A DNA stretch of 64,000 bases from a virus (taxonomy: Duplodnaviria > Heunggongvirae > Uroviricota > Caudoviricetes), in IMG/VR virus record IMGVR_UViG_3300033463_000003; one strand, written 5' to 3'. The notes below the pieces were generated by a model. The model had not been told where the DNA came from. It ran no database searches and saw only the letters and a list, made by a program, of their open reading frames with translations. A program made the translations under genes and the position numbers. How positions within the stretch are numbered: position 1 is the stretch's first letter; the number at the start of each line of letters is the position of its first letter. Of the stretch, positions 1 through 64,000 are shown piece by piece.

Positions 1-2
1 AA

Positions 3-143
3 GACTTACAAGAAATCTGCCCTGAAATTGTGCATGGAGGAACTGATGGATATTTAAGTATTGAAGAAAGCAAGCTTGTATATTTACTCTTAGATGAAGT
101 TAAAAAACTAAAGGCTGAAGTTGAAGAGCTAAAAAATAAATAA
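3..143 (+). CDS. C-terminal end of tail fibre with peptidase S74 (intramolecular chaperone) domain, partial
   Basis: DLQEICPEIV...YLSIEESKLVYLLLDEVKKLKAEVEELK* aligns by eye with the 8968-9336 protein. Confidence 0.7.
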   Translation, partial: DLQEICPEIVHGGTDGYLSIEESKLVYLLLDEVKKLKAEVEELKNK

Positions 144-203
144 AGATACTATTAAAACCGTTTAAAAAATTAGCTAGACGGTTTTTATTTTACTCTACTT
201 ATC

Positions 204-217
204 TGCTAAATTATATG
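204..217 (+). promoter_or_regulatory. Putative phage late promoter GCTAAATTA (representative copy)
   Basis: Motif recurs in intergenic DNA upstream of genes at about 8464, 13700, 16507, 38670, 40236, 43858, 44490, 56820, 58076, 60646, 60878, 63438. Confidence 0.65.
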
Positions 218-281
218 AGTTTTGAAATTTATTTTTTCTTAACTGGCTACAAAAATATACTAAAAAAGGAGTTTATTATAT

Positions 282-2459
282 ATGGCTATTTCCTATGATA
301 ATATAAAAACTGGCGTCTATGCAATTAATAGTAATAATATTTCTGTTTTTCCATGTGCTTACAGAGGCGCTAATATTAACAACAATAATCCATTTGACCC
401 AGAAGCAAAATTAAATACAGAAAGAAACTTAATTAATCTAGCTGCTCCAAAAACAAACTCCAAATATATTGAAAGCTGGAAAGATAATAAACTTCAATTT
501 GTTTTAGGTGGCTATCATTTTATTGTTGATTCAGAGGGTGGTTCTTTAGGCCCAAGTGGTACAACAATAAGATATGTTGCTATTAGATTAACTCCTGTTA
601 CTTTAATTGGCACTAAAACTACCCCTATCCTTGCAAATATTAAAAGTTTAGCTACATGTGAAAGTAATACTAATACTGCTTATACATATGTTCTTGATGA
701 AGTAAACAATGATATTTACTATTTCTACGGTTTATATTTCTTAACAAATGAGCCAACACAAGAAGATAGATATTATGACTATCTTGAATTACCAGCAAGT
801 ATGAGCTCTTGGGAAAGTCATGCAAGTAGATTTGGAATTAAATATAAAGATGTTCAAAGTAAAAAATCTGTTTGTTCTATTACTGGTGATTTAATCCAAG
901 GCAGTGAGGCCCATTCTATTGTTAGTATTTATGGTGATACTGATTCAGATATTAACGTAAATACTGCTACTGGAAAAAATTCAGTAGCATTTGGTGTTAA
1001 TACTACAGCTGGAGCAACTGGTGCATTTGCAGAGGGTAAAAATACAAATGCTAGTACTGACTATACACATGCTGAGGGTGGTTATACTTTAGTTGGTTCA
1101 GATTGAGGCCATGCTGAAGGTTTTAATACCTCAATTACAAAGCTTTCAACATCAGTTGATTATCCACATGCAGCACATACCGAAGGCCTTAATACTAAAG
1201 CACATGGTATTGGTGCACACGCTGAAGGCGGTACTGATGATGTTCCTGATAATTTACAGCCAGATGAAAATGCAGAGTTTACTATTGCTGAAGGTAACTA
1301 TTCACATGCAGAAGGCACTAAAACATATGCTAGTAATACTGCTGCACATAGTGAAGGTGATTCTACAACTGCTTCTGGCGAAGCTAGCCATGCTGAAGGT
1401 TATAGTACTAATGCTGAGGGCCCAGGATCACATGCAGAAGGCGGAAATACAATTGCCTCAAATTCATATACACATGCCGAAGGAAATAATACAGCTGCTT
1501 CTGGCTTATACTCACACGCTGAAGGTTTTTGTGATAATGCAGCTATTAAAATAGAAGGCCAAGCACAAGGACAAGCATCCCACACAGAAGGATATAATAA
1601 TAGAGCTTATGGTAACTATGCTCATGCTGAAGGTAGCTATAACAAAGCTTATACTTATGCTAGCCATGCTGAAGGTGAATCTACAATAGCCGGTGCAAGT
1701 GCAAATGATAGCAATAGCAGATATGCTCATGCAGAAGGCTTCCATACAAAAGCTATGGGACAAGCAGCTCATGCAGAGGGTGGTGATGCTACTGCTGGAT
1801 CTGGACAAACACAAAATTATACAATAGCAGCTGGTGCTTACTCACATGCTGAAGGTAATAATACAAAAGCAGATGGTACTGGTACACATGCTGAAGGGCA
1901 AAATACATTAGCAGAAGGTAATGCAGCTCACAGTGAAGGTTACACAACAATTGCTGGCTATATTAATAATGGTACACATTATGGCAACTATTCACATGCT
2001 GAAGGCTATTATACTAAGGCTCTTGGTGATGGGGCACATGCTGAAGGCGAAGGTAATGGCACTAATAAAGGAATTGCTTCTGGTAGAGCTTCTCATAGTG
2101 AAGGTTATCAAACTTTAGCATCAGGAGCTTACTCACATGCAGAAGGAAATCAAACTATAGCACAAGGTGTTTCAACCCATGTTTTTGGTGAATTTAATAT
2201 AGCTGATGAAACTGGCGGCCGTCCAAGGGGTAATAATTATAGTAGTTATGTTGAAGTTGTCGGTAATGGAACTGCTAGTAATGCTAAGAAAAATGCTAGA
2301 ACTCTTGACTGGGATGGAAATGAAATATTAGCAAATAACTTAATGGTCAAAAATCAAGTAAAATTTCATAATAAAACATTTGATTCTTATAATATGACTC
2401 CTGAAGCTACTATAGAATATGATGCAACACGACAAGTAATAAAATTTAAATTCAATTAA
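282..2459 (+). CDS. Tail fibre / YadA-head-like adhesin with SHAEG repeats, 725 aa (TGA at 1104 read as Trp)
   Basis: ORFs 282-1106 and 1755-2459 share a frame; GAT TGA GGC CAT GCT GAA GGT continues the xxHAEG repeat; RBS AAGGAG. Confidence 0.85.
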
Positions 2460-2488
2460 TTATATATAAAAAGGAAAGGTAATTTTTA

Positions 2489-5400
2489 ATGAGTCTACAA
2501 ATTTGGCTTCCATTAAATAATGATATAAAAAATTATGGCACAGACCATAATGTTGTTTTTAGCAATAGAGTTGAAGCAACATCTATTTCTGGTGGTAAAG
2601 TAACTAAAAACTGCTACTATTTTACTCCTGAGGGGCATGACCGTGGTACTGACTATGGCCTATATACTACAAACTCTGGTTCTTTAGCCACATATTTTAA
2701 TGATCACTCATGGACAATGGCTTTTTGAATTAAAACAGGTGTTAGTATACAAAGTGATGTTTTTTGTATTAGTGGTCCAGACTCAGAAAAAAACTATGAA
2801 ACAAGATGCTATATTGCTGGCGAAGCTGATGTTGGTAGATTTGTTTTTGAAGTTAAAGATGGAAACACATATAGGTACCCTAGCACAGATGATATAGCAG
2901 TTAATGACAGTAATTGGCACCATATTACTATTGCATATGACTATAATAAAAATAAATTTTATTGCTACTGTGATGGAGTTTTAAAAACGGCTCCTCAACT
3001 TACTAATGGTACATTTAATAAAAATATTACTGGCATAAGCATTGGTAGAAATTATGCTGGTAATATATGGTTTGATGGTTTCATTAATGATTTCAGAATT
3101 TATGACCATGCTTTGTCATCAGAAGAAGTACTAGAATTATCACAAGGTTTGGTTGCTCATTATTCTTTTAACTGGGAAGAGTTTTATCAACCAATTGAAT
3201 ATATTGAAAGTACTGGTACTCAATATATTGATACTGATATTAAATTTAATACAGGAAATACTTATGAATTAAGATCAAAAATAGAGTTTGATAATGTCAC
3301 TGAACCAAACCAAATTATTGGCTATGATGGTCACGCTGGAAATGGTATTGGAACATCCACTAACACTTGATGGTTAGATAATGCTGCTAGTGTTTCTTGT
3401 AGTACCAATACTATTTATGATATAATTTGGACTCGTAGTGATACTAGCTGAACAAGAACAATAAATGGAACAAGCTATTCTGGAAGTGCTCAAATTGGCT
3501 CACAAACATATAATATCCCAATTTATTTATTTGCAACACGTAAACCAGATGCAACACCAGCATATAGTATTGGCTATTGGTGCTATATGAAAATGTATTA
3601 TTGCAAACTTTATGAAAATAATACTATTGTTCGTGATTTTATTCCTGTAATAAGAAAAATAGACCACAAACCAGGACTTTTTGACTTAGTAGAAAATAAA
3701 TTCTATGGCAATGATGGTACTGGTGAATTTAAATACCCAAATTCTAATGCTGAATATGAATTTTTAGAATATATTGAATCAGGTGACCACCAATATATAG
3801 ATACTGGCTGGATACCTAATTTTGATGTTAGTTGAAAAGTTGAAGCAGTTGTAAGCATTCCAGATAATAGATATAGATATTGTATTGTATCAAATGCTAA
3901 TGCACAGACTGCTACTGCTAATGAAAAAGAAGTCAGCCTAGAAATTAATGATGCTAATAATAGTTCTGAACCAAATGTAATTTGTGATGGCCGCCCAAGA
4001 TTCTACATAAATGGTGGTGATACTCAAGGATATGGTATTGCTCTGGTTCCACCAGGTGGCTCGTCAACAATAACTAACAATAAAAAAGCTAATGTTGAGT
4101 ACTCATATAACGCATCTACACATGATTGCTATGTAAGTTACCGTAATCTTGATGGAAGTGGTGAAAGTTCAAATAGTGTATCTAAAACATTTTCTGGGCA
4201 GTCACAATCTAGCACAATGCTTTTATTCATAGATAGAAAAAAACGTTATGATGTTTTTAATCATTCTCTTAGAATATATAGCTGTAAAATAACAGAAAAC
4301 GGTAAAGTAGTTAGAGACTATGTTCCAGCAAGAAGAAAATCAGATGATAAAACTGGAATGTTTGATATGGTACATAGTGAATTTGCTAATTCAACTAGTG
4401 GTTTTACTACGCCTACTGATTACACTACACCGACTGACTATAAGTTTATTGACTATATTGAAACAAGTGGTACACAATATATTGATACCGGTTTTAATCC
4501 ATATAATAAAAACACTACTGTTGAATTAGATGCCCAAGTATTAAATGTTACTAGCTCACAAAATTTATATCAATTTTTTGGTTGTTTTGACCAAATTGTT
4601 CGTTTCCATATTGGCCTTTATAATAATGGAGCTGGTTTCCACCCAGGCATAGGAAGTGCATATGATACTAATGCTTATAACTATGATACTGACAGACATA
4701 AATTTAGTCTAATTAGTAACAGTGAAGAAAGAGCATTTTATGTAGATGGCATTTCAAAATGAACAACAACCAATACTGCTACACTACCAAATCTAAATGT
4801 GTATATTGGCGCTGGTAATTGAAGCGGAACTGCAACAAGTGATACTCACTGAGGCTATACAGGCAGTTCTAGAATTTATGGCTGTAAAATTTGGAATGAT
4901 ACTTCATTAGCTCATAATTTTATTCCAGCAATTAGGCTTAATGATAATAAACCTGGATTATATGATTTAGTTAGTAATAGCTTTAAACCAAACCTAGGTG
5001 ATGGTGAATTTGATTCACCAGCTTTATATCACCCAGTAGATTATATTGCTTCAACTGGAACACAATATATTGATACTGGATATGCTTATAATAATAGTAA
5101 TGATAATGCTAGAATTGTTGTTGATTGGTCTGCTATTGACCTATCAAATGGAAATTACTTTGAATATCGTGTTGGTGGAGCTCAAAGTGACAGTCGTTCA
5201 ATGGTTTTATATGGTACACCATCAACATCAACAGAATTAAGATTAGGTGTTGGATCAGATGTTGGTAGTACTTCAGGTGATATTGCACTTAAAGATGCCA
5301 ACAACAATGACATTAAAATACTTAAAGGCACAAGATATTTAATTGATGTTACAGCAAAAAATAAAAATATTGGTGGAACATTAAATGGAAGTACAATTAG

Positions 5401-7612
5401 CGGCACATATCCTGGAACTGTTGGTAGCACAGCAAATTATTATATATTTGCTAATAATGAAAATGGCACTGTTGGATATAATGGTAGAGTAAAAATTTAT
5501 AAATATCAATTATATGATAATGGCACTTTAGTAAGAGACTTTATTCCTGTAGTTAGAATATATGATAATAAGCCCGGCCTTTGGGAAAAAGTAGAAGGTA
5601 AATTTTATACTAACCAAGGAACAGGGGAATTTATTTGGAGTAGCTCTATTGATAGTCATGGTACAACTAGTAATGGTACATTATATGTAGATAGACAAAA
5701 GTTAACTGCTAGCTATCTTGGCTATGGAAACTGGCGCTCTGGGCTTGCTTGTAGAAATAAATATAGTAAATGCTCTACTGGTTTTACTGTCTATGATACT
5801 GTTAGTCATGTTATGGCCAACTTATGTACATCAAATAATTTTAGTGATAATAATAATGAGCTTTGAAAGTCTGGTTATGGAATTTATGCTGGTGGCAGCT
5901 CTCAGTGGATATATTATGCTGATTTTGGTGAGTGTCAGACAATAAATGATAGCAATAATAACCCAATTTCATATCAAGCTGGTGATAGACTTAAAATTAT
6001 ACTAAATAATAACAAAGTCTATTACTACAAAAATGATCAAATAATACGTACAGTAAATAATACACATGGAGATCTTTATCCTGTGCTTTTATGCACCACT
6101 GATGCTATAAATAATTACTTAGATATTGCTTTAACAACACTTCCAAGCCCAGTAGATGTAATAAAACCAATAAAAGATAATAGTGGCTATAATAATGATA
6201 TATCTGCATTTACCCCAGATTTAACAACAAGTAATGATACAGCTTTAGGAAATCAAAGCTTAGTATTTGATGAAACGAACTACCTTAAAAGTAGCTTAGA
6301 TAGCTCATTTATTAAAGATAAGCTTACAACAAATATTTTAGTTTATAAAAATGATTGAAGCAATAATGTTAGTGAACAAATTATAGCTTGCTCAAAAGAT
6401 AATACAATTGGAGCAACCTATAATGGTTGAAGCTTTGCTATTGGTTCCAATTCAGCAAGTGAAACAGGAACTGGCACATATTTAAAATTTGTAGTTGATG
6501 CAGGAGCTGCTCATGCACAAGCAGCAAAACTAGACATATCTAGCTTAACATCAGGCTGGCATATGTTTACAGGAACATATGATTCTTTTATGGGCACAGG
6601 CAACACAACAGGAAATTCATATGTTAAATTATATATTGATGGAAATCTTGCCGATACCGATATAATATCAAGTGCTCCAGCAATGCCAATTAACTATGTT
6701 TCATCACATAATGTAACTATTGGTGCTAGATATAATAGAACTAATTATACAGTTACTGATTACTTTAATGGAAAAATTGCAGATGTTAAAATTTGGGCAA
6801 CAACTTTATCAGCAGAAGATATTAAAGACCTATATGAAACAAAAGCAAAGATATATAATAACAATATTTTTGCTGCTAATAATATAAAAGCTATTGACCA
6901 AGAGGCTATTAAAACATTTGTACCTGAACGTATAGCTGGTCATGGTAGTGGTGTAGTACTTAGTAAGCTTGGTGAAAACTGATATGAAGTGCTTAAACCT
7001 GCTAACCTTAAATTTGGTGGCATTCAAATTCCTTGAAGATACCCTGATAGAGATGACGGAACACCTATTAACTTTACTGCTGGCCATTATTATAAGCTAA
7101 GTTTTGAAACATTACAAAGCTATAGCAGCGATTACTCAGAGATATGTAAATATATTCGTGGACACTCTAATGGTTTTACTACTATTGGAATTTATATTGA
7201 TGGACAAAAAGCTATAAATGATCTTTGGCATGTTACTAATAACTTAAACCCAACAGGTATTAATTTAAAACTTGAACGTTTATATGCAAGATGGAAACAC
7301 TATGATGTATACTTATTATATAATGCTAATTCGCCGGATGGTAATAATGGTCTATATATTCAACCAGAAAGAGGTAATACAGAAGCTCCTGCAAGTAATA
7401 CCCAGTATAGAAATATAGAACTTACTGACTATGGAACTACTGAGCCAATATTTAAAGAGTCAGAAGTAGCAACAATAACTTCTGAGCTTAAAGTAGATAA
7501 TGTTGCTTCACTACAATGAATTCAAACAACTACAGAAGGTTCACCAAATAAAAATTCAGTATATGTTGGTAAGAATAGAACATTAGTAGCCGCAGATATA
7601 AAAGAAATATAA
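2489..7612 (+). CDS. Large LamG/concanavalin-like repeat virion protein, 1707 aa, many TGA-Trp
   Basis: Seven track fragments (2489, 3113, 3587, 4217, 5201, 6083, 6563) are in one frame, each broken at TGA; LamG motifs WTMAF(W)IK, WHHITI, INDFRIYDHAL, IADVKIWATTL; ends TAA 7610. Confidence 0.85.
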
Positions 7613-7619
7613 ACTAAGC

Positions 7620-8012
7620 TGACGACTATATATAAAGAAAGCTGGGAACAAAAAAATTCCTGGCTTTTTATTTTATTCACTTTCCTCCCACTAACTATAT
7701 ATAAAAAGAAGAGAAAAGTATTTGTTAGTTAATATATATAATGGAGCTATATAAAGGAAAGAGTATATATTAAAAAAAGAAAGAGTAATTAGATATATAG
7801 TAATTATAAGTAAAGAAAGCATACTATATATAAGAGGGGAAGAGGTGAACTTATATATAGGAAACACAGGGGAAGCTATATATAAGAAGAATAAGGGAAA
7901 AATGACTTACAGAATAGAGCTTAAAATGCTATATAGGAAGAATAGGCAAAAGCAGGAAAAAAGGCCTACTTACTATATATAAGTAAGTAGAGGCTAGGGT
8001 GGCTTTTTTGGC
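7620..8012. repeat. Purine-rich non-coding tract with about 8-10 copies of CTATATATAAG-like motif
   Basis: Copies seen directly (e.g. 7625, 7695, 7824, 7876, 7973); strong strand asymmetry. Confidence 0.7.
7640..7669 (+). terminator. Rho-independent terminator
   Basis: GCTGGGAA...TTCCTGGC hairpin followed by T-run after adhesin gene. Confidence 0.6.
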
Positions 8013-8554
8013 GAAGTTACAGATTTTTTCGTTTTTGTTTTTTGGAATATTAGCTAAAATAAATGAAGGATGTAAAAAGTCAGTGGCGGAGCTATACCCT
8101 CTTTAAGCCTTCAACACCTAGTATATGCTCGTTAAAGCTGCTGTTCACATATCACCATTACCTTGCTTTAGGGCTGGGTAATTTTTTTTATAAGCTGAAT
8201 TTTTTTATAATAAGCCAGGAAGGAAAGCTAAACCCACTAAGCTTTTGTTCACTAGAGCCTGGGCCAGAAAAGTTTTTGTCCTTAGAGTCCCAAGAAAAAT
8301 TCTACAAGCTTAGGACAATTAGCTGCTGGCCCACCACTCGCTTCTATATATATATGTATTCTATCTATATGCATTATCCTATATATACTTACTACTACTA
8401 AAAATATATTCAACTTATTTTTTTATATAGTCTCGGGAAGAAAAACTATTTGACCTTCTTCTGCTAAATTATACGAGGCCCAGGGATAAAAAGCTAGACA
8501 CAACATCTTACGGCCAGGTCTAGGAGAGATAGCTTTTTTGTCCAGTGAGCTCCA

Positions 8555-8953
8555 GTGAAAATTTTTGGTATGAAGATGAATTTAACAGAAAAGATCGAAG
8601 GTACTTGTGATAACGGTATGACTTTAACACTAAGCGATTCGGACTTCCACACGGCCGATGCAGCTTTTGTGTATGACCATATGAACGATGCTAAGACCAT
8701 ACTGAGTAATACAATGTCAGACCTATCACCGGAAAACATGGTAGAAAAATTTAAACTCATTATTATAACTACACTCTTCTTGGTTTGCTTTAAGGCGCCG
8801 GAAAATACGATCAAAGCTTTCAAGGGCCTTATTGAACTTTTTAGAGTACCAGAAAAAGAATTAAAAGAAATTATCCATGAAGTATTAGAGGACAGGGAAA
8901 TTCTTACTAGCTTAAATAGATGTGTCCGCGAAGTACTCAACGTTAAAAAATAG
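8555..8953 (+). CDS. Hypothetical protein
   Basis: 132 aa ORF downstream of a GCTAAATTA motif; start uncertain. Confidence 0.5.
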   Translation: MKIFGMKMNLTEKIEGTCDNGMTLTLSDSDFHTADAAFVYDHMNDAKTILSNTMSDLSPENMVEKFKLIIITTLFLVCFKAPENTIKAFKGLIELFRVPEKELKEIIHEVLEDREILTSLNRCVREVLNVKK

Positions 8954-8967
8954 AAAGGGAGTAAACT

Positions 8968-9336
8968 ATGGCAGTATTAAATTCAACATTAGTAAATGGT
9001 AATCTTAATGTAACAGGAACAGTATCAGCTTCAGGCTATACAACAACCTCTGATAAAAGATTAAAAGAAAACATCAAAGAGTTCAAACCAGAAGCAACTA
9101 TTTTAAACTTACCTATTTACATCTATGACTATAAAGAGGGACTAAAAGCTCAAGTAGGCTGCCTCGCCCAGGATTTACAAGAGTTATTCCCAGAGCTTGT
9201 AGTGGAAAATGAAAATGGATTCCTTAGTATTCAAGAGTCTAAGTTAGTATATCCACTATTATTAGAGCTTAAACGCCAACAAGAGGAAATCGAAGCCTTA
9301 AAAACTGAAATTTCGAGCCTAAAAAGCCAAATTTAG
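8968..9336 (+). CDS. Small peptidase S74 (tail fibre chaperone) domain protein
   Basis: TSDKRLKENI, GCLAQDLQELFPELV motifs, C-terminal coiled coil; RBS GGGAG. Confidence 0.8.
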   Translation: MAVLNSTLVNGNLNVTGTVSASGYTTTSDKRLKENIKEFKPEATILNLPIYIYDYKEGLKAQVGCLAQDLQELFPELVVENENGFLSIQESKLVYPLLLELKRQQEEIEALKTEISSLKSQI

Positions 9337-9339
9337 TGA

Positions 9340-10345
9340 AAAATAAGCTGAAAATGGCCAAATTAGGAAAATTAGTTTTTTTGCTAGGTCAAATTTGGAA
9401 AGTTTCATTTTCACCTTATGGCTAATTAGGGAAATTTGGAAATTTAGGTTTTTACATAATGTATATGTAGCTTAACACACTATATAGATCTGAAATTAGT
9501 GAAATTTGGAAAATTTAGAATTTCACTAATTTTTTTATTAAAGCTAATTTGGGAAATTTCATTATGCTACATTTACCTAAAAACTTATCAAATGTAGTTT
9601 AATAAAAAAGCAAACCTGGAATCAGCCAAATTTGCCTAATTTTCGGAATTTCGTAAATTTGCTTATTTTGGGGCTTTTTATTCCTGGTAAGATAAAATAC
9701 CTACTATGTGGCTAAAATGCGATGTGGCTTGTTTTTGGAGCTTTATTTCACGTTTTAACAACATATGTATAATTGCATTTTTACCTTGACCACGAAACTG
9801 TCCAAATTTGCCCAATTTCGTTTCCATCTTACTTACATTATACTATACAATTTTTTATCTGTAAACTTTTAATAATTTAATAATTTAATGATTTAATAAT
9901 TTATTAAAAAATAGCTAAAAAAACTATTTACAACTATTTACTTTTGTGGTATAATAAAGGTATAATGGGGAGTGTTTTTTTATAAAAAAAACGACTTTAA
10001 TAAATTAATAATTTAATGTTTTAATAATTTAATAAACTAATAAATTAATAATTCATTAAAACTACTAAATACTATATTACCTACCAGAACTAAATAATTC
10101 AATTTTTTTTAGTAATTATAGTTGAACGGAGTTCAACATGCCGTTAGGCATTATTTAGTTATACTTTTCTTTTTATATAATTTTTCTTTTACAAGAAAAA
10201 TAAATGATAAAAGCTTTATATATAAAAGCATAGTAATAATAAAGAAGCTTTATATGTGCGCGCGCGTATATATTTTAATGTTTTTAATGTTTTATTAGAA
10301 AAATAATTCAATAAATCATTAAATTATTAAAAAATTAACAATTTT
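9340..10345. repeat. 1 kb non-coding region with AAATTTGG/CCAAATTT and TAATAATTTAA repeats and hairpins; candidate origin or terminus region
   Basis: No ORF; tandem imperfect repeats 9869-9905 and 9997-10052; hairpins 9492-9531 and 10121-10151. Confidence 0.5.
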
Positions 10346-10408
10346 TTAATAATAAAGGCTGTATAATATTATAGATGAAGTGTTTTAGTTATATTAGGAG
10401 ATTTAGAT

Positions 10409-10720
10409 ATGGCGAAAGAATCACAAACAAATCAATGAGTTGCAATTAAATGCCCACATTGCGGTTATGAGTATATTCCAGCAGAGATCTTCTTTCCAGA
10501 TCAATTGCTAGGTAATGCAAAAACAGTAATTAAAGATGCATTAGGTAAAATTCTTTATGTGGAATGAAAACCTGATGAAGAACCAGCATTAACAGAAAAA
10601 TGGGTTTGCGATAATTGTGGGGAAACATTTAAAGTAACAGCTAGCTTTTCATTTAAAACAGAAAAGGAAGTTGCAGAGTTAGATTTTAAGAACCAATCAG
10701 TAAGCTTGTTAGATGATTAA
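10409..10720 (+). CDS. Zn-ribbon protein, 103 aa, two TGA-Trp (absent from track)
   Basis: RBS AGGAG; CPHC and CDNC pairs; open only if TGA=Trp. Confidence 0.75.
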
Positions 10721-10756
10721 CACTTACTTTTTTCTTTTTTAGCGAGGTATTAGCAT

Positions 10757-12463
10757 ATGATTAGGGTTCAGGAAACAATACCATTAAAAGTGTCTGGGTT
10801 ATCCAGCTTTTTAGTATACTCCCAATACAATCAAGAGCTAATTAATCTGATTAAGTCATTAGATACTGCATACTTCCACAAGAAACTTACTGCTTGGGAG
10901 ATTCCAGTAACATCTTTATGCAAATTCCTCGATGCAGCTACATTCCTGGATAATATTGAACTCACTTTACTAGAAGATAGTGAAGTAGCCCCTGGTGCGC
11001 AGCCAAATTTGGTAAATTCCGAAATTTCAAATTTTAGAGTTAAGCCTTTTGAACACCAGATCGATGGAATTAACTTTTTACTACAACATCCTAAAGCACT
11101 ATTACTTGATAGCATGGGTGTTGGAAAGAGTAATCAGATTATTTGAACTGCTGAAACATTACATAGAAGAGGTCTGATCGATCACTGTTTAATTATTTGT
11201 GGTGTTAATAGTGTAAAGCAGAACTGGAAAAAAGAAATTCAGAAATTTAGTACCGAGTCATGTATTGTGATCGGTGAAAAGATGAAGAAGAATGGGGAGG
11301 TATCTGCTACACCACTTTCTATTAGTGAAAGAGTGGAACAATTATCTAGACCTATAGATGAATTCTTCGTGATCATAAATGTTGAGTCACTCCGCGATGA
11401 TCGGATCATAAATGCACTAACTAAGAGCTCAGTGAATAAATTTGGATTGATAGCTGTAGATGAAATACATAGGGTTGCAACAAAGAGTTCCCAACAAGGA
11501 GCCAACTTACTTAAGCTAACATCTGAATTTAAGATCGCTGCTACTGGAACTTTACTAACAAACTCACCGATCTCATGTTATGTTCCATTAGCCTGGACTG
11601 AAAATGATCATGCAATACTTACTAACTTCAAATCACAATACTGTACATTTGGTGGATTTAACAACTCTCAAGTGATCGGATACAAGAATTTAGATCTGTT
11701 AAAAGAAGAATTAGATAGTTGTAGTATTAGAAGAACTCTTGCCGATGTACGTGATGATATGCCAAAGAAAACTGTTTACACTGAATTAGTAGAACTTTCT
11801 GAGGAACATAGGAAATTTTACGATGCTATTAAAGAAGGTGTAAAAGAAGAGGCTGATAAGATCCAATTAAATTCTTCTAACTTACTTGCACTAACCACTA
11901 GACTAAGACAAGCAACAGCCTGCCCAGGGATCCTAACTACACAAGATATTATGTCCAGTAAAATAGAAAGATGTGTGGAACTTGTAGAGGATTTAGTAGA
12001 GCAAGGTGAAAAGGTAGTAGTCATGTCCAATTTCAAAGAGCCTCTCTATAAGTTAGCTACATTATTGGAAAAATATAAACCTTTAGTGAATACAGGTGAC
12101 TTCCCTGATGAGACGATCAGCCGTAATGTAGACCAGTTCCAGAATGACACTAACACTAAAGTATTCTTAGGAACTCATGCTAGAGTGGGAACCGGATTAA
12201 CATTAAATGCAGCTGCTTACTTAATCTGCTTAGATACACCTTTCACTTACAGTAGTTTTGCACAAAGCTGTGATCGAATTTACAGGGTCAACAATACTAG
12301 ACCAGCATTTATTACTGTACTTGTCGGCAAAGATACGATTGATGAGCGTGTAGCCGAGATCATTGAAACTAAAAAAGACCTTAGTGATTATGTTGTGGAT
12401 AACATCGATAATAGCTTAAGTTCACTTAAAGATGAACTTCTACAAATTATTAAAAATCTTTAA
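10757..12463 (+). CDS. SNF2-family helicase, 568 aa (TGA at 11144)
   Basis: Walker A LDSMGVGKS, DEIH, ATGT, TGLTL, QSCDRIYR; two track fragments in frame. Confidence 0.9.
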
Positions 12464-12521
12464 ATAGTTGTGTACAAAAAATAAAAACTATGGTATAATT
12501 ATAATGTAGGAGGAATAATAC

Positions 12522-12983
12522 ATGAAAAGATTGTATAAAGTAAAAGGCCAAATGATTATTGATGTCGAATGGGAAACATATGCTGAGTCAAAAGATGATG
12601 CATTATCTAAGTTCTTTGCAGCAGATGCAAGAGATGTTATTGATGATGCACATATTACTGATGTCAATACAGATGAAGAAAGTGCAGAATTAGTTGAACC
12701 TATCTTCGTTGTCAAAGCATACAATATTGACTATGATGTTACATATGGTGATGTATTTGACCAAGTTGCAGCTAAATATCCAGAAGTCCCAGAAGATACA
12801 GATGAATTTGATGATTTAGTTGATGAAGAAATTGCAAAGATTAAAGCATCATTACCACAAGAGCTCACTTTAGAAATTGAATGTGAACGTGATGATTTAG
12901 ATGATTATGTTGCTGATACAATTTCTAATGAGACAGACTGGTTAATTAATGGCTGCGATTATGATATCATAGAGGAAAAATAA
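12522..12983 (+). CDS. Acidic hypothetical protein, C-terminal half paralogous to 24939-25238
   Basis: Shared LPQEL.LE.EC.R..L.D...D.IS.ET.WL; sigma-A-like promoter and RBS. Confidence 0.75.
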   Translation: MKRLYKVKGQMIIDVEWETYAESKDDALSKFFAADARDVIDDAHITDVNTDEESAELVEPIFVVKAYNIDYDVTYGDVFDQVAAKYPEVPEDTDEFDDLVDEEIAKIKASLPQELTLEIECERDDLDDYVADTISNETDWLINGCDYDIIEEK

Positions 12984-13558
12984 TGGGAAGAGATACATTG
13001 AAAGTAATGGGAGCTTCCAACCATTGTGATGAAGAGCGAGCTGCTAACGACTACTATGGCACAAACCCTGAATCAACTAAAGCATTACTTAGGGTAGAAA
13101 CATTTGATCATAATATTTGGGAACCAGCTGCCGGGCACCATTTAATTGCTAATGTTCTAAAAGATGCCGGCTATAATGTCAAAACAACAGATTTAGTTAA
13201 TTATGGCTTTGGTGATGAACAACTAAACTTCCTTGAATGCCAAGATGTGTTTGATGGTGATATAGTTACAAACCCACCGTACGGAATTTCTACCGAATTT
13301 GCCATTAAAGCACTAGAGCTAGTAAAACCTAGGCATAAAGTTGCGATGTTCCTTAGAACCCTATTCTTAGAGGGAACAAAACGATATGAAACATTATTTA
13401 AATTAAACCCGCCTAAAGTTGTTTATGTATTCAGCAATAGACAGGTATCAGATAAGAATGATGACTTCAATAAAGGTTCTGCAGTATCATATAGTTGGGT
13501 AGTCTGGGAAAAAGGATATCAAGGCGACCCAATAATTAAGTGGATAAGTTCCAAATAA
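12983..13558 (+). CDS. Phage N6-adenine DNA methyltransferase
   Basis: WEPAAG motif I and IVTNPPY motif IV. Confidence 0.8.
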   Translation: MGRDTLKVMGASNHCDEERAANDYYGTNPESTKALLRVETFDHNIWEPAAGHHLIANVLKDAGYNVKTTDLVNYGFGDEQLNFLECQDVFDGDIVTNPPYGISTEFAIKALELVKPRHKVAMFLRTLFLEGTKRYETLFKLNPPKVVYVFSNRQVSDKNDDFNKGSAVSYSWVVWEKGYQGDPIIKWISSK

Positions 13559-13743
13559 GGCTAATTTAAAAAGTTAGCTTTTTTTATTTTTTTAATTTTC
13601 CTATTTACATTTACAGTTGTTTGTGTTATAATTATAATGGGGAGTGGTGTGTGTGAAAAAAAAACACACCTTTTATTTTTATTGCTTTGTTTTATTTTTG
13701 CTAAATTATTTGATAGTCAGTTCTAAAAAGGAGATTAGAATAA

Positions 13744-15411
13744 ATGGCACAAATTGATAAAAAGAAAATTATTGTAGAAAGTGTCGATCCATTTGATGCT
13801 TTCGATGAAATTCCTGCAGTTGAATCTGAATCACTAGAAGAAGATTTAGAACCAATCGTAGAGGAATTCGAACAAGATACACTTTGGGAAGATGTTGATG
13901 ATGATGTAGTTGTCGATGTTGAAAACCCATTTGTAGTAGAATTTGAACCAGAATTTTTAGAAGTATCTGCTAGTGATTATGATGATGAATATGGTGAAGA
14001 ACCACAAGCATCAGAAATTTCAGCAGAAGAACAAGAACAATCTGAAGAACCAATCGCTATTTCAGTAGAAGAAGTTAAAGAGGTTGCTGAAGCTGTTGCT
14101 GAAGAAGTAGTTGCCGAAATCGCACCTGAAGTTCCTGCTGAAGAAGCTGCTGAAGTTATTGAAGATAAAGTAGAAGAAGTTGTCGAAGATAAACTTGGTG
14201 AAGAAAAGGTTCCTGAAGATGAACAACCAGAAGATGTAGCTGATGCAGCTGCAGAATCTGAAGAATCCACTGAAGATAGTGAAGAAAGTTCTGATCATGA
14301 AGAAGATGATGAATCTGATGATGAAGAATTGGATGAAGCTTTACTTCTTGAAACAACAAAGGGTGTTATAAATAAAAACTTTGACAAATTTATTGTTTGC
14401 CGCTGGAAAGCTAGTGGTTCATTAGATGGTCAAATGGAATTTAAAACAATTCAAGATGCTATGAAGTATGCCCAACAATGGTCAAAGAAATCTGATGCTG
14501 GTGATAAAGGCGCTTCAATATTTGGTGGTGAAATTGATCCAGAAAATAGATTAGTTAAATTTGTTAAGGGTCATAAAGTTGATAATGATTTAAAAGCTAC
14601 TGCAAAACAAATGAAAAAAGATGCTAAGGCTGATGCTGGAATGGAAAAAGCTGCTGCTAAAGCTATTGGCGCACAATCCACTGCAGAAGAAGAAGCTGCT
14701 GCTGCGAAAGCATCTGGTGCTACACCAGAACCAGAAGCTAAAGCAGAAGAACCAAAAGTAGAAGAGCCAAAGGCTGATGAACCTGCAACTGAAGAACCAA
14801 AAGCTGAAGAACCTGCAGCAGAAGAACCAGCTGCTAGTGAAGAAGCCCCAGCAGAAGAAGCACAACCAGAAGCACCTGCAAAGCGTGATATGTCTAAACA
14901 AAATGCTGCTAAAGAAAATAACAAAAAGATTGTTAATGCATTTAAAGATGCTGGTCTAGATGCTTCAGAATTAATTACTACTGCCACTAATAAGAATGGT
15001 AAGGAATATAAGAAAGCATCTGATACTCTTCTTAAGCTTAGAAAAGCATTATTTGGTGAAAGCCTTATTCCAGAAGCATTTGAAGATGATGATGTTCTTG
15101 ATGAAAGAGCAATGACTGATGTCCCATTCGATTCAGAGGCAAAAATTGGTGATAAAATTAGAATCGTTCACTTAGAAGGCGAAGGTTCTGAATATGATGG
15201 TAAAGAAGGTACTATTGAAAACATCGATGGTATTGGACAACTTCATGGAACTTGGGGTGGCCTTGCTGTTATCCCAGGTGTTGATGAATTCGAAATTATT
15301 AATGAAGATTACACTGGCACTCCAGAAGAACGTACTACACACCTAGAATATGTTGATGAAGATCCATGTGATGGTGAAGCAGTATTACCAAAAAATATTT
15401 CAAAAGAATAA
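13744..15411 (+). CDS. Very acidic low-complexity protein with C-terminal DUF4314-like domain; possible prohead core/internal protein
   Basis: Late motif upstream; EEPKA repeats; GTIENIDGIGQLHGTWG..IPGVDEF resembles DUF4314. Confidence 0.6.
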   Translation: MAQIDKKKIIVESVDPFDAFDEIPAVESESLEEDLEPIVEEFEQDTLWEDVDDDVVVDVENPFVVEFEPEFLEVSASDYDDEYGEEPQASEISAEEQEQSEEPIAISVEEVKEVAEAVAEEVVAEIAPEVPAEEAAEVIEDKVEEVVEDKLGEEKVPEDEQPEDVADAAAESEESTEDSEESSDHEEDDESDDEELDEALLLETTKGVINKNFDKFIVCRWKASGSLDGQMEFKTIQDAMKYAQQWSKKSDAGDKGASIFGGEIDPENRLVKFVKGHKVDNDLKATAKQMKKDAKADAGMEKAAAKAIGAQSTAEEEAAAAKASGATPEPEAKAEEPKVEEPKADEPATEEPKAEEPAAEEPAASEEAPAEEAQPEAPAKRDMSKQNAAKENNKKIVNAFKDAGLDASELITTATNKNGKEYKKASDTLLKLRKALFGESLIPEAFEDDDVLDERAMTDVPFDSEAKIGDKIRIVHLEGEGSEYDGKEGTIENIDGIGQLHGTWGGLAVIPGVDEFEIINEDYTGTPEERTTHLEYVDEDPCDGEAVLPKNISKE

Positions 15412-15440
15412 AAAATTAAAAAATTAGTTGTATAATATAA

Positions 15441-15592
15441 TGTGCTGCGGTTAATGAAACCCCAGCCGTTCATGAAAATAGAACTGTTAATACGATGATT
15501 AACAAGTTCGCTTCCTCCTTTCTGTTCCGGTAGATTATTGGTCACCCACCTCCTTATAATTTTCATAAGGTGGCCGCTATCGGAACTTTTTT
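15441..15592 (+). ncRNA. Candidate small RNA with two anti-Shine-Dalgarno motifs
   Basis: TGTATAAT promoter at 15429, no ORF, CCTCCTT twice, terminal stem GTTCCGGTAG/CTATCGGAAC plus T-run. Confidence 0.5.
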
Positions 15593-15656
15593 ATTTTTTC
15601 TATTTACAAAGAAAAAAATTTATGGTATAATTATTATGAAGGGAGTATTATGAAGT

Positions 15657-15848
15657 ATGAAAAAGAAAAAAATGCATACGGTTCAACCTAAAAAATCTGA
15701 AAAGATTCATATTGTGATTAAACCATCTGATTTGAATGTTCCAAATAAGATGCATTTTAACGTACAATTAAATACTCGTGCTTCAATTCAAGAAGATAAA
15801 AGATTTAAAAAACCAAAACATAAAAAGAAAGTTTTTGAGGAGGACTAG
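15657..15848 (+). CDS. Small basic hypothetical protein
   Basis: Promoter and RBS upstream. Confidence 0.65.
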   Translation: MKKKKMHTVQPKKSEKIHIVIKPSDLNVPNKMHFNVQLNTRASIQEDKRFKKPKHKKKVFEED

Positions 15849-15851
15849 AAG

Positions 15852-16268
15852 ATGGTAGAAGATTATAAAGATTTAACATCTGATAACTTAATGGAAAATT
15901 TAATTGAACGTGTTGCAAAGAAAGAGCATACAAAAGCAGAACTAATTAGAACTCGTGATGGATTAGCAGCTGCTAAAGTATTATCTACTGCACTATTTAA
16001 AATTTCTAAGATGTTCGATAAGCTTGCAAAACAATCATTAGAAAAATACATTGAAGAAATAGATGATACAAGAATGCAACTCAATGCAGTTCAACAATTA
16101 TGCACATATCGTGATTTTCTTGCATGTAAACGATTTTATTTAGTAGAAAAAGGAATAATTGACCGTATAATATATGAGTACAACGTTTATGTAAATTCTG
16201 GACACCTAATCGATTCTATGTTGGGAAACGAAAGGCCAGAAGAAGACTTGTATGATTATACCAAATAA
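15852..16268 (+). CDS. Hypothetical protein
   Basis: RBS GAGGAGG, operonic. Confidence 0.7.
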   Translation: MVEDYKDLTSDNLMENLIERVAKKEHTKAELIRTRDGLAAAKVLSTALFKISKMFDKLAKQSLEKYIEEIDDTRMQLNAVQQLCTYRDFLACKRFYLVEKGIIDRIIYEYNVYVNSGHLIDSMLGNERPEEDLYDYTK

Positions 16269-16284
16269 TGTAGGAGGTAAATTT

Positions 16285-16497
16285 ATGAAACATTTTGGTA
16301 AAGTATATCCTTATATGGGAAACAAAGCATACACAGAAAGTGGAGCTTATCTTGGTATTGTATCTTATGTTGATACACAAGCAGTATATATTACAACATA
16401 TGATCAAAAAGAGCTAAAAGCACACTATGCTCCTGCAAAAGAAAGCTGGCAAGTTAAAGAAAAATCAAAGGCTATAAAAGTATTCTTTAGGGGCTAA
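16285..16497 (+). CDS. Hypothetical protein
   Basis: RBS AGGAGG before ATG 16285. Confidence 0.65.
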   Translation: MKHFGKVYPYMGNKAYTESGAYLGIVSYVDTQAVYITTYDQKELKAHYAPAKESWQVKEKSKAIKVFFRG

Positions 16498-16609
16498 AAA
16501 TAATACGCTAAATTAAGTACATCGACCCCATGATGACCTAAAATCACATGGGGTTTTATTTATGTTAAGAGCTAAATTTAATGAGCACAATTGAAAGGGG
16601 TTTATCAAA

Positions 16610-16793
16610 TATGGAATCAAATAATCGTGAAATTGGCCACGTTTCTTTTTATACCCAATCTGAGGATAAAAAGGATATGAAAAGAGCAGCGGACAGTAGT
16701 TTTTTAGCCGACAATGATGGAATGACTGTAGAGGAGCTTGATGCTATCTTATCGGCACTATACGATACCCAAGATTATGATTTAGATGCTTAA
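16610..16793 (+). CDS. Small hypothetical protein (start approximate)
   Basis: GCTAAA motif and GAAAGGGG upstream. Confidence 0.5.
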
Positions 16794-16816
16794 AAAGATA
16801 AAAATGAGGAAATTTT

Positions 16817-18976
16817 ATGATAGTAATTAAAAGAGATGGCAAAAAAGTAAATTTTGATGCCTATAAGATTAGAAAAGCGATAGTTGGTGCTAATTCAAGA
16901 TCAAATGAAATGTCCGAGGGCGAAATTGATCGAATTACAGAAATCGTAGTGAATAAATGTTTAAAGAATTCAGGTGATCTTAAAGTTGAAGAGATCCAGG
17001 ATATTGTAGAAGATACGCTACTAAAAAGTAAATTTAATAAAACAGCTAAAACTTTCATCTTGTATAGGGATAAACGTACTAGAATTCGTCAAAGCAAGTC
17101 AAAGCTTTTAAAAGAAGTTGGTGATAAGCTTCTTGGTGTACATATTGTTAATCAGAATGCTAATGTTGATGAGAGGTCATTTGGAGGCCGTAAAGGTGAG
17201 GCTGATAGTGTTTTAACTAAACAGTATGCTTTGGACTACTGTATGTCCGAAATGGCTCGAAATAACCATTTAAATAACGAAATCTATATTCATGATTTAG
17301 ATTCTTATGCTGTTGGTATGCACAACTGTTTATCAATTCCATTTGATAAGCTTTTGGCTGAAGGTTTTAAAACAAGGCAGACTGATGTTAGACCTGCAGG
17401 GTCAATTAATACTGCATTTCAGTTAGTAGCAGTAATATTCCAGCTACAATCGTTACAACAGTTCGGTGGTGTCTCTGCTACACACTTAGATTGGACAATG
17501 GTACCATATGTACGTAAATCTTTCTATAAACACTATTTAGAAGGTGCTGAGTGATTAGGTGATTCTGAAACTTCCCAAATTTCGAAATCCACACCTATTG
17601 ATGAGTATCCTAGTGGGAAAGTGTATGATTATGCATTAGCTATGACCAAGAAAGAATTGGACCAAGCAGTTGAAGGTATGTATCATAATTTAAATACATT
17701 ACAATCTAGATCAGGAAACCAATTACCTTTCACTAGTATAAACTATGGAACTTGTACATCTACCGAGGGCCGGATGGTTACCAGATCATTACTTGAAGGT
17801 TCACTAAAAGGTGTTGGTAAACTACATCGTACACCGATCTTCCCATGTGGCATATTCCAGTATATGAAAGGTGTTAATGACAAACCAGGAACACCAAACT
17901 ATGATTTGTATCAATTAGCACTTAAATCTACTGCAAAACGTTTATATCCAAATTATGCTAATGTTGATTGGTCAAACAATGCAGGCTACGATGTTAATGA
18001 TCCGAAAACTTACTTTTCCACTATGGGATGTCGTACTGCTAATGGTGCAGATATCAATGCTGAACCTGGTACAAATCCACAAACCAAAGATGGTAGAGGA
18101 AATATCTGTCCAGTAACTATTATCTTACCTACACTAGTGATGGAAGCTGGAAGAGATATAGAAAAATTCATGGAACTCTTAGATGTTAAGATTCATGAAG
18201 CAAAAGATATGTTGATCGAAAGATATGAGTATATTTGTAGTCAGTGTGCTGATTCTGCTAAATTTATGTATGAAAACGGTACGATGTTGGGCTACAAACC
18301 AGAAGAAGGAATTCGTAGTGCAATGAAGCACGGAACTCTTGTAATTGGTCAGATCGCTTTAGCAGAAACACTAGAACTCTTAATTGGCAAGAATCAATGT
18401 ACAGCTGAGGGTATGGAACTTGCTAAAAGAATAGAACAATTATTTAAGGATAGATGTGCAGAATTTAAAAAAGAATATCACTTAAACTTTGGTGTTTATT
18501 ATACTCCAGCTGAAAACTTATGCTACACCGCAATGCAAAAGTTTAAGAAACAATATGGGGTCATCCCACATGTATCAGATCGAGAATATTTCACTAATAG
18601 TATTCATGTACCTGTGTGGGAGGATGTTACAGCCTTTGAAAAGATTGACATCGAATCGCAACTTACTGGATATTCTAATGCTGGCTGTATTACATACGTT
18701 GAGTTATCTGCAGCTGCAACAGGGAATTTAGAAGCTTTAGAAAGTTTAGTGAATTATGCTATGGATCACGACATTCCGTACTTTGCAGTCAACATTCCAA
18801 ATGATACATGTTTAGATTGTGGCTATACCGGTGAATTTAACGACCACTGTCCAGAGTGTGGTAGTGGGCATATTCAGCAGCTACGTAGGGTTACAGGCTA
18901 TTTAACTGGAAACTATAAAACTGCATTTAATTATGGAAAGCAAAAAGAAGTAGAAGATAGGGTGAAACATATTTAA
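16817..18976 (+). CDS. nrdD: Anaerobic class III ribonucleoside-triphosphate reductase with ATP cone, 719 aa (TGA at 17552)
   Basis: VIKRDG ATP cone, IYIHDLD, HNC, TMGCRT, CxxC-CxxC, RRVTGYL glycyl-radical motif. Confidence 0.95.
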
Positions 18977-19635
18977 TGAATAAATTAACATTTACATGAA
19001 GAGCACAACATATATTTAAATCATTACTTGCCGGTGTGTTAATTGCCTTAGCCGGAGGAACATACCTTTCATGCAGTAGTGTAGTTAGTGATCCAAACTT
19101 ATATAGGATTGTTGGATCATTCCTATTTTCTATTGGTCTGATAGCTGTGCTTGCATTAGATGCTAACTTATTCACTGGAAAAGTTGGTTATATTGATTCC
19201 TGGCATAAATTCGGATTAGCCTGCGCATGTTTGGTATATAATTTACTAGTGGCATTCTTTATTGGGATGTTATATAGAGGAATTCATAATAGTGCAGCGA
19301 TAGGTCCTTTTGCTCCAGAAAGTGCTAGGATGATGAAAACTTGGTATCAGATGTTTGCAGATAGCTTCGGTTGTGGTGCATTAATTTACTTGGCAGTAGA
19401 ATTATATAAGAAAACAAAAAGCTTTATTCCTGTCATCATCTGTGTCATGGCATTTATACTTAGCGGCACCGAACACTGTATTGCTGACGCTTTTTACCTA
19501 GGAGCATCACATTTATCCTGGAAAGCTGTTGGATACTTGGGGTTAGCAATTCTTGGAAATTCGCTTGGTGCTTGTGGTGTACATTGGCTACAAAGAGGGG
19601 CTGAATTCTTAAATGAATTACCTACTAATAGATAA
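18976..19635 (+). CDS. Formate/nitrite transporter (FNT) family protein (TGA at codon 8)
   Basis: LFTG and FILSGTEHCIAD motifs, several TM segments; ATG overlaps nrdD stop. Confidence 0.85.
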
Positions 19636-20152
19636 AACATGTATATCGGATGGCCCTGGCGTACGCGTTTCCTTATATATTAGTGGGTGCAGAAACCATT
19701 GTGAAGGCTGTCATAACCCTGAGTCGTGGAATTTCTGTGTGGGTAAAAAATTCACTGAAGAAGTAGAAGATGTTGTGATCGGAGAATGCATGCGCACGTA
19801 TGTAAAAGGACTTACCCTATGTGGGGGAGACCCATGCGAACCGGAAAATCAGAAAGCTTTAGTGAATTTACTGAAGAAATTCCGATCAAAATGTACAGGA
19901 AAGGACATATGGTTGTATACTGGTTATGAGTTAGATGACCTGCTACCTAGTGGAAAAAAGCATACCGATTGTACAGATGAATTCCTTTCCTACATCGATG
20001 TAGCTGTAGTTGGACCATTCATTCTTAGTGAAAGAGACATATCTGATGACAATCGTTGGCGTGGATCTAGGAATCAAAGAGTGTTGGATTTACCAAAATC
20101 ACTAGAAGCTGGTAAACCTATCATGCTTCCTGGAATTCCGAACAATAATTAA
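19613..20152 (+). CDS. nrdG: Anaerobic RNR activating radical-SAM protein
   Basis: DGPGVR, CRNHCEGCHNP, GGDP, RGSRNQR. Confidence 0.95.
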   Translation: MNYLLIDKTCISDGPGVRVSLYISGCRNHCEGCHNPESWNFCVGKKFTEEVEDVVIGECMRTYVKGLTLCGGDPCEPENQKALVNLLKKFRSKCTGKDIWLYTGYELDDLLPSGKKHTDCTDEFLSYIDVAVVGPFILSERDISDDNRWRGSRNQRVLDLPKSLEAGKPIMLPGIPNNN

Positions 20153-20169
20153 AAAAATGAAAAAGGCTA

Positions 20170-20198
20170 TTTACAAAATAGTCTTTTTTTGTTATAAT
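20170..20198 (+). promoter_or_regulatory. Early sigma-A-type promoter TTTACA-N17-TATAAT (representative of about 25 copies)
   Basis: Near-identical copies at about 15603, 20602, 21038, 21891, 22834, 23144, 23769, 24677, 25257, 26875, 27407, 27978, 28964, 31415, 32427, 32949, 33682, 34583, 63187, 63385. Confidence 0.85.
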
Positions 20199-20222
20199 AT
20201 TAATATAAGAGAGGAATATATT

Positions 20223-20597
20223 ATGGAAAGATTTGAATTTCACGCCGCATTTCAATTAACAAGAAAGATTATTTTTGAAGTGAGCTATTATACATTAGGA
20301 AGTAATGACTCAGCTTATTTTACAACTTCAGCTGAAGAGTTTAATCAACCTAAGACAGACTATAGTAGAGCTGGCCAAGCACAAGATGATTTGTGCACCG
20401 GTGCAGCGAGAGCTTTCTATAAAAAGTGGGATCGCTTCCATCTTCATGAACTTAAAGATGAAGAGTTTGAAGAAATGGTTTCTGACTTAGAAGTGTTAAA
20501 ACAAAACTATAACTACATTGAACATAAAACAGCAATTAGACCGGCTGATTTAAGTTTTAATGAAATTAAAAAATTATCTATGCAAAAGGTTAAATAA
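20223..20597 (+). CDS. Early hypothetical protein
   Basis: Promoter plus RBS GAGGA; start corrected. Confidence 0.75.
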   Translation: MERFEFHAAFQLTRKIIFEVSYYTLGSNDSAYFTTSAEEFNQPKTDYSRAGQAQDDLCTGAARAFYKKWDRFHLHELKDEEFEEMVSDLEVLKQNYNYIEHKTAIRPADLSFNEIKKLSMQKVK

Positions 20598-20649
20598 ACT
20601 ATTTACAAAAGTATTTAATCATGTTATAATATTAATAGAGGTGGAAAAT

Positions 20650-20889
20650 ATGAATAGTAAAATTAAAGAAAACGCACAAGCCGATTGGACAGATATGATT
20701 ATTAAATCTTGGACTTGGGCAAAACTAACTGATGAAGAAAAGAATAGATTTGGTGATGAAATAAATAAATCTATTACACAAAAAGAAGTTATTAAAGGAA
20801 CTTATAGACAACGTTGGGAAATACTCAATGCTCTTTATTCAATGTTTTTAGAAGGACTTGGATATAAACCTATTGGCTGGAGGGAATAG
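20650..20889 (+). CDS. Early hypothetical protein
   Basis: Promoter plus RBS GAGGTG; start corrected. Confidence 0.75.
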   Translation: MNSKIKENAQADWTDMIIKSWTWAKLTDEEKNRFGDEINKSITQKEVIKGTYRQRWEILNALYSMFLEGLGYKPIGWRE

Positions 20890-21095
20890 CTGTGAAAATT
20901 GAATTAACAAAAGAAGAAGCCGAAGTTTTAGAATCTTATTTATTTAGAAAGATTTGTGGATTAGAAGAAGCAGGATTAACAGATAGTCGCTGCTATCCTT
21001 TACTTTACTCAATTCGTCAAAAAATAAATAAAAAAATGTTTACAAATAAATAATTATGCGATATAATATAAGTAGATAAGTAAGGAGGAATACTT

Positions 21096-21545
21096 GTGAA
21101 TAAAAAGAATATAGTTACAAAAGCAAATATTGAAAAAGTTGCCGACTTCTTGGAAAAAGCATGTAGCTACTTTAAGAAAGATGGTAATGGATGCTTTCAC
21201 TTCAACCTATCCGATGACTTAGCACTCTATATTGGTTGGTCTGATGGATATGATATGGCAGATACTGATATTATTAAGTCAACTGAAGGCCAAAGAAAAA
21301 ATGGCTCTTGGACTTGTGGTTATGCTATCAATGCTGCGGTAAAAGTTAGAAATGACTTTGACTGTGCTGACTTCGATTTCTTAAATTATCCTTATTACCC
21401 AGAAGATGGTGAAGCTTGGGATAATGGAATTTCTATGAGGCCAAATCAAACTCGTAGGGAATACAGACACGATGCAAGATGGTTTTTAGAAACATTTGTA
21501 TCAATGACTAATGCTCACAAGAAAGGGGAAATTGTTTATGAGTAA
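21096..21545 (+). CDS. Early hypothetical protein
   Basis: Promoter plus RBS AAGGAGG. Confidence 0.75.
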   Translation: MNKKNIVTKANIEKVADFLEKACSYFKKDGNGCFHFNLSDDLALYIGWSDGYDMADTDIIKSTEGQRKNGSWTCGYAINAAVKVRNDFDCADFDFLNYPYYPEDGEAWDNGISMRPNQTRREYRHDARWFLETFVSMTNAHKKGEIVYE

Positions 21546-21864
21546 TATTAAAGTAGTCGAAACAAAAGAAGAATTAAAAGATTTATACGACAAATGGGCA
21601 ATGACTTGGGAAGGTTTAAGAGAACAAGATTTTGAAGAAGCCCTTGAATACTGTGGTGGTGAAGGTGCACAAGGTTATCTAATCAAAGGTAAAGTGATGA
21701 ACGACATTTGCCATTTAACTGATAGTAATGCTTATCCAGATGATCTCAACATCTTTGCAATCTATCCATTCAAAGGATTAGCAATGCAGTATGGTGCAAG
21801 ATGGATGACTGACATCATTGATAACAATGCTTATCGTGAAGATTATCACCCATTTGCTGAATAA
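21538..21864 (+). CDS. Early hypothetical protein, paralog of 26481-26855
   Basis: Shared ELK.LY...GG.GA.GY...G......C.L. Confidence 0.75.
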   Translation: MSNIKVVETKEELKDLYDKWAMTWEGLREQDFEEALEYCGGEGAQGYLIKGKVMNDICHLTDSNAYPDDLNIFAIYPFKGLAMQYGARWMTDIIDNNAYREDYHPFAE

Positions 21865-21947
21865 AAAATTAAAAAAAATTAAAAAAGCCGTTTACAAATG
21901 CGGCTTTTTATGTTATAATTATAATATAAGAAAAGAGGAAATAAATT

Positions 21948-22208
21948 ATGAAAGTTTACATTATATTTGATGCTTGTAGCGGTGAAGATTACAGCACAGA
22001 TGATCCAACAATTCTTTATGTTTCAACAAGCAAAGAAAAAGCAAAAGAATTCTTTGATGATGAAGTCAGCAATTGGGAAGATGGAATGGAAGAATACGAT
22101 TCTAACATTGATGAATATGCTGATGGCACACTCGTCTATGAATGCACTGACTTTGAAGGTGATTCGCATAGAATTATGAAATTAGTTGAAAGCGAGGTTG
22201 AGGAATAA
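21948..22208 (+). CDS. Small acidic early protein
   Basis: Promoter, RBS, D/E-rich. Confidence 0.75.
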   Translation: MKVYIIFDACSGEDYSTDDPTILYVSTSKEKAKEFFDDEVSNWEDGMEEYDSNIDEYADGTLVYECTDFEGDSHRIMKLVESEVEE

Positions 22209-22507
22209 TGGCAAAGAAAACTCAAGAACAAAAACTTATTGAACAAATGCTTCAATGCTTGTGGGACGTAAGTGATATTCAAATGGAACACATTGATGAT
22301 ACTAATTATCGTGAGTTCTATGAAGAAGCCGCCGATGCACTTGATATGTATGATGGTGCCGAAGCTGATGCAGACAGACTCACCTATGAAAACTTAGATG
22401 AGTATGTTACTTTAAGAAACGAATTAGTTGAACTTCTTAAAGCAAAAGGTATGTCTAAAGAAGAAAGATTAAACTTTATTAGACAAGAAACTTGCTGGGA
22501 GGACTAA
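22208..22507 (+). CDS. Small acidic early protein
   Basis: Coupled TAATG start. Confidence 0.75.
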   Translation: MAKKTQEQKLIEQMLQCLWDVSDIQMEHIDDTNYREFYEEAADALDMYDGAEADADRLTYENLDEYVTLRNELVELLKAKGMSKEERLNFIRQETCWED

Positions 22508-22509
22508 GT

Positions 22510-22812
22510 ATGGGAACAGTTGACAGATTAAAAGAAAGACTTGAACACAAAGACTATATTGGTAAAGCTTGTCCAATTTGTGGTGCAGCTCCTACTCTAA
22601 AATCAAGAGGCTTCGACCCTTGGGGTGATATGGGTTATGATTGTTGCACAGAATTTTGGCTAGAATGCAGCGGTTGTGGTATTATTAAGGCAGGTGCTTA
22701 TAACAATATTAATACTAAAGATGCAGAAGCTAAAAATGAAGCAATCAAAGATTGGAATGAGGTAGTTGATTATGTTGATGATCTCATTACTAAAACTCAT
22801 AAAGAAAAATAA
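22510..22812 (+). CDS. Lar-like restriction alleviation protein
   Basis: CPICG...ECSGCG...EAIKDWN pattern typical of the Lar family. Confidence 0.6.
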   Translation: MGTVDRLKERLEHKDYIGKACPICGAAPTLKSRGFDPWGDMGYDCCTEFWLECSGCGIIKAGAYNNINTKDAEAKNEAIKDWNEVVDYVDDLITKTHKEK

Positions 22813-22885
22813 TTAAAAAAGATTAAAAAGGGTTTACAAATAACCCTTTTTATGTTATAATATAAGTATAAGAGGTAAAAAATAT

Positions 22886-23134
22886 ATGACAAATTACACA
22901 CACATTAATGATTGTTGGAAAGCAATTAGAGAAGCAAAGACAATTGAAGAAGTTGAAATGCTTTTTGATACTTTTCCAAGATGGTCTGGAAACTGGTTTG
23001 TCCAAATTGAAAATGATTCTTTCTATGGAAAAGTTTATGTTGTCTATAATACTTATTGGGACAACAACTTAGATCAAGAGGAAACTGAATGTGAAACTCT
23101 TGAAATTGAAGTGCCAGATTTTGAAGAAGAATAA
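22886..23134 (+). CDS. Small acidic early protein, paralog of 23543-23761
   Basis: Shared HI...W.....KT.EE.E..F and N.YWD.NL. Confidence 0.75.
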   Translation: MTNYTHINDCWKAIREAKTIEEVEMLFDTFPRWSGNWFVQIENDSFYGKVYVVYNTYWDNNLDQEETECETLEIEVPDFEEE

Positions 23135-23210
23135 AAGAAACTATTTACAAATATCATAAAATATGATATAATTATAATAGAGAAAAGATAATAGGAGGAA
23201 AACAAAACCT

Positions 23211-23543
23211 ATGAAAAAATATGTAATTCATTTTATGAGCTTAGACGCACCATCTATTGAAGATGATGGTCTTGAAAGTGGAACTGGTTGTGGTGTCTAT
23301 GAAAAAGCATTTGATACCAAAGAAGAAGCCGAAAAGTTTTTAGTTGAAGAACTCATCCCTCAAGATAAAGCAGAACTTGAAGAATGTTACGGCTTCAATG
23401 AAAAAGAAGAAGGTTGGGAACCTACAGTTTATATTACTGTTGAAAAAGGTATGTGGGGAAGAAACACTTTAGTTGTTACCGACAAGTTTGATGCCACAGA
23501 AATCAATATCACAATTTATGATATTGCGGAGGTAGAGTTCTAA
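23211..23543 (+). CDS. Acidic early protein
   Basis: Promoter, RBS AGGAGG. Confidence 0.75.
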   Translation: MKKYVIHFMSLDAPSIEDDGLESGTGCGVYEKAFDTKEEAEKFLVEELIPQDKAELEECYGFNEKEEGWEPTVYITVEKGMWGRNTLVVTDKFDATEINITIYDIAEVEF

Positions 23544-23761
23544 TGAAACATATCAGTGAGGTTTGGGAATTCTTAGATCAATTTAAGACTAAGGAAGAAT
23601 TAGAAAAAGCATTTGGAGAAATTCAAAATAAGTTCGGTAGTTTTGAAATTACTAACTTGTCTACAGCAAAAGAAGACGGATACTTCGAAATCTGTAATTC
23701 TTATTGGGATGAAAATCTTGGTGACTACGACTACGACTACCATTGTGTAGAAATTTGTTAA
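23543..23761 (+). CDS. Small acidic early protein
   Basis: Coupled start; paralog of 22886. Confidence 0.75.
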   Translation: MKHISEVWEFLDQFKTKEELEKAFGEIQNKFGSFEITNLSTAKEDGYFEICNSYWDENLGDYDYDYHCVEIC

Positions 23762-23833
23762 AAAACTATTTACAAAAGCAACATTTTGTGATATAATTAT
23801 AATATAAGATATAGAGTATAAGGAGGAAAAAAT

Positions 23834-24073
23834 ATGTACTTTAATGTCGAAATTGAACTAATTAGAGATGATGGCTGTAATGTGCTATACATCGCTCACG
23901 ATGGTTCTTCTGGTTGCGAATATGTGTTTGAGACCAAAGAAGAATTAGCCGACTACATCAAGGATTATGTTGATGACATCGTTGAAGAAGAAGTTGACTT
24001 AGACGAACTCAAAGAAGAATATCCTGATGAAGACGAAGACGACGAAGACAGTGAAGATGAGGATGACGACTAA
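23834..24073 (+). CDS. Extremely acidic early protein
   Basis: Promoter, RBS, poly-D/E tail. Confidence 0.75.
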   Translation: MYFNVEIELIRDDGCNVLYIAHDGSSGCEYVFETKEELADYIKDYVDDIVEEEVDLDELKEEYPDEDEDDEDSEDEDDD

Positions 24074-24309
24074 TGAAAACTTATTATGTAATGTATTGGA
24101 ATGATCGTGAAGATTATCCCGTTGCAGTATTTGAAGTTAAAGCTGACTGTGAGGAAAATGCAGAACAAATTGCATTTCTTGAAGGCGGTAGAGACTACGA
24201 AGATGACTGGCCTCTTCTAATTGAAACTAACATAAATGAAAGTCGTTTAGCCAGATACAAAAATTCAGTTTGGACTAAATATAAAGTTTGTAAAGGAGAA
24301 CTGATATGA
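24073..24309 (+). CDS. Early hypothetical protein
   Basis: Coupled start; stop reached within overlap with next gene. Confidence 0.6.
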   Translation: MKTYYVMYWNDREDYPVAVFEVKADCEENAEQIAFLEGGRDYEDDWPLLIETNINESRLARYKNSVWTKYKVCKGELI

Positions 24310-24500
24310 GACGAGGTGGAGACAGTTATTACGTCTTAGTTAATAAAGACGGTGAAGAGTACACAATTGAAGATTATTGTGATACCTACGTTATGGACTA
24401 TGACAGTTGGGAACTCGCAGAGCAAGAACTAAAAGAAATGCTTGAAGAGGAAGAACTGTTTGAAGAAGACGGTTGGCACGTTGAAAGACGTCGTTGGTAA
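24306..24500 (+). CDS. Small acidic early protein
   Basis: RBS AAGGAG; terminator follows. Confidence 0.7.
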   Translation: MRRGGDSYYVLVNKDGEEYTIEDYCDTYVMDYDSWELAEQELKEMLEEEELFEEDGWHVERRRW

Positions 24501-24727
24501 AATAAAAAATAAAAACCCGATAAATAAGTCGGGTTTTTATTTTTCAAAAAACTATCGGAACTAAATTTTTATCAGACATCCCGACCCTGTACGGGTAACT
24601 TTTTACTAAATTAGTGGTTTTTAGCTTTCCGCCAGATTCATCAGATTCGGCGGAAGTTAATTTTGGAAAAAAAGAGTTTACAAATTGGTTAATATGTGGT
24701 ATAATATAATAAGAGCGAGGTATAATT

Positions 24728-24925
24728 ATGAAAACAGTGGAGAGCTTATTAAGAGAAATTGGCATCAAAGCTAATTTAGGAACTTGGACTGACGAACAAG
24801 GTCATCACGCTATTTGTTATACAAGAAAACAAGGAAACTCGTGGGTTAGAATATTAAAAGATGCCGGTTATAAAGCAAAACTCGTTTATGATAATTACGC
24901 TTACATTGTGATATTTAATAAATAG
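24728..24925 (+). CDS. Early hypothetical protein
   Basis: Promoter, RBS GAGGT. Confidence 0.7.
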   Translation: MKTVESLLREIGIKANLGTWTDEQGHHAICYTRKQGNSWVRILKDAGYKAKLVYDNYAYIVIFNK

Positions 24926-24938
24926 GAGGAAATAATTT

Positions 24939-25238
24939 ATGTATTACAAAGTTAAAATTACTTCGGTTGATTATTGTGTTGAAGAACAAGATGTGTGTGA
25001 ATATGTTGACAATGATCCAGAAATTGAAGAAGATAGTGAAGAATACTATGACGCAATTCACGCAAAGATTGAAGAAGTTAAAAGTAGATTGCCACAAGAG
25101 CTTATTTTGGAAGTTGAATGCGATCGTAAAAGCTTAGAAGATGTTTTAGTCGATGCTATCAGTGAAGAGACGGGTTGGTTGGTAAATAACTTCACATATA
25201 AAATCTTAGAAAGAAAATTTTCCAAACATTATTTATAA
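24939..25238 (+). CDS. Acidic early protein
   Basis: RBS AGGAGG; paralog of 12522. Confidence 0.75.
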   Translation: MYYKVKITSVDYCVEEQDVCEYVDNDPEIEEDSEEYYDAIHAKIEEVKSRLPQELILEVECDRKSLEDVLVDAISEETGWLVNNFTYKILERKFSKHYL

Positions 25239-25305
25239 AAAAATGAAAATAGGGCATTTACAAAAATGCTCTTTTATGTTATAATATATATGTGAGGCGA
25301 AAAAG

Positions 25306-25674
25306 ATGACAGAAAAAGAAATTAAAGCAGCAAAAGATTTGTTGCATATGAGATACTATGGCGATGGTTGCATTAGACCAGGAGTCAAGTGGCTAAAAGA
25401 AGACGAGATTTTTGAAGAAGAATTATCTTGTAGAGAGATGATTAACTCTATTCTTATCTATGGCGGGAGTTGTGAGAAAGGCAGTTATCAATACGATAAG
25501 TACTTAAAACCATATACTGAAAAAGAAACTTGGCACGATGGCTTAATTACATTAACCAGACTTGATGAACTAATCAAAGAACAAAAAGCTGATATTGCAA
25601 AAGCAGAAATTGGCTTTGCAGGTTATGACTCTGAAGGAGTCAGTTATAATTATTGTAAATGGGCGGATGAATAA
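25306..25674 (+). CDS. Early hypothetical protein
   Basis: Promoter and RBS. Confidence 0.75.
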   Translation: MTEKEIKAAKDLLHMRYYGDGCIRPGVKWLKEDEIFEEELSCREMINSILIYGGSCEKGSYQYDKYLKPYTEKETWHDGLITLTRLDELIKEQKADIAKAEIGFAGYDSEGVSYNYCKWADE

Positions 25675-25675
25675 T

Positions 25676-25879
25676 ATGGAACTCGTTAAAGTTAATAGCT
25701 CCAACATTAAAGCAGTTGGTTGGGAAAATAATACATTGTTTGTTGCTTATAATTCTGGCATTTATATGTATGAAAATGTAAAGAGAGAATTATACGAACA
25801 ATTATTAAATGCTGAATCAAAAGGTAAGTTTGTTTGTGAGAACATAAAACCTAATTTCAGTTATAAAAAAGTTGAATAA
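25676..25879 (+). CDS. KTSC domain protein
   Basis: V.SSNI.AVG....TL.V....G.Y.Y.NV....Y..LL.AESKG.F...I. Confidence 0.85.
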   Translation: MELVKVNSSNIKAVGWENNTLFVAYNSGIYMYENVKRELYEQLLNAESKGKFVCENIKPNFSYKKVE

Positions 25880-26098
25880 TTCTTTATTCATATATACTTC
25901 CTTTCGGTAAAAGGTCAGGCTGTGGTCTGGCTTTTTATTTTGCAAAACTATCGGAACTAAAAATTTACGTTCTGTGATCCCGATGTTGAAGCTAAAACCA
26001 CTAAAAGTGGTGAGTCACGGTCGAGGGCCGCGGTCTGCGCAGATTCATCTAGATATGTGGATCGAAAAACTGTATAATATAATAGAGAGGTTTTTATT

Positions 26099-26428
26099 AT
26101 GAAAGTTAAACTTTACAAGAGGCTAAGAGGTCACGATGCAGCGCAGCTATTGGAATCGATCACAGAAAATACTGATTTAGTGAAAGTCCAAGCATCAGAC
26201 TACGATGTGGAACCGTATGTGGTTGATTTAGATTTCGAAGATCGAATCATTTTTGGTAAAGATGAAATTTTATCTAATCCTAAAAAAGTGATTGGCATTA
26301 TAGATATGGAGATGTTCATGAAGAACCACATGTGGCAGGAATTCGAATATGGGGATATAGTGGAATTTGAAGACCACCGATTCATCAAAGCTCCGAAAGC
26401 TTATGTGGCCGTCGAAATAAAAAATTAA
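26099..26428 (+). CDS. Hypothetical protein
   Basis: TGTATAAT promoter, RBS GAGG. Confidence 0.7.
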   Translation: MKVKLYKRLRGHDAAQLLESITENTDLVKVQASDYDVEPYVVDLDFEDRIIFGKDEILSNPKKVIGIIDMEMFMKNHMWQEFEYGDIVEFEDHRFIKAPKAYVAVEIKN

Positions 26429-26498
26429 AAAAATTTAAAAAAACTATTTACAAATACTTTAAAGTACGTTATGATGTAATATGAAGGAGGAGAGAGTT

Positions 26499-26855
26499 AT
26501 GACAAACATTACTACAATTACGACTCTTATGGAACTAAAGAAGCTCTATCTCGATGGTGCTTATGTTTTAGAGAATCCATCTGATGAGTATAGCTTAGAA
26601 GCACAAGTAGAGCGTTTTGGTGGAACTGGTGCAGTAGGTTATACATTTACTGGTGAATTTATTTATACAGTATGTGGTTTACCAGAAAGCTCAATATTAC
26701 CTAAAGATAAACTTTATTTGGTAATTGTTCCAGCAAATGAAAGTTATAAAAACTCGATCTTAATTTCACTCAAAGATTTAATTTTTAGATTTAGTGCTAG
26801 AACCGGATTTAATTTATTTGCGGCTCGTAGAATTGTTCAAGAAGAAAAAGAATAA
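26499..26855 (+). CDS. Early hypothetical protein
   Basis: RBS AGGAGG; paralog of 21538. Confidence 0.7.
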   Translation: MTNITTITTLMELKKLYLDGAYVLENPSDEYSLEAQVERFGGTGAVGYTFTGEFIYTVCGLPESSILPKDKLYLVIVPANESYKNSILISLKDLIFRFSARTGFNLFAARRIVQEEKE

Positions 26856-26931
26856 AAAATAATTCAACTGACTATTTACATTTATCTCGAAATATGTTAT
26901 AATATTATTAAGAAAAGAGGTAAAGTAAATT

Positions 26932-27381
26932 ATGAAAAATAGACCATACGAAGAATATAATGCAATTCCAGTCCTTGAAAGACTTGAAAGAATGATTGAG
27001 GCAGGCCATCCACGATGGATTAGAGATGTTTATGATGATTTAAGCATCTTCGACTGGTGGCCAGAGAGATTAACTATCACTCACATGAAACAAATGAGAA
27101 CCTTCTTAAAAGAAGCTATTAAGTTAGGTTATACTGGTTATGTTTGCTTTAAGGTTGGAGCTTCTGGTTGTGCTAATGGTATGTGGGCTTGTAAAGTCCC
27201 TACAACAACAGGATATAGTCCCGATGGTGAAACTATTTATAGAAGTTTTACTCCTGATTATACATATTATGCTGTTCAAGACAAGAAGGGCCGCTGGCTT
27301 CCATCAGAAGAAGTAGATGGCAACAGATTTGACTCTTGCAAAACTATTAAACAACTTGAGACATTAGTTGCAAGTTTATAA
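26932..27381 (+). CDS. Early hypothetical protein
   Basis: Promoter and RBS. Confidence 0.75.
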   Translation: MKNRPYEEYNAIPVLERLERMIEAGHPRWIRDVYDDLSIFDWWPERLTITHMKQMRTFLKEAIKLGYTGYVCFKVGASGCANGMWACKVPTTTGYSPDGETIYRSFTPDYTYYAVQDKKGRWLPSEEVDGNRFDSCKTIKQLETLVASL

Positions 27382-27458
27382 AAAACAAAAAAATGAAAAA
27401 AACCTATTTACAAAGTAGGTTTTTTATGTTATAATATAATAATAAGGAAGGTAAGGTT

Positions 27459-27974
27459 ATGAAAAAGATTAACAAGAAGACAAGCTTCGCATTTAGAAAG
27501 AACATTTATTTATTGGGCAGAGACGAGGACGGTATTAACTACTGGCTCGAAGAACCTACGTTCGATTGTGGTTGGTATTGGGGTTTAGGTTATATCGAAA
27601 CTTATACTAATAATCGTAGTCCTCAAAATTCTAAAGACATTCAGTCTCACGAACACTTTATCTCAAAGTTTTTAGATAAGGGTTATGATACTTATAGAAA
27701 CTTTTTCAAGGAATCGACATTAGACGAAAAAGAAATTTGGAGACTCTTAGAACTTATGAGTACTTCTTATACATTAGAGAAAGCAGCAAGACTTTTTGAG
27801 AAGGGGTCAGCGTGGGTTGCTAAGAATGATTGCTACGATGTAATTAAGGATCAAGACTTATACGAAGAAATAGTAAAAGTAAAACTTCCAGCAGTCAATT
27901 CAGCTATTTGTAATTTGCTTGGAGGCAATACAACTCCAGACTACTTTACAAAGATGGTAAAGATTGAAGATTAA
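27459..27974 (+). CDS. Early hypothetical protein
   Basis: Promoter and RBS; YWLEEPTFDCGWYWG, all Trp TGG. Confidence 0.75.
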   Translation: MKKINKKTSFAFRKNIYLLGRDEDGINYWLEEPTFDCGWYWGLGYIETYTNNRSPQNSKDIQSHEHFISKFLDKGYDTYRNFFKESTLDEKEIWRLLELMSTSYTLEKAARLFEKGSAWVAKNDCYDVIKDQDLYEEIVKVKLPAVNSAICNLLGGNTTPDYFTKMVKIED

Positions 27975-28016
27975 CTATTTACAAGTTAATCTTTTTGTGT
28001 TATAATATTATAAGAG

Positions 28017-28613
28017 GTGAAGAATATGAAAAAAAGATTATTTCAAAAATCAGGAGTTGACATTTGCTCCGCAAAATCAATGTTTAATTTTATCAATGAA
28101 CATTTTACTTATTGGACAATGAATAGTTGGAACAGGTTAGAGTCAATTGCTAACAATGTTAAACTTTATAATTTACATTTAGACGGAGATTGGACAGTTG
28201 CTTTAAGTTATCTTTATGACGAAGAAGATATTGGTGGACTCCAGCAAGAAATTAGAGATTTAATTTGGATGTGGGAAAAAGATCATCAAGGATACTCATT
28301 AGGATTTAATGGGCGCAGTGATGGTTATTTAGTTATATATAATCATGATAAACATTCTGGTCACGTTAACTTTAGAAACATTTTACCAGACGATTTAGTT
28401 GGCTTCGATACTTATGAAGACTTTAAGGAAAACTTAAAAGAATGGTATGGTTGGACAGTTAAAGATTATTTACCAGAACTAAGAGAATATACAGAACTAA
28501 TTAGAAGTTTTGATAAACTTTGCGATGACATTAGAGCATTGGTTAATGAATATTCTTTAATGGACTACGAAGCAGACAAGAAAGCTTTTGACTTCGAGAA
28601 TGGAGTAGAATAA
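28017..28613 (+). CDS. Early hypothetical protein
   Basis: Promoter and RBS; start may be 28026. Confidence 0.75.
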   Translation: MKNMKKRLFQKSGVDICSAKSMFNFINEHFTYWTMNSWNRLESIANNVKLYNLHLDGDWTVALSYLYDEEDIGGLQQEIRDLIWMWEKDHQGYSLGFNGRSDGYLVIYNHDKHSGHVNFRNILPDDLVGFDTYEDFKENLKEWYGWTVKDYLPELREYTELIRSFDKLCDDIRALVNEYSLMDYEADKKAFDFENGVE

Positions 28614-28614
28614 A

Positions 28615-28956
28615 ATGGAAAAAGAAAAATTTGAAGAATTTGAAGAAGATGTAGAACTAAGTGAAAGACCTATCACTTATGAAGTCTGGATTTTAGGCTA
28701 CGACGAAAATTATGAAGATAATGATTTTGAATTTTTATTGGACGATGGTTATACAGAACTCGTCGAAGCTAAAAAGTGTTTTGAATATTTCACTATTCCA
28801 GAAAATTTAAAAGCTTATCTCGATCTTAAGAATGTTAAAATTCCAGAAGACACAAAACATATCAATCTTTTCTTAGAAGAATGTGTGCAACTTCCAGATT
28901 CAGACCTTGTAGAATGCGATGACATTTTAGAAGAAGTTGAAGTGGAAATTCTTTAA
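28615..28956 (+). CDS. Acidic early protein
   Basis: Operonic, RBS GGAG. Confidence 0.75.
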   Translation: MEKEKFEEFEEDVELSERPITYEVWILGYDENYEDNDFEFLLDDGYTELVEAKKCFEYFTIPENLKAYLDLKNVKIPEDTKHINLFLEECVQLPDSDLVECDDILEEVEVEIL

Positions 28957-29022
28957 AAAACTATTTACAAGCACAAATATATATTGTATAATATAATATA
29001 GAATTATAATGAGGTGAACTTT

Positions 29023-29307
29023 ATGAGAAGTAAATATTTAGGAAGAAAGTTCGGACGTTGGACCGTAACTCGTGCAGCAAAAACAGAAGATGGTAATCAT
29101 ACCAGATTTTATCTAACAAGAACAACTCACGACGGAGCAATTAAAACAGTTGCACTTCGCGACAATGAATTAACCGCTTTAAGTCGTGGTGAAAAAACAA
29201 TGCAAAGTTTACTTAAGGGTAAACAATTTCAAAGAGACAGATTTCCAAGCAGAGAATATAGAAACTCAGTTTGGTATACTTATAAAACTAATGGTAGCTT
29301 AGAATAA
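29023..29307 (+). CDS. Basic hypothetical protein
   Basis: Promoter, RBS GAGGTG. Confidence 0.65.
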   Translation: MRSKYLGRKFGRWTVTRAAKTEDGNHTRFYLTRTTHDGAIKTVALRDNELTALSRGEKTMQSLLKGKQFQRDRFPSREYRNSVWYTYKTNGSLE

Positions 29308-29336
29308 TTTTAAGCTACAGAAGGAAGGTAAAGGGT

Positions 29337-30230
29337 ATGGCAAATGAACTTTTTGTGCAGTCAAGAACTTATGCACAGCTATTAAAACAGAATAAGGGCA
29401 TTGACTATTCCACTTGTAATGTAGATACATTAGCAGATGGTTATTGTGATGCAACAGATGCTGGAGATGAATATGAAAGAACATTATTTATTTCCGGACT
29501 TGTTTTACGTTTTTGGTTTGCAGTAAAGAAGATGCAAGAGAAGTCACCGAATTTAGGATATGATCAAGACGAATTCGCTGACTGGCTTTATGAAGCACTA
29601 GAATATGCATGTAAATACAGAGCATGGCGCGATCCTGATAAAAAAGTAAATGCGCAACAGGCAATAAATCAATGTATTGAAACTATCAGGCTCCAGCATT
29701 ATTATCAGCTAAATTTACAAAAACATAAAACTAATTTTAGCACTATTTCACTTGATACTCCTGTCGCAGGAACAGATGAAGAATCATTAACTTTATTTGA
29801 CCAAACAGAAGATGAACAAGCAGAACAAGATATGAAAGAAACTAAAGGTGCACTTACAGCTCGTGCGATCGTGCAAGCTTTTATCGATAAGAAAGATTTA
29901 GTGGGTGCAGTTATATCGGACCTCATCGCGTTCAATGATTTCAATAAAGAAATTAAGACAACTAATAAATTTATTGATGATGAAACTGGTGAAGAATGCA
30001 AAACTACTAACTACAGTTATGAGTTTTGGCCATTCAAAGCAGTTCAAGCAATGAAGGAACTTCCAAATGATTATGCAGAGTATTTTATTGAAAACTACAA
30101 TGTTAAACCAGAAGCTATTATTGCAGTAATAGAGGCCATTAGACGCGCGAATAGTGCTAAACTATATAAATACTTAAGAGACTTTTTAAGTAAGGCTAAA
30201 ACTACGTTTAAATATCAGGAGGCTTGTTAA
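29337..30230 (+). CDS. Divergent phage sigma-factor-like protein
   Basis: Region-2-like LVLRFW.AVKK...GYDQDEF..LYEAL..A.KY and region-3.2-like ISLDTPV..DEE..TL.D. Confidence 0.55.
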   Translation: MANELFVQSRTYAQLLKQNKGIDYSTCNVDTLADGYCDATDAGDEYERTLFISGLVLRFWFAVKKMQEKSPNLGYDQDEFADWLYEALEYACKYRAWRDPDKKVNAQQAINQCIETIRLQHYYQLNLQKHKTNFSTISLDTPVAGTDEESLTLFDQTEDEQAEQDMKETKGALTARAIVQAFIDKKDLVGAVISDLIAFNDFNKEIKTTNKFIDDETGEECKTTNYSYEFWPFKAVQAMKELPNDYAEYFIENYNVKPEAIIAVIEAIRRANSAKLYKYLRDFLSKAKTTFKYQEAC

Positions 30231-30943
30231 TGAACTTAGATATTTTATCAATTCGAAACTGTACGTTGAACATAAATGAGAAGCTTATTCAGATGATCGG
30301 TTTGGATACCGCAGCTTACTTAACAGTGGTTTTAGACGCACTTCATCAGGCTGTAAAAAAGAACAAAGTTAATGATGAAGGCTTTTTCAAACTCGACAGA
30401 AAGTATGCAACTGAAAGAACAGGCTTATCAACTACAGAACAGAAGCATTGTGATGAAAGACTCATGGCTCTCAACCTAATGAAGCGTGATCCAGAAGCAC
30501 TAAATTCGTTATCTGTCGATGTTGGAGCTGTTGTACAGTTCATTCAACAGGATGATGCGAAATTCATTGATCAAGTTAAGTTAACTTTAGCAAAAACTAA
30601 AAAAGTAGAAGCTGAAGAATATAAAAGAGAACAAATTATTAGAATTGCGAAGGCACAGGTGAAAACAACCGATTTTGAAATTCGTCAATCTATTTTCGAT
30701 TGGATAGAAGCGATGGATGGAACTCTAAAGAAAGCACAAGTTGGTTTGGTTGAAGACGCAGTTGATAATTATTCTAAAGATAAACAAACAAGAATTAAAA
30801 TTTTTCAAATCTTAGCAATTAACAACTGGCGCGACCCGCAGTGGGCAATTCAAAGATACGAAAGAGACTACAAACCTAAAGGTTTAGGGGAACAAAAGAC
30901 AGCAACCTCTCTCGCAGACGTTAATATGAGAAAGGCATTCTAA
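30230..30943 (+). CDS. Putative replication initiator / winged-HTH protein
   Basis: N..LIQ.IGL..AAYL...GFF...ERTGLS..EQ......L pattern of phage replisome organisers. Confidence 0.5.
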   Translation: MNLDILSIRNCTLNINEKLIQMIGLDTAAYLTVVLDALHQAVKKNKVNDEGFFKLDRKYATERTGLSTTEQKHCDERLMALNLMKRDPEALNSLSVDVGAVVQFIQQDDAKFIDQVKLTLAKTKKVEAEEYKREQIIRIAKAQVKTTDFEIRQSIFDWIEAMDGTLKKAQVGLVEDAVDNYSKDKQTRIKIFQILAINNWRDPQWAIQRYERDYKPKGLGEQKTATSLADVNMRKAF

Positions 30944-30946
30944 ATT

Positions 30947-31225
30947 ATGATAAATAAAAATTATTTAGTTGATTATTTATCCAACTCGCGAGAATATGAT
31001 AATTTGGAAAAGAGAATTATTGAATTAGAAGATGCAATTCAAACATGCGATGATTGCATCGAGGCTCTCGAAAATTCCAGTAAAGATTTCACAAATAGTT
31101 TGGATAATCTTGCAAGACAAAGAAACTTACTTAACTTGGAAAGAATTGAACTTGCAATTAGAAAAAATAAGATCGAAAAAGATATGTTATTGTTCGAAAT
31201 AGACCAGAGCACAACATCTGAATAA
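30947..31225 (+). CDS. Coiled-coil hypothetical protein
   Basis: Operonic, terminator follows. Confidence 0.65.
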   Translation: MINKNYLVDYLSNSREYDNLEKRIIELEDAIQTCDDCIEALENSSKDFTNSLDNLARQRNLLNLERIELAIRKNKIEKDMLLFEIDQSTTSE

Positions 31226-31463
31226 ATTAGACCTTCCTTCAAGCTCAGCAGAATATCACTGTTGAGCTTTTTATTTTGCGTACAGTACGATGTACAGTAC
31301 GTACAGTACAGCTACAGTACTTCCTGAAATTCCACTAATAAGTAGTTTATTGGGTCACCATAAATTCGATGTTGATGTGTGTGGTTTGTGGAAATAAAAA
31401 TTAACAACTAACTATTTACATTTAGGGTCAGTTGTGTTATAATAATAATGTGAGGTAAATAAT

Positions 31464-31637
31464 ATGAGTTCAATTGTTAAAAAGTTAATTCAAGAGACGT
31501 GGGTCGACTACTTCTCCGGAAACAAAGAAGAAATCTTAAAACAAGTTGATAAAGAAGCATTGGAAGAATATCAAAGTGCAATGTTGAGACTTGAAACTGA
31601 TTTTGATTTTCAAAGAGAGTTAGGAATTGGAAACTAA
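31464..31637 (+). CDS. Small early protein, 57 aa (absent from track)
   Basis: Promoter 31415, RBS GAGGT, MSSIVKKLIQETW...GIGN*. Confidence 0.65.
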   Translation: MSSIVKKLIQETWVDYFSGNKEEILKQVDKEALEEYQSAMLRLETDFDFQRELGIGN

Positions 31638-31638
31638 T

Positions 31639-32016
31639 ATGCCTATTGATTATAATGATTGGAAAGAGTTTGTTCAAGGCAAATTAAATTGTAAGGTAAA
31701 ACAAGAAGATAAAGTTCGAACTTGTATAAGGCTTGATACTCAAACTTTAATTAACTCATTAGACGGGGAGTCAAAACAGTACGTTTTGGACGTTGCAAAA
31801 GGGCAGGCAGAGAAGTATGGAAATCTAAATGTCTGGTCTGCGGTAATTTATGACTATCATGTTGAAATAAATATGGGTGAATGGTTTATTGCTGTTTACT
31901 TTAGTCCAGAAACTCATAATGCAACTAACTGGGTTGGAAATGCAAGAGGTTCAAAGTTTGAACTACAACTTCTACAAATTGCAAAAGAACTTCATCAACA
32001 ACTTCAAGATTTATAA
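31639..32016 (+). CDS. Early hypothetical protein
   Basis: ATG right after upstream stop. Confidence 0.7.
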   Translation: MPIDYNDWKEFVQGKLNCKVKQEDKVRTCIRLDTQTLINSLDGESKQYVLDVAKGQAEKYGNLNVWSAVIYDYHVEINMGEWFIAVYFSPETHNATNWVGNARGSKFELQLLQIAKELHQQLQDL

Positions 32017-32478
32017 GAACTGAAACTTCAGTTCTTTTTTTTATTCCAATAAAAATTCGATCCGCCGAAATTGATGAATCTGGCAGAAAGTCAAATCCAA
32101 CTAAATTAGTGAAATTGTACTATCTTCGTTCCTGATCAGATTTTGAGGTGACAAGTCTGATGAAGAGTTCGGTAAGACTGATGATTGTACAGATGAATTC
32201 CGATGTTGTACAGATGAAAAAGCTTTTTAGTGGTTTTTTAGCCTGATGCATGTACGATGCGCAGCGTACTGCAGAGCGAACTGCGCAGACGATTCCGATC
32301 CTGTAACAGGATCTGCGCAGATGAATTAGAATCGTTTAGTAGTTAGTGGTTTTAACTTCACCTCCACATGAATTCGGAAATTTTTCGTGGCATATTGGTT
32401 TAGTCGAAAAAAAGTTAATTTGGTTATTTACAAATTAAGACTAATATGGTATAATATAATAAAGAGAGGAAAAGAAAT

Positions 32479-32922
32479 ATGAAACCAAAAAGAACTGCAA
32501 TTACAAATTATTATGATTGTTATGAAGTCGGTTATATTAAATTAGGTTGCGTTGGTAATGGTAATCCAGACCATCAAGATAGAACAGTTATTACCAGAAC
32601 ATTAAATCTTGGTGGTGTTCAAAGACTTGCTAATGTCTACGGAATTAAATTTGTAAACAATGATGATATTTACGCAACTGGTTATTATATAAAAGAAGTT
32701 GAAACAACCAAAGACCCTGATACTTTTGTAAATGAATTAGATAAACTAGATGAAGTATTTATGGAAGAAGCGGAATATAGACAAGCACTTAAACAAATTC
32801 GTCAAATGTCAGACACACTAAATTATGGTGTATTATCTGAAGATGAGTGGAATAAGCTATCAAAAGAACTAGATGTTCTTGTTGAAAGGTCAAAAGAATT
32901 AGACAGAAAACTTCATTATTAA
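32479..32922 (+). CDS. Early hypothetical protein
   Basis: Promoter and RBS. Confidence 0.75.
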   Translation: MKPKRTAITNYYDCYEVGYIKLGCVGNGNPDHQDRTVITRTLNLGGVQRLANVYGIKFVNNDDIYATGYYIKEVETTKDPDTFVNELDKLDEVFMEEAEYRQALKQIRQMSDTLNYGVLSEDEWNKLSKELDVLVERSKELDRKLHY

Positions 32923-33005
32923 GTTGGTAAATAAATACCAACTTTTTATTTACAAAGTCGACATTATGTGGTATAATATAAATATAAGAAAGAAGGAAAC
33001 TAATT

Positions 33006-33221
33006 ATGACATTAAGAGATAGTTTGTTAAAAAAAGTTCCGGCAGATAATTATGTTAAAATTTATGACGAGGACTGGTTTGTCGCAATGTGTTATGTTGA
33101 TGATGAAGATTTATTCATTAGATATATGGACGACGAATTATTAAGTCGTGAAGTTGACATTATTACAATGGTTGAAGATGGAGATTTTACAACTGATATT
33201 TATGATATTTATTTGAAGTAG
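33006..33221 (+). CDS. Small acidic early protein
   Basis: Promoter and RBS. Confidence 0.7.
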   Translation: MTLRDSLLKKVPADNYVKIYDEDWFVAMCYVDDEDLFIRYMDDELLSREVDIITMVEDGDFTTDIYDIYLK

Positions 33222-33740
33222 GAAATAAATTATGGAAATGTTAAGTAAGATTATAATTCAATTATTGGCATGCTTCATTGGTTGGCAAATTGGTAAATTT
33301 ATCGCAATTAAAATAATGATAAGAAAGGCAATGAAAGAAAACAATGAAGAAGAATTATAAAGTTATTGTTTTGAATATGGGGGAGGAACTTGAAACTCTA
33401 CATTATCATAAAACAATAAAGCAAATTAAAAAACAATATAATCTTGAGAAACTTGAGATTGTATCTATTGAAGAGATTAACTAAATTGGTTAATCTTTTT
33501 TATTTACAAAGTTGGTAAGTCGCGCTACGATGTACATGATGAATGTAGATGAAAGCTTTTAATTCCACTAAAAGAAAGTTAAGCTAATATATCTGATGCA
33601 GCTGTACGAGATGCTCTTGAAATTGGACTGATTTGAACTTCACAAGAAATTCGAAGAGTTGAAAAAAAGTTAATTTGGCTATTTACAAGTTGGGGTAAAT
33701 ATGGTATAATATAATAAAGAGAAGAGAGGAAATAAAATTT

Positions 33741-34067
33741 ATGAAATTTAGAAACTATCATCAAGTCTTAAAAGCAAGAGGTTATAAGGTAAGGGAGTTG
33801 TCAAAGTATCAAGGTTTAAATGTATTCGAGAAAGAACATTTATATAATAAGATAGTTTGCACAATTATGAAAGATAGTCACGGCAAGGGGCAAACAATAA
33901 CTTTCAATATCTACAATACTCTTAGAACTCCAAAGAATATGATTGAGTTTGGAGACGCCGAATTTGATAGAAGTTATCTTGTTAAAGAGGCTAAAGTTAT
34001 TGTTGAGGCTTTTGAGAAACTAAGAGAGATGAAAGCACCTGTAAAATATATTTATTGTTTCAATTAA
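33741..34067 (+). CDS. Early hypothetical protein
   Basis: Promoter and RBS. Confidence 0.7.
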   Translation: MKFRNYHQVLKARGYKVRELSKYQGLNVFEKEHLYNKIVCTIMKDSHGKGQTITFNIYNTLRTPKNMIEFGDAEFDRSYLVKEAKVIVEAFEKLREMKAPVKYIYCFN

Positions 34068-34639
34068 GGTTAGATGAAAATCTAATCTTTTTTTATTTAC
34101 ATTTGTCTAAGAATATGCTATCATGTACATGATGAAGCTGGATCACAGCTTCTTTTTTCACTAAAGAGAAGTCATAGCTTCACAGACTGATCAGCTGAAC
34201 AGACTGTAGAAGTCGAACTTGAGCAGTCGAACTGATCTGATGAATTCAGATGAAAGCTTTTGTGAAGCTAAATTAGTGGTTTTAACTTCAGATGCATGTA
34301 CGATTGTACGATGTTGTAGAACTGTAACTCACAGATTGTAACTGTTACAGTCACAGCTGTACAGATCAGATGCGTAGATGCAGAAGCTAATTAGTGGTTT
34401 TTATACAAGCTACATGTACGATGTAGATGTACATGAATACAGTTCGAGAGCATGACTACAGATACTGTTACAGCTACAGTGCGATGTAGATGTAGATGAA
34501 GCTAATTAGTGAAACATTGGATAAGCAGATCAGATTCTTGAGATGCTCGTGATAATAAAATAAAAAATATTTCAACTTGCTATTTACAAATAATTAAAAA
34601 CATGTTATAATATATATAGAAAGTGAGGTAAGACAAATT

Positions 34640-34915
34640 ATGAATCTTACAAAAGTTAATGGTTGTTATTCTAAAGAACTAAGAGAAGCAACAACTGATA
34701 TTAAATTATTATTAAAAGAAAGAACAGTCGACGTTGAGACAATGAGAGAGTTTGTTAATACTATCATTGAGCCGGCATTTATAGAAGCAAAAGCCAAAGC
34801 AAGATTTAAAGAAAATCTAAATGCCTGTCAAACAAAAGAAGAGATTGATAATCTTTGTTATATGGCAGTCATTCATGGAATGTATTATACTCCACATAAA
34901 AAAGTTAATTGTTAA
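34640..34915 (+). CDS. Early hypothetical protein
   Basis: Promoter and RBS GAGGT. Confidence 0.7.
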   Translation: MNLTKVNGCYSKELREATTDIKLLLKERTVDVETMREFVNTIIEPAFIEAKAKARFKENLNACQTKEEIDNLCYMAVIHGMYYTPHKKVNC

Positions 34916-35483
34916 TGTTCCATATAGTTTCTCTTTTTGCGGGAAGTCGAAGAACTAAAAACTCTTCGGCTTTTTCTTTTGTCCAATTAGAAGTCGAGCT
35001 TCTCGTTTGTGATCAGCGCGTGAGAATCTAAGAAGCTAATTAGTGGTTTTAGTTTAAGCTGTACAATCTGATACTGTACGTGGATCGAAATTCTGCCTCG
35101 CGACTAATTAGTATGTAGAAGTAAAAGACAGATACTATATATGTAGCAGATCGAAGTTGGATAATATATAGATAAATTTAGTAATATATATGTTTACATG
35201 CATGTAAGTTATAGCATAAAAGTAGCTAAATGTAAAGAGTAATATTGGTATATAGATAGTATATATGGGTCTAGATATAGTATATATTAGGCTAGATCAT
35301 AGCTATTTTGGGCTATAAAAAAGGCACTAAAAAAGCCCATAATCTGGCGTAGGGGCGGGGCTAATTTTGGCACCCTTAGCGTTTGTCCTAGAGAGCAATA
35401 TTTTTTCGTACGTACGCGCGCACACGCCTATACGCATAAAAAGAAGAGCAGCAAAATGAGCTGCAAAAAATTATTGTCTTTAC

Positions 35484-35494
35484 TGTATAATATA
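35484..35494 (+). promoter_or_regulatory. Extended -10-only promoter TGTATAATAT (representative; putative middle class)
   Basis: Copies lacking TTTACA at about 10360, 15429, 26071, 37610, 42309, 43923, 46930, 49910, 52478, 56453, 58430, 62573. Confidence 0.6.
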
Positions 35495-35509
35495 TAAGAG
35501 GTTTAAAGT

Positions 35510-37084
35510 ATGAAAAAATTTGGTGTTAATTGTACTACTGGACTACATAAAGATGATATTTTTAAATATGATGACCAATGGTACCGTATTGTAAGAGTAA
35601 GTGCAAAAGAAAAATCAGTTACTTGTGTTAAAATTAAAGAGCCTACTGATATAGTAAAAGACTAAGGTGGAATAGCTATAATGAAAAAGAAAAATAGTAA
35701 ATTAAAATTAACTTTAAAAGACTTATCAAACAAAGAAAAAGTTATTGCCTACTTAGATGAACATTATACTAAAGGAGATATTTTTGAAATTCTTTGTGAT
35801 GCAGAATTAGTTATTGACTGTGAAATTCCATGGAGAACTACAAAAATGGAATTAATTGAACCATACTGGGAAGAATTAGCAGATATACTTATTGTGAGTA
35901 ATGGTGAGGTAAATTTAGATGAGTAAAGACAGAGAAGCTTTTTATAGAATATGCCAACGCTGTACTAGTAATCCTTTTGACGAAGAATACTATACTATTA
36001 CTGATGATATGCCAGAAGAAGTAGAGATAGTTGAACAAGCACTTATTAAAGCAGAAATAGAACATAAAGCCCTTGAAATAATTAATGACAAAGAAGTTAA
36101 TATGTATATGCTTAAATGGTATTTTAAGTATTCTAGTTATGAACAATATGTTAAAGATTTTAATAACCCAGACTATGATGACCCTACTTTAGGTGAAGAG
36201 CTATTAACTGAAGAAGAATATAATTTATTAAAGGAGATTTTCTAATTATGCCACATTATTGCTTTAAACAACCAAATAACAAATATACAGTTTGGTCCAC
36301 TATTGTAGATGCTCCTATCTTAGTTAATGCTTCTAAGAGTTATGTCTGGAAGTATGAAAATATTAGAGATGAACTTGAGTGGAGAAACTGGGTTAAAGAA
36401 AGTTTAGATATTGCTCTTGATGAAGGCGACATAGAATGTTGCTTATATAATGGTAATATGAGTAAAGAAGAACTACTTAAATATTTTAAAGAAATTAAAT
36501 ACTCAGGTCCTTTATATACATATGCTAAAGACTGGGTTAGAGAAGAAGAGGAAGAATAATTATGTCATTTGATCAATTTATTTTTACTTGCATACTAAGG
36601 TTAGTAAAACAATCAAGAAAACTTACAGAAGATAAACTTTATTTTCAATATACTTATTATCCGGATTTACCATTATCTGGGAGTAGCTATAAGTGTCAAG
36701 TAAAGGGAACTAAGATTAAAATATATATTACACCTAATGAAGAAGTTTGTCAATATTATAATAAAGATGACCGCTTTATAAATCTTGGGTCTCTTAGTGA
36801 ATGTTTAAATAAGTTTGTTGAGGAGCTTTAATATGATAGAATATACATTAGATTCATTAGTTCACTTATATGATAGTTTAAATAATCAAATTGAAATACT
36901 TAGAAATGATTTAAGTGAATTTAATAAAATTGGTACTAGCCAAAATCTTACTGATGAATATAGAGCTGAAATAGAAGAAGCTCGTAAAAGAATTGAGAAA
37001 AGATTTGAAAAGCTTACTGATATGAGAGATGCAACTGAAAGACTACTTCATACTCTCTTAAATGAGGAGCTTAAAGGACTTTAA
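35510..37084 (+). other. Operon of six small hypothetical genes (35510-35665, 35681-35926, 35919-36245, 36248-36559, 36562-36831, 36833-37084)
   Basis: Tightly coupled ORFs with RBSs. Confidence 0.7.
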
Positions 37085-37087
37085 TAT

Positions 37088-37603
37088 ATGCCAACTAAAT
37101 TATTTACTAATGCCCTTGAGGCAGGCGCAGATCTAAGTTGTTTTCATGCTCCTGATAGAAAGTGGAAGAACTATTACTTTGAAGATAAAGAGCAAGATTT
37201 ATTATTCTTAGTTCCTACATTTCTTTTTTATGGAATTATAGTTGTTAATTTATCTTGGGCGAGACAAGCAACCTTCACAACTAAAGATGGGGCTATTCAT
37301 AAATTTAAAGATTATGCTTGGAATATGTCTTCTAATATAAGAAAGTCTAGCTATCCTAAAGCTGCTGTTATAGATAGAACTGCAAAATGTGGTAGAAAAA
37401 CTATCTTGCTTGACTTACTTGTCTTAAACCGTCTGTATCAAGAAACTAGCGATGGTGATAGATTTGCCGCTAATCATCTTAATGGCAATAAGCTTGACTG
37501 TAGACTTTGTAATTTATCTTATGGCATATTAAAAGAAAATAATGATAGTAGATATTCTAAAAAAGTCCCAGAAGTTAAGTATCCTTGTAAAATCTGGTGG
37601 TAG
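37088..37603 (+). CDS. HNH-endonuclease-like protein
   Basis: NHLNGNKLDCRLCNL resembles HNH_3 core. Confidence 0.55.
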   Translation: MPTKLFTNALEAGADLSCFHAPDRKWKNYYFEDKEQDLLFLVPTFLFYGIIVVNLSWARQATFTTKDGAIHKFKDYAWNMSSNIRKSSYPKAAVIDRTAKCGRKTILLDLLVLNRLYQETSDGDRFAANHLNGNKLDCRLCNLSYGILKENNDSRYSKKVPEVKYPCKIWW

Positions 37604-37634
37604 ATTTACTGTATAATATAATAAGGAGATTTAT

Positions 37635-38009
37635 ATGAGAGACGAAAATAGAATTGATATTGTTTTAAGTGAAATAGGAAAAATTTGGCACAAGTTTCCA
37701 GACTTAAGACTTGGCCAACTTATCGGAAATGTCCTTGAAGGACCTAATCTTTATTATGTTGAAGATGATGGACTTGTTAATGCTCTTAGAGATATGTATA
37801 ATGGTGAGCATGAGCCTATTAGTTTTGATGATGATATGTATATCTTAGATTTAATTAAAGAGAACCCTGAAGAATTAGGTTTCGTACTTAGCTCTAAGAA
37901 TTATGAAGAATACTTAAAGACTTATGAAACAGTAGGTGGGACAGATAAACCTGCTCTTACTGAGTTTGTATTTGAAGCTCTTAAAAATTATTTTGGCGGT
38001 GAAGAATAA
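37635..38009 (+). CDS. Hypothetical phage protein
   Basis: MRD.NRI...W...PDLRLGQL; RBS AAGGAG. Confidence 0.75.
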   Translation: MRDENRIDIVLSEIGKIWHKFPDLRLGQLIGNVLEGPNLYYVEDDGLVNALRDMYNGEHEPISFDDDMYILDLIKENPEELGFVLSSKNYEEYLKTYETVGGTDKPALTEFVFEALKNYFGGEE

Positions 38010-38010
38010 T

Positions 38011-38262
38011 ATGAAGGTTACAAAAGCTGAATTAGAAGGCGTTTTACTTACTGCTGATATAAATCTAAGAGCAACAAATACTCCTAAACCTTATAAACTT
38101 CATCTTATTAAAGAGTTTTATGAGTCTGTAAGTAAAGATTATTGGATTGATTATAAGAAAAATCATCCAAATGTTTATATTTATTTCCAAGATGATAAAG
38201 CTATCTATCAGCTAGATAACACAGGTGAACTCATAAAAGAAACAGTTTTCTGGGAGGACTAA
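38011..38262 (+). CDS. Hypothetical protein
   Basis: Operonic; start corrected. Confidence 0.65.
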   Translation: MKVTKAELEGVLLTADINLRATNTPKPYKLHLIKEFYESVSKDYWIDYKKNHPNVYIYFQDDKAIYQLDNTGELIKETVFWED

Positions 38263-38265
38263 TAT

Positions 38266-38646
38266 ATGACAGAACAAGAAATTAGAAAACAAGTTAAACA
38301 AAGATTTAGAAAAATGCATTTCCAAAACTTTTTGGATGGATTAAAAAATGTAGGTCTATTTCTTTTATTTATGTTAATTGTAGGAGTTATCTGTGCACCA
38401 TTTATAATTCATACCATGGGCATACCTCTACCAGCAAGCTCTGCAAGACTTAATCTAAGTCACGGCTGGATGATTGCGACAGGCATTCTTGCTATTCCAT
38501 TCTCTATAATGATGGTTGGTGGATTTATTGGATTTTTTATTGTCGTGCCTATTATGAGTATCAGAGATAAAATAAAAGAGCGTAAAGAAAGCTTTGAATA
38601 TGCAGTTGAGCGAGAAATAGAGTGACAAAAAAGAGAAAATAAATAA
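38266..38646 (+). CDS. Two-TM membrane protein (TGA 38623 read through)
   Basis: Two hydrophobic segments; TAA then terminator. Confidence 0.65.
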
Positions 38647-38683
38647 GAAGCTTACGGGCTTCTTTTTTTGCTAAATTATTGTG

Positions 38684-40177
38684 ATGAATACATTTGATAG
38701 GGCTTGACAAAATTTAAATGAAAAATTTGGCGATAATCCAATACCAGAAAAGATTTTTATTTCTTTATGGGAAGTTTTAAATAAACTTAATACTGGCTGG
38801 AAATGGCTGATTGATAGAGATAGTATTCGTAAAAATGGAACTAGTACATTAGATTATACTATTACTTTAGATAAGAAAACTTATGATGCAGATAAGCATA
38901 GTTGGAAGTGCTATTTTATTTGTACTACAGATGATTTTGATTTTGAGTCCGATTTTTTTACTGATAACCCACAGCCAGTTCAAACTCCGGGGCTAAATGC
39001 TACTGAAGAATATGAATTTGCTAGAGGAGGGTCGGCCATCTATAAAAAGCTTACAGATTTATTCTACGACAGACCAACCAGCAAAGAAATTACTAGTAAA
39101 ACTCGACAATTTCTTGCGACTGACCCATCAATAGACCCGCTTCTTATTGCTTCATCTCATCTGGCGACTTTTCAATTTATGTTTTTAGATGTCCCAAAAG
39201 CTTATAAAGATAAAGATACTGGAGAATATAAAATAGTTCCTGGTACAAAATTAATAATTCGTGCCGATATTGAGTGGATTTATTTTGATAATTTTAGAAC
39301 CTCTCATAAACAAAAATTTAATGAATTTACTTGTAGATTAGTTGATAAGCTTAATACTGGCGCCACTGGTCATTTAGTTCTTCAAGACCCAAGTAACTAC
39401 CTTATTGGCTTAAGAACTCGCATGCAAGATGCTTTAAATGGTTCTGGGTTAGCTAATAAGTATAGACCAGAAGATATTTATATTGATAGCCCAATTGAAC
39501 TAGATATAGATAAAGTAAGAGATTGGGTGCGAGACCATCTGACTCTCGGGTATAGACCAGCAGCTAAAGATAGAGACTTATTATCATTATTTATTGATAA
39601 AAGTATTCTTCAAAAAATGTATTATAAAAAAATTCCTGTTATTTATTTAGTATATTGGAAAGCTTATAGTAGAGTTGGTTATCCAGAGACTCAAGCTTGG
39701 GTAAGTTCTTCTCCAACAAGAGTTAAATATGAAATTCCTGAATGCTTAATTATAGGGTATACTAATATTTCAAACTTAGATGACATGTCTCTTGATAGAG
39801 CTCTTGGACTTGTGATGCTCAACCAAGTTACAACTAGTAAAGCTGACGAGGACGAAATACGAGATGAAATTATAAATTCTATAGAAAAAGTAGAGATTTA
39901 TATAATAAAAGATACTAAAGAAGAATTTTCTACTGATATTACAGTTGAATTTGCTTCATTTATAGAAAATTATAGAAATGAGAAAAATAGAGCTGTTCGT
40001 AGGCAGATGTATGAAAAGACGAAAAAGCAATTAGAAGGAGTTGCTTATGAGCTTCAAGTTAGAGATATAACTGGAGAGGGAACTTTTAAAGGAGTTGGCT
40101 TTGACGACCATCTACAGGCACTGCTAAATAATGATGTTAGAGTTATTAAATTTACTATAACTGATAATGATTTATAA
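38684..40177 (+). CDS. Late protein, 497 aa (TGA at codon 8)
   Basis: Frame open from ATG just after GCTAAATTA through track ORF 39179. Confidence 0.75.
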
Positions 40178-40250
40178 AGTTTAAAAAAGATTATCTATAT
40201 AATAGATAGTCTTTTTCATTTTACTTAAAATAATTGCTAAATTATATGAT

Positions 40251-40835
40251 ATGAAAATTATTGAAACAGAGTTTGATAAAATATATGAAGAGCTTAGTAA
40301 TTTAAATGAAGAAGTTTTTTCTGATGAAACTATTAAAAATTACTATCAAAATTGTAATAGGGCATTTAGTGAAAAAGTAATTAAAAACTTTATGTTATTT
40401 AAACAAAAGATTATAAAAGATTGAAACACTGAGTTTTTTACAAATAAAGCTACTTGAGATATGGCAACTTCAATGTATATAAAATTAGCCACAGAGTGAA
40501 ATAAATGATATAATACAGGTAAAATTACTGAATTAGAACTGGCAAAGACCAATATAAAAAGCTTATATGATCAATTAAGTAGCACTACTAATAAATTACA
40601 AAATAGCTCAGAAATAAATAAGCAATCAAAACAAACATTATTAGAACTTTGTAATATATTATCTAATTTGTATAAAAAATTAAATACTACTAATTATATA
40701 TTCTATACAAAGCCACAAAACTATTGTAAGATTACAACTGCTCAAGCTTTATTTGAAAATGAGCTTAAAACATTTTTAAAACCATTTATAGATAATTTAA
40801 CTATTTTTAATGATATATGTAAGAAAAATAGTTAA
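40251..40835 (+). CDS. Late protein, 194 aa, four TGA-Trp (absent from track)
   Basis: Hand-translated open frame after GCTAAATTA; MKIIETEFDK. Confidence 0.7.
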
Positions 40836-40863
40836 ATATATTATTTTGCTATATTATACAGAT

Positions 40864-41925
40864 ATGAAAAATTTAGTAGAGACAGAGTTTGATAGCTTTT
40901 ATGATGCAGCTACTAAAGCTAATTCTTTTATTAAACAACAGATAGCTATCCCAGGTAAAGAAGGCAAATTTTTGGCTGTACGAGATTTTATTCCACTACA
41001 AAAGCTTGATTTTACTGATCCAGTATTTACTAAAAATGGTATTTATATTTATCAAGGAAAAAAAGAAGATGGTACTTATGGTTACTATGTAGGTAAAGCA
41101 AAAAATTTAGGAAGACGCACAATAGAACACTTGCGTAGATATAATAGTTTAAAAGTTCCTGATTCACCAGCTCTTCATGCAGCTTTACGTAAGCATGGAC
41201 TAAATAATTTTAGTATAGCAATTCTTGAAACTGATATAGATGATTTAGATGCAGCTGAACAAAATTGAATTAGAGACTTAAATACTTATCTTGATAAAGA
41301 AGATTATAATTTAACAGCTGGTGGTGAAGGTGGCTATACACAAGAACCAAAGTTAACAGAAGAACTATTTAGAGAAATAGTAGAGCGCCTTGTAAATACT
41401 GATGAAGCTATGTCAGATATTGCTGCTTCTTATAAACAGATTGAAGACGGTAAAGTAGTATGGTCTCTTGGGGTAACAACTATTAAAAATATATGCTACG
41501 GTAATAATGATTTACCTGCATACCAACAGGAATTTAAGAAAACATTGTCTAGTGAATATACTTGGCCGCTTAGAACAAGAGAAGAAAGAGTCAATGCAGG
41601 CAAAAAAGCAACAAAAGAAAAATCTCTTAGCAAATTTGTTGGATTTTTACCTGAAGACGAAGATTTAACGACTCCAATAAAAGTTGTTTATGGAACAAAT
41701 GATATTGCCAGGTTAGAAGAGCCAGATATATTTAATGCTTTATCTTCAGATAGGCAAGAAAAATATGGCTATAGAAAAATTGGTAAGTTTCTTAATGGCT
41801 ATAATACGGGTAAAAGCATAGTTTCTCCAAAAAAATCTTATCAACCAGCAGGTTATAAGTATAGATGAGCTAAATTTGATACTTTAACAGATGAAGTTAA
41901 ATCTAAAGTAGAACTACTAAAATAA
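40864..41925 (+). CDS. GIY-YIG endonuclease, 353 aa (TGA at 41266, 41866)
   Basis: GIY...YVGKA..L..R..EH, then EQN(W)I...YNLTAGGEG restored by TGA=Trp. Confidence 0.8.
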
Positions 41926-41956
41926 AAAATATAAAAATATAAGGAGAAAATAAATT

Positions 41957-42163
41957 ATGCCAAAAAATTGAAGAAGAGACCAAATTCAAGAAACATGAAC
42001 TGAAGAGCAGTGAAATCAAATGTGTAAAGATGCCGAGTCAGGAAAGTCTACTGGTGAAATTGGTGATTGAAATGAGTTTTATAATACAGTAAAACATGCT
42101 GATGACCCAGATATTATTGAATGAAATAAAATATATAATGGTGAGATAGTCCCTAATGACTAA
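41957..42163 (+). CDS. 68-aa protein with five TGA-Trp (absent from track)
   Basis: RBS AAGGAG; open frame only under code 4. Confidence 0.65.
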
Positions 42164-42184
42164 CTTATTTAAGAGGTGACTAAA

Positions 42185-42274
42185 ATGGGGGAACCACTTT
42201 CAACCTTACTTGGGGTATTAGTTTTATTTATAGGAATAATAATCTATTGCATTGTTAAAAGAAGTATAAAATAA
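42185..42274 (+). CDS. 29-aa single-TM peptide
   Basis: RBS GAGGTG; hydrophobic core, basic tail; terminator follows. Confidence 0.5.
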   Translation: MGEPLSTLLGVLVLFIGIIIYCIVKRSIK

Positions 42275-42321
42275 AGGCCTTGAAAAAGGTCTTTTTTCTT
42301 GCTTTTATTGTATAATATATT

Positions 42322-42777
42322 ATGAAGAAAACATGTTTTAATTGTAGTCATTTTCATGGCTGTTTAGCTGAAGAAGACCCTTCTCAATATCATATCCATA
42401 ACTATTGCGATGTTTTTGAAAAGATCTTACCTTTTGATATGGATAGTGAAGTTAATCATTTTTTAGAAAGTTATTGGACAACAATGTGTAAGGCATCGAT
42501 TAACTGCGACTATGGAGTTAATGATGATTATGAAACAGGTGAAGCTTTTTGTTGGTTATTTAAAGAGGCAGATAAGCCATTTTGGCCCGACGAGAGGTTT
42601 AAAGAAAATAGAGAACATAATAAGGAATTAGCTATTAAAACTTTAGAATATATGTTTGAAAAAGACGAAGTCTGGGATGAATTTGATGAATATACTTGGC
42701 ACAAATTAGATGACTATTTTGATGATGAAGAGTTAGACTATCTAAGAGATTTATTAAAGAGATTAAAAAATGAGTAG
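42322..42777 (+). CDS. Cys-rich hypothetical protein
   Basis: CxxCxxxxxC; apparently leaderless. Confidence 0.7.
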   Translation: MKKTCFNCSHFHGCLAEEDPSQYHIHNYCDVFEKILPFDMDSEVNHFLESYWTTMCKASINCDYGVNDDYETGEAFCWLFKEADKPFWPDERFKENREHNKELAIKTLEYMFEKDEVWDEFDEYTWHKLDDYFDDEELDYLRDLLKRLKNE

Positions 42778-43804
42778 TAAATTAAATTTAGATTTAGCAA
42801 AGTTAAAAGCTGATGATGAATTCTATACTTCTTTTGCAGATATAGTAGCAGAACTTTCTCATTGGACTGATAAATTAAGAGGCAAGAAAATTATTTGCCC
42901 CTGTGATTTTAAGCCAACAGTAAATGTTTCTTCTATTACAATAAAATTTAATCCTAATAGATTTTTTATAAATTCAGTCAAAAGAAAAACTGCAGAATAT
43001 TATAGTTTATTTGAAGACTTTGATAATTCAGCAGGTATTGAAATTTCTGAAAGCCAATTAAGAGAAATTTTAGCTAATCAAGAAGTTGTAAACTTTGTTA
43101 ACTACTTGTGGGCCATTGGGAAAGAAGCAGGAATTAAATCTATTACTGCTTCTGGTTATGACATTTCTACTGGTCGAGGAGTTAGTTTTGATGAAGTAGA
43201 CTTTAGTAAATATGATATTTGTATTACTAACCCACCATTTTCTCTTTATAGTTCATTTATGGAATGTATTGGTGATATTGATAAAATTATTATTGCCCCA
43301 TTTATGAATAGAGTCGCTCCTTGTGTTGCAATTCCTTTGATGGAAAGAAAAGCTTGGTTAGGCTACGGTAGGCATTTAGCAATGAACTTCAATAATCCAA
43401 CTGGTGGCAAGGGTAAGAAGGTTGCTATTGACTGGATTGTTTCTTGGCCTGATGCCCAAAATGAAATTGATAAACTGTCCCTTAAAACAGGTATTAAATG
43501 GGACAAATCATCATATAAAGAAATGCCTTATATGACAATGAAGGACGGAACAAAGCCACTTAAAATAAAATCTGTTGCTGATATCCCAGATAATTATGAG
43601 GGATATATGTTTACTTCAGTTGCAGTATTAGATAAATTAAGCTATAAAAAGTATGACTGGATTTGTACAGGTTGTAAGAGATACTTTAATAAAGAACATA
43701 AAGAGCTAAATCCATTTGCTCATCCAGTATCAAATGAGATGATTGGATATGGAACTGAGGACAGCTGTTTCCACGGAATATTATTTAAAAAGAGACCTAA
43801 ATAA
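42770..43804 (+). CDS. EcoRI-family adenine-specific DNA methyltransferase
   Basis: KADDEFYT, IICPCD, ITNPPFSL. Confidence 0.8.
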   Translation: MSSKLNLDLAKLKADDEFYTSFADIVAELSHWTDKLRGKKIICPCDFKPTVNVSSITIKFNPNRFFINSVKRKTAEYYSLFEDFDNSAGIEISESQLREILANQEVVNFVNYLWAIGKEAGIKSITASGYDISTGRGVSFDEVDFSKYDICITNPPFSLYSSFMECIGDIDKIIIAPFMNRVAPCVAIPLMERKAWLGYGRHLAMNFNNPTGGKGKKVAIDWIVSWPDAQNEIDKLSLKTGIKWDKSSYKEMPYMTMKDGTKPLKIKSVADIPDNYEGYMFTSVAVLDKLSYKKYDWICTGCKRYFNKEHKELNPFAHPVSNEMIGYGTEDSCFHGILFKKRPK

Positions 43805-43948
43805 AGGCCTCTTTTATTTTAATAAAATAGACGAAAATTTTAGCTAAATTTTTTAATGCTAAATTATGTGAGGGGATATATCCTCACCGGGGGCAATTAA
43901 AGAAAAATAATGTCATAAAAACTGTATAATATAGAAGGAGAAGCAATT

Positions 43949-44203
43949 ATGGAGCGAGACGTCATGTTAGCTGCGGCAAACAGTTCTATCCCAGGGTTAG
44001 AATTAGATGAAGCAGCCCAAAAAGAATTTATTAATGTAATTAGGAGCTCACAGAAGGGACATAGTTTGGATAGTAGACAGACTAATATGCTCTTTTTCTG
44101 GGTAAGACATCAAAATGCGCCAGAGTTTGCTTTTGTTCCTGAAAAATACAGAGCAGTTGCACCAGTGGGGGCTAAAAAGAAAACTGCCAAGAAAGGAAAA
44201 TAA
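43949..44203 (+). CDS. Hypothetical protein
   Basis: RBS AAGGAG. Confidence 0.7.
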   Translation: MERDVMLAAANSSIPGLELDEAAQKEFINVIRSSQKGHSLDSRQTNMLFFWVRHQNAPEFAFVPEKYRAVAPVGAKKKTAKKGK

Positions 44204-44205
44204 GG

Positions 44206-44448
44206 TTGGCAAGAAATTATGAAGAAGACCTTAGAGTTTCTATTGAGAAGCAAAATGAAATAATTAAAAGACAAGTTTTATTAGAAGTAATTAGACTTGC
44301 AGCTGAAAATGAAACTTATGAGGGATTTAGAAAAGCTTTATATGCTGAAGCTCTTGGCTGGATGAAAGAAGCTGAGGAGCAAGGCTGGGTAAAGCCAGAA
44401 ACAACTGAACAAGCTGAATCTAAGTTAGATGATGGTATATTGTTCTAA
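44206..44448 (+). CDS. Hypothetical protein
   Basis: TTG start, operonic. Confidence 0.65.
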   Translation: MARNYEEDLRVSIEKQNEIIKRQVLLEVIRLAAENETYEGFRKALYAEALGWMKEAEEQGWVKPETTEQAESKLDDGILF

Positions 44449-44520
44449 AGAGTCAGAATAATCTGACTTTTTTTATTACCTAATTTTTTGCTAAATTATA
44501 GTGATAATGAGGTAAAAATT

Positions 44521-44949
44521 ATGAAGATCAAGAAAGCATTAACATTCACAGAAGCTTGGGATAACCTTAATGGCGATGTTCTTAATGAAGATGTAGAAAC
44601 TCGTCATTATAGTGATTTAACTGATGCATTAAGATATGATAAAGACTATGCTAATATTAGAGATAATTCAAGTCTTTCTTTTAAAGATGTTTTATTAAAA
44701 TTACGCGATAATTATCTTAAAGCTGAAACTGAAGAAGACCAAGATGCCGCATTAGACCTCTTAACAAAGCGTTTAAAAAGTTTTTTAAATGGTAATCGTT
44801 GAAAAATTCTTCTTAAAAATATTGACAATTATGGTGGTTATACTATGGTATCTGGACAAGATTTTGCTTTAGATCTTTTAATTATGATTTTAGAGCCAGA
44901 TGTTAAAATTGAGCTTGCCTCAGTATTAGCTGCTGCTGATGATTTTTAA
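44521..44949 (+). CDS. Late protein, 142 aa (TGA at 44800)
   Basis: Late motif, RBS GAGGT; read-through ends 3 nt before next ATG. Confidence 0.7.
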
Positions 44950-44952
44950 TAT

Positions 44953-45807
44953 ATGAAATTTACTTTAAGCGAAGCCGTTTTAAAAGAAGATGATGCCGTT
45001 TTTGATATAGAAGAAGAGGCATCTTTTGGTAGAGGGCTTAGTGTCAGTAGTTCAGTTACTAAAACTTTAGAAAAAGAAATTGATAACTGAGAGATTACTG
45101 ATAAGACCGACGCTTTTAAGACTTGGATTAAACATATGGAGCAAGAAGTTATTAAAGAAAATTATCAAGTTACCTCTACTGATATTTTTGCTGTAGCAGA
45201 TGACTTTATTATAGAAGTTTTAGGCCTTGATTTACGTGGCCCAGAAATGCAATATGGTTTAGTTGGTTATGGCGTAGAAATGATGTTTGACAAGCCAATT
45301 GATAATACTTCAGGGGTTTTGCCTCCAATACCGTATTGAGATAATAGGGATAAGAAGTTAAAAAAACATATTGTTCATAAAACTATGGAACCAGCAATTT
45401 TAGTTGCTTGACATAGCCAATATGTTAGACAAATGGGGGCATTCCCAGTAGCACAGCTTTTATTAGACGGTGTTCCAGCTGATACTATTATAGGAGCCCT
45501 TAAACATGTTTGGTTTCTAGAAGAAAAGAGATCAGAGTTAGACCTTACAAAATTTTTAAGAAAAACATATTTAGATTATTTATATGCAAAAAATCATAAA
45601 GATTTTAATACAGTTAAAAAAATTAAAGAAAAACTAACAAAATTTTTAGATGATGTTAGTTGGGAGCTCATTTGTCGAGATGAGGGCAGTGATATAAAAA
45701 ATATCATTAATGGTAAAGGATTCAATGAAAGCTCACCTCTATTTGACTGGTTAGATAAACCAGGGTTTAGAATAGATAGCTTTAAAGTTACGGATTTGGA
45801 CCTTTAA
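44953..45807 (+). CDS. Late protein, 284 aa (three TGA-Trp)
   Basis: Joins track ORFs 45136 and 45433 in frame. Confidence 0.7.
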
Positions 45808-45809
45808 TT

Positions 45810-46037
45810 ATGATTAAATATACTTACGAAGACTATGATGAAGCTTATTGTAGCAACCAAGTAGAAAAATGTCAAGAAATTGGCAATATTTTATTAGAAA
45901 AGTTAAATACAAAAGAAGCAAAACAACTTATTAAAAGATTGAATTCAATAAATATAGAAGATAGTAGCGAGCAAGGAAGGAAAGACAGAGCTGAAATATT
46001 ACTTGATGTAAAAGTTTGGTTAATGATTAATGAATAA
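45810..46037 (+). CDS. Hypothetical protein
   Basis: Operonic. Confidence 0.65.
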   Translation: MIKYTYEDYDEAYCSNQVEKCQEIGNILLEKLNTKEAKQLIKRLNSINIEDSSEQGRKDRAEILLDVKVWLMINE

Positions 46038-46881
46038 TTTTGATAGAGCTTATAATAAATTAAATTCACTTCATGAAGACTTTAAAACTCAGCGAGAGGT
46101 TAAAGACTTTTTTGGAATTGCTTTAATTGACCTTGTTGAACAATTAATGAAAGCTTTACCAAATACTTCTTGGGAGTTAGTTTCACCAGTTTATGACCCA
46201 GAAATTATTAATGACCCTAAGACTGGCGAGCAAACTATTATAGCTTCAGCTGGAATTCAATGTCTTACAACTGATTTTGATATTCAAAAAGATTTTGATT
46301 TTGATCATCCGATTATGCATCAGGGCTGAGAAGAATATAGGCTTAGAAAAATGAGTCAGACTCTTTTAGATTTAATTAACTATATGTGTGATTTTGAAAA
46401 TCATGGAATTAGCTTAGGTAAATATATTCCAGGAAATTCTGAGCTTGTCATTAAGATCTCCAATATAGATTTTCTTAAAGAGCCATATGCATTTAAGTAT
46501 CTAAATTCACCAAATAATCCAATAAAAGTATCAAAATTTGCGCAAGAATTACTAGTTAAATTTACCGTTACCTTGGCATATAATGAAGTTAATAAAGAGG
46601 CAGCTACTAAAATAACTCCAAAAGATAATATTGCGACATTCCTTACTAAGATGTCTGTTAAAGTTCAAGCTGAACACAATAGTAAACCAAGTCTTAAATT
46701 AACTCCAACTGAAGAGAAAATTAGTAAAGCTTTAGCTGGAATAGAATGAAAAGCAACGTTTAAGGGAGGTGGAATGCCAGATACTCTTAAGGGAGTTGGT
46801 TACACTGAAGACCTTAGTAATAGGCTTAGGCACCCATATATTACAGTTGCTACATTTGATATAGTAGACGACGATATTTAA
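46030..46881 (+). CDS. Late protein, 283 aa (TGA at 46327, 46747)
   Basis: Joins track ORFs 46030 and 46351. Confidence 0.7.
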
Positions 46882-46944
46882 AAATATAATTAAATTACTA
46901 TAGAAAGAGCTGAAAAAGCTCTTTTTTATTGTATAATATTATAT

Positions 46945-47406
46945 ATGGAAATTATTAAATACCCAGACCAAAGATTATATCATATTTCTAAAGAAGTTAG
47001 TTTGCCACTTTCTAAAGAAGATAAAGCTCTTTTAGATGAGATGTATAATTATGTTAAAGAGCATAAAGAAGATGCAGTAGGACTTTCGGCAATTCAAGTC
47101 GGAGTTCCTAAAAGGATGTGTGCTATTAGAAGAACTTTTAATAATAGAGTTTTTAACTATAAATTAGTTAACCCAAAAGTTATTACTCATTCTCCTGATT
47201 ATATTGCGCTTCCAGAAGGTTGTTTATCAGTTGAGGAAAAGCATGAAGAACCTGTCAAAAGATGGAGAACTGTTATGGTTTCAGGTTTTGATGCAATTAC
47301 AGGTAAAAATGTTATAATTAAAGCTGAAGGTTTTGAAGCAAGAATACTCCAACATGAAATTGATCATATGAATGGAATTTTATATACTGAAAGGTTAGAA
47401 AAATAA
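46945..47406 (+). CDS. def: Peptide deformylase
   Basis: GLSAIQVG, EGCLS, QHEIDH motifs. Confidence 0.95.
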   Translation: MEIIKYPDQRLYHISKEVSLPLSKEDKALLDEMYNYVKEHKEDAVGLSAIQVGVPKRMCAIRRTFNNRVFNYKLVNPKVITHSPDYIALPEGCLSVEEKHEEPVKRWRTVMVSGFDAITGKNVIIKAEGFEARILQHEIDHMNGILYTERLEK

Positions 47407-48680
47407 TGTCTGAATTATTATTAGAGTTTAAAGAATTTTTTAATAAAATTACTGCAGAAACTGGACGGAATTATAAAATTTCAGTTTTAGAGGAATATTG
47501 CAAATCTCAAGAGATTTTATATCTTTTAGATTTTATTTATAATCCTTATATTATTACAGGAATTTCTGAGAAAAAACTAAATAGAGTTATTGATAAAAAG
47601 CTACCAAGATTTATTGCTTTTTCTCTAAAAGAAGTCTTAGAATATCTTAAACATTATAATACAGGTCGAGATCAGGATATTGCAACAGTTCAAGATTATA
47701 GAGATAGCGTAGTAGCAGAAGAGGACAAGCCTTTATATAATAGAATAATTACTAAAAATATTCAATTAGGAATTGATGCTAAAACCATTAATAAAGTAAT
47801 TCCAGGGCTAATTCCAGAATTCAATGTTCAATTAAGCAATAAATATTTTGATAAACCAGAAATAGTTGAAGGTAAAGAATTTGCTATTACAACTAAAATT
47901 GACGGGTCAAGAATTATTGCTATGAAAGATAGTGGTAAAGTTAGTTTCTGGACAAGGCAGGGACAGCCTTATGAAGGACTTGTTGATTTAGAAGAAGAGC
48001 TAAAAATAATGCCATTTGACGATTTTATTTTAGATGGTGAAATTATTGCAAAAGAAACAACTAAAGAAGATACGTATAAAAATACTATGAAATTAAGTCG
48101 CACAAAAGACTTAGAAAAACATGGCTTAAAAATGTTAGTATTTGATTACATGCCAATTGCTAATTTTAAGGCTCAAAAATGTCCAATAGCTTATCATACT
48201 CGTAGGGCAGGCTTATCTCTAATGTTTGATTTAGGCTTAAAATTTGATTATTTTGAGTTATTACCATTACTCTATGTTGGTACTGATACCTCTATGATTA
48301 CTAAAATCTTAGAAGAACAGGTAGCTAAAGGTGAAGAAGGTATTATGATTAATATTTGGGAAGCCCCATATGAATTTAAGAGAACAAATAATCTACTTAA
48401 AGTTAAAAAATTCCAAGATACTGAAGTTGAGATTATCGGCTTTGAAGAAGGAACAAATAAATTAGCTGGAACACTTGGCGCATTTGTGTGTAAATATAAA
48501 GACAATGAGGTTAGAGTTGGCTCTGGTTTAACAGATGCTGATAGAGCTTATTTTTGGGCTCATAGAGAAGAGTTTTTAGGTAGGCTTATTACAGTTAAGT
48601 ATTTTGAAACTTCTATTGATTCTAAGACAGGTTTAGAAAGTCTTAGGTTCCCAATTTTTATGCGAGTTAAGGAAGACTAA
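47406..48680 (+). CDS. ATP-dependent DNA ligase
   Basis: KIDGSR, LDGE, VFD, EEGIM, LLKVK, SLRFP. Confidence 0.92.
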   Translation: MSELLLEFKEFFNKITAETGRNYKISVLEEYCKSQEILYLLDFIYNPYIITGISEKKLNRVIDKKLPRFIAFSLKEVLEYLKHYNTGRDQDIATVQDYRDSVVAEEDKPLYNRIITKNIQLGIDAKTINKVIPGLIPEFNVQLSNKYFDKPEIVEGKEFAITTKIDGSRIIAMKDSGKVSFWTRQGQPYEGLVDLEEELKIMPFDDFILDGEIIAKETTKEDTYKNTMKLSRTKDLEKHGLKMLVFDYMPIANFKAQKCPIAYHTRRAGLSLMFDLGLKFDYFELLPLLYVGTDTSMITKILEEQVAKGEEGIMINIWEAPYEFKRTNNLLKVKKFQDTEVEIIGFEEGTNKLAGTLGAFVCKYKDNEVRVGSGLTDADRAYFWAHREEFLGRLITVKYFETSIDSKTGLESLRFPIFMRVKED

Positions 48681-49866
48681 TGTTAGTTACACTAAAATTT
48701 TTAGAAAATGACGTATTATATTGTATAGATCCTCTTGAAGCTGGCTTCAAAATTGAAGACGAGAAGCTAGCTATTTATCAGGAAGGTAAATTTTTAGGCT
48801 ATTTTGCCTCAGTGGTTGGTATAGATGAGGTTGATTTTCTGAAAATAGCAGAAGATAAATTAAAACAGTAAAGGAGATATTTATGGCAAAACAATTAAGC
48901 AGCAAAGTTGAACATTGTCCAAGATGTAGAAAGTTAAAGCCAAAAAATGGCGTTTGCAAGTCTTGTGGTTTTGGAAATATTGCAGCTAAAACTCATGCAG
49001 CTTATACTATTAAGGACCTTGATGCTTCAAAGCTTACTAGTATTAGTATTAATGGAATTATTTTTAAGAGATAATCAGTATGTGTAGTGCAAATAGAGTA
49101 TTAAAAGCTTATTTATTAGATAAATTTGGAATTAAAGTAGCTAGAACTCGCGGTTGTTGCGCTAAGTTTTATACCTTATCTGACCATGGTGAGGTTTTTA
49201 TTGGCCCAGATTGGGGGCCAACAGTAGACAATGATGATTATGGTCCCCTTTTAGCTGGAAAATTATTTAATAAAATTTCTGATATAGTAGATGTTTTAAA
49301 CAAATTTGAAGAGGCAGAGAAAAATGTCAATAAAAGTAATAAAGCACGGAAATAAAGTATTTACAGCAGTTTGTCCAATTTGTGGCTGTGAGTTTGAGTA
49401 TGAAATAGAAGATCTTACTGAAACTGTAGATAAAGAAAGCATTACTTATGGAGCAAAAGTTAGAACTGTTAAATGCCCTGAATGTGGCGAAGTAATTAAA
49501 CATAAAGAATATACTGTAATTAATCCTACTCCATCACCAGTTTATCCAAACTATCCACAAACTCCTTGGACTCCTTGGTATCCTAATAATTGGCCATACA
49601 TTACTTGGACAACAACAACTGATGGGACAGGTAATTTAGATTGTAGTAAATGTCCAAATAGACCTGACCCAAGTAAGCCGCCAGTAGTTGGTGATACGCC
49701 ATGCACTTGGTGCAAAAAGAATGTTCCATATTGCGGGGATGTATTTCCATACGGCTATTCAGGCGGACAGACAAGTGGTAGCTATTCAGCTGACCCAAGA
49801 GAAATTAGAAATTATCAATATATAAATACTAATATTCCAAATAATACTTGTAGTTTTAGAAAATAG
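48680..49866 (+). other. Four small hypothetical genes (48680-48871, 48883-49074 CxxC, 49080-49355, 49324-49866 Zn-ribbon/Pro-rich)
   Basis: Coupled ORFs. Confidence 0.65.
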
Positions 49867-49941
49867 CTTAAAATTCATAACAAAAACCTCCAATTTGGGG
49901 GTTTTTTATTGTATAATAATATAGTAGTGAGGTATAAACTT

Positions 49942-50979
49942 ATGACAAAAAATCCATTAACAGGCATTGCAAACTTCTATGAACAATGTGTAAAAGAGCA
50001 AGATGCAAAAGGTTTTTCTGAACTTTATAAAAAAGCAACTAAGCTTTTATTTAAAAGAATTAAAAAAGAATTAAACTTAGATTTACATTTTGAAGATGTT
50101 CAATATTTAGATGGCTATTTTATTTTTGGACATGGAACAAACTCAGTTGTGCATTTTCATATTAAAGAAGCACCTGGTTGGAAAGGTGGCATTTGGTGGA
50201 GCCCAATTGCAACTGAAGAGACAAAAGATAAAAAGAACCCAACTTATGAGACTGATAAATTAGACTGTGATTTATTTTTCCAATATGAGGAAGAGATAGA
50301 TAAGTTTAAACCATCTGCCTCTACATTTGGTGGTAGTTTTGATTTTTACTTTGAAGATGGCTGTTTTGATAGTGGATTTATGAATGCTTATGAAGATTTA
50401 CAATTTATTATTAAAGAACCCTATTTAGCATTTTATAGAGAAATGCACTATGCCAACTTTAACCATGAATATGTAAGTAGAGAGTCAGCAAAAAGATACT
50501 GGAATAGACACTGGAAAGCTAGAGCTGAAGAAAAAGCTAGAGACAAACTAAATGTTAAAGCTATGTATGAAACTGTTAAATATATTATTAGACCTATGGT
50601 TGAAGATGGCGATGCATTTATTTATGACAGAGGTAGTTGTATTTCACCAAGATATGAAATTGTTATTAAGAATATAAAACTTGCTGATGGAAAACCATTA
50701 GTTGATAAAGAAGGCTGTTATGGACTCTTTGGATTGGGCGACTACCCAGATAAAAAGAATGATGAAAAACTCTGGAAGAAAACTGAAAAAGAATGTGCAA
50801 AACGTGATAAATGTGATTTTTATTTTGATAATCAATTCTCAGATAGCTGCATAATTAGAAATACTGCTGGCTATAATAAGTGGCTAAAAGAAGCTATTCA
50901 AGAGAATGCTGCTTTATTCTATAGAAAAGAAGATAAAACAATATTTGATGGTGAAGTAAAATCTCGTTGGGAAGACTAA
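49942..50979 (+). CDS. Hypothetical protein
   Basis: RBS GAGGT; start corrected. Confidence 0.75.
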   Translation: MTKNPLTGIANFYEQCVKEQDAKGFSELYKKATKLLFKRIKKELNLDLHFEDVQYLDGYFIFGHGTNSVVHFHIKEAPGWKGGIWWSPIATEETKDKKNPTYETDKLDCDLFFQYEEEIDKFKPSASTFGGSFDFYFEDGCFDSGFMNAYEDLQFIIKEPYLAFYREMHYANFNHEYVSRESAKRYWNRHWKARAEEKARDKLNVKAMYETVKYIIRPMVEDGDAFIYDRGSCISPRYEIVIKNIKLADGKPLVDKEGCYGLFGLGDYPDKKNDEKLWKKTEKECAKRDKCDFYFDNQFSDSCIIRNTAGYNKWLKEAIQENAALFYRKEDKTIFDGEVKSRWED

Positions 50980-50980
50980 A

Positions 50981-52474
50981 ATGTATAAAGTAAAAAAAGA
51001 ATTTGATCAACTTAAACCAATTATTTATCCTGAGACAACAAATCAAGTAGATAATTCTCAACTTCAACTTGGAGTTGATAATAGACTTTACAGAAGCTTG
51101 TTTCGGATTTTTGATGCTTTCTGGATTTATGCTAAGAAAGAATTATTTTTAGTTGGCGGTTGTGTCAGAGACTTACTTTTAAATAGACAGCCAAAAGATT
51201 ATGACTTAACAACAAATGCAACTCCAGAAGAAGTTAAAAAGATTTGTATTGCTTTAGGTCTTAAAACTTTTGATTCAGGAATTAAGCATGGAACTATTAC
51301 TATTTTAGATGAGTTTTATGGCCAAAGTTATGAAATTACGACTTACAGAGTCGATGGCAAATATACAGATGGAAGGCATCCAGATTCAGTTGAGTTTGTA
51401 AGCAGCTTAAAAGAAGATTTAAAGCGTCGTGATTTCACAATTAATTCATTTGCTTATGATTTGCTTAAACAAGAATTATTGGCCCTTGATGAGTCTTATT
51501 TAAAAGATTTAGAATTTGGAATTATTAGAACAGTTGGGGACCCGGCTGAGAGATATGAAGAAGATGCTTTAAGAATGCTCAGAGCAATTAGATTTAGTGC
51601 TCAGCTTAATTTTAGTATTGAAAAGTATACTTATTCTGCAATTAAAATGTGCGCTCCTCTTTTAGCTAAAGTTTCTAAAGAAAGAATTAGAGACGAATTA
51701 ACAAAAATTATTATGTCAGATACCCCTGAAGTATTAGAGCTTGCTGCAATTACAAGACTTGAGGATTATTTTGGCAATTTTGAGCACTCATATTTAGCTT
51801 GTATGCTAGATTGTGAGCACCAAAATCCATGGCACTATACAGATGTTTTCCACCATACTTTAGATGTAGTAAAAAGAGTCCCTAAGATTTTTGAAGTTCG
51901 CTGGGCTGCTTTACTTCACGATATTGGAAAGCCTTATGTTAAAAAGCTTAAAGAAGGAACAGTAGATCAGTATGTTTATTATGGTCATCCTGAAAAGTCT
52001 GCTGAAATTGCACTTACTATTATGGATACTTTAAAATTTTCAAATGATCAAAAAGATTTAATTTATAAATTTATTAAATACCATGATGACTCTTTAGATA
52101 CTGTTAAAAATTCTACTTTCAAAAGAGTTGTTACAGATATTGGAAAAGAAAACTTCCCACTTTTTATGAAGCTTAGACTTGCTGATGCAATGTCTCATAA
52201 ATTAAGCCAAGGAACTATTTATGCAGTTGATGCAGTAAGTAATGTTTATGACAGGTTTAAAGAGATTTTAGATAATGATGAAGCAATGACTATTAAGGAT
52301 CTTGCTATAAATGGAAATGATATCCTTGCTGATGGTTTCTTAGAAGGTCCTGAAATTGGAGACTGCTTAAAGTGGATGCTAAATCTTGTTTTAGAGCACC
52401 CAGAATATAATAATAGAGAAAAACTATTAGAATTATTAGAAATTTTTAAAGAAATGTCATTTCAGTCAAGTTAA
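50981..52474 (+). CDS. cca: CCA-adding tRNA nucleotidyltransferase with HD domain
   Basis: VGGCVRD, DYD, RRDFTIN, EDALRMLRAIRF, ERI, LLHDIGKP. Confidence 0.92.
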   Translation: MYKVKKEFDQLKPIIYPETTNQVDNSQLQLGVDNRLYRSLFRIFDAFWIYAKKELFLVGGCVRDLLLNRQPKDYDLTTNATPEEVKKICIALGLKTFDSGIKHGTITILDEFYGQSYEITTYRVDGKYTDGRHPDSVEFVSSLKEDLKRRDFTINSFAYDLLKQELLALDESYLKDLEFGIIRTVGDPAERYEEDALRMLRAIRFSAQLNFSIEKYTYSAIKMCAPLLAKVSKERIRDELTKIIMSDTPEVLELAAITRLEDYFGNFEHSYLACMLDCEHQNPWHYTDVFHHTLDVVKRVPKIFEVRWAALLHDIGKPYVKKLKEGTVDQYVYYGHPEKSAEIALTIMDTLKFSNDQKDLIYKFIKYHDDSLDTVKNSTFKRVVTDIGKENFPLFMKLRLADAMSHKLSQGTIYAVDAVSNVYDRFKEILDNDEAMTIKDLAINGNDILADGFLEGPEIGDCLKWMLNLVLEHPEYNNREKLLELLEIFKEMSFQSS

Positions 52475-52490
52475 TATTGTATAATATAAT

Positions 52491-53618
52491 ATGGAAAAAG
52501 AAAAGATTTTTATTAACCACATTGATAAATACGACCCAATGCAAAATATTAATTTTATAGAAGAGGATCAAAAGAAGTTCTTAGAAGCTTTAGCAAACCC
52601 AGCTGAGCCAAACAAAGCTCTTAAAGATTTGATGTCTCCTATGTATAATATGATTGCTGATGAAGATGAATTGCATTGGTTTTTTGATCATGTATTAGCA
52701 GCTCCAGCAGTTAATGAAAGTTATTCTGCTGTTTTTGTTAGTCGTCATAAAAAGCTCACAAAAGAAGAACAAGAAGAAATTGGTCTTACAAGAAAAGAAG
52801 CAGAATTTTTAGCAACTCAAACATTTAGAGTTAAGGGTTTCAAAAATGCAGAAACTTGGGATGAAGATAATGCTTGGACTTTTGATAATTTTTTAAAGAG
52901 AGTCAGAAGATTTAATGTAGACAAATATGCTTATACTACTTCTAAAGGCGAGCCAATTCCTACAAAAACTCTAGCAGTTATTTTTTATGTAAACCCTTGT
53001 GATGATACTAAAGTTGTTAGAGAATTTGTTAATAAGTATTTAGATACTCAACAAGCAGTTGCAAAAGGGCTTTTATCAGGACATACCTCAACAGATTTAA
53101 TTCAACAATATCAGTGGTATGGAAATGCTGAGTCTACAATTAAGCATTTAAAAGCTAACCAAAAAGGAACTAAATATTGGATGGACTTTGATATCGATGT
53201 TCCTGCTTGGTTTAAAAATGCTCACTTAGAAAAAGTTGGAGTGCATGATTATGCTCATAATGATGCTTGGCAAGGTAAAAGTGGATATGAATCTTATATG
53301 AGATTTTATCTTAAATTAAAAGAAGAATTAAATAATACTTTTGGTAAAGGTAACTATGTTATTATTGATACAAGTGGTGGTTATCATGTTCTAGTTAAGA
53401 CTTCTGTTATTAAATCAAACCCTCATGATTTCTGTAAAAAGGTTGAGACTATCTACAAAGAAGGTTTAAAATTAGGTTTTTCAGAATATTTAGATGAAAA
53501 AGGTAATTGTAAATTTGAATGTATTGTTAATGATTCTCAAATTCCAGGATTACCTCTTCCAGGTACTTACCAATATAATAGACCTGTTACAGTTCTTAAT
53601 AAGGAGGACTTTGAATAA
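52491..53618 (+). CDS. Archaeo-eukaryotic primase (PrimPol)-like protein
   Basis: MDFDID motif I, TSGGYH motif II, LPLPGT. Confidence 0.6.
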   Translation: MEKEKIFINHIDKYDPMQNINFIEEDQKKFLEALANPAEPNKALKDLMSPMYNMIADEDELHWFFDHVLAAPAVNESYSAVFVSRHKKLTKEEQEEIGLTRKEAEFLATQTFRVKGFKNAETWDEDNAWTFDNFLKRVRRFNVDKYAYTTSKGEPIPTKTLAVIFYVNPCDDTKVVREFVNKYLDTQQAVAKGLLSGHTSTDLIQQYQWYGNAESTIKHLKANQKGTKYWMDFDIDVPAWFKNAHLEKVGVHDYAHNDAWQGKSGYESYMRFYLKLKEELNNTFGKGNYVIIDTSGGYHVLVKTSVIKSNPHDFCKKVETIYKEGLKLGFSEYLDEKGNCKFECIVNDSQIPGLPLPGTYQYNRPVTVLNKEDFE

Positions 53619-53818
53619 TGGAGAAACAAAAAGTTGAAAGCTTAATTATTAATAATGAAACTATTAAACTGCCCTTTCCAGTAGAAATTATACCTTATTG
53701 CGACAACTCAGGAACTATTGGTAGTATACAACATACATATGTTATTCAAATGACACAAGTAGTAGTAGAGCTTATTAAAGGTTTTATGGAAAGAATGGAT
53801 AAGGGAGATTTTAAATAA
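53618..53818 (+). CDS. Hypothetical protein
   Basis: Coupled start. Confidence 0.6.
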   Translation: MEKQKVESLIINNETIKLPFPVEIIPYCDNSGTIGSIQHTYVIQMTQVVVELIKGFMERMDKGDFK

Positions 53819-54219
53819 TGAATATTACTTGGATTATTGCTTTATTAGTGTTTATGATATTTGCCCATCTTGCAGATGATTATTACTTACAAGGTTGGCT
53901 TGCTTCTGCTAAACAAAAAAAGTGGTGGGAGAAAAATGCTCCAGATAATCTATATAAAAATGATTATCTTATGGCTTTATTATGTCATGCTCTTTCTTGG
54001 TCTATTATGACATTCTTACCTATTCTTATTTACAGTTTATGTAATAATATAAATTTAAATTGGTTTTATTTAGCAATTCCAATTAATCTAGCTATTCATG
54101 CAGTAGTGGATGATTTAAAAGCTAATAAACTTAAAATAAATTTAGTAATTGATCAGAGTATTCATTTTATTCAAATTATTATTACATGGATTACTTTTAT
54201 ACTTATTTATTATAACTAA
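53818..54219 (+). CDS. DUF3307-like membrane protein
   Basis: H..DDY.LQ...A..K, H..VD..K, DQ..H. Confidence 0.75.
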   Translation: MNITWIIALLVFMIFAHLADDYYLQGWLASAKQKKWWEKNAPDNLYKNDYLMALLCHALSWSIMTFLPILIYSLCNNINLNWFYLAIPINLAIHAVVDDLKANKLKINLVIDQSIHFIQIIITWITFILIYYN

Positions 54220-54233
54220 GGAGATTTTGAATA

Positions 54234-56452
54234 ATGCAAGAAAATAATGTTAAAGTTCATTCTGAATTGTCTATCCCATTTGGCACGCTTAGCTGGATAG
54301 CTTGGGTAGTTTTTATGATTATGGATTATGGCTGTCATATGGACTGGATTACAAATGCTAATAATGCAGTTAAAGCTGGCGGGCATTTCTGGACCTGGTT
54401 TCCATTCTGGCTTCCATTTGCTTTATTTGGAGTGCTTTTAATCTTTTCAGCAATTGTATTTGTAATTGCTATTACTATAGATAATAATTAGGAGAGATTT
54501 ATGAGTAGATTTAAAGTTGGACAAAAAGTTTATTTTTATCAAATTACTGGAGAATATTTAGGAACAATTATTGAAGGTACTATTAAAAAAATAGTTAAAG
54601 ACTTAGGTACCGGAGAAGTAACCTATTCTTTAAATATTCCATCTCATCCTCTTTGGCTTTGGAATTATAATGCAGAGCATTTAGTAGAGCTTAAGGAAGA
54701 AAATCTCTATTCAAGCAGAAAAAAGATTGAAAAAGAATATAAAGATGAAATTGTTTATAATACTTTAAAAGAAAAAATAGATAGATTACAATCTGTTTTA
54801 TTTGATGTAAAAACTGAGCTTCAAAAAGATATCCATAAAGATTTTACTGGAATGACTTTAAATATTACGGGTGAAAAAGCTTTTAGTACTATTTGTCTTA
54901 ATTCAGAAGATGTAGTTATTTCAGGTCTTGGCTCTGTTAAAGAAAAAGTAGAAGAGCTTGAAAAAGAAATTAAAGCTATTAAGAAAAAAATTAAACCAAA
55001 AACTAAAAAGCCAGTAGTCAAAAAAGAAGAAAAAACTGAAGAAGAAATTACTTTAGATAAAGCTGAGGAAACAAAATAATGCAAGATATTGTTATTAATT
55101 TTTCAATGCTTGAAAAAACTCTATCAAAAGTAGTTGAAAAAAGCTATGGTCATATGGGAGGAGCTTATTTAGTTATTGAAGAAATTAGAATTCAAACTGA
55201 AGAAATTGACCCAGCTATAAAAGATAATTTTAATTTTGATTATATTATCGTTGGCAGATACGGCGTAGAAGATAAAAATAAAGATATTCATTTTGAGTTA
55301 TTTGCAAACTCAGCCTGGGATTATAATTTCTTAGCAGGTTATTTTGCAAGAATTATTGATGAAAAAGACGAAAATGAGTAGAGTAAAAGCACCTAATACA
55401 GATCATTCATACTTTAGAGCTGCAGAGAGATGTGGCTGGAGCCGAAAAAAAGCTCGTGAAATGATGAAAGAAGCTCAAAGAAGGGGAAAAGCTTATGCTA
55501 ATATAAAAAACCCCGAAATAAGCAAATTTATAGCTATTAAACAAGGCAATCAGAGTAGACGAGTTAAATATTATATGGGCTATGTTTTTGTTTTTGCTTC
55601 TACTAGTACAAGATGTATAACTGTGTATCCACTTCCTAAGGGATTACTTGAGGAAAATGAAGAAAATGTTTCTAATAATGTATTATAAATACAGAGGTAG
55701 TTGTTATGGATACTTTAGAAATATTTAAGAATGAATTTTTTATTAGTTTGCAGCGAGAACTTGAGGCCAAGCAAGAATATCTAGCTGGGGTCTTGAACCC
55801 AAATGAATATTTAATTTGTAAAGTAGAAATTGATTTGTTGCAAAAAGTAATAGATAGATATGTTCATTATTTAGAGGAAAAGAGACATGTCAGAGAAGAA
55901 ACCAGTAATAGCAAGTAAAGATAAATTAGCTGATTTAATTATTATTTTAGAAAATGATTTACCTAAACTTCAGTATGATGAAAGTTTCCAATATCATGAA
56001 CCTTCTTATTATAATTATGTAACCTATTATGAAGAACTAGTTGAGACTTTATTAGGTCTTGGTGGAAAAGATAGCTTAAATTTATTTGGAGCTTATTTAG
56101 TTGGATTATTAGCTTATCAAGTAATGGAATTAAAAACTCCACTTTATATGGTAGTTCAAATGATTATTGATGAGCTTAAAAATAAAATTAATTGGTTTGA
56201 AGGAACAACTACTAAAAAACCTGCAGAAGCTGAAGAAAAAGAAGATGATAAAAAATTTGATGCCTAGGAGTAGATATGCCAAAACAACATTTTGAAGATA
56301 ATTATTATTTTATTACAGATGACTTAGGAAATGAAATTTTTAGAGTTTCTTTAGATGAATCAGTTGGCGGAGACCAGGTAGTAATCTCAACTCCAAATGA
56401 AGTATATGCAGGCCCAATTTCACTTATTTCATTTAGTTCAGAGCTAAAATAA
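54234..56452 (+). other. Operon of hypothetical genes (54234-54491 membrane, 54501-55079, 55079-55381, 55374-55688, 55706-55918, 55887-56267, 56276-56452)
   Basis: Coupled ORFs with RBSs. Confidence 0.7.
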
Positions 56453-56486
56453 TGTATAATATATTGTAGATTTACGAATCTACCTA

Positions 56487-56777
56487 AGGGGCGTAAGTTA
56501 TGTAGTAGACCCGCGGTCTTCAACCTCGAAAGTTGCTAACTGACGAAACTGGTGCCTTATGGTGGAAACATTATAAGTGTAGGTGATGATATCGGTGAAC
56601 CCTGTCAAATGGGAATACCGAGGGAATGAGAAATCAGCCCGTAGAGAGTAGATAATCACCCAGCTAAACAGAAATGCATGCTGAAGATGTACTCCAGACC
56701 ACAAAACGGAAGTGTAGTGAAAGCTATAGTGGTAAGCAAAACCGGGAAACAGCGTGCAAGCCGCTGCACCCCTGCCA
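56487..56777 (+). tRNA. tRNA-Trp(UCA), UGA-decoding, split by an intron (exons 56487-56520 and 56737-56777)
   Basis: Spliced 75 nt: acceptor AGGGGCG/CACCCCT, discriminator G, CCA; anticodon arm CGGT-CTTCAAA-ACCG; T arm CAGCG-TGCAAGC-CGCTG; body resembles bacterial tRNA-Trp. Confidence 0.85.
56521..56736 (+). mobile_element. Compact group I intron, 216 nt, no ORF
   Basis: P3 GGTGAT/ATCACC, P4 TCGGT/ACCGA, R GTAGAGAGTA, S AAGATGTACTCC (P7 GAGTA/TACTC), exon ends in U, intron ends in G. Confidence 0.85.
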
Positions 56778-56783
56778 TCTAAT

Positions 56784-56815
56784 GCAGCACAAAATAATAC
56801 ATTGTGCTGCTTTTT
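56784..56815 (+). terminator. Terminator after tRNA-Trp
   Basis: GCAGCACAA...TTGTGCTGC plus TTTTT. Confidence 0.8.
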
Positions 56816-56849
56816 ATTTGCTAAATTAAAGTGAAAGGATATTTTGTTT

Positions 56850-56999
56850 ATGCAGAAAAAAGAAGTTAAGTTAGAAGTTAGAGTTACACAAGATACATAT
56901 GAAAAGCTTAAGGCTTTAGCAATAGCAGATGAGAGCTCTTGTAGTGCTGTAGTTAGAAAAGCTATTAAAAAGCTTTTAGAAGGCTTGGAGGCAAAGTAG
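56850..56999 (+). CDS. Ribbon-helix-helix (CopG-like) protein, 49 aa
   Basis: LEVRV....YEKLKALA......SAVVRKAI; late motif and RBS. Confidence 0.7.
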   Translation: MQKKEVKLEVRVTQDTYEKLKALAIADESSCSAVVRKAIKKLLEGLEAK

Positions 57000-57000
57000 T

Positions 57001-57144
57001 ATGAGTAAGTTCTTAAAAGTGTTAGAGTCAATATTTGTTGGTATTCTTGCTATTCTCGGGGCTATTTGTATCTCACCTTTAATTATTATTTATTTGCTTA
57101 TTCATTTACCAGTAATAGCAATTTCAGACATTTGGAGTGAGTAA
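57001..57144 (+). CDS. 47-aa hydrophobic peptide
   Basis: RBS GGAGG, operonic. Confidence 0.55.
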   Translation: MSKFLKVLESIFVGILAILGAICISPLIIIYLLIHLPVIAISDIWSE

Positions 57145-57145
57145 T

Positions 57146-58048
57146 ATGGTTAATTTTGATATAGATTTAGTAGTCCCATTTGTGGATAATACTGATCCTG
57201 TTTGAAGACAAACTTATTTAGATTTTTGTGCATTAAATAATGAATTTGCCAGGATTCAAGAAATGTTAGGCGCAAGATTTGACGATCCAGGTTTCTTTGA
57301 ATACAGTTTAAAGTTAATAGATAAATTTATGCCTTGGATAAGAAATATTTATTTAATTGTTTCAAATCCTGAACAGGTTCCAAGTTATATAAATAAAGAA
57401 AAAACAAAAATAGTTTTACATAAAGATATTATTCCTAAAGAATATTTACCAACTTTTAACTCGACAACAATTGAAATGTTTATTCCTAATATAGAAGGCT
57501 TATCTGAACATTTTATTTATACTAATGATGATATGTATCCAGTAGCACCTCTATCTAAAGAAGATTTTTTTACTGAAGATGGAAAAATAAAAATGAGTTT
57601 TTCAGGAAGAGATATTAGGCACAATCATAAACAATTTAGACTTGTTTGCTTAAATTGTTTTCAACATGTTGCAGAAGCTTTAGGATATAAACATGATGAG
57701 TTTACTTATTTAAAGCCAAATCATTCAATGACTCCGATGATTAAGGCTCATTGCGTGGACTGTCTAAAGAGACTAGAACCTCATATTTATAGAAATATTT
57801 GAGCTTTTAGAACTGAAACTCAACATAATCAATATATTTACCCTCTTTATGAATATTTAACAAATAATAGACTTGATAGCCCAATTAAGTTCTTATATAC
57901 TTCACTTAAACATCCAGGTGAAGAATTAGTTTTTGTTATTACTTCAGGCAATTATCAAATTATCTGTTTAAATGATGTGAGTGTCCCTGATAGGACAATC
58001 CTACCGATAGACCAAATAAAACAAGCATTTGAACAGCTCTTAAAATAA
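57146..58048 (+). CDS. Stealth-family sugar-phosphotransferase, 300 aa (TGA at 57203, 57800)
   Basis: CR1 IDLVVPFVDNTDPV(W), CR2 MPWIRNI...LPTFNS..IE...GLSEHFIY.NDD, CR4 ICLND. Confidence 0.85.
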
Positions 58049-58114
58049 AGCTCTAATTAGGGGCTTTATTTATTTGCTAAATTTAATATCTAAGGAAGTA
58101 GCAGGGAGTAATTT

Positions 58115-58357
58115 ATGGAAGACATTAATGGTCTAATTTTAGCTGCAGAAAAAGAGAGAGCAGCCTTACAAGAAAAGCTTATAAATTTGAGAAAAACTAA
58201 GGTAAATGAGGCCACAGAGGCTGATAAACTTAATAAGCTAATAAATAAGTCAGAATACAAAATTAGGCTTCTAGATAAGCAAATCTATGAGCTTTGCGAG
58301 GCAGCTATTGATGCAGCTTTACTTGCTGATAGTGACTCGTCTCATTATTGGTTTTAA
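58115..58357 (+). CDS. Coiled-coil hypothetical protein
   Basis: Late motif and RBS. Confidence 0.65.
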   Translation: MEDINGLILAAEKERAALQEKLINLRKTKVNEATEADKLNKLINKSEYKIRLLDKQIYELCEAAIDAALLADSDSSHYWF

Positions 58358-58469
58358 TAATTATTTATTTTATATAAAAGCATATTTTGAAAAAAAGTAT
58401 GTTTTTTTATTTATTTTTTAAAATTTTGTTGTATAATATAATGTAGGCAGTGTCAATAAGACCTACAGT

Positions 58470-58521
58470 AGAGCCTATACTTATTTCTTTTAATAAATAT
58501 GGATTTCGATAGTTAGGCCAA
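58470..58521 (+). ncRNA. Y-RNA-like motif, copy 1
   Basis: AGAGCCTATACTTATTTC...GATAGTTAGGCCAA; upstream of ROT-TerD gene. Confidence 0.55.
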
Positions 58522-58611
58522 TTCATTTATCACTTAAAGTAGTTTTTAGGACGGTAGGCGAGTTGGTAGCTTGTTATCCTAAAGGCTGCTTTATTTTTTA
58601 AGGAGAATTTT

Positions 58612-60609
58612 ATGATTAAATTCAGAGGAACAGATTTCAATTCAAACAATTCAACAAATGCACATCAAATTTTAATTGCTAGACATTATCTTTTAGCTGT
58701 GCCACAAGAAGCTTCAGAACTTACAAAAGTTAGAACTGCATATTTTAATGCTTATCTTTTATCTAACTTTGGTATTGTAGTTGATAAACCACAACTTTTA
58801 ACTGATACTCATATTAAAGAAATTACTGAACTCTATAAATTAGATGTTCCAGCTTCATTTTACTCAAATCCACAAGATATGAAGTACTTTACAAAAGCTG
58901 AACTTTTAATTGAACAATTAGTTTCTTATTTCTTAGTTGAAACAGGAACTGGTATTTATTCACGCCCAGAAATTTTTGAAAAAGATTTACCAGAATATAA
59001 AACTGGTGAAGAAATCAAACTTCGTGAATTTAAGATTGTTTTTGCTGATGAAGCAGAAGTTATTTTAACTGATTTAGCAAAAGCTTATTCAGAATACAAG
59101 CGTCCTTGGTCTTTAGACGAAACAATTGAATTCGTCTGGCTTTTTGACCATGGCTATTACAAAGACTTTGATATTCTTTGTGGTGATAATGCTATTACAA
59201 TGCTTGAAAGAGATATTAATTTTGCACGTTTCTTATTTAAAAAAGATTTAGTCAAGATTTCTATCACTCGTTGTGGTGAAAATTCTAAACTTGTCTTAGA
59301 TAGCACAACTAAAGATTTAATTAGAGGTGCTTTACCACTTGTTAAAGATTGTCCAATGACTAAGAAACAAGCTAAGTATTTTAATACTCTTGTTAATAAA
59401 GTTGGTGCACAAGGCAAGGTTAAATTAGCTGATAATTCTAAATCTCCTTATGCAAGAGCTCAAGCAGCTTTAGATAAAGGTGATGTTTTAGGTGCAGCCA
59501 AAATTTATGCTTCTAATGGTTCTCTTTTAGAAAGAAATCTTAAAATGTTAGTTTCAAGGGCTGACCCACAAACAGCTTTAGATATTTTAGGCTTACTTCC
59601 AGCTAAAAACCCACTTGTTCTTTTCCAAACAATGTCAACTTTAATGTCTGATGATGGAAATGCAAGAACATTTACTTTTACTAAGAATAAATTAGTTAAA
59701 AAACATATTGAAACAGAATATGAAACAACTTGGAGAAAATCTAAGTTGAATGAAGCTACCAGAAAGCTTATTCACGATGCTTGCTTTACTAAGATTGAAG
59801 AAGGTTATAGAGCCCTACCATCTTTAGGCAAAGTTTACATTGCCCCAGAATTCTTCAAAGTTGGCGTTCCTGTTAATACTTCAGCTACTGGAAAAGGCAT
59901 TGATGTCCTACCAGTTTCTTCAAGACTTCCTGTTACAACAAATAAAGTTCGTACTTTTGTTCATTGGAAAGATGCCTTTGATATTGATGCTTCTTTAATT
60001 TTTGTTCATGAAGATAATAGTTTAAGCTATATGTATTTTGGTAATTACTGGGATAAACCATTTGATAATGCAGTTTATTTCTCAGGCGACTGTCGTGCTA
60101 AAAATGGTACTGAATATTATGATATTGATTTAGATAAAGTTCGTGCTAGAGGTATCAAATATGTTATTCAAACCTTCCATGGTTTCTGTTCAAGCTTAAA
60201 TAGCGGTGAAATTTTCTGTGGTTATCAAAATAAAGAAAACTTCAATACAAAAGCTTGGGACCCAAAGAACATTGAATTAAAAATTCATGTTAAAGGTGAT
60301 ACTCGTGCTTTTATGGCATTTGCTTTAGATTTAACAACTAATGAAGTAGTTATTTTAAATCAACTTATTGAAGATGAATTTAATGTTGTTCGTGGTAGTA
60401 ATTTTAGCACAATTGCTAAGTTATTGAATCCAGCACAACTTGAATTAAATGCAGGTTTAATTGCAAGCTATCGTGGAGAAACAGTTGAAAATCCAGAAGA
60501 AGCCGATGTTGTTTTTGCTAGCAGCTATAACCCAACAGAAGCTCAAAAAGTCATTAGACCATTTGATATTGAGAAGATTGTAGCCATTGCAAATGGCCAA
60601 AATCTTTAA
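58612..60609 (+). CDS. Helical (ROT/TROVE-like) plus C-terminal TerD-domain protein
   Basis: VRTFVHW...DIDAS...FSGD....GTEYYDIDL TerD-like segment; G.L.R.L..L helical region. Confidence 0.6.
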   Translation: MIKFRGTDFNSNNSTNAHQILIARHYLLAVPQEASELTKVRTAYFNAYLLSNFGIVVDKPQLLTDTHIKEITELYKLDVPASFYSNPQDMKYFTKAELLIEQLVSYFLVETGTGIYSRPEIFEKDLPEYKTGEEIKLREFKIVFADEAEVILTDLAKAYSEYKRPWSLDETIEFVWLFDHGYYKDFDILCGDNAITMLERDINFARFLFKKDLVKISITRCGENSKLVLDSTTKDLIRGALPLVKDCPMTKKQAKYFNTLVNKVGAQGKVKLADNSKSPYARAQAALDKGDVLGAAKIYASNGSLLERNLKMLVSRADPQTALDILGLLPAKNPLVLFQTMSTLMSDDGNARTFTFTKNKLVKKHIETEYETTWRKSKLNEATRKLIHDACFTKIEEGYRALPSLGKVYIAPEFFKVGVPVNTSATGKGIDVLPVSSRLPVTTNKVRTFVHWKDAFDIDASLIFVHEDNSLSYMYFGNYWDKPFDNAVYFSGDCRAKNGTEYYDIDLDKVRARGIKYVIQTFHGFCSSLNSGEIFCGYQNKENFNTKAWDPKNIELKIHVKGDTRAFMAFALDLTTNEVVILNQLIEDEFNVVRGSNFSTIAKLLNPAQLELNAGLIASYRGETVENPEEADVVFASSYNPTEAQKVIRPFDIEKIVAIANGQNL

Positions 60610-60964
60610 TAAATTGATAAATTAATAATTTATTAAAATTTATTCGCTAAATTAAATATCAAGCCTTGTACGTAAGGCGTGCTAATGTATGCCACTGTCG
60701 ACAAAATCTTCCTGCTACTTTCCACGATTAAAAAACCCAAGTCGACAAAAAATCTTATGTTAGAATAGTAAAGTGGTCATAAGACGAACAACTCTATTAA
60801 CAGCAGATTTATTCTGAGTTCTGGTCAGGATACTAAATAATCTGCTGTTTTTCTTTTGCTATAAATTATTTACATTTGCTAAATTATTTGATATAGCTGT
60901 GGCTGTTATTTAGGGTATGATATACTAATTTAGCTGGCTAGGTTTATCAGTGAGGATTTTTATT

Positions 60965-61870
60965 ATGGCTGATATGACTTATACCGGTTGGAAGAAATGA
61001 AATCCAACTTCTGATGAGTGGTGAGCACTCTATACTGAAGGGAGAGTACCATTTGAATTAAAAGAAAATGAGTATTTAATAGTAAAAGCCGAAGATAATA
61101 TAACAACATTCTACTGTTGTGAAAATGGTGGCTTAAGAAAATTTACAGGCGGGTCAATTAAAACTGTTAAAGATTTGACTCCAGTTCCATTAGAACAGCC
61201 TAAGCAAGAAGAAACTAAAAAAACTTCTACAAGGAAATATTCTAAGGGAAAAAGCATAGTTATTACCCCAAGAAATGAAGAGCAAGTTTGTGCTTTTGAT
61301 TTAATGAAAGACCCAACAAAAACTATTAAATTATTAACAGGAACTTGGGGAACTGGTAAAACAATGATTTTAGTATCTGCTGCGCTTGAGGCATTAAAAC
61401 AAGGCAGATTTGATAGAATTGTCTGGATTAGAAATAATGTAGATGTTAAAGATACTAAAGATTTAGGTGCTTTACCTGGCGAAGTAATAGATAAATTACT
61501 TCCATTCTTAGGACCTTTTATAGACCATGCTGGTGAACATAGTGTCAGAACTATGTTAGATAAGGGAACTCTTGTTGTCGAACCTCTTCAATCTCTTAGA
61601 GGCAGAAACTTCGACAATACATTAATTATGTGCTCTGAAGCAGAAAACCTCACAAAAGAACATATACAGCTCATTATTGCCCGTGCTGCAGAAGGATCAG
61701 AGGTTTGGTTTGATGCAGATAATAGGCAAAGAGATAAAGTTTCATTTGAAAAATCGAAAGGCATTGAAACACTTATAGAGCGTCTTGCAGGACAAAAATT
61801 ATTTGGTTATGTGCATTTAATTAAGTCTGAGCGCTCAAAAACTGCTGCTTTGGCAGACTTATTAAATTAA
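60965..61870 (+). CDS. phoH: PhoH-family ATPase, 301 aa (two N-terminal TGA-Trp)
   Basis: PRNEEQ, GTWGTGKT, LGALPG, LRGRNF, EAEN, Q.D, RS. Confidence 0.88.
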
Positions 61871-61886
61871 AAGGAGAGTAGCGAAG

Positions 61887-62522
61887 ATGTCTCTAGTAGT
61901 TGCGATTAAACAAAAGAATAGGATTGTGCTTGGTGCAGACAAGCAAATTAGTACTGGCGATAGTAAAAATCATACCAGTACTAAGATTTGGCCTGTCTAT
62001 GATTTAGAAGGTGCAATTATGGGCTCAGTAGGTTCCGCTCGTGCTTCACAAATTATTCAATATGCTAATGTAGTTGATAAGAATAATTTACAAGTAGAGC
62101 CAACTACTGATTTTGTTGTTTGTTCTTTAGTTCCAACAATTGCTCAAACATTAAAAGCTAATGGTATTGTAGTTGAACCTGGTGAAAATGGTTTATGTGA
62201 TTTAATGCCAAATGCTTTCATTTTTGCCTATAGAGATAAAGCATGGATGATTTGGAATGACTTAAGCGTCTCTGAAATTGAGGATTATTTTGCAATAGGT
62301 TCAGGCAGTGATGTTGCTTGTGGAGCTTTATATGCGACAAAAGAAAAGGACCCATTTGAAAGAGTTGTTACAGCTATAGATGCTGCAGCTGAATCCACTT
62401 TATTTGTTGATGATGGCATAGATGTTTTAGTTACAGAAGAGCACAAGGATGATGAAAAATTATTAGCAAAAGCTTTAGGAATTGAAATTGAAAAAGAAAA
62501 AGCTAAGAAACTTGCTAAATAA
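61887..62522 (+). CDS. HslV/proteasome-beta-like Ntn hydrolase
   Basis: (M)SLVVAI...LGAD.QIS....K, YFAIGSGS. Confidence 0.7.
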   Translation: MSLVVAIKQKNRIVLGADKQISTGDSKNHTSTKIWPVYDLEGAIMGSVGSARASQIIQYANVVDKNNLQVEPTTDFVVCSLVPTIAQTLKANGIVVEPGENGLCDLMPNAFIFAYRDKAWMIWNDLSVSEIEDYFAIGSGSDVACGALYATKEKDPFERVVTAIDAAAESTLFVDDGIDVLVTEEHKDDEKLLAKALGIEIEKEKAKKLAK

Positions 62523-62585
62523 TTAAGATAAATTCCTGGGTGCTCAAAATCCCAGGAATTTTTTATATCTATTGTATAATATATT

Positions 62586-63179
62586 ATGGAAAAGTTTACT
62601 GTTAGTTATTGAAAAAAAAGTTATTATCATATTGCTCATTGGATTTTTAGAAGAATGGAGAAAGAATGTTTAGAGTTTTTCCATGATACTATAGAAGACT
62701 GGCAATATATAGTTGAAAAATACCATGACTTTGAAGCAGAACTTTATGAAAAGTATTTTAATAAACATAAAGTAGTTCCATTTGAAGTATATCAAGAGCT
62801 TTGTAATCAATATATTCATCAAGCAAAAGAAGATAACAAAAAACAAGCTATTGAATTCTTTATGACAGTTTATAAAGATTATCCAGTAGAATTTAAGCCT
62901 CATACAGATTATTTAAAGCCTGCTACTAAGGAAGAAATTGAACAAGCTAGAAAAGATTTTAGTTCTGTTAAAGAAGAAATTTATGGAAAAACTAGAGTTC
63001 ATACTCATACCTTCTCAGATGGTGCTCAAGTTTTAGACTATAGAGGCTTAAGATTAATCTTAGATAATGAGTGGGATAATGCTTGGATTAAAGATGAAAC
63101 AGGAAAAGTTCATTATTTTCAATTAATTTGGGACTGGGATTTTCCAATAGATAATTATATTGCCTATCATATTTTATAA
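62586..63179 (+). CDS. Hypothetical protein (start 62586 requires TGA=Trp; alternative 62655)
   Basis: ATG 5 nt after TGTATAAT, in frame. Confidence 0.65.
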
Positions 63180-63219
63180 AAAACTATTTACATTTAGAAA
63201 AAACAATGTATAATAATAT

Positions 63220-63295
63220 AGAGCTTATACTTATTTCTAGAATGCTGTGGTTCGAATCCACCTTGCCTGTGGGGAGCAGAAAGATAGTTAAGCCA
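63220..63295 (+). ncRNA. Y-RNA-like motif, copy 2, with tRNA T-arm mimic
   Basis: Starts just after a sigma-A promoter; compensatory GCTTA/TAAGC; GTGG-TTCGAAT-CCAC hairpin. Confidence 0.6.
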
Positions 63296-63298
63296 TTT

Positions 63299-63373
63299 CC
63301 TCCCGTCGTCTAAAGGTCAGGACGCTCCCCTTATAAGAGAGAAATCGTGGTTCAAGTCCATGCAGGAGGACCA
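63299..63373 (+). tRNA. tRNA with UAU anticodon (Ile by anticodon)
   Basis: Cloverleaf, loop CTTATAA, T-loop TTCAAGT, CCA; one mismatch each in acceptor and anticodon stems. Confidence 0.7.
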
Positions 63374-63470
63374 TTAAAAAATATATTTACATTTTCAAAA
63401 AAATAATGTATAATATAAAAAGCATAAGAAAATATATGCTAAATTAAATGTTCGCGATAATGTGAACAAT

Positions 63471-63529
63471 AGAGCCTATACTTATTTCTGAACAAATAAG
63501 GATCATGAAGAAAAAGCTAGTTAGGCCAA
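63471..63529 (+). ncRNA. Y-RNA-like motif, copy 3
   Basis: AGAGCCTATACTTATTTC...TAGTTAGGCCAA. Confidence 0.55.
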
Positions 63530-63595
63530 AACATCTATGTTAAGTAAGTATTCTGAGGTATAGTGAAATCTTACAGACAAATAGGAGAAAAAGCG

Positions 63596-63685
63596 ATGAA
63601 AAGAAATTGGTCTGTCAAACTAATGCAACAATTACGCGGTTATCATGGCGGATATTCTTTTTCATACGCAGGTTTTCTCAAATAG
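63596..63685 (+). CDS. Possible 29-aa peptide
   Basis: RBS AGGAG; terminator at about 63715-63743. Confidence 0.3.
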   Translation: MKRNWSVKLMQQLRGYHGGYSFSYAGFLK

Positions 63686-63751
63686 ACTAGAATAATATAT
63701 AGACTAACTAAATTGGGCAGCTTGCGTATGTGAGCTGCCTTTTATTTATCT

Positions 63752-63828
63752 TGGGGCGTGAACGAATGGTAGAGTTAACAGGCTTTGAACCTGTGTTTGT
63801 GGAGGTTCGAGTCCTCCCGCCCTAGCCA
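63752..63828 (+). tRNA. tRNA-Gln(UUG)
   Basis: ACAGG-CTTTGAA-CCTGT, TTCGAGT, CCA. Confidence 0.9.
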
Positions 63829-63832
63829 ATAT

Positions 63833-63907
63833 TGAGATGTAGGCAAGTGGTAAGCCGCCTGTCTCTGAAACAGGTTATCCTTGGTCCGAACCCAAGCATC
63901 TCAACCA
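63833..63907 (+). tRNA. tRNA-Gln(CUG)
   Basis: CCTGT-CTCTGAA-ACAGG, TGAGATG/CATCTCA, CCA. Confidence 0.88.
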
Positions 63908-63909
63908 AT

Positions 63910-63996
63910 GCCCATATGATGGAATTTAGTAGACATAAGGGTCTTAAAAACCCTTGGCCGAGTGTCGTGTCAGTGCAAGTCTGACTATGGGTACCA
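63910..63996 (+). tRNA. tRNA-Leu(UAA)
   Basis: AGGGT-CTTAAAA-ACCCT, long variable arm, CCA. Confidence 0.9.
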
Positions 63997-64000
63997 ATTG

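Follow-up and report, generated by a model that had tools for sequence, protein, structure and literature searches.

In-frame TGA codons interrupt genes throughout this locus and raise two questions: whether TGA is read as tryptophan, and whether its use depends on the promoter that a gene lies behind. The window analyzed here, a stretch of 64,000 nucleotides, is part of a large T4-like phage from the cattle gut. A sequence-only reading had proposed that TGA encodes Trp, that early genes keep to TGG and are readable by the host, and that late genes stay locked until a phage tRNA is made.

Using a gene caller blind to both Trp codons, we obtained 100 genes with 45 TGA and 243 TGG codons in the window. 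All 100 genes stop at TAA or TAG, so that TGA is needed by none, and only about two (24073 and 38266) could possibly end at TGA. Reading with code 4 instead of code 11, a comparison the sequence-only reading had suggested, raised plus-strand open reading frame coverage from 0.756 to 0.851 in the window and from 0.66 to 0.89 in G2, the complete one of two related IMG/VR phages (G1 and G2) used for comparison. The genes nrdD (16817-18976), SNF2 (10757-12463), and PhoH (60965-61870), which had been described as split by TGA, are each whole only with code 4, and in these three and in Stealth the domains continue uninterrupted across the codon. In nrdD, W246 (TGA) aligned opposite Trp in PDB 9d3x, and the same column in 80 relatives contained Tyr (56), Trp (13), Phe (7), TGA (2), and Gly (one GGA). 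Among the TGA codons of relatives, 16 of 20 fell opposite a window Trp. Ortholog codons opposite window TGA were TGA, TGG, TAT, or TTT and never GGN, and TGA and TGG exchange freely among relatives. T followed sense TGA codons at a frequency of 0.153, TGG codons at 0.23, and real stops at 0.46; the deficit after sense TGA fits competition with RF2. Judged from these frames and alignments, TGA is read as Trp in this phage.

To compare TGA use among promoters, we distinguished three classes: class L units behind GCTAAATTA, a phage-specific late-type promoter-like motif; class S behind consensus sigma-70 promoters (TTTACA-N17-TGnTATAAT); and class M behind -10-only promoters. The GCTAAATTA motif occurs 13 times on the plus strand and once on the minus strand, with 2.6 copies expected, and all 13 plus-strand copies are inside the non-coding share (14.7% of the window). 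The ratio of TGA to TGG was 38:64 in L units and 7:179 in all other units (Fisher test, P = 2e-13), the outcome that the sequence-only reading had anticipated for this test, with TGA making up 37% of class L Trp codons in the window. At the level of genes, TGA was present in 13/19 L genes versus 6/62 others (P = 1e-6). Shuffling of class labels gave P < 5e-5 for the window, and the partition persisted when the giant LamG gene was left out (P = 2e-10). It also repeated in both relatives, with ratios of 88:178 in L versus 27:300 in the rest for G1 and 358:106 versus 43:341 for G2 (P = 2e-14 and 1e-89). These counts support the conclusion that TGA use tracks promoter class. Gene content suggests that class L is expressed late, and class S is presumably early.

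Class S was the most stringent. Its TGA counts in the three phages were 1/73, 1/35, and 1/57, and all three codons lie no more than nine codons from the end of the gene, where they are probably real stops. Internal TGA codons in early-class genes therefore numbered 0 among 162 Trp codons across the three phages, and the claim that early genes can be read with the standard code holds for the consensus sigma-70 class. This bias is not explained by base composition, because other A/G-ending codon pairs (Lys, Glu, Gln, Leu, and Arg) were mostly A-ending in every class, with shares of 0.71 to 0.97, whereas the TGA share of Trp codons was 0.33 to 0.77 in L. A uniform code 4 would place TGA everywhere, as had been argued beforehand, yet TGA was not common in all classes, its share in S and M being 0.01 to 0.13.

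The partition has exceptions in both directions. That genes behind GCTAAATTA are rich in TGA was true of the class overall but not of 13744-15411 (0 TGA/4 TGG) or 58115-58357 (0/1), while three class M genes (10409, SNF2, and 62586) do contain TGA. In the virion region of G2, L motifs stand directly 5' of several genes. The protease (2/1) and sheath (3/3) are in this region too and use TGA; the G2 DNA polymerase has 0 TGA and 13 TGG. The G2 major head protein also lacks TGA (0/4, with a chance of about 0.003 at 77% TGA), which shows that expression level shapes TGA use within the late class as well. Class L is not purely made up of virion genes, since L motifs also precede nrdD, PhoH, and FNT.

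The units described next are all on the plus strand. The first L motif (205-213) is 5' of 282-2459 and of a 1,707-aa Laminin_G_3 protein (2489-7612) that is probably a fibre or adhesin; this gene has 13 TGA and 19 TGG, and the unit has 14 and 22. The class M unit at 10409-12463, one of the exceptions, encodes a 103-aa protein (2/1) and the SNF2 helicase (1/3). It is followed by an L motif with a 555-aa gene (13700-15411; 0/4) and by an L unit (16507-20152; 2/10) with a small ORF, nrdD, the FNT transporter, and an nrdG-like gene, in which TGA occupies nrdD codon 246 and FNT codon 8. The early class S block (20170-34915) consists of about 38 short genes in cassettes, each behind TTTACA-N17-TGnTATAAT. 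Counted over 20223-34915 it has 1 TGA and 76 TGG, in line with the internal use of TGG that the sequence-only reading had described at 20-35 kb, and its one TGA lies 9 codons before an ORF end. That codon (24307-24309), the only TGA of gene 24073-24339, forms an ATGA overlap with the next ATG (24306), preceded by an AAGGAG ribosome site, and is probably a real standard-code stop; translation through it would extend the protein by 9 residues.

Downstream of the early block, an L motif precedes a 497-aa gene (38670-40177; 1/8) with TGA at codon 8 and no start codon within the 157 codons past it. In the L unit at 40236-42163, a GIY-YIG homing endonuclease (2/2) is flanked by a 194-aa gene (40251-40835; 4/0) and a 68-aa gene (41957-42163; 5/0); here and in 2489-7612 the TGA counts made by eye were accurate. 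A -10-only promoter, TTGTATAAT, located 5 nt 5' of the ATG, serves two genes including an EcoRI-type methylase (42300-43804; 0/12). Four genes without assigned function make up the L unit at 44490-46881 (6/7). The class M unit at 46925-56452 encodes peptide deformylase, ATP-dependent DNA ligase, the CCA-adding enzyme, and others, and its genes (46945-56452) use TGG exclusively (0/47), as had been noted. The L unit at 56820-58048 has two small genes and a Stealth_CR2 phosphotransferase (2/1) whose codon 20 TGA is opposite Phe of CpsY. PhoH (2/5) and a 211-aa gene (0/3) form the L unit at 60878-62522, and codon 12 of PhoH is TGA in both relatives too. A -10-only promoter 5 nt 5' of the ATG then leads into a 197-aa gene (62570-63179; 1/6), where the TGA at codon 9 is opposite TGG in the relative L002. 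Finally, two S-type promoters precede the start of a tRNA array (63187-63996; Ile-UAU, Gln-UUG, Gln-CUG, and Leu-UAA), from which tRNA(UCA) is absent.

The phage tRNA reading UGA that had been predicted is encoded elsewhere, at 56487-56777. Its gene follows a -10-only promoter, TGTATAAT, and a leader hairpin (56453-56486) in a TGA-free unit, and a terminator hairpin (56786-56812) is 3' of it. Exon 1 (56487-56520) ends at U34, and exon 2 (56737-56777) begins with C35 and A36 and has an odd T loop, G73, and an encoded CCA; between U34 and C35 the gene is cut by a 216-nt insert (56521-56736) that ends in G. The tRNA has Trp-type identity marks (A1-U72 and G73), and its exon stems covary across the insert. 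The gene is 89% identical to that of G1, and eight more homologs were found in metagenome contigs. ARAGORN called a tRNA(tca) in 7/9 sequences once the insert had been taken out; the window's own spliced tRNA fell below threshold and was not called. It is unusual in its C6-A67 and G27-G43 mismatches and its T loop, and a further suppressor may lie outside the window. G2 has a canonical, uninterrupted tRNA(UCA) behind an M promoter and, at a distance of 2.5 kb, trpS (TIGR00233, 317 bits); each of the two belongs to a TGA-free unit.

The insert resembles a group I intron. Its helices are in group I order (P2-P9), running P3-P4-P5-P6-P7-P3'-P8-P7'-P9, with 96.9% of alignment cells paired and 27/61 pairs changing on both sides. 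None of 500 shuffles reached the observed covariation, and slid controls gave at most 3. P7, P8, and P9 covary, and P3, P4, and P6 are invariant. Both junctions (GGTCTT/CAACC and G/CAA, with the slash at the cut) are kept in 9/9 sequences, and this register alone gives a U before the 5' junction together with a terminal G. Inspection of the insert alignment by eye gave no convincing P1 or guide sequence. The Rfam model RF00028 had no match in the window at E values up to 10, nor on five homologous loci or G1 and G2 at E values up to 1, although it did exceed its cut-off in two control genomes. In rumen-type metagenomes, the intron occupies this one site in at least three distinct tRNA(UCA) exon types, which suggests retention rather than accident. 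We infer that the suppressor tRNA is spliced, putatively by itself. Were this the only tRNA of the phage lineage that reads UGA, late full-length proteins might appear only after the transcript had spliced itself, so that RNA splicing timed the code switch, although we regard this as rather doubtful. If it were true, splicing would add a second timer to promoter class, one that a phage factor or the supply of guanosine nucleotides might control.

We think it likely that these patterns reflect a phage tRNA(UCA) combined with a promoter-class partition of TGA, arising as a passive constraint in a standard-code, Clostridia-type host. The host is probably a standard-code member of the Bacillota of this type, and it would be unable to read UGA, as suggested by the lack of internal TGA in early genes, where other NNR codon families are roughly 80 to 95% A-ending, by the scarcity of T after sense TGA, by the relative's own trpS, and by the nearest cellular FNT homologs, which are in Clostridia/Oscillospiraceae MAGs (hits that could stem from phage contigs misplaced in binning). 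The unmodified host could translate class S and most class M genes, including the tRNA gene, def, ligase, and cca. Class L genes, virion-type and accessory, would give no full-length protein until the phage tRNA(UCA) was made and UGA was read as Trp. Under AT pressure, TGG would mutate to TGA wherever the suppressor was already available, and selection would purge TGA elsewhere and from the most abundant protein. The lock on late proteins would be a by-product of this pattern.

The pattern fits passive tolerance and a purpose-built lock equally well. Selection could have set TGA codons, often near the N-terminus, against the early production of late or harmful proteins, a view that is compatible with the passive reading and that we hold as possible but tentative. 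TGA was enriched over TGG in the first 10 codons of window genes (5/45 versus 6/243; odds ratio [OR], 4.9; P = 0.017) and of G1 genes (OR, 4.0; P = 0.003), although such counts are inflated by start-codon miscalls. The N-terminal TGA of PhoH is retained as TGA in 3/3 phages, and TGA is frequent in the homing endonuclease and in the gene on either side of it, as in Agate phages (Borges et al., bioRxiv 10.1101/2021.08.26.457843). However, enrichment was absent from the complete relative G2 (OR, 1.1) and was significant within class L in no genome. Proposed N-terminal gates such as FNT codon 8 and codon 9 of 62586 are real codons, opposite TGG in relatives, but gating by design was not supported as proposed. 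The free swapping of TGA and TGG also speaks against a lock, as does class L of G2, which at 77% TGA approaches the A-ending level of the other codon pairs, as unconstrained drift predicts.

A host that itself uses code 4, like Mycoplasma, would leave expression level or tRNA supply as the only cause of the bias. The AT-rich genome, the dispensability of TGA as a stop, and the avoidance of TGA by the most abundant G2 virion protein, as a pure efficiency model predicts, would all suit such a host. It is nonetheless very improbable given the complete lack of internal TGA in early genes whose other codon pairs are mostly A-ending, the ATGA overlap at 24306 and two other C-terminal TGAs that look like working stops, the phage-encoded tRNA(UCA) (with trpS in G2), and nearest homologs in Clostridia, not Mycoplasmatota. 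Absconditabacteria/Gracilibacteria-type hosts, which read TGA as Gly (code 25), are present in rumen communities, and one GGA did appear among the 80 codons of nrdD column 246. Still, we give hardly any credence to Gly, or to TGAs as true stops in decaying genes. The aligned codons (TGG, TGA, TAT/TAC, or TTT/TTC) are not GGN, the suppressor bears Trp-type marks and G2 encodes trpS, the nrdD, SNF2, PhoH, and Stealth domains stay whole across TGA, and G2 coverage gains with code 4.

The recoding has consequences for annotation, as the default code breaks nrdD, SNF2, PhoH, the fibre, and other genes, so that code 4 is needed. With three promoter classes and nearly all-or-none TGA use, this phage is among the cleanest cases of a proposed mid-infection code switch. 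The parts that would change the code (the tRNA, and trpS in a relative) are housed in standard-code units, and the pattern makes the model directly testable given a host. The anticodon intron is the sole feature beyond published descriptions, and it accounts in part for the failure of tRNA-finding programs to detect suppressors in many recoded phages.

Group I introns are known from bacterial tRNA anticodon loops, including cyanobacterial tRNA-Leu(UAA) and Azoarcus tRNA-Ile, and the site of the insert, between positions 34 and 35, is presumably that of the tRNA-Leu(UAA) intron. The insert shares their length of about 200 nt, 5'-junction U, terminal G, and helix order, but it differs in its lack of an RF00028 match and of a P1 or guide found by eye, and in that the gene interrupted is a phage stop-codon suppressor. 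In recoded gut phages, theta (HDV-like) ribozymes lie next to suppressor tRNAs and have been proposed as a possible switch at the late stage (bioRxiv 10.1101/2023.06.13.544163). In both cases a catalytic-RNA-type element is linked to the way a phage suppressor tRNA matures, but theta cuts the 3' trailer outside the tRNA, whereas this insert is within the anticodon and would leave the tRNA without decoding ability until removed.

Our phage fits the published code-switch model, an idea already known (Borges et al., bioRxiv 10.1101/2021.08.26.457843). Crass-like and Lak phages (code 15) likewise recode late structural and lysis genes, encode a suppressor tRNA, and have standard-code hosts (bioRxiv 10.1101/2021.08.26.457843), and crAss-like recoding is reported as confirmed by metaproteomics (PMC9523058). 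Codon (TAG), amino acid (Gln), and host phylum (Bacteroidota) differ. Closer counterparts are the TGA-recoded (code 4) Agate and Jade clades from animal guts, some of them cattle, in which in-frame TGA encodes Trp in structural and lysis modules genome-wide and replication genes keep the standard code (bioRxiv 10.1101/2021.08.26.457843). The same study reported TGA suppressor tRNAs, trpS in Jade phages, and preferential recoding of a homing endonuclease, and it proposed a code switch during infection (bioRxiv 10.1101/2021.08.26.457843). Compared by description, those clades and our phage share late-biased TGA as Trp, a suppressor tRNA, trpS (here in a relative), and a recoded homing endonuclease. 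Unlike in those clades, an RF1 gene was not found in either of our two relatives, and the major head protein of G2 avoids TGA. Here, furthermore, TGA use divides along three promoter classes rather than by gene function, the earliest class probably keeps TGA as a stop, and an intron interrupts the suppressor gene.

Evidence from ORF structure and from aligned relatives bears out the proposal, made from the sequence alone, that TGA encodes tryptophan in this phage. Genetic code 4 joins the fragments of nrdD, SNF2, PhoH, LamG, and other genes. In comparing coding density under codes 4 and 11, we found that code 4 raised + strand ORF coverage of the window from 0.756 to 0.851 and that of the related IMG/VR phage G2 from 0.658 to 0.891; opening TAG or TAA instead of TGA produced a far smaller gain. 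All of the called window genes (100/100) end in TAA or TAG. Ortholog codons opposite window TGAs were TGA, TGG, TAT, or TTT, and never a codon for Gly, the residue that had been put forward as a possible refutation. Reciprocally, the window has Trp opposite 16 of 20 TGA codons of its relatives. At the position aligned with nrdD codon 246, PDB 9d3x has Trp, and the same column in 80 related loci contains Tyr (56), Trp (13), Phe (7), TGA (2), and Gly (1). In the Stealth gene, codon 20 (TGA) aligns with a Phe of CpsY.

Nearly all window genes lie on the + strand, with a GC content of ~32%. Recognizable phage-like genes are nrdD, an nrdG-like gene, an SNF2 helicase, PhoH, and DNA ligase. The window also encodes a GIY-YIG homing endonuclease, a CCA-adding enzyme, a peptide deformylase, a Stealth phosphotransferase, an EcoRI-type methylase, and a LamG protein of 1707 aa, and it includes the start of a tRNA array at its end. 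There are 542 IMG/VR relatives of the window nrdD. The closest contigs were taken whole: G1 (146.5 kb, nrdD 88% identical) and G2 (237 kb, rated complete, nrdD 83% identical). IMG/VR searches with the cca protein and with an exact 44-mer of the window returned no matches, nor did a megablast of 25 kb of the window against GenBank phages. The DNA runs containing the window are bovine gut metagenomes; no RNA runs are listed as containing it.

Three promoter types define the transcription units, and G1 and G2 carry all three motifs with the same strand bias as the window. Class S (TTTACA-N17-TGnTATAAT) is close to the sigma-70 consensus and has an extended -10 element; it precedes nearly all cassettes between 20 and 35 kb, as well as the tRNA array. 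Class M, TTGTATAAT, lacks a -35 box. In many cases only 5 to 8 nt separate it from the ATG and there is no ribosome-binding site (42300-42324, 46925-46947, and 62570-62588), which implies leaderless mRNAs for the first genes of several M units. Class L is GCTAAATTA, usually preceded by a T-run. There are 13 + strand copies of this motif in the window, compared with 2.6 expected on both strands, and none of the 13 lies within a gene; their median distance from the following start is 77 nt. In G2, L motifs directly precede several genes of the virion region, which houses the head protease and tail sheath, and M units contain DNA polymerase, a clamp-loader-like ATPase, and trpS. The type of promoter and the genes behind it lead us to infer that S units are early, M units middle, and L units late. 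Separately, the early block contains one GCTAAATTA copy (34267-34275) that is followed by an S promoter without any called gene in between. Immediately after each of two S-type promoters (9927-9990 and 13604-13690) come GGGGAGTG and a hairpin with a T-run, an arrangement suggestive of very short transcripts or decoy promoter-terminator units.

Use of TGA differs sharply among these classes. Genes were called with a codon-usage model that scores TGA and TGG as zero and is therefore blind to Trp, and units were assigned by the nearest intergenic promoter. In the window, TGA:TGG counts were 38:64 in L units and 7:179 in all others (Fisher test, P = 2e-13). The partition was also evident at the level of genes (TGA in 13 of 19 L genes versus 6 of 62 others; P = 1e-6), in a permutation of class labels (P < 5e-5), and when the LamG gene was left out. 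In an automatic version of this analysis, counts were 88:178 in L versus 27:300 in other units of G1, and 358:106 versus 43:341 in G2. TGA made up 0.01 to 0.13 of Trp codons in S and M and 0.33 to 0.77 in L. Base composition is not the cause of this bias, because the A-ending share of Lys, Glu, Gln, Leu (TTR), and Arg (AGR) codons was 0.71 to 0.97 in every class. The partition that the sequence-only reading had described is confirmed and strengthened.

For most L-class accessory genes of the window (38684, 40251, 44953, and 46030, named by gene start), searches of Pfam, PHROG, and NCBIfam returned nothing, and neither G1 nor G2 has an ortholog. At 40251-42163, the GIY-YIG homing endonuclease (2 TGA, 2 TGG) sits between two small all-TGA genes (4/0 and 5/0), of which only the last (5/0) has a G2 ortholog.

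The earliest genes seem to avoid sense TGA, yet now and then stop at it. Each of the three phages has just one TGA in class S, always in the last 9 codons of its ORF, and TGA fell within the last 15 codons in 16 of 77 cases in S and M genes versus 21 of 484 in L genes (P = 4e-6). In gene 24073, the TGA shares bases with the ATG that starts the following gene, forming ATGA 3' of and close to an AAGGAG site, which is the usual arrangement of stop/start coupling. It is these C-terminal TGAs in class S, along with the coupling at 24073, that suggest occasional termination at TGA.

Such probable stops would count indirectly for a host with the standard code, as would an early class lacking TGA despite strong A-ending pressure, the tRNA(UCA) carried by the phage, and the trpS of G2. 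We also counted the distribution of FNT homologs, which were found only in Clostridia, Oscillospiraceae, and other Bacillota metagenome-assembled genomes, for a standard-code host. Judging by the termination contexts of E. coli, competition with RF2 would select against T after a sense TGA. Here, T follows sense TGA at 0.153, TGG at 0.23, and other A-ending codons at 0.187; it follows real stops in 46% of cases. A gene of the RF-1 family (RF1) was not found in G1 or G2. The Thomasclavelia phages TR-TP1/2 were considered as a clue to the host and set aside; they have only nrdD and nrdG in common with the window (65.7% identity) and therefore reveal little about the host.

Late genes had been described as locked until the phage tRNA is made. 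In effect L genes are, because a single TGA bars the full-length protein without the suppressor. It is a different claim that selection placed TGAs as purposeful gates, and this we regard as unlikely. Class L of G2, at 77% TGA, is close to the neutral A-ending share, and relatives interchange TGA and TGG. Furthermore, the N-terminal TGAs that had been read as gates are only weakly enriched, with no enrichment in G2. The major head protein of G2 has no TGA and 4 TGG among TGA-rich neighbors (chance, ~0.003), which shows that TGA decoding is costly in the most abundant protein. We favor constraint plus drift as the cause of the partition, with the lock as its consequence.

The suppressor tRNA(UCA), which would read UGA as Trp, takes two forms. 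In G2, it is a canonical 75-nt tRNA (A1-U72, G73) directly behind an M promoter, 2.5 kb upstream of trpS (TIGR00233, 317 bits, cutoff 177; L096:12345-13427, G2 232345-233430), and both genes are in units without TGA. This canonical gene is absent from G1 and the window, and tblastn found no trpS in either. ARAGORN called four ordinary tRNAs at the end of the window and no tRNA(UCA), and its intron search did not pick up a split one. The window (56487-56777) and G1 share a 291-nt stretch, 89% identical; when 216 nt are excised from it, the two remaining ends make up a tRNA. In the window it is a stand-alone unit, with an M promoter (56453), leader hairpin, tRNA, and terminator, and then the next L promoter (56820). 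A metagenome scan with the insert core yielded more homologs, for nine complete copies including the window and G1; in IMG/VR, the core pattern matched only G1. The nine copies have three exon types, all split between U34 and C35 (GGTCTT/CAACC ... G/CAA). After insert removal, ARAGORN called tRNA(tca) in seven copies; it made no call on the window and contig L117, which have identical exons.

We call the insert a putative group-I-like intron. Across the alignment of the nine copies (A1), the acceptor, anticodon, and T stems plus nine intron helices were 96.9% paired, and 27 of 61 pairs changed on both sides, a number reached by none of 500 shuffles (slid controls, ≤3). The helix order (P2, P3, P4, P5, P6, P7, P3', P8, P7', P9) is that of group I, with U before the 5' junction and G as the last intron base. 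The qualified name was chosen because no P1 helix was found and Rfam RF00028 matched none of the copies, although it exceeded its cutoff in two control genomes; Rfam called neither a group I intron nor the split tRNA at gathering or E-value thresholds. In DNA contigs of four bovine and other gut runs, no intron-less allele was seen, and assembly contigs end at both insert borders (56516-56750). Diverged copies of the core occur on other contigs, one followed by a different tRNA 3' half, and several tRNA genes of that gut community seem to harbor members of this intron family. Two copies (L114:694-1093 and L124:400-799) carry ~110 nt extra inside the P6 loop, which appears too short for a protein gene. 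On a related contig, ~120 nt downstream of the split tRNA(UCA) of that contig, is a c-di-GMP-I-GGC riboswitch aptamer match (L110:1051-1126; E = 1.4e-8) whose 46 bits fall short of the gathering score of 59.

Two other regions of the window stood out. A gene-free stretch of ~370 nt (9337-9705) is dense in GGAAA(T)TT(T)GG-like repeat words in both orientations and is a candidate iteron field or replication origin. At 58612-60609, a promoter and small structured leader precede a gene for a 665-aa protein without TGA, which has a weak match to the MXAN_6230/SCO0854 RING-domain family (NF041916), scoring 61 bits, well short of the cutoff.

The overall interpretation that we started from is partly supported and already published; our finding is known in kind, and the window is an unusually clean example. 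Borges et al. (bioRxiv 10.1101/2021.08.26.457843) described TGA-recoded Agate and Jade phages, some from cattle, with recoding in structural and lysis modules and with replication genes that are standard-code or variable. These phages carry suppressor tRNAs, with trpS and RF1 in two Jade genomes, and a recoded intron endonuclease, and the switch model proposed for them is the same as the model for the window. That study could identify TGA suppressors in just 35% of code-4 genomes, and its authors suspected noncanonical tRNAs. An intron that splits the anticodon is one concrete reason why such suppressors would go undetected. In the literature that we searched, we found no account of a group I-type intron interrupting a suppressor tRNA, which does not prove its absence; a 2026 survey (PMC13037316) refers to intron-bearing tRNAs in recoded jumbo phages but gives no details. 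What deserves follow-up is the split suppressor, whose nearest parallel at the RNA level is the theta ribozymes found beside suppressor tRNAs.

Follow-up and report, generated by a model that had tools for sequence, protein, structure and literature searches.

Introduction

The group I introns of bacterial tRNA genes are sorted into 21 types in Williams (2020, bioRxiv 10.1101/2020.01.27.920355), where the survey covers bacterial and archaeal genomes only and the main text names no UCA or Trp type. Anticodon-loop introns of the IC3 class include those of cyanobacterial and plastid tRNA-Leu(UAA) ('Leu.3Ug') and of cyanobacterial tRNA-fMet ('fMet.2Ug'), as well as the introns of Azoarcus tRNA-Ile(CAU) and Agrobacterium tRNA-Arg(CCU). 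The Synechocystis tRNA-fMet intron carries the PD-(D/E)XK homing endonuclease I-Ssp6803I (Bonocora and Shub 2001, as cited in PMC3984707). According to that same 2014 review, all phage group I introns then known resided in protein genes (PMC3984707).

Introns in phage tRNA genes are known from the Lak megaphages, in which 'enigmatic' introns were tested against Rfam and their class was not reported (Devoto et al. 2019, PMC6784885). The present case resembles them in that both concern tRNA genes of stop-codon-recoded gut phages, but one of the Lak introns may itself encode a tRNA, and they were reported neither in a suppressor tRNA nor as group I (PMC6784885). Surveys of recoded phages also contain genomes with clear reassignment of TGA or TAG in which a suppressor tRNA went undetected; the causes offered were host tRNAs, incomplete genomes and 'extremely divergent' suppressors (Yutin 2021, PMC7886860; PMC12386605; PMC13037316).

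Here we describe a Trp-type opal-suppressor tRNA(UCA) gene in which a group I intron separates position 34 from position 35, found in a 64,000-nt stretch of DNA from a large phage (hereafter the window). The intron shares with the IC3 tRNA introns its size class (approximately 190-290 nt), the P2-P9 core, nearly identical J6/7-P7 and J8/7-P7' segments, a guide (here a candidate one) located just 5' of P2, a U at -1 and a G at the intron end. It interrupts the loop after position 3 (CUU/...), as the Leu(UAA) intron does. It differs from them in its host gene, a phage opal-suppressor tRNA(UCA), in a P7 pair swapped from C-G to G-C, in a U-U mismatch in the putative P1 and in the silence of the Rfam model RF00028. 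The Synechocystis fMet intron is likewise an IC3 intron of the anticodon loop, but its position in the loop is off by one nucleotide and the tRNA is another one. In the close bacterial comparators (L229 and L195), tRNA(CAU) genes of the initiator type are interrupted at CU|CAUAA, and the introns closely resemble that of the window at their starts and ends.

Results

Anatomy of the split tRNA gene

When positions 56521-56736 are taken out, the halves 56487-56520 and 56737-56777 join into a 75-nt tRNA with the anticodon UCA (these and the other gene, intron and signal coordinates given below are on the plus strand). The initial annotation had proposed precisely this product, with A1-U72 and G73, and the two halves, the cloverleaf and ten homologous loci bear it out. 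Exon 1 (56487-56520, 34 nt) comprises the 5' strand of the acceptor stem, the D arm, the 5' strand of the anticodon stem and C32 U33 U34, and is supported by acceptor-stem covariation and by ARAGORN on spliced homologs. Exon 2 (56737-56777, 38 nt plus an encoded CCA) supplies C35 A36, the 3' strand of the anticodon stem, the T arm, the 3' strand of the acceptor stem and G73; in the homolog alignment four of its five T-stem pairs have changed on both sides.

The joined tRNA has six of seven acceptor pairs (the mismatch is C6.A67), stems of 3, 4 and 5 bp in the D, anticodon and T arms, and a variable region of 4 nt. Its 7-nt loop, CUUCAAA, with the anticodon UCA, arises only with the junction 56520/56737. 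At the sequence level this junction is ambiguous by 3 nt because CAA begins both the intron and exon 2; cleavage between 34 and 35 is the only option that leaves a U at -1 and a G closing the intron. G73 together with A1-U72 constitutes the Trp identity elements of bacteria. Both are present in the spliced window tRNA and in all family members, and the tRNA-Trp(CCA) of a related phage likewise has them.

The window tRNA shows some oddities: its D loop lacks GG, and position 55 of the T loop is G instead of U. ARAGORN, which had been suggested as a check on the spliced sequence, called tRNA(tca) in seven of eight spliced homologs and rejected the window's copy alone. The C6.A67 mismatch, the sole stem difference between the window tRNA and those of the homologous loci L001 and L158, is probably behind this rejection.

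Flanking signals

An extended -10-like motif, TGTATAAT, lies at 56453-56460, with 26 nt between it and the start of the tRNA. It is an exact copy of a motif enriched in the window (25 occurrences against 6.5 expected) that also precedes the tRNA units at 63207 and 63407, and it may serve as the promoter. TGA-rich genes tend to stand behind a separate enriched motif, GCTAAATTA. The initial annotation saw overlapping 'middle' and 'late' motifs in front of the tRNA; the former, TGTATAAT, is indeed exact there, whereas the latter, GCTAAATTA, is inexact at this place and occurs as an exact copy at 56820, before the next gene.

The leader hairpin described earlier is present at 56466-56483, between the putative promoter and the tRNA, but it is weak (-5.4 kcal/mol, z -1.4), and its role is doubtful because none is seen by eye upstream of L001. 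A terminator belonging to the gene itself had also been claimed, and this stands: an intrinsic terminator is predicted at 56784-56819, with a 9-bp stem (56784-56810; -13.4 kcal/mol, z -3.06) followed by a T run. A consensus scan missed it because its loop is 9 nt long. A hairpin with a T run, non-homologous to that of the window, also follows the gene in L158 and L156.

Structure of the intron

As judged from a profile match and covariation, the insert (56521-56736, 216 nt) is a group I intron of the IC3 type known from bacterial tRNA genes, and it is without an ORF. The family introns, 203-217 nt long, share no conserved open frame, and a 177-aa ORF on the minus strand (56498-57031) is conserved in none of the homologs.

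P2 (56556-56577, GAAA loop) has nine pairs, four of which have changed on both sides. The 5' strand of P3 (56582-56587) is complementary at all six positions to its partner at 56655-56660 in 25 of 25 aligned introns, in at least ten different sequence versions, five of them inside the phage lineage; the same alignment places the 3' strand (56655-56660), which closes the P3/P7 pseudoknot. P4 (56592-56597 with 56616-56621) surrounds P5 (56600-56602 with 56611-56613), the whole spanning 56592-56621; P4 keeps five or six of its six pairs in 25 of 25 introns, and two P5 pairs have changed on both sides. The stem of P6 (56622-56640, GAAA loop) is kept although the length of the hairpin varies among homologs. 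P7 is formed by 56644-56650, with the bulged A56645, and by 56690-56695, the latter strand being placed just after J8/7 (AAGAUG) by comparison with bacterial introns. It is complementary at six of six positions in 25 of 25 introns, and at one of its pairs bacterial introns have C-G where those of the phage lineage have G-C, a compensatory swap. G56644, the bulged A56645 and the pair G56646-C56694 are invariant across the alignment; we take this pair, by analogy with the Azoarcus structure, to be the guanosine-binding one. P8 (56661-56683) has one pair changed on both sides between subfamilies. P9 (56698-56702 with 56729-56733) encloses the inner hairpin P9a (56714-56727, GAAA loop) within 56698-56733, and both-sided changes affect three of five P9 pairs and four of five P9a pairs. 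The terminal G (omega G, 56736), after which the 3' splice site follows, is G in all eight family members and in the other tRNA(UCA)-intron relatives, and U-1 is conserved in both groups. The group I core that the initial annotation recognized is thus confirmed: the helices P3 to P8 are all present, among them those of the P3/P7 pseudoknot and of the P4-P6 domain, P3, P4 and P7 are complementary in the 25 aligned introns, and the profile match has an E-value of 5.9e-16.

A canonical P1 had not been found earlier; a mismatched candidate is now identified. The candidate internal guide, CUGGUG (56549-56554), adjoins the 5' side of P2, from which a single unpaired C separates it, and occupies the same place as UUGGAG in L049, L050, L091 and related loci; a guide 5' of P2 is likewise seen in bacterial relatives. 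It is predicted to pair with the segment 56518-56523, that is, exon C32 U33 U34 and intron +1 to +3 (CAA), with the 5' splice site after 56520. Its 3' half would pair with exon 1 (P1), and its 5' half with CAA, either at the start of the intron or in exon 2 (P10). The resulting P1 would be a short helix in which U34 forms a U.G wobble and U33 faces a U. The local minimum free energy structure contains U34.G56552, C+1-G and A+2-U of this helix. All columns of P1 are invariant and thus offer no covariation. For P10, exon-2 CAA can pair with the guide's UG in the window's subfamily or UUG in the other subfamily, in columns that show no covariation.

Two earlier assignments were dropped. AGACC after P7 had been considered as the guide that pairs with exon GGUCU, but it covaries with the P9 3' strand (L160, L157). 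GUCAAAU, around which P3 had been placed by analogy with Azoarcus, forms the loop of P5, and the second subfamily does not conserve it.

Homology and detection by standard tools

An nhmmer profile built from 81 bacterial tRNA introns matched the insert at E 5.9e-16, the only significant match within the window. With the ascertainment motif masked the match was still 2.3e-8 and 3.8e-5, and the reverse profile search gave values down to 1.6e-13. The cmsearch with RF00028 proposed as a check on the insert was negative: neither the window nor any of three related contigs gave a match, even at E ≤ 10. The same model misses half of the bacterial comparators examined, since its gathering score was passed by 9 of 18 tRNA-intron loci and 9 were missed; ARAGORN found split tRNAs in 66. 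These passes and calls show that the comparators are genuine. The RF00028 seed is described as lacking bacterial sequences in Williams (2020, bioRxiv 10.1101/2020.01.27.920355).

The Rfam tRNA model gave no match at the split gene, either at its gathering score or at E ≤ 10. The expectation that standard scans could overlook this gene was therefore right, as ARAGORN, the Rfam tRNA model and RF00028 were all silent: the intron hides the tRNA gene from standard tRNA finders. A blastn search of the region against GenBank phages returned no match, and we found no published description of this split suppressor.

Related loci and covariation

In the survey of related phages that had been proposed as a check, the same insertion recurs: the split tRNA is present in ten related metagenomic loci, eight full-length and two cut at the 5' end. 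Across the eight full-length copies 94.3% of cells are paired and 20 pairs have changed on both sides. Slid controls reached 36-45%, and none of 500 shuffles was as high on four of the five measures. The structure of the split gene is not due to chance. A search for related loci with the nearby CCA-adding enzyme as query found none.

One relative, of 146.5 kb, carries 38 tRNAs including Trp(CCA), and the split gene is its only UCA tRNA. The element is 89% identical between this relative and the window, as compared with 67-84% for the flanking genes, and is more conserved than most of the aligned flanking genes. An IMG/VR search for an intronless allele with a joined anticodon arm gave only chance matches and one unrelated tRNA-SeC. 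Neither this search nor the 146.5-kb relative thus offers the intron-free tRNA(UCA) that would make the split gene dispensable.

Endonuclease-bearing relatives

Other TGA-recoded gut phages also carry introns in tRNA(UCA) (L050, L091, L053, L087, L116, L062 and the ORF-less L049). These share with the window the insertion site CUU|CAA, the swapped P7 pair, the layout of P2, P3, P4 and P9, and the A1-U72/G73 type of tRNA. They differ in their guide, UUGGAG (UGGAG in L049) against CUGGUG, and in their tRNAs, which bear an additional arm whose loop is CCA-anticodon-like; the variable region of the window tRNA measures 4 nt. In L050 and L091 the 5' splice site is followed, ahead of the guide, by an ORF for a PD-(D/E)XK endonuclease (PF11645, E 2e-17), and the same frame is visible by eye in L053, L087, L116 and L062. 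The enzyme belongs to the same fold family as I-Ssp6803I. Unlike these six relatives, the window intron is without an ORF. The presence of a homing endonuclease in the same intron of the relatives argues that it is an ORF-less member of a mobile lineage, probably a streamlined descendant of one that targets this tRNA.

TGA recoding

Judging from codon comparisons, TGA is read as Trp in this phage: orthologs show eight exchanges between TGA and TGG against three with other codons, and ORF cover increases when TGA is read as sense. The earlier reading that the phage has TGA-containing genes is therefore well founded, and it needs TGA decoding. The TGA-containing genes listed all end in TAA, and nrdD and phoH are among the genes with in-frame TGA. 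Comparison of NrdD with solved structures for the residue at the TGA was uninformative, the codon being in a variable stretch.

Discussion

We favour, with a probability of about 0.72 for the whole, a working opal-suppressor tRNA with an ORF-less IC3 intron of mobile origin, constitutively spliced and charged by the host. Transcription would probably start at an extended -10 promoter belonging to the gene and stop at the gene's terminator. The intron would fold its P3-P9 core, exon CUU pairing with the guide through a U.G wobble at the splice site, and free guanosine would attack the 5' splice site. The UG or UUG of the same guide could then hold exon-2 CAA (P10) while exon ligation displaces the terminal G, after which RNase P and 3' trimming would yield the 75-nt tRNA(UCA). 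G73 and A1-U72 should make this tRNA a substrate of the host TrpRS, so that in-frame UGA would be read as Trp. The intron is most likely spliced constitutively and neutral to the phage, not a switch.

Some observations fit this reading less well: RF00028 is silent, P1 is short, mismatched at U33-U and lacks covariation, and the window tRNA has its own flaws.

The initial annotation suggested instead that slow or conditional self-splicing times the supply of tRNA(UCA), and hence the translation of TGA genes. Splicing might be made conditional by the level of guanosine or of Mg, by weak pairing in P1 or by hairpins that compete with it. Such a gate would be consistent with the presence of the intron in every homolog found, no intronless allele having been seen, with the conservation of the P1 U-U mismatch across both subfamilies and L152, and with the tendency of TGA-rich genes to follow the separate motif. 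In addition, the 5' end of the intron can pair with exon 1 in an anticodon-stem-like hairpin hiding the splice site (-12.7 kcal/mol in L032), but this competing hairpin lacks covariation support. Bacterial tRNA genes commonly harbour group I introns without an ORF, and we know of no regulatory role for them there; the homing endonuclease of the relatives accounts for the presence of the intron by mobility. Furthermore, the gene shares TGTATAAT with two ordinary tRNA units, and nrdD and phoH, which contain TGA, are presumably not late genes by analogy to T4-like phages, so a late gate is not obviously needed. By parsimony, constitutive self-splicing is the simpler reading and the switch is not favoured; we regard it as unlikely.

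A decaying gene, in which the intron no longer splices or the tRNA is impaired and TGA is read by another tRNA of the phage or host, appears somewhat less likely again. The P1 mismatch, C6.A67, the odd D and T loops, the rejection of the window copy by ARAGORN and the silence of RF00028 would agree with decay, and the window is only part of this phage's genome. However, compensatory changes in P2, P5, P8, P9, P9a and the tRNA stems have accumulated inside the mismatch-carrying lineage, which argues for continued selection on the structures of both intron and tRNA. Nothing is lost of the G-binding P7 pair, the bulged A, U-1 or the terminal G, conservation of the element exceeds that of most flanking genes aligned, the relative has no alternative UCA tRNA in 146.5 kb, and RF00028 overlooks half of the genuine bacterial tRNA introns tested.

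That the 291-nt RNA stays whole as a tRNA- or tmRNA-like molecule, or loses its insert to a protein endonuclease that cuts at the canonical position 37/38, is very improbable: a tRNA-like domain with a long insert replacing the anticodon loop is the topology of tmRNA, and the 3-nt ambiguity from the CAA repeat permits 37/38 at the sequence level, but the full length is homologous to self-splicing introns with the catalytic core kept, a tmRNA is ruled out by this homology together with G3-C70 in place of G3.U70 and the lack of an ARAGORN tmRNA call, no tag frame is conserved (every frame has at least one stop, and at least two in all homologs except the window), and an archaeal-type 37/38 intron is rejected because the group I core is established, bulge-helix-bulge splicing machinery being, to our knowledge, undescribed in bacteria.

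A constitutively spliced suppressor of mobile origin, as favoured here, would represent an intron lineage specialized on one tRNA that is indispensable to a recoded phage. The split tRNA(UCA) runs counter to the statement that phage group I introns are confined to protein genes (PMC3984707), and introns in the anticodon loop offer an explanation of 'missing' suppressors that is concrete and can be checked. A profile made from these sequences would recover hidden suppressors in phage contigs from gut and other metagenomes. The finding also raises the question of whether the intron is merely tolerated or used by the phage. It is unlikely that the mismatched P1, the hairpin mimicking the anticodon stem or the level of guanosine nucleotide sets when tRNA(UCA) appears; if it were so, an RNA-catalysed step would gate a change of the genetic code during infection.

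A TGA-reading tRNA gene split in the anticodon

A gene for a TGA-reading tRNA(UCA) occupies positions 56487-56777 of the plus strand, where a 216-nt insert (56521-56736) separates the 5' half of the tRNA (56487-56520) from its 3' half (56737-56777). As the initial annotation had proposed, removal of the insert leaves a tRNA of 75 nt with anticodon UCA, A1-U72 and G73. Its anticodon loop reads CUUCAAA, and its CCA is encoded in the gene. The expectation that standard scans would overlook this gene proved correct: ARAGORN called only four tRNAs in the window, all at 63299-63996, its intron mode failed at the site, and Rfam reported neither a tRNA nor a group I intron at 56487-56777 even at E<=10, the RF00028 search suggested for the insert included. 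ARAGORN also rejected the spliced sequence of the window, but called a tRNA with anticodon tca in seven of the eight spliced sequences of the family. A minus-strand ORF of 177 aa (56498-57031, TTG start) spanning the whole element contains stops in every homolog and was discarded as an ORF-listing artefact.

With 32% GC, the phage DNA of the window is AT-rich. Its genes include those for a CCA-adding enzyme, NrdD and PhoH, besides a tRNA array. Many of its plus-strand genes require TGA as a sense codon, the gene at 2489-7612 having 13 of them. At TGA positions of the window, orthologs in the 146.5-kb relative G001 carry TGA (five), TGG (two) or other codons (two), and at TGA positions of G001 the window has TGG (six), TGA (five) or another codon (one). 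This exchange between TGA and TGG shows that TGA encodes Trp and, together with the identity elements, suggests that tRNA(UCA) would be charged with Trp. Among the 38 ordinary tRNAs of G001 is a Trp(CCA) that shares A1-U72 and G73, and no UCA tRNA other than the split one was found in the 146.5 kb of this relative. The two phages have 89% identity in the split element, against 67-84% in shared genes, and its position relative to those genes differs. The tRNA array of G001 also contains a 112-nt weak tRNA-model match with a long internal insert (47549-47660, 31.9 bits) and a tRNA to which ARAGORN assigned a two-base anticodon (48045-48118).

The split gene is followed by a good terminator, in agreement with the earlier description of a stand-alone unit. 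The claimed promoter motifs were upheld in part. TGTATAAT, which has an extended -10 shape, lies at 56453, 26 nt upstream of the tRNA on the plus strand; it is enriched in the window (25 copies, 6.5 expected) and also precedes two tRNA-array units, at 63207 and 63407. GCTAAATTA, in contrast, is inexact there; its exact copy, at 56820, goes with the gene that follows. This motif is probably a phage promoter class: it occurs 14 times (2.6 expected), 13 of them on the plus strand, with sites including 205, 38670, 40236, 56820 and 60878. Several copies lie just upstream of genes with in-frame TGA.

Homologs and tRNA architecture

Homologs gathered from IMG/VR and JGI metagenomes by the core motif of the insert form two subfamilies, one window-like (L001, identical to L162; L158; and the 5'-truncated L156), the other comprising L032, L037, L157, L160, L161 and the 5'-truncated L159. 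Loci of the second subfamily are strongly TGA-recoded, ORF cover in L032 rising from 0.41 to 0.91 when TGA is read as sense. The survey proposed in the initial annotation showed an identical split position in all copies of both subfamilies, with introns of 216-217 or 203 nt.

The second-subfamily tRNA body is more canonical: its D loop has GG and its T loop reads UUCGAAU. CCA is not encoded in this subfamily, but is in the split tRNA of the window. The window also codes for an HD-domain CCA-adding enzyme, at 50981-52474. The elbow of the window-like subfamily is non-canonical (window 56500-56507 and 56755-56761; also L001, L158 and L156), with a D loop lacking GG and a G in place of the near-universal U55 of the T loop; since the second subfamily shows the canonical state at both, these changes may compensate each other. 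Opposition of G27 and G43 (56513 and 56745) leaves the window-like subfamily a 4-bp anticodon stem, where the other has G-C. UGA reading by tRNA-Trp has been linked, in a paper of 2026, to anticodon stems of 4 bp (PMC13092985). The only stem difference of the window copy from L001 and L158 is C6.A67, where both have U6-A67.

The insert is a group I intron

The same core motif with one degenerate base was found at 120 places in bacterial genomes, 102 of them having the motif in its bacterial form, in most cases followed by the matching J8/7-P7' element. ARAGORN in intron mode recognized a tRNA split by a 188-302-nt intron in 66 of the bacterial loci, and nine of 18 loci tested passed the RF00028 gathering score; these comparators are therefore accepted group I tRNA introns, to which the Rfam model is only half-sensitive. 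According to Williams 2020 (bioRxiv 10.1101/2020.01.27.920355), the Rfam group I seed contains no bacterial sequence.

A profile HMM built from 81 bacterial introns matched 56506-56744 (E 5.9e-16), its only significant match in the window. Because the bacterial introns had been gathered with a window-derived motif, this motif was masked in a control, which still matched in the 3' (2.3e-8) and 5' (3.8e-5) flanks. The reverse profile, from phage introns, matched bacterial introns down to 1.6e-13. P3, P4 and P7 were compared in 12 phage and 13 bacterial introns. P3 is fully complementary in all 25, in at least 10 versions of its sequence, of which the phage lineage accounts for five, and P4 forms 5-6 of its 6 pairs. 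P7, including the bulged A, pairs perfectly throughout, with one pair that is C-G in the bacterial introns but G-C in those of the phage lineage. The family shows no variation in the U at -1 or in the terminal G, and no reading frame is open in the intron across homologs. The group I core elements P3, P4, P7 and terminal G, recognized in the initial annotation, are borne out.

A single hand-written structure, comprising the tRNA stems and P1-P9, was counted on an alignment of the eight full-length copies. Paired cells reached 94.3%, against 36-45% in slid controls, both-sided changes occurred in 20 pairs, and four of five measures exceeded all 500 shuffles. Compensatory changes were seen in the T and acceptor stems, P2, P5, P8, P9 and the inner P9 hairpin.

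A 2014 review places every phage group I intron known by then in a protein gene, even though phages have many tRNA genes (PMC3984707). Introns of Lak phage tRNAs, left unclassified and termed 'enigmatic', were reported as the first phage tRNA introns (Devoto 2019, PMC6784885). Williams 2020 describes 21 bacterial tRNA-intron types; that survey was confined to genomes of bacteria and archaea. Work on recoded phages mentions missing suppressors, not introns within suppressors, and our literature search found no account of a group I intron in the suppressor tRNA of a phage.

A mobile lineage specialized on tRNA(UCA)

The loci fetched by the J8/7-P7' motif include nine in which tRNA(UCA) is interrupted at the same site by an intron of the same lineage. 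In two of these relatives, L050 and L091, an ORF of 153-154 aa between the 5' splice site and the guide, the internal strand pairing with exon 1, matches the PD-(D/E)XK endonuclease family PF11645 (E 2e-17). This fold is used by tRNA-intron homing endonucleases. The window intron is therefore an ORF-less member of a mobile lineage specialized on tRNA(UCA).

In L049, L050, L053, L087 and L091, exon 2 has an extra variable-region arm with a loop like the anticodon loop of tRNA-Trp CCA, absent from the window tRNA. The viral contig of L091 carries a second split gene (~7300-8190), a tRNA-Leu(UAA) whose group I intron of 777 nt has a bacterial type of P7 and contains a long ORF with in-frame TGA.

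P1 and the supply of the suppressor

No canonical P1 had been recognized initially. In close bacterial relatives and the Azoarcus-like locus L175, the guide adjoins P2 on its 5' side. The corresponding place in the window holds a candidate guide, CUGGUG (56549-56554), one unpaired C away from P2 and homologous in position to UUGGAG in L050, L091, L053, L087, L116 and L062 (UGGAG in L049). Position and pairing predict a P1 with a G56554-C32 pair, U56553 opposite U33 and a G56552-U34 wobble; the local MFE fold of 56513-56560 includes the U34.G, C-G and A-U pairs. G56551 and U56550 can pair with the first two intron bases and, after step one, would pair with C35 and A36 of exon 2 as a predicted P10. 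Such pairing with each in turn would account for the presence of CAA at the beginning of the intron as well as of exon 2. The guide of this family differs from UUGGAG by one A-to-U change, which leaves the U-U mismatch in P1; both subfamilies and L152 retain it. P1 itself lacks covariation support, but the intron helices kept changing by compensation within the mismatch-bearing family, and we therefore take the intron to be active.

The intron opens with 8-9 bases that are similar to the beginning of exon 2 (L032 8746-8762; more weakly, window 56513-56529). Pairing of these bases with the exon-1 strand of the anticodon stem can give a hairpin whose loop holds the splice site (-12.7 kcal/mol in L032).

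The initial annotation envisaged a code switch in which splicing times or conditions the supply of tRNA(UCA). The apparent fixation of the intron in the tRNA(UCA) lineage, the weakened P1 and the stable hairpin hiding the splice site in L032 would all suit such gating, yet each has a neutral explanation, and we regard gating as quite improbable. Decay of the gene is unlikely, since selection is visible on both the tRNA and the intron structures. A tmRNA-like RNA or a protein-spliced insert is contradicted by the intron homology.

Constitutive self-splicing that delivers a suppressor needed by the phage is the most economical reading. The intron would have been acquired by homing and would then have lost its endonuclease, and ordinary self-splicing would yield the suppressor tRNA(UCA) with which the phage decodes TGA.
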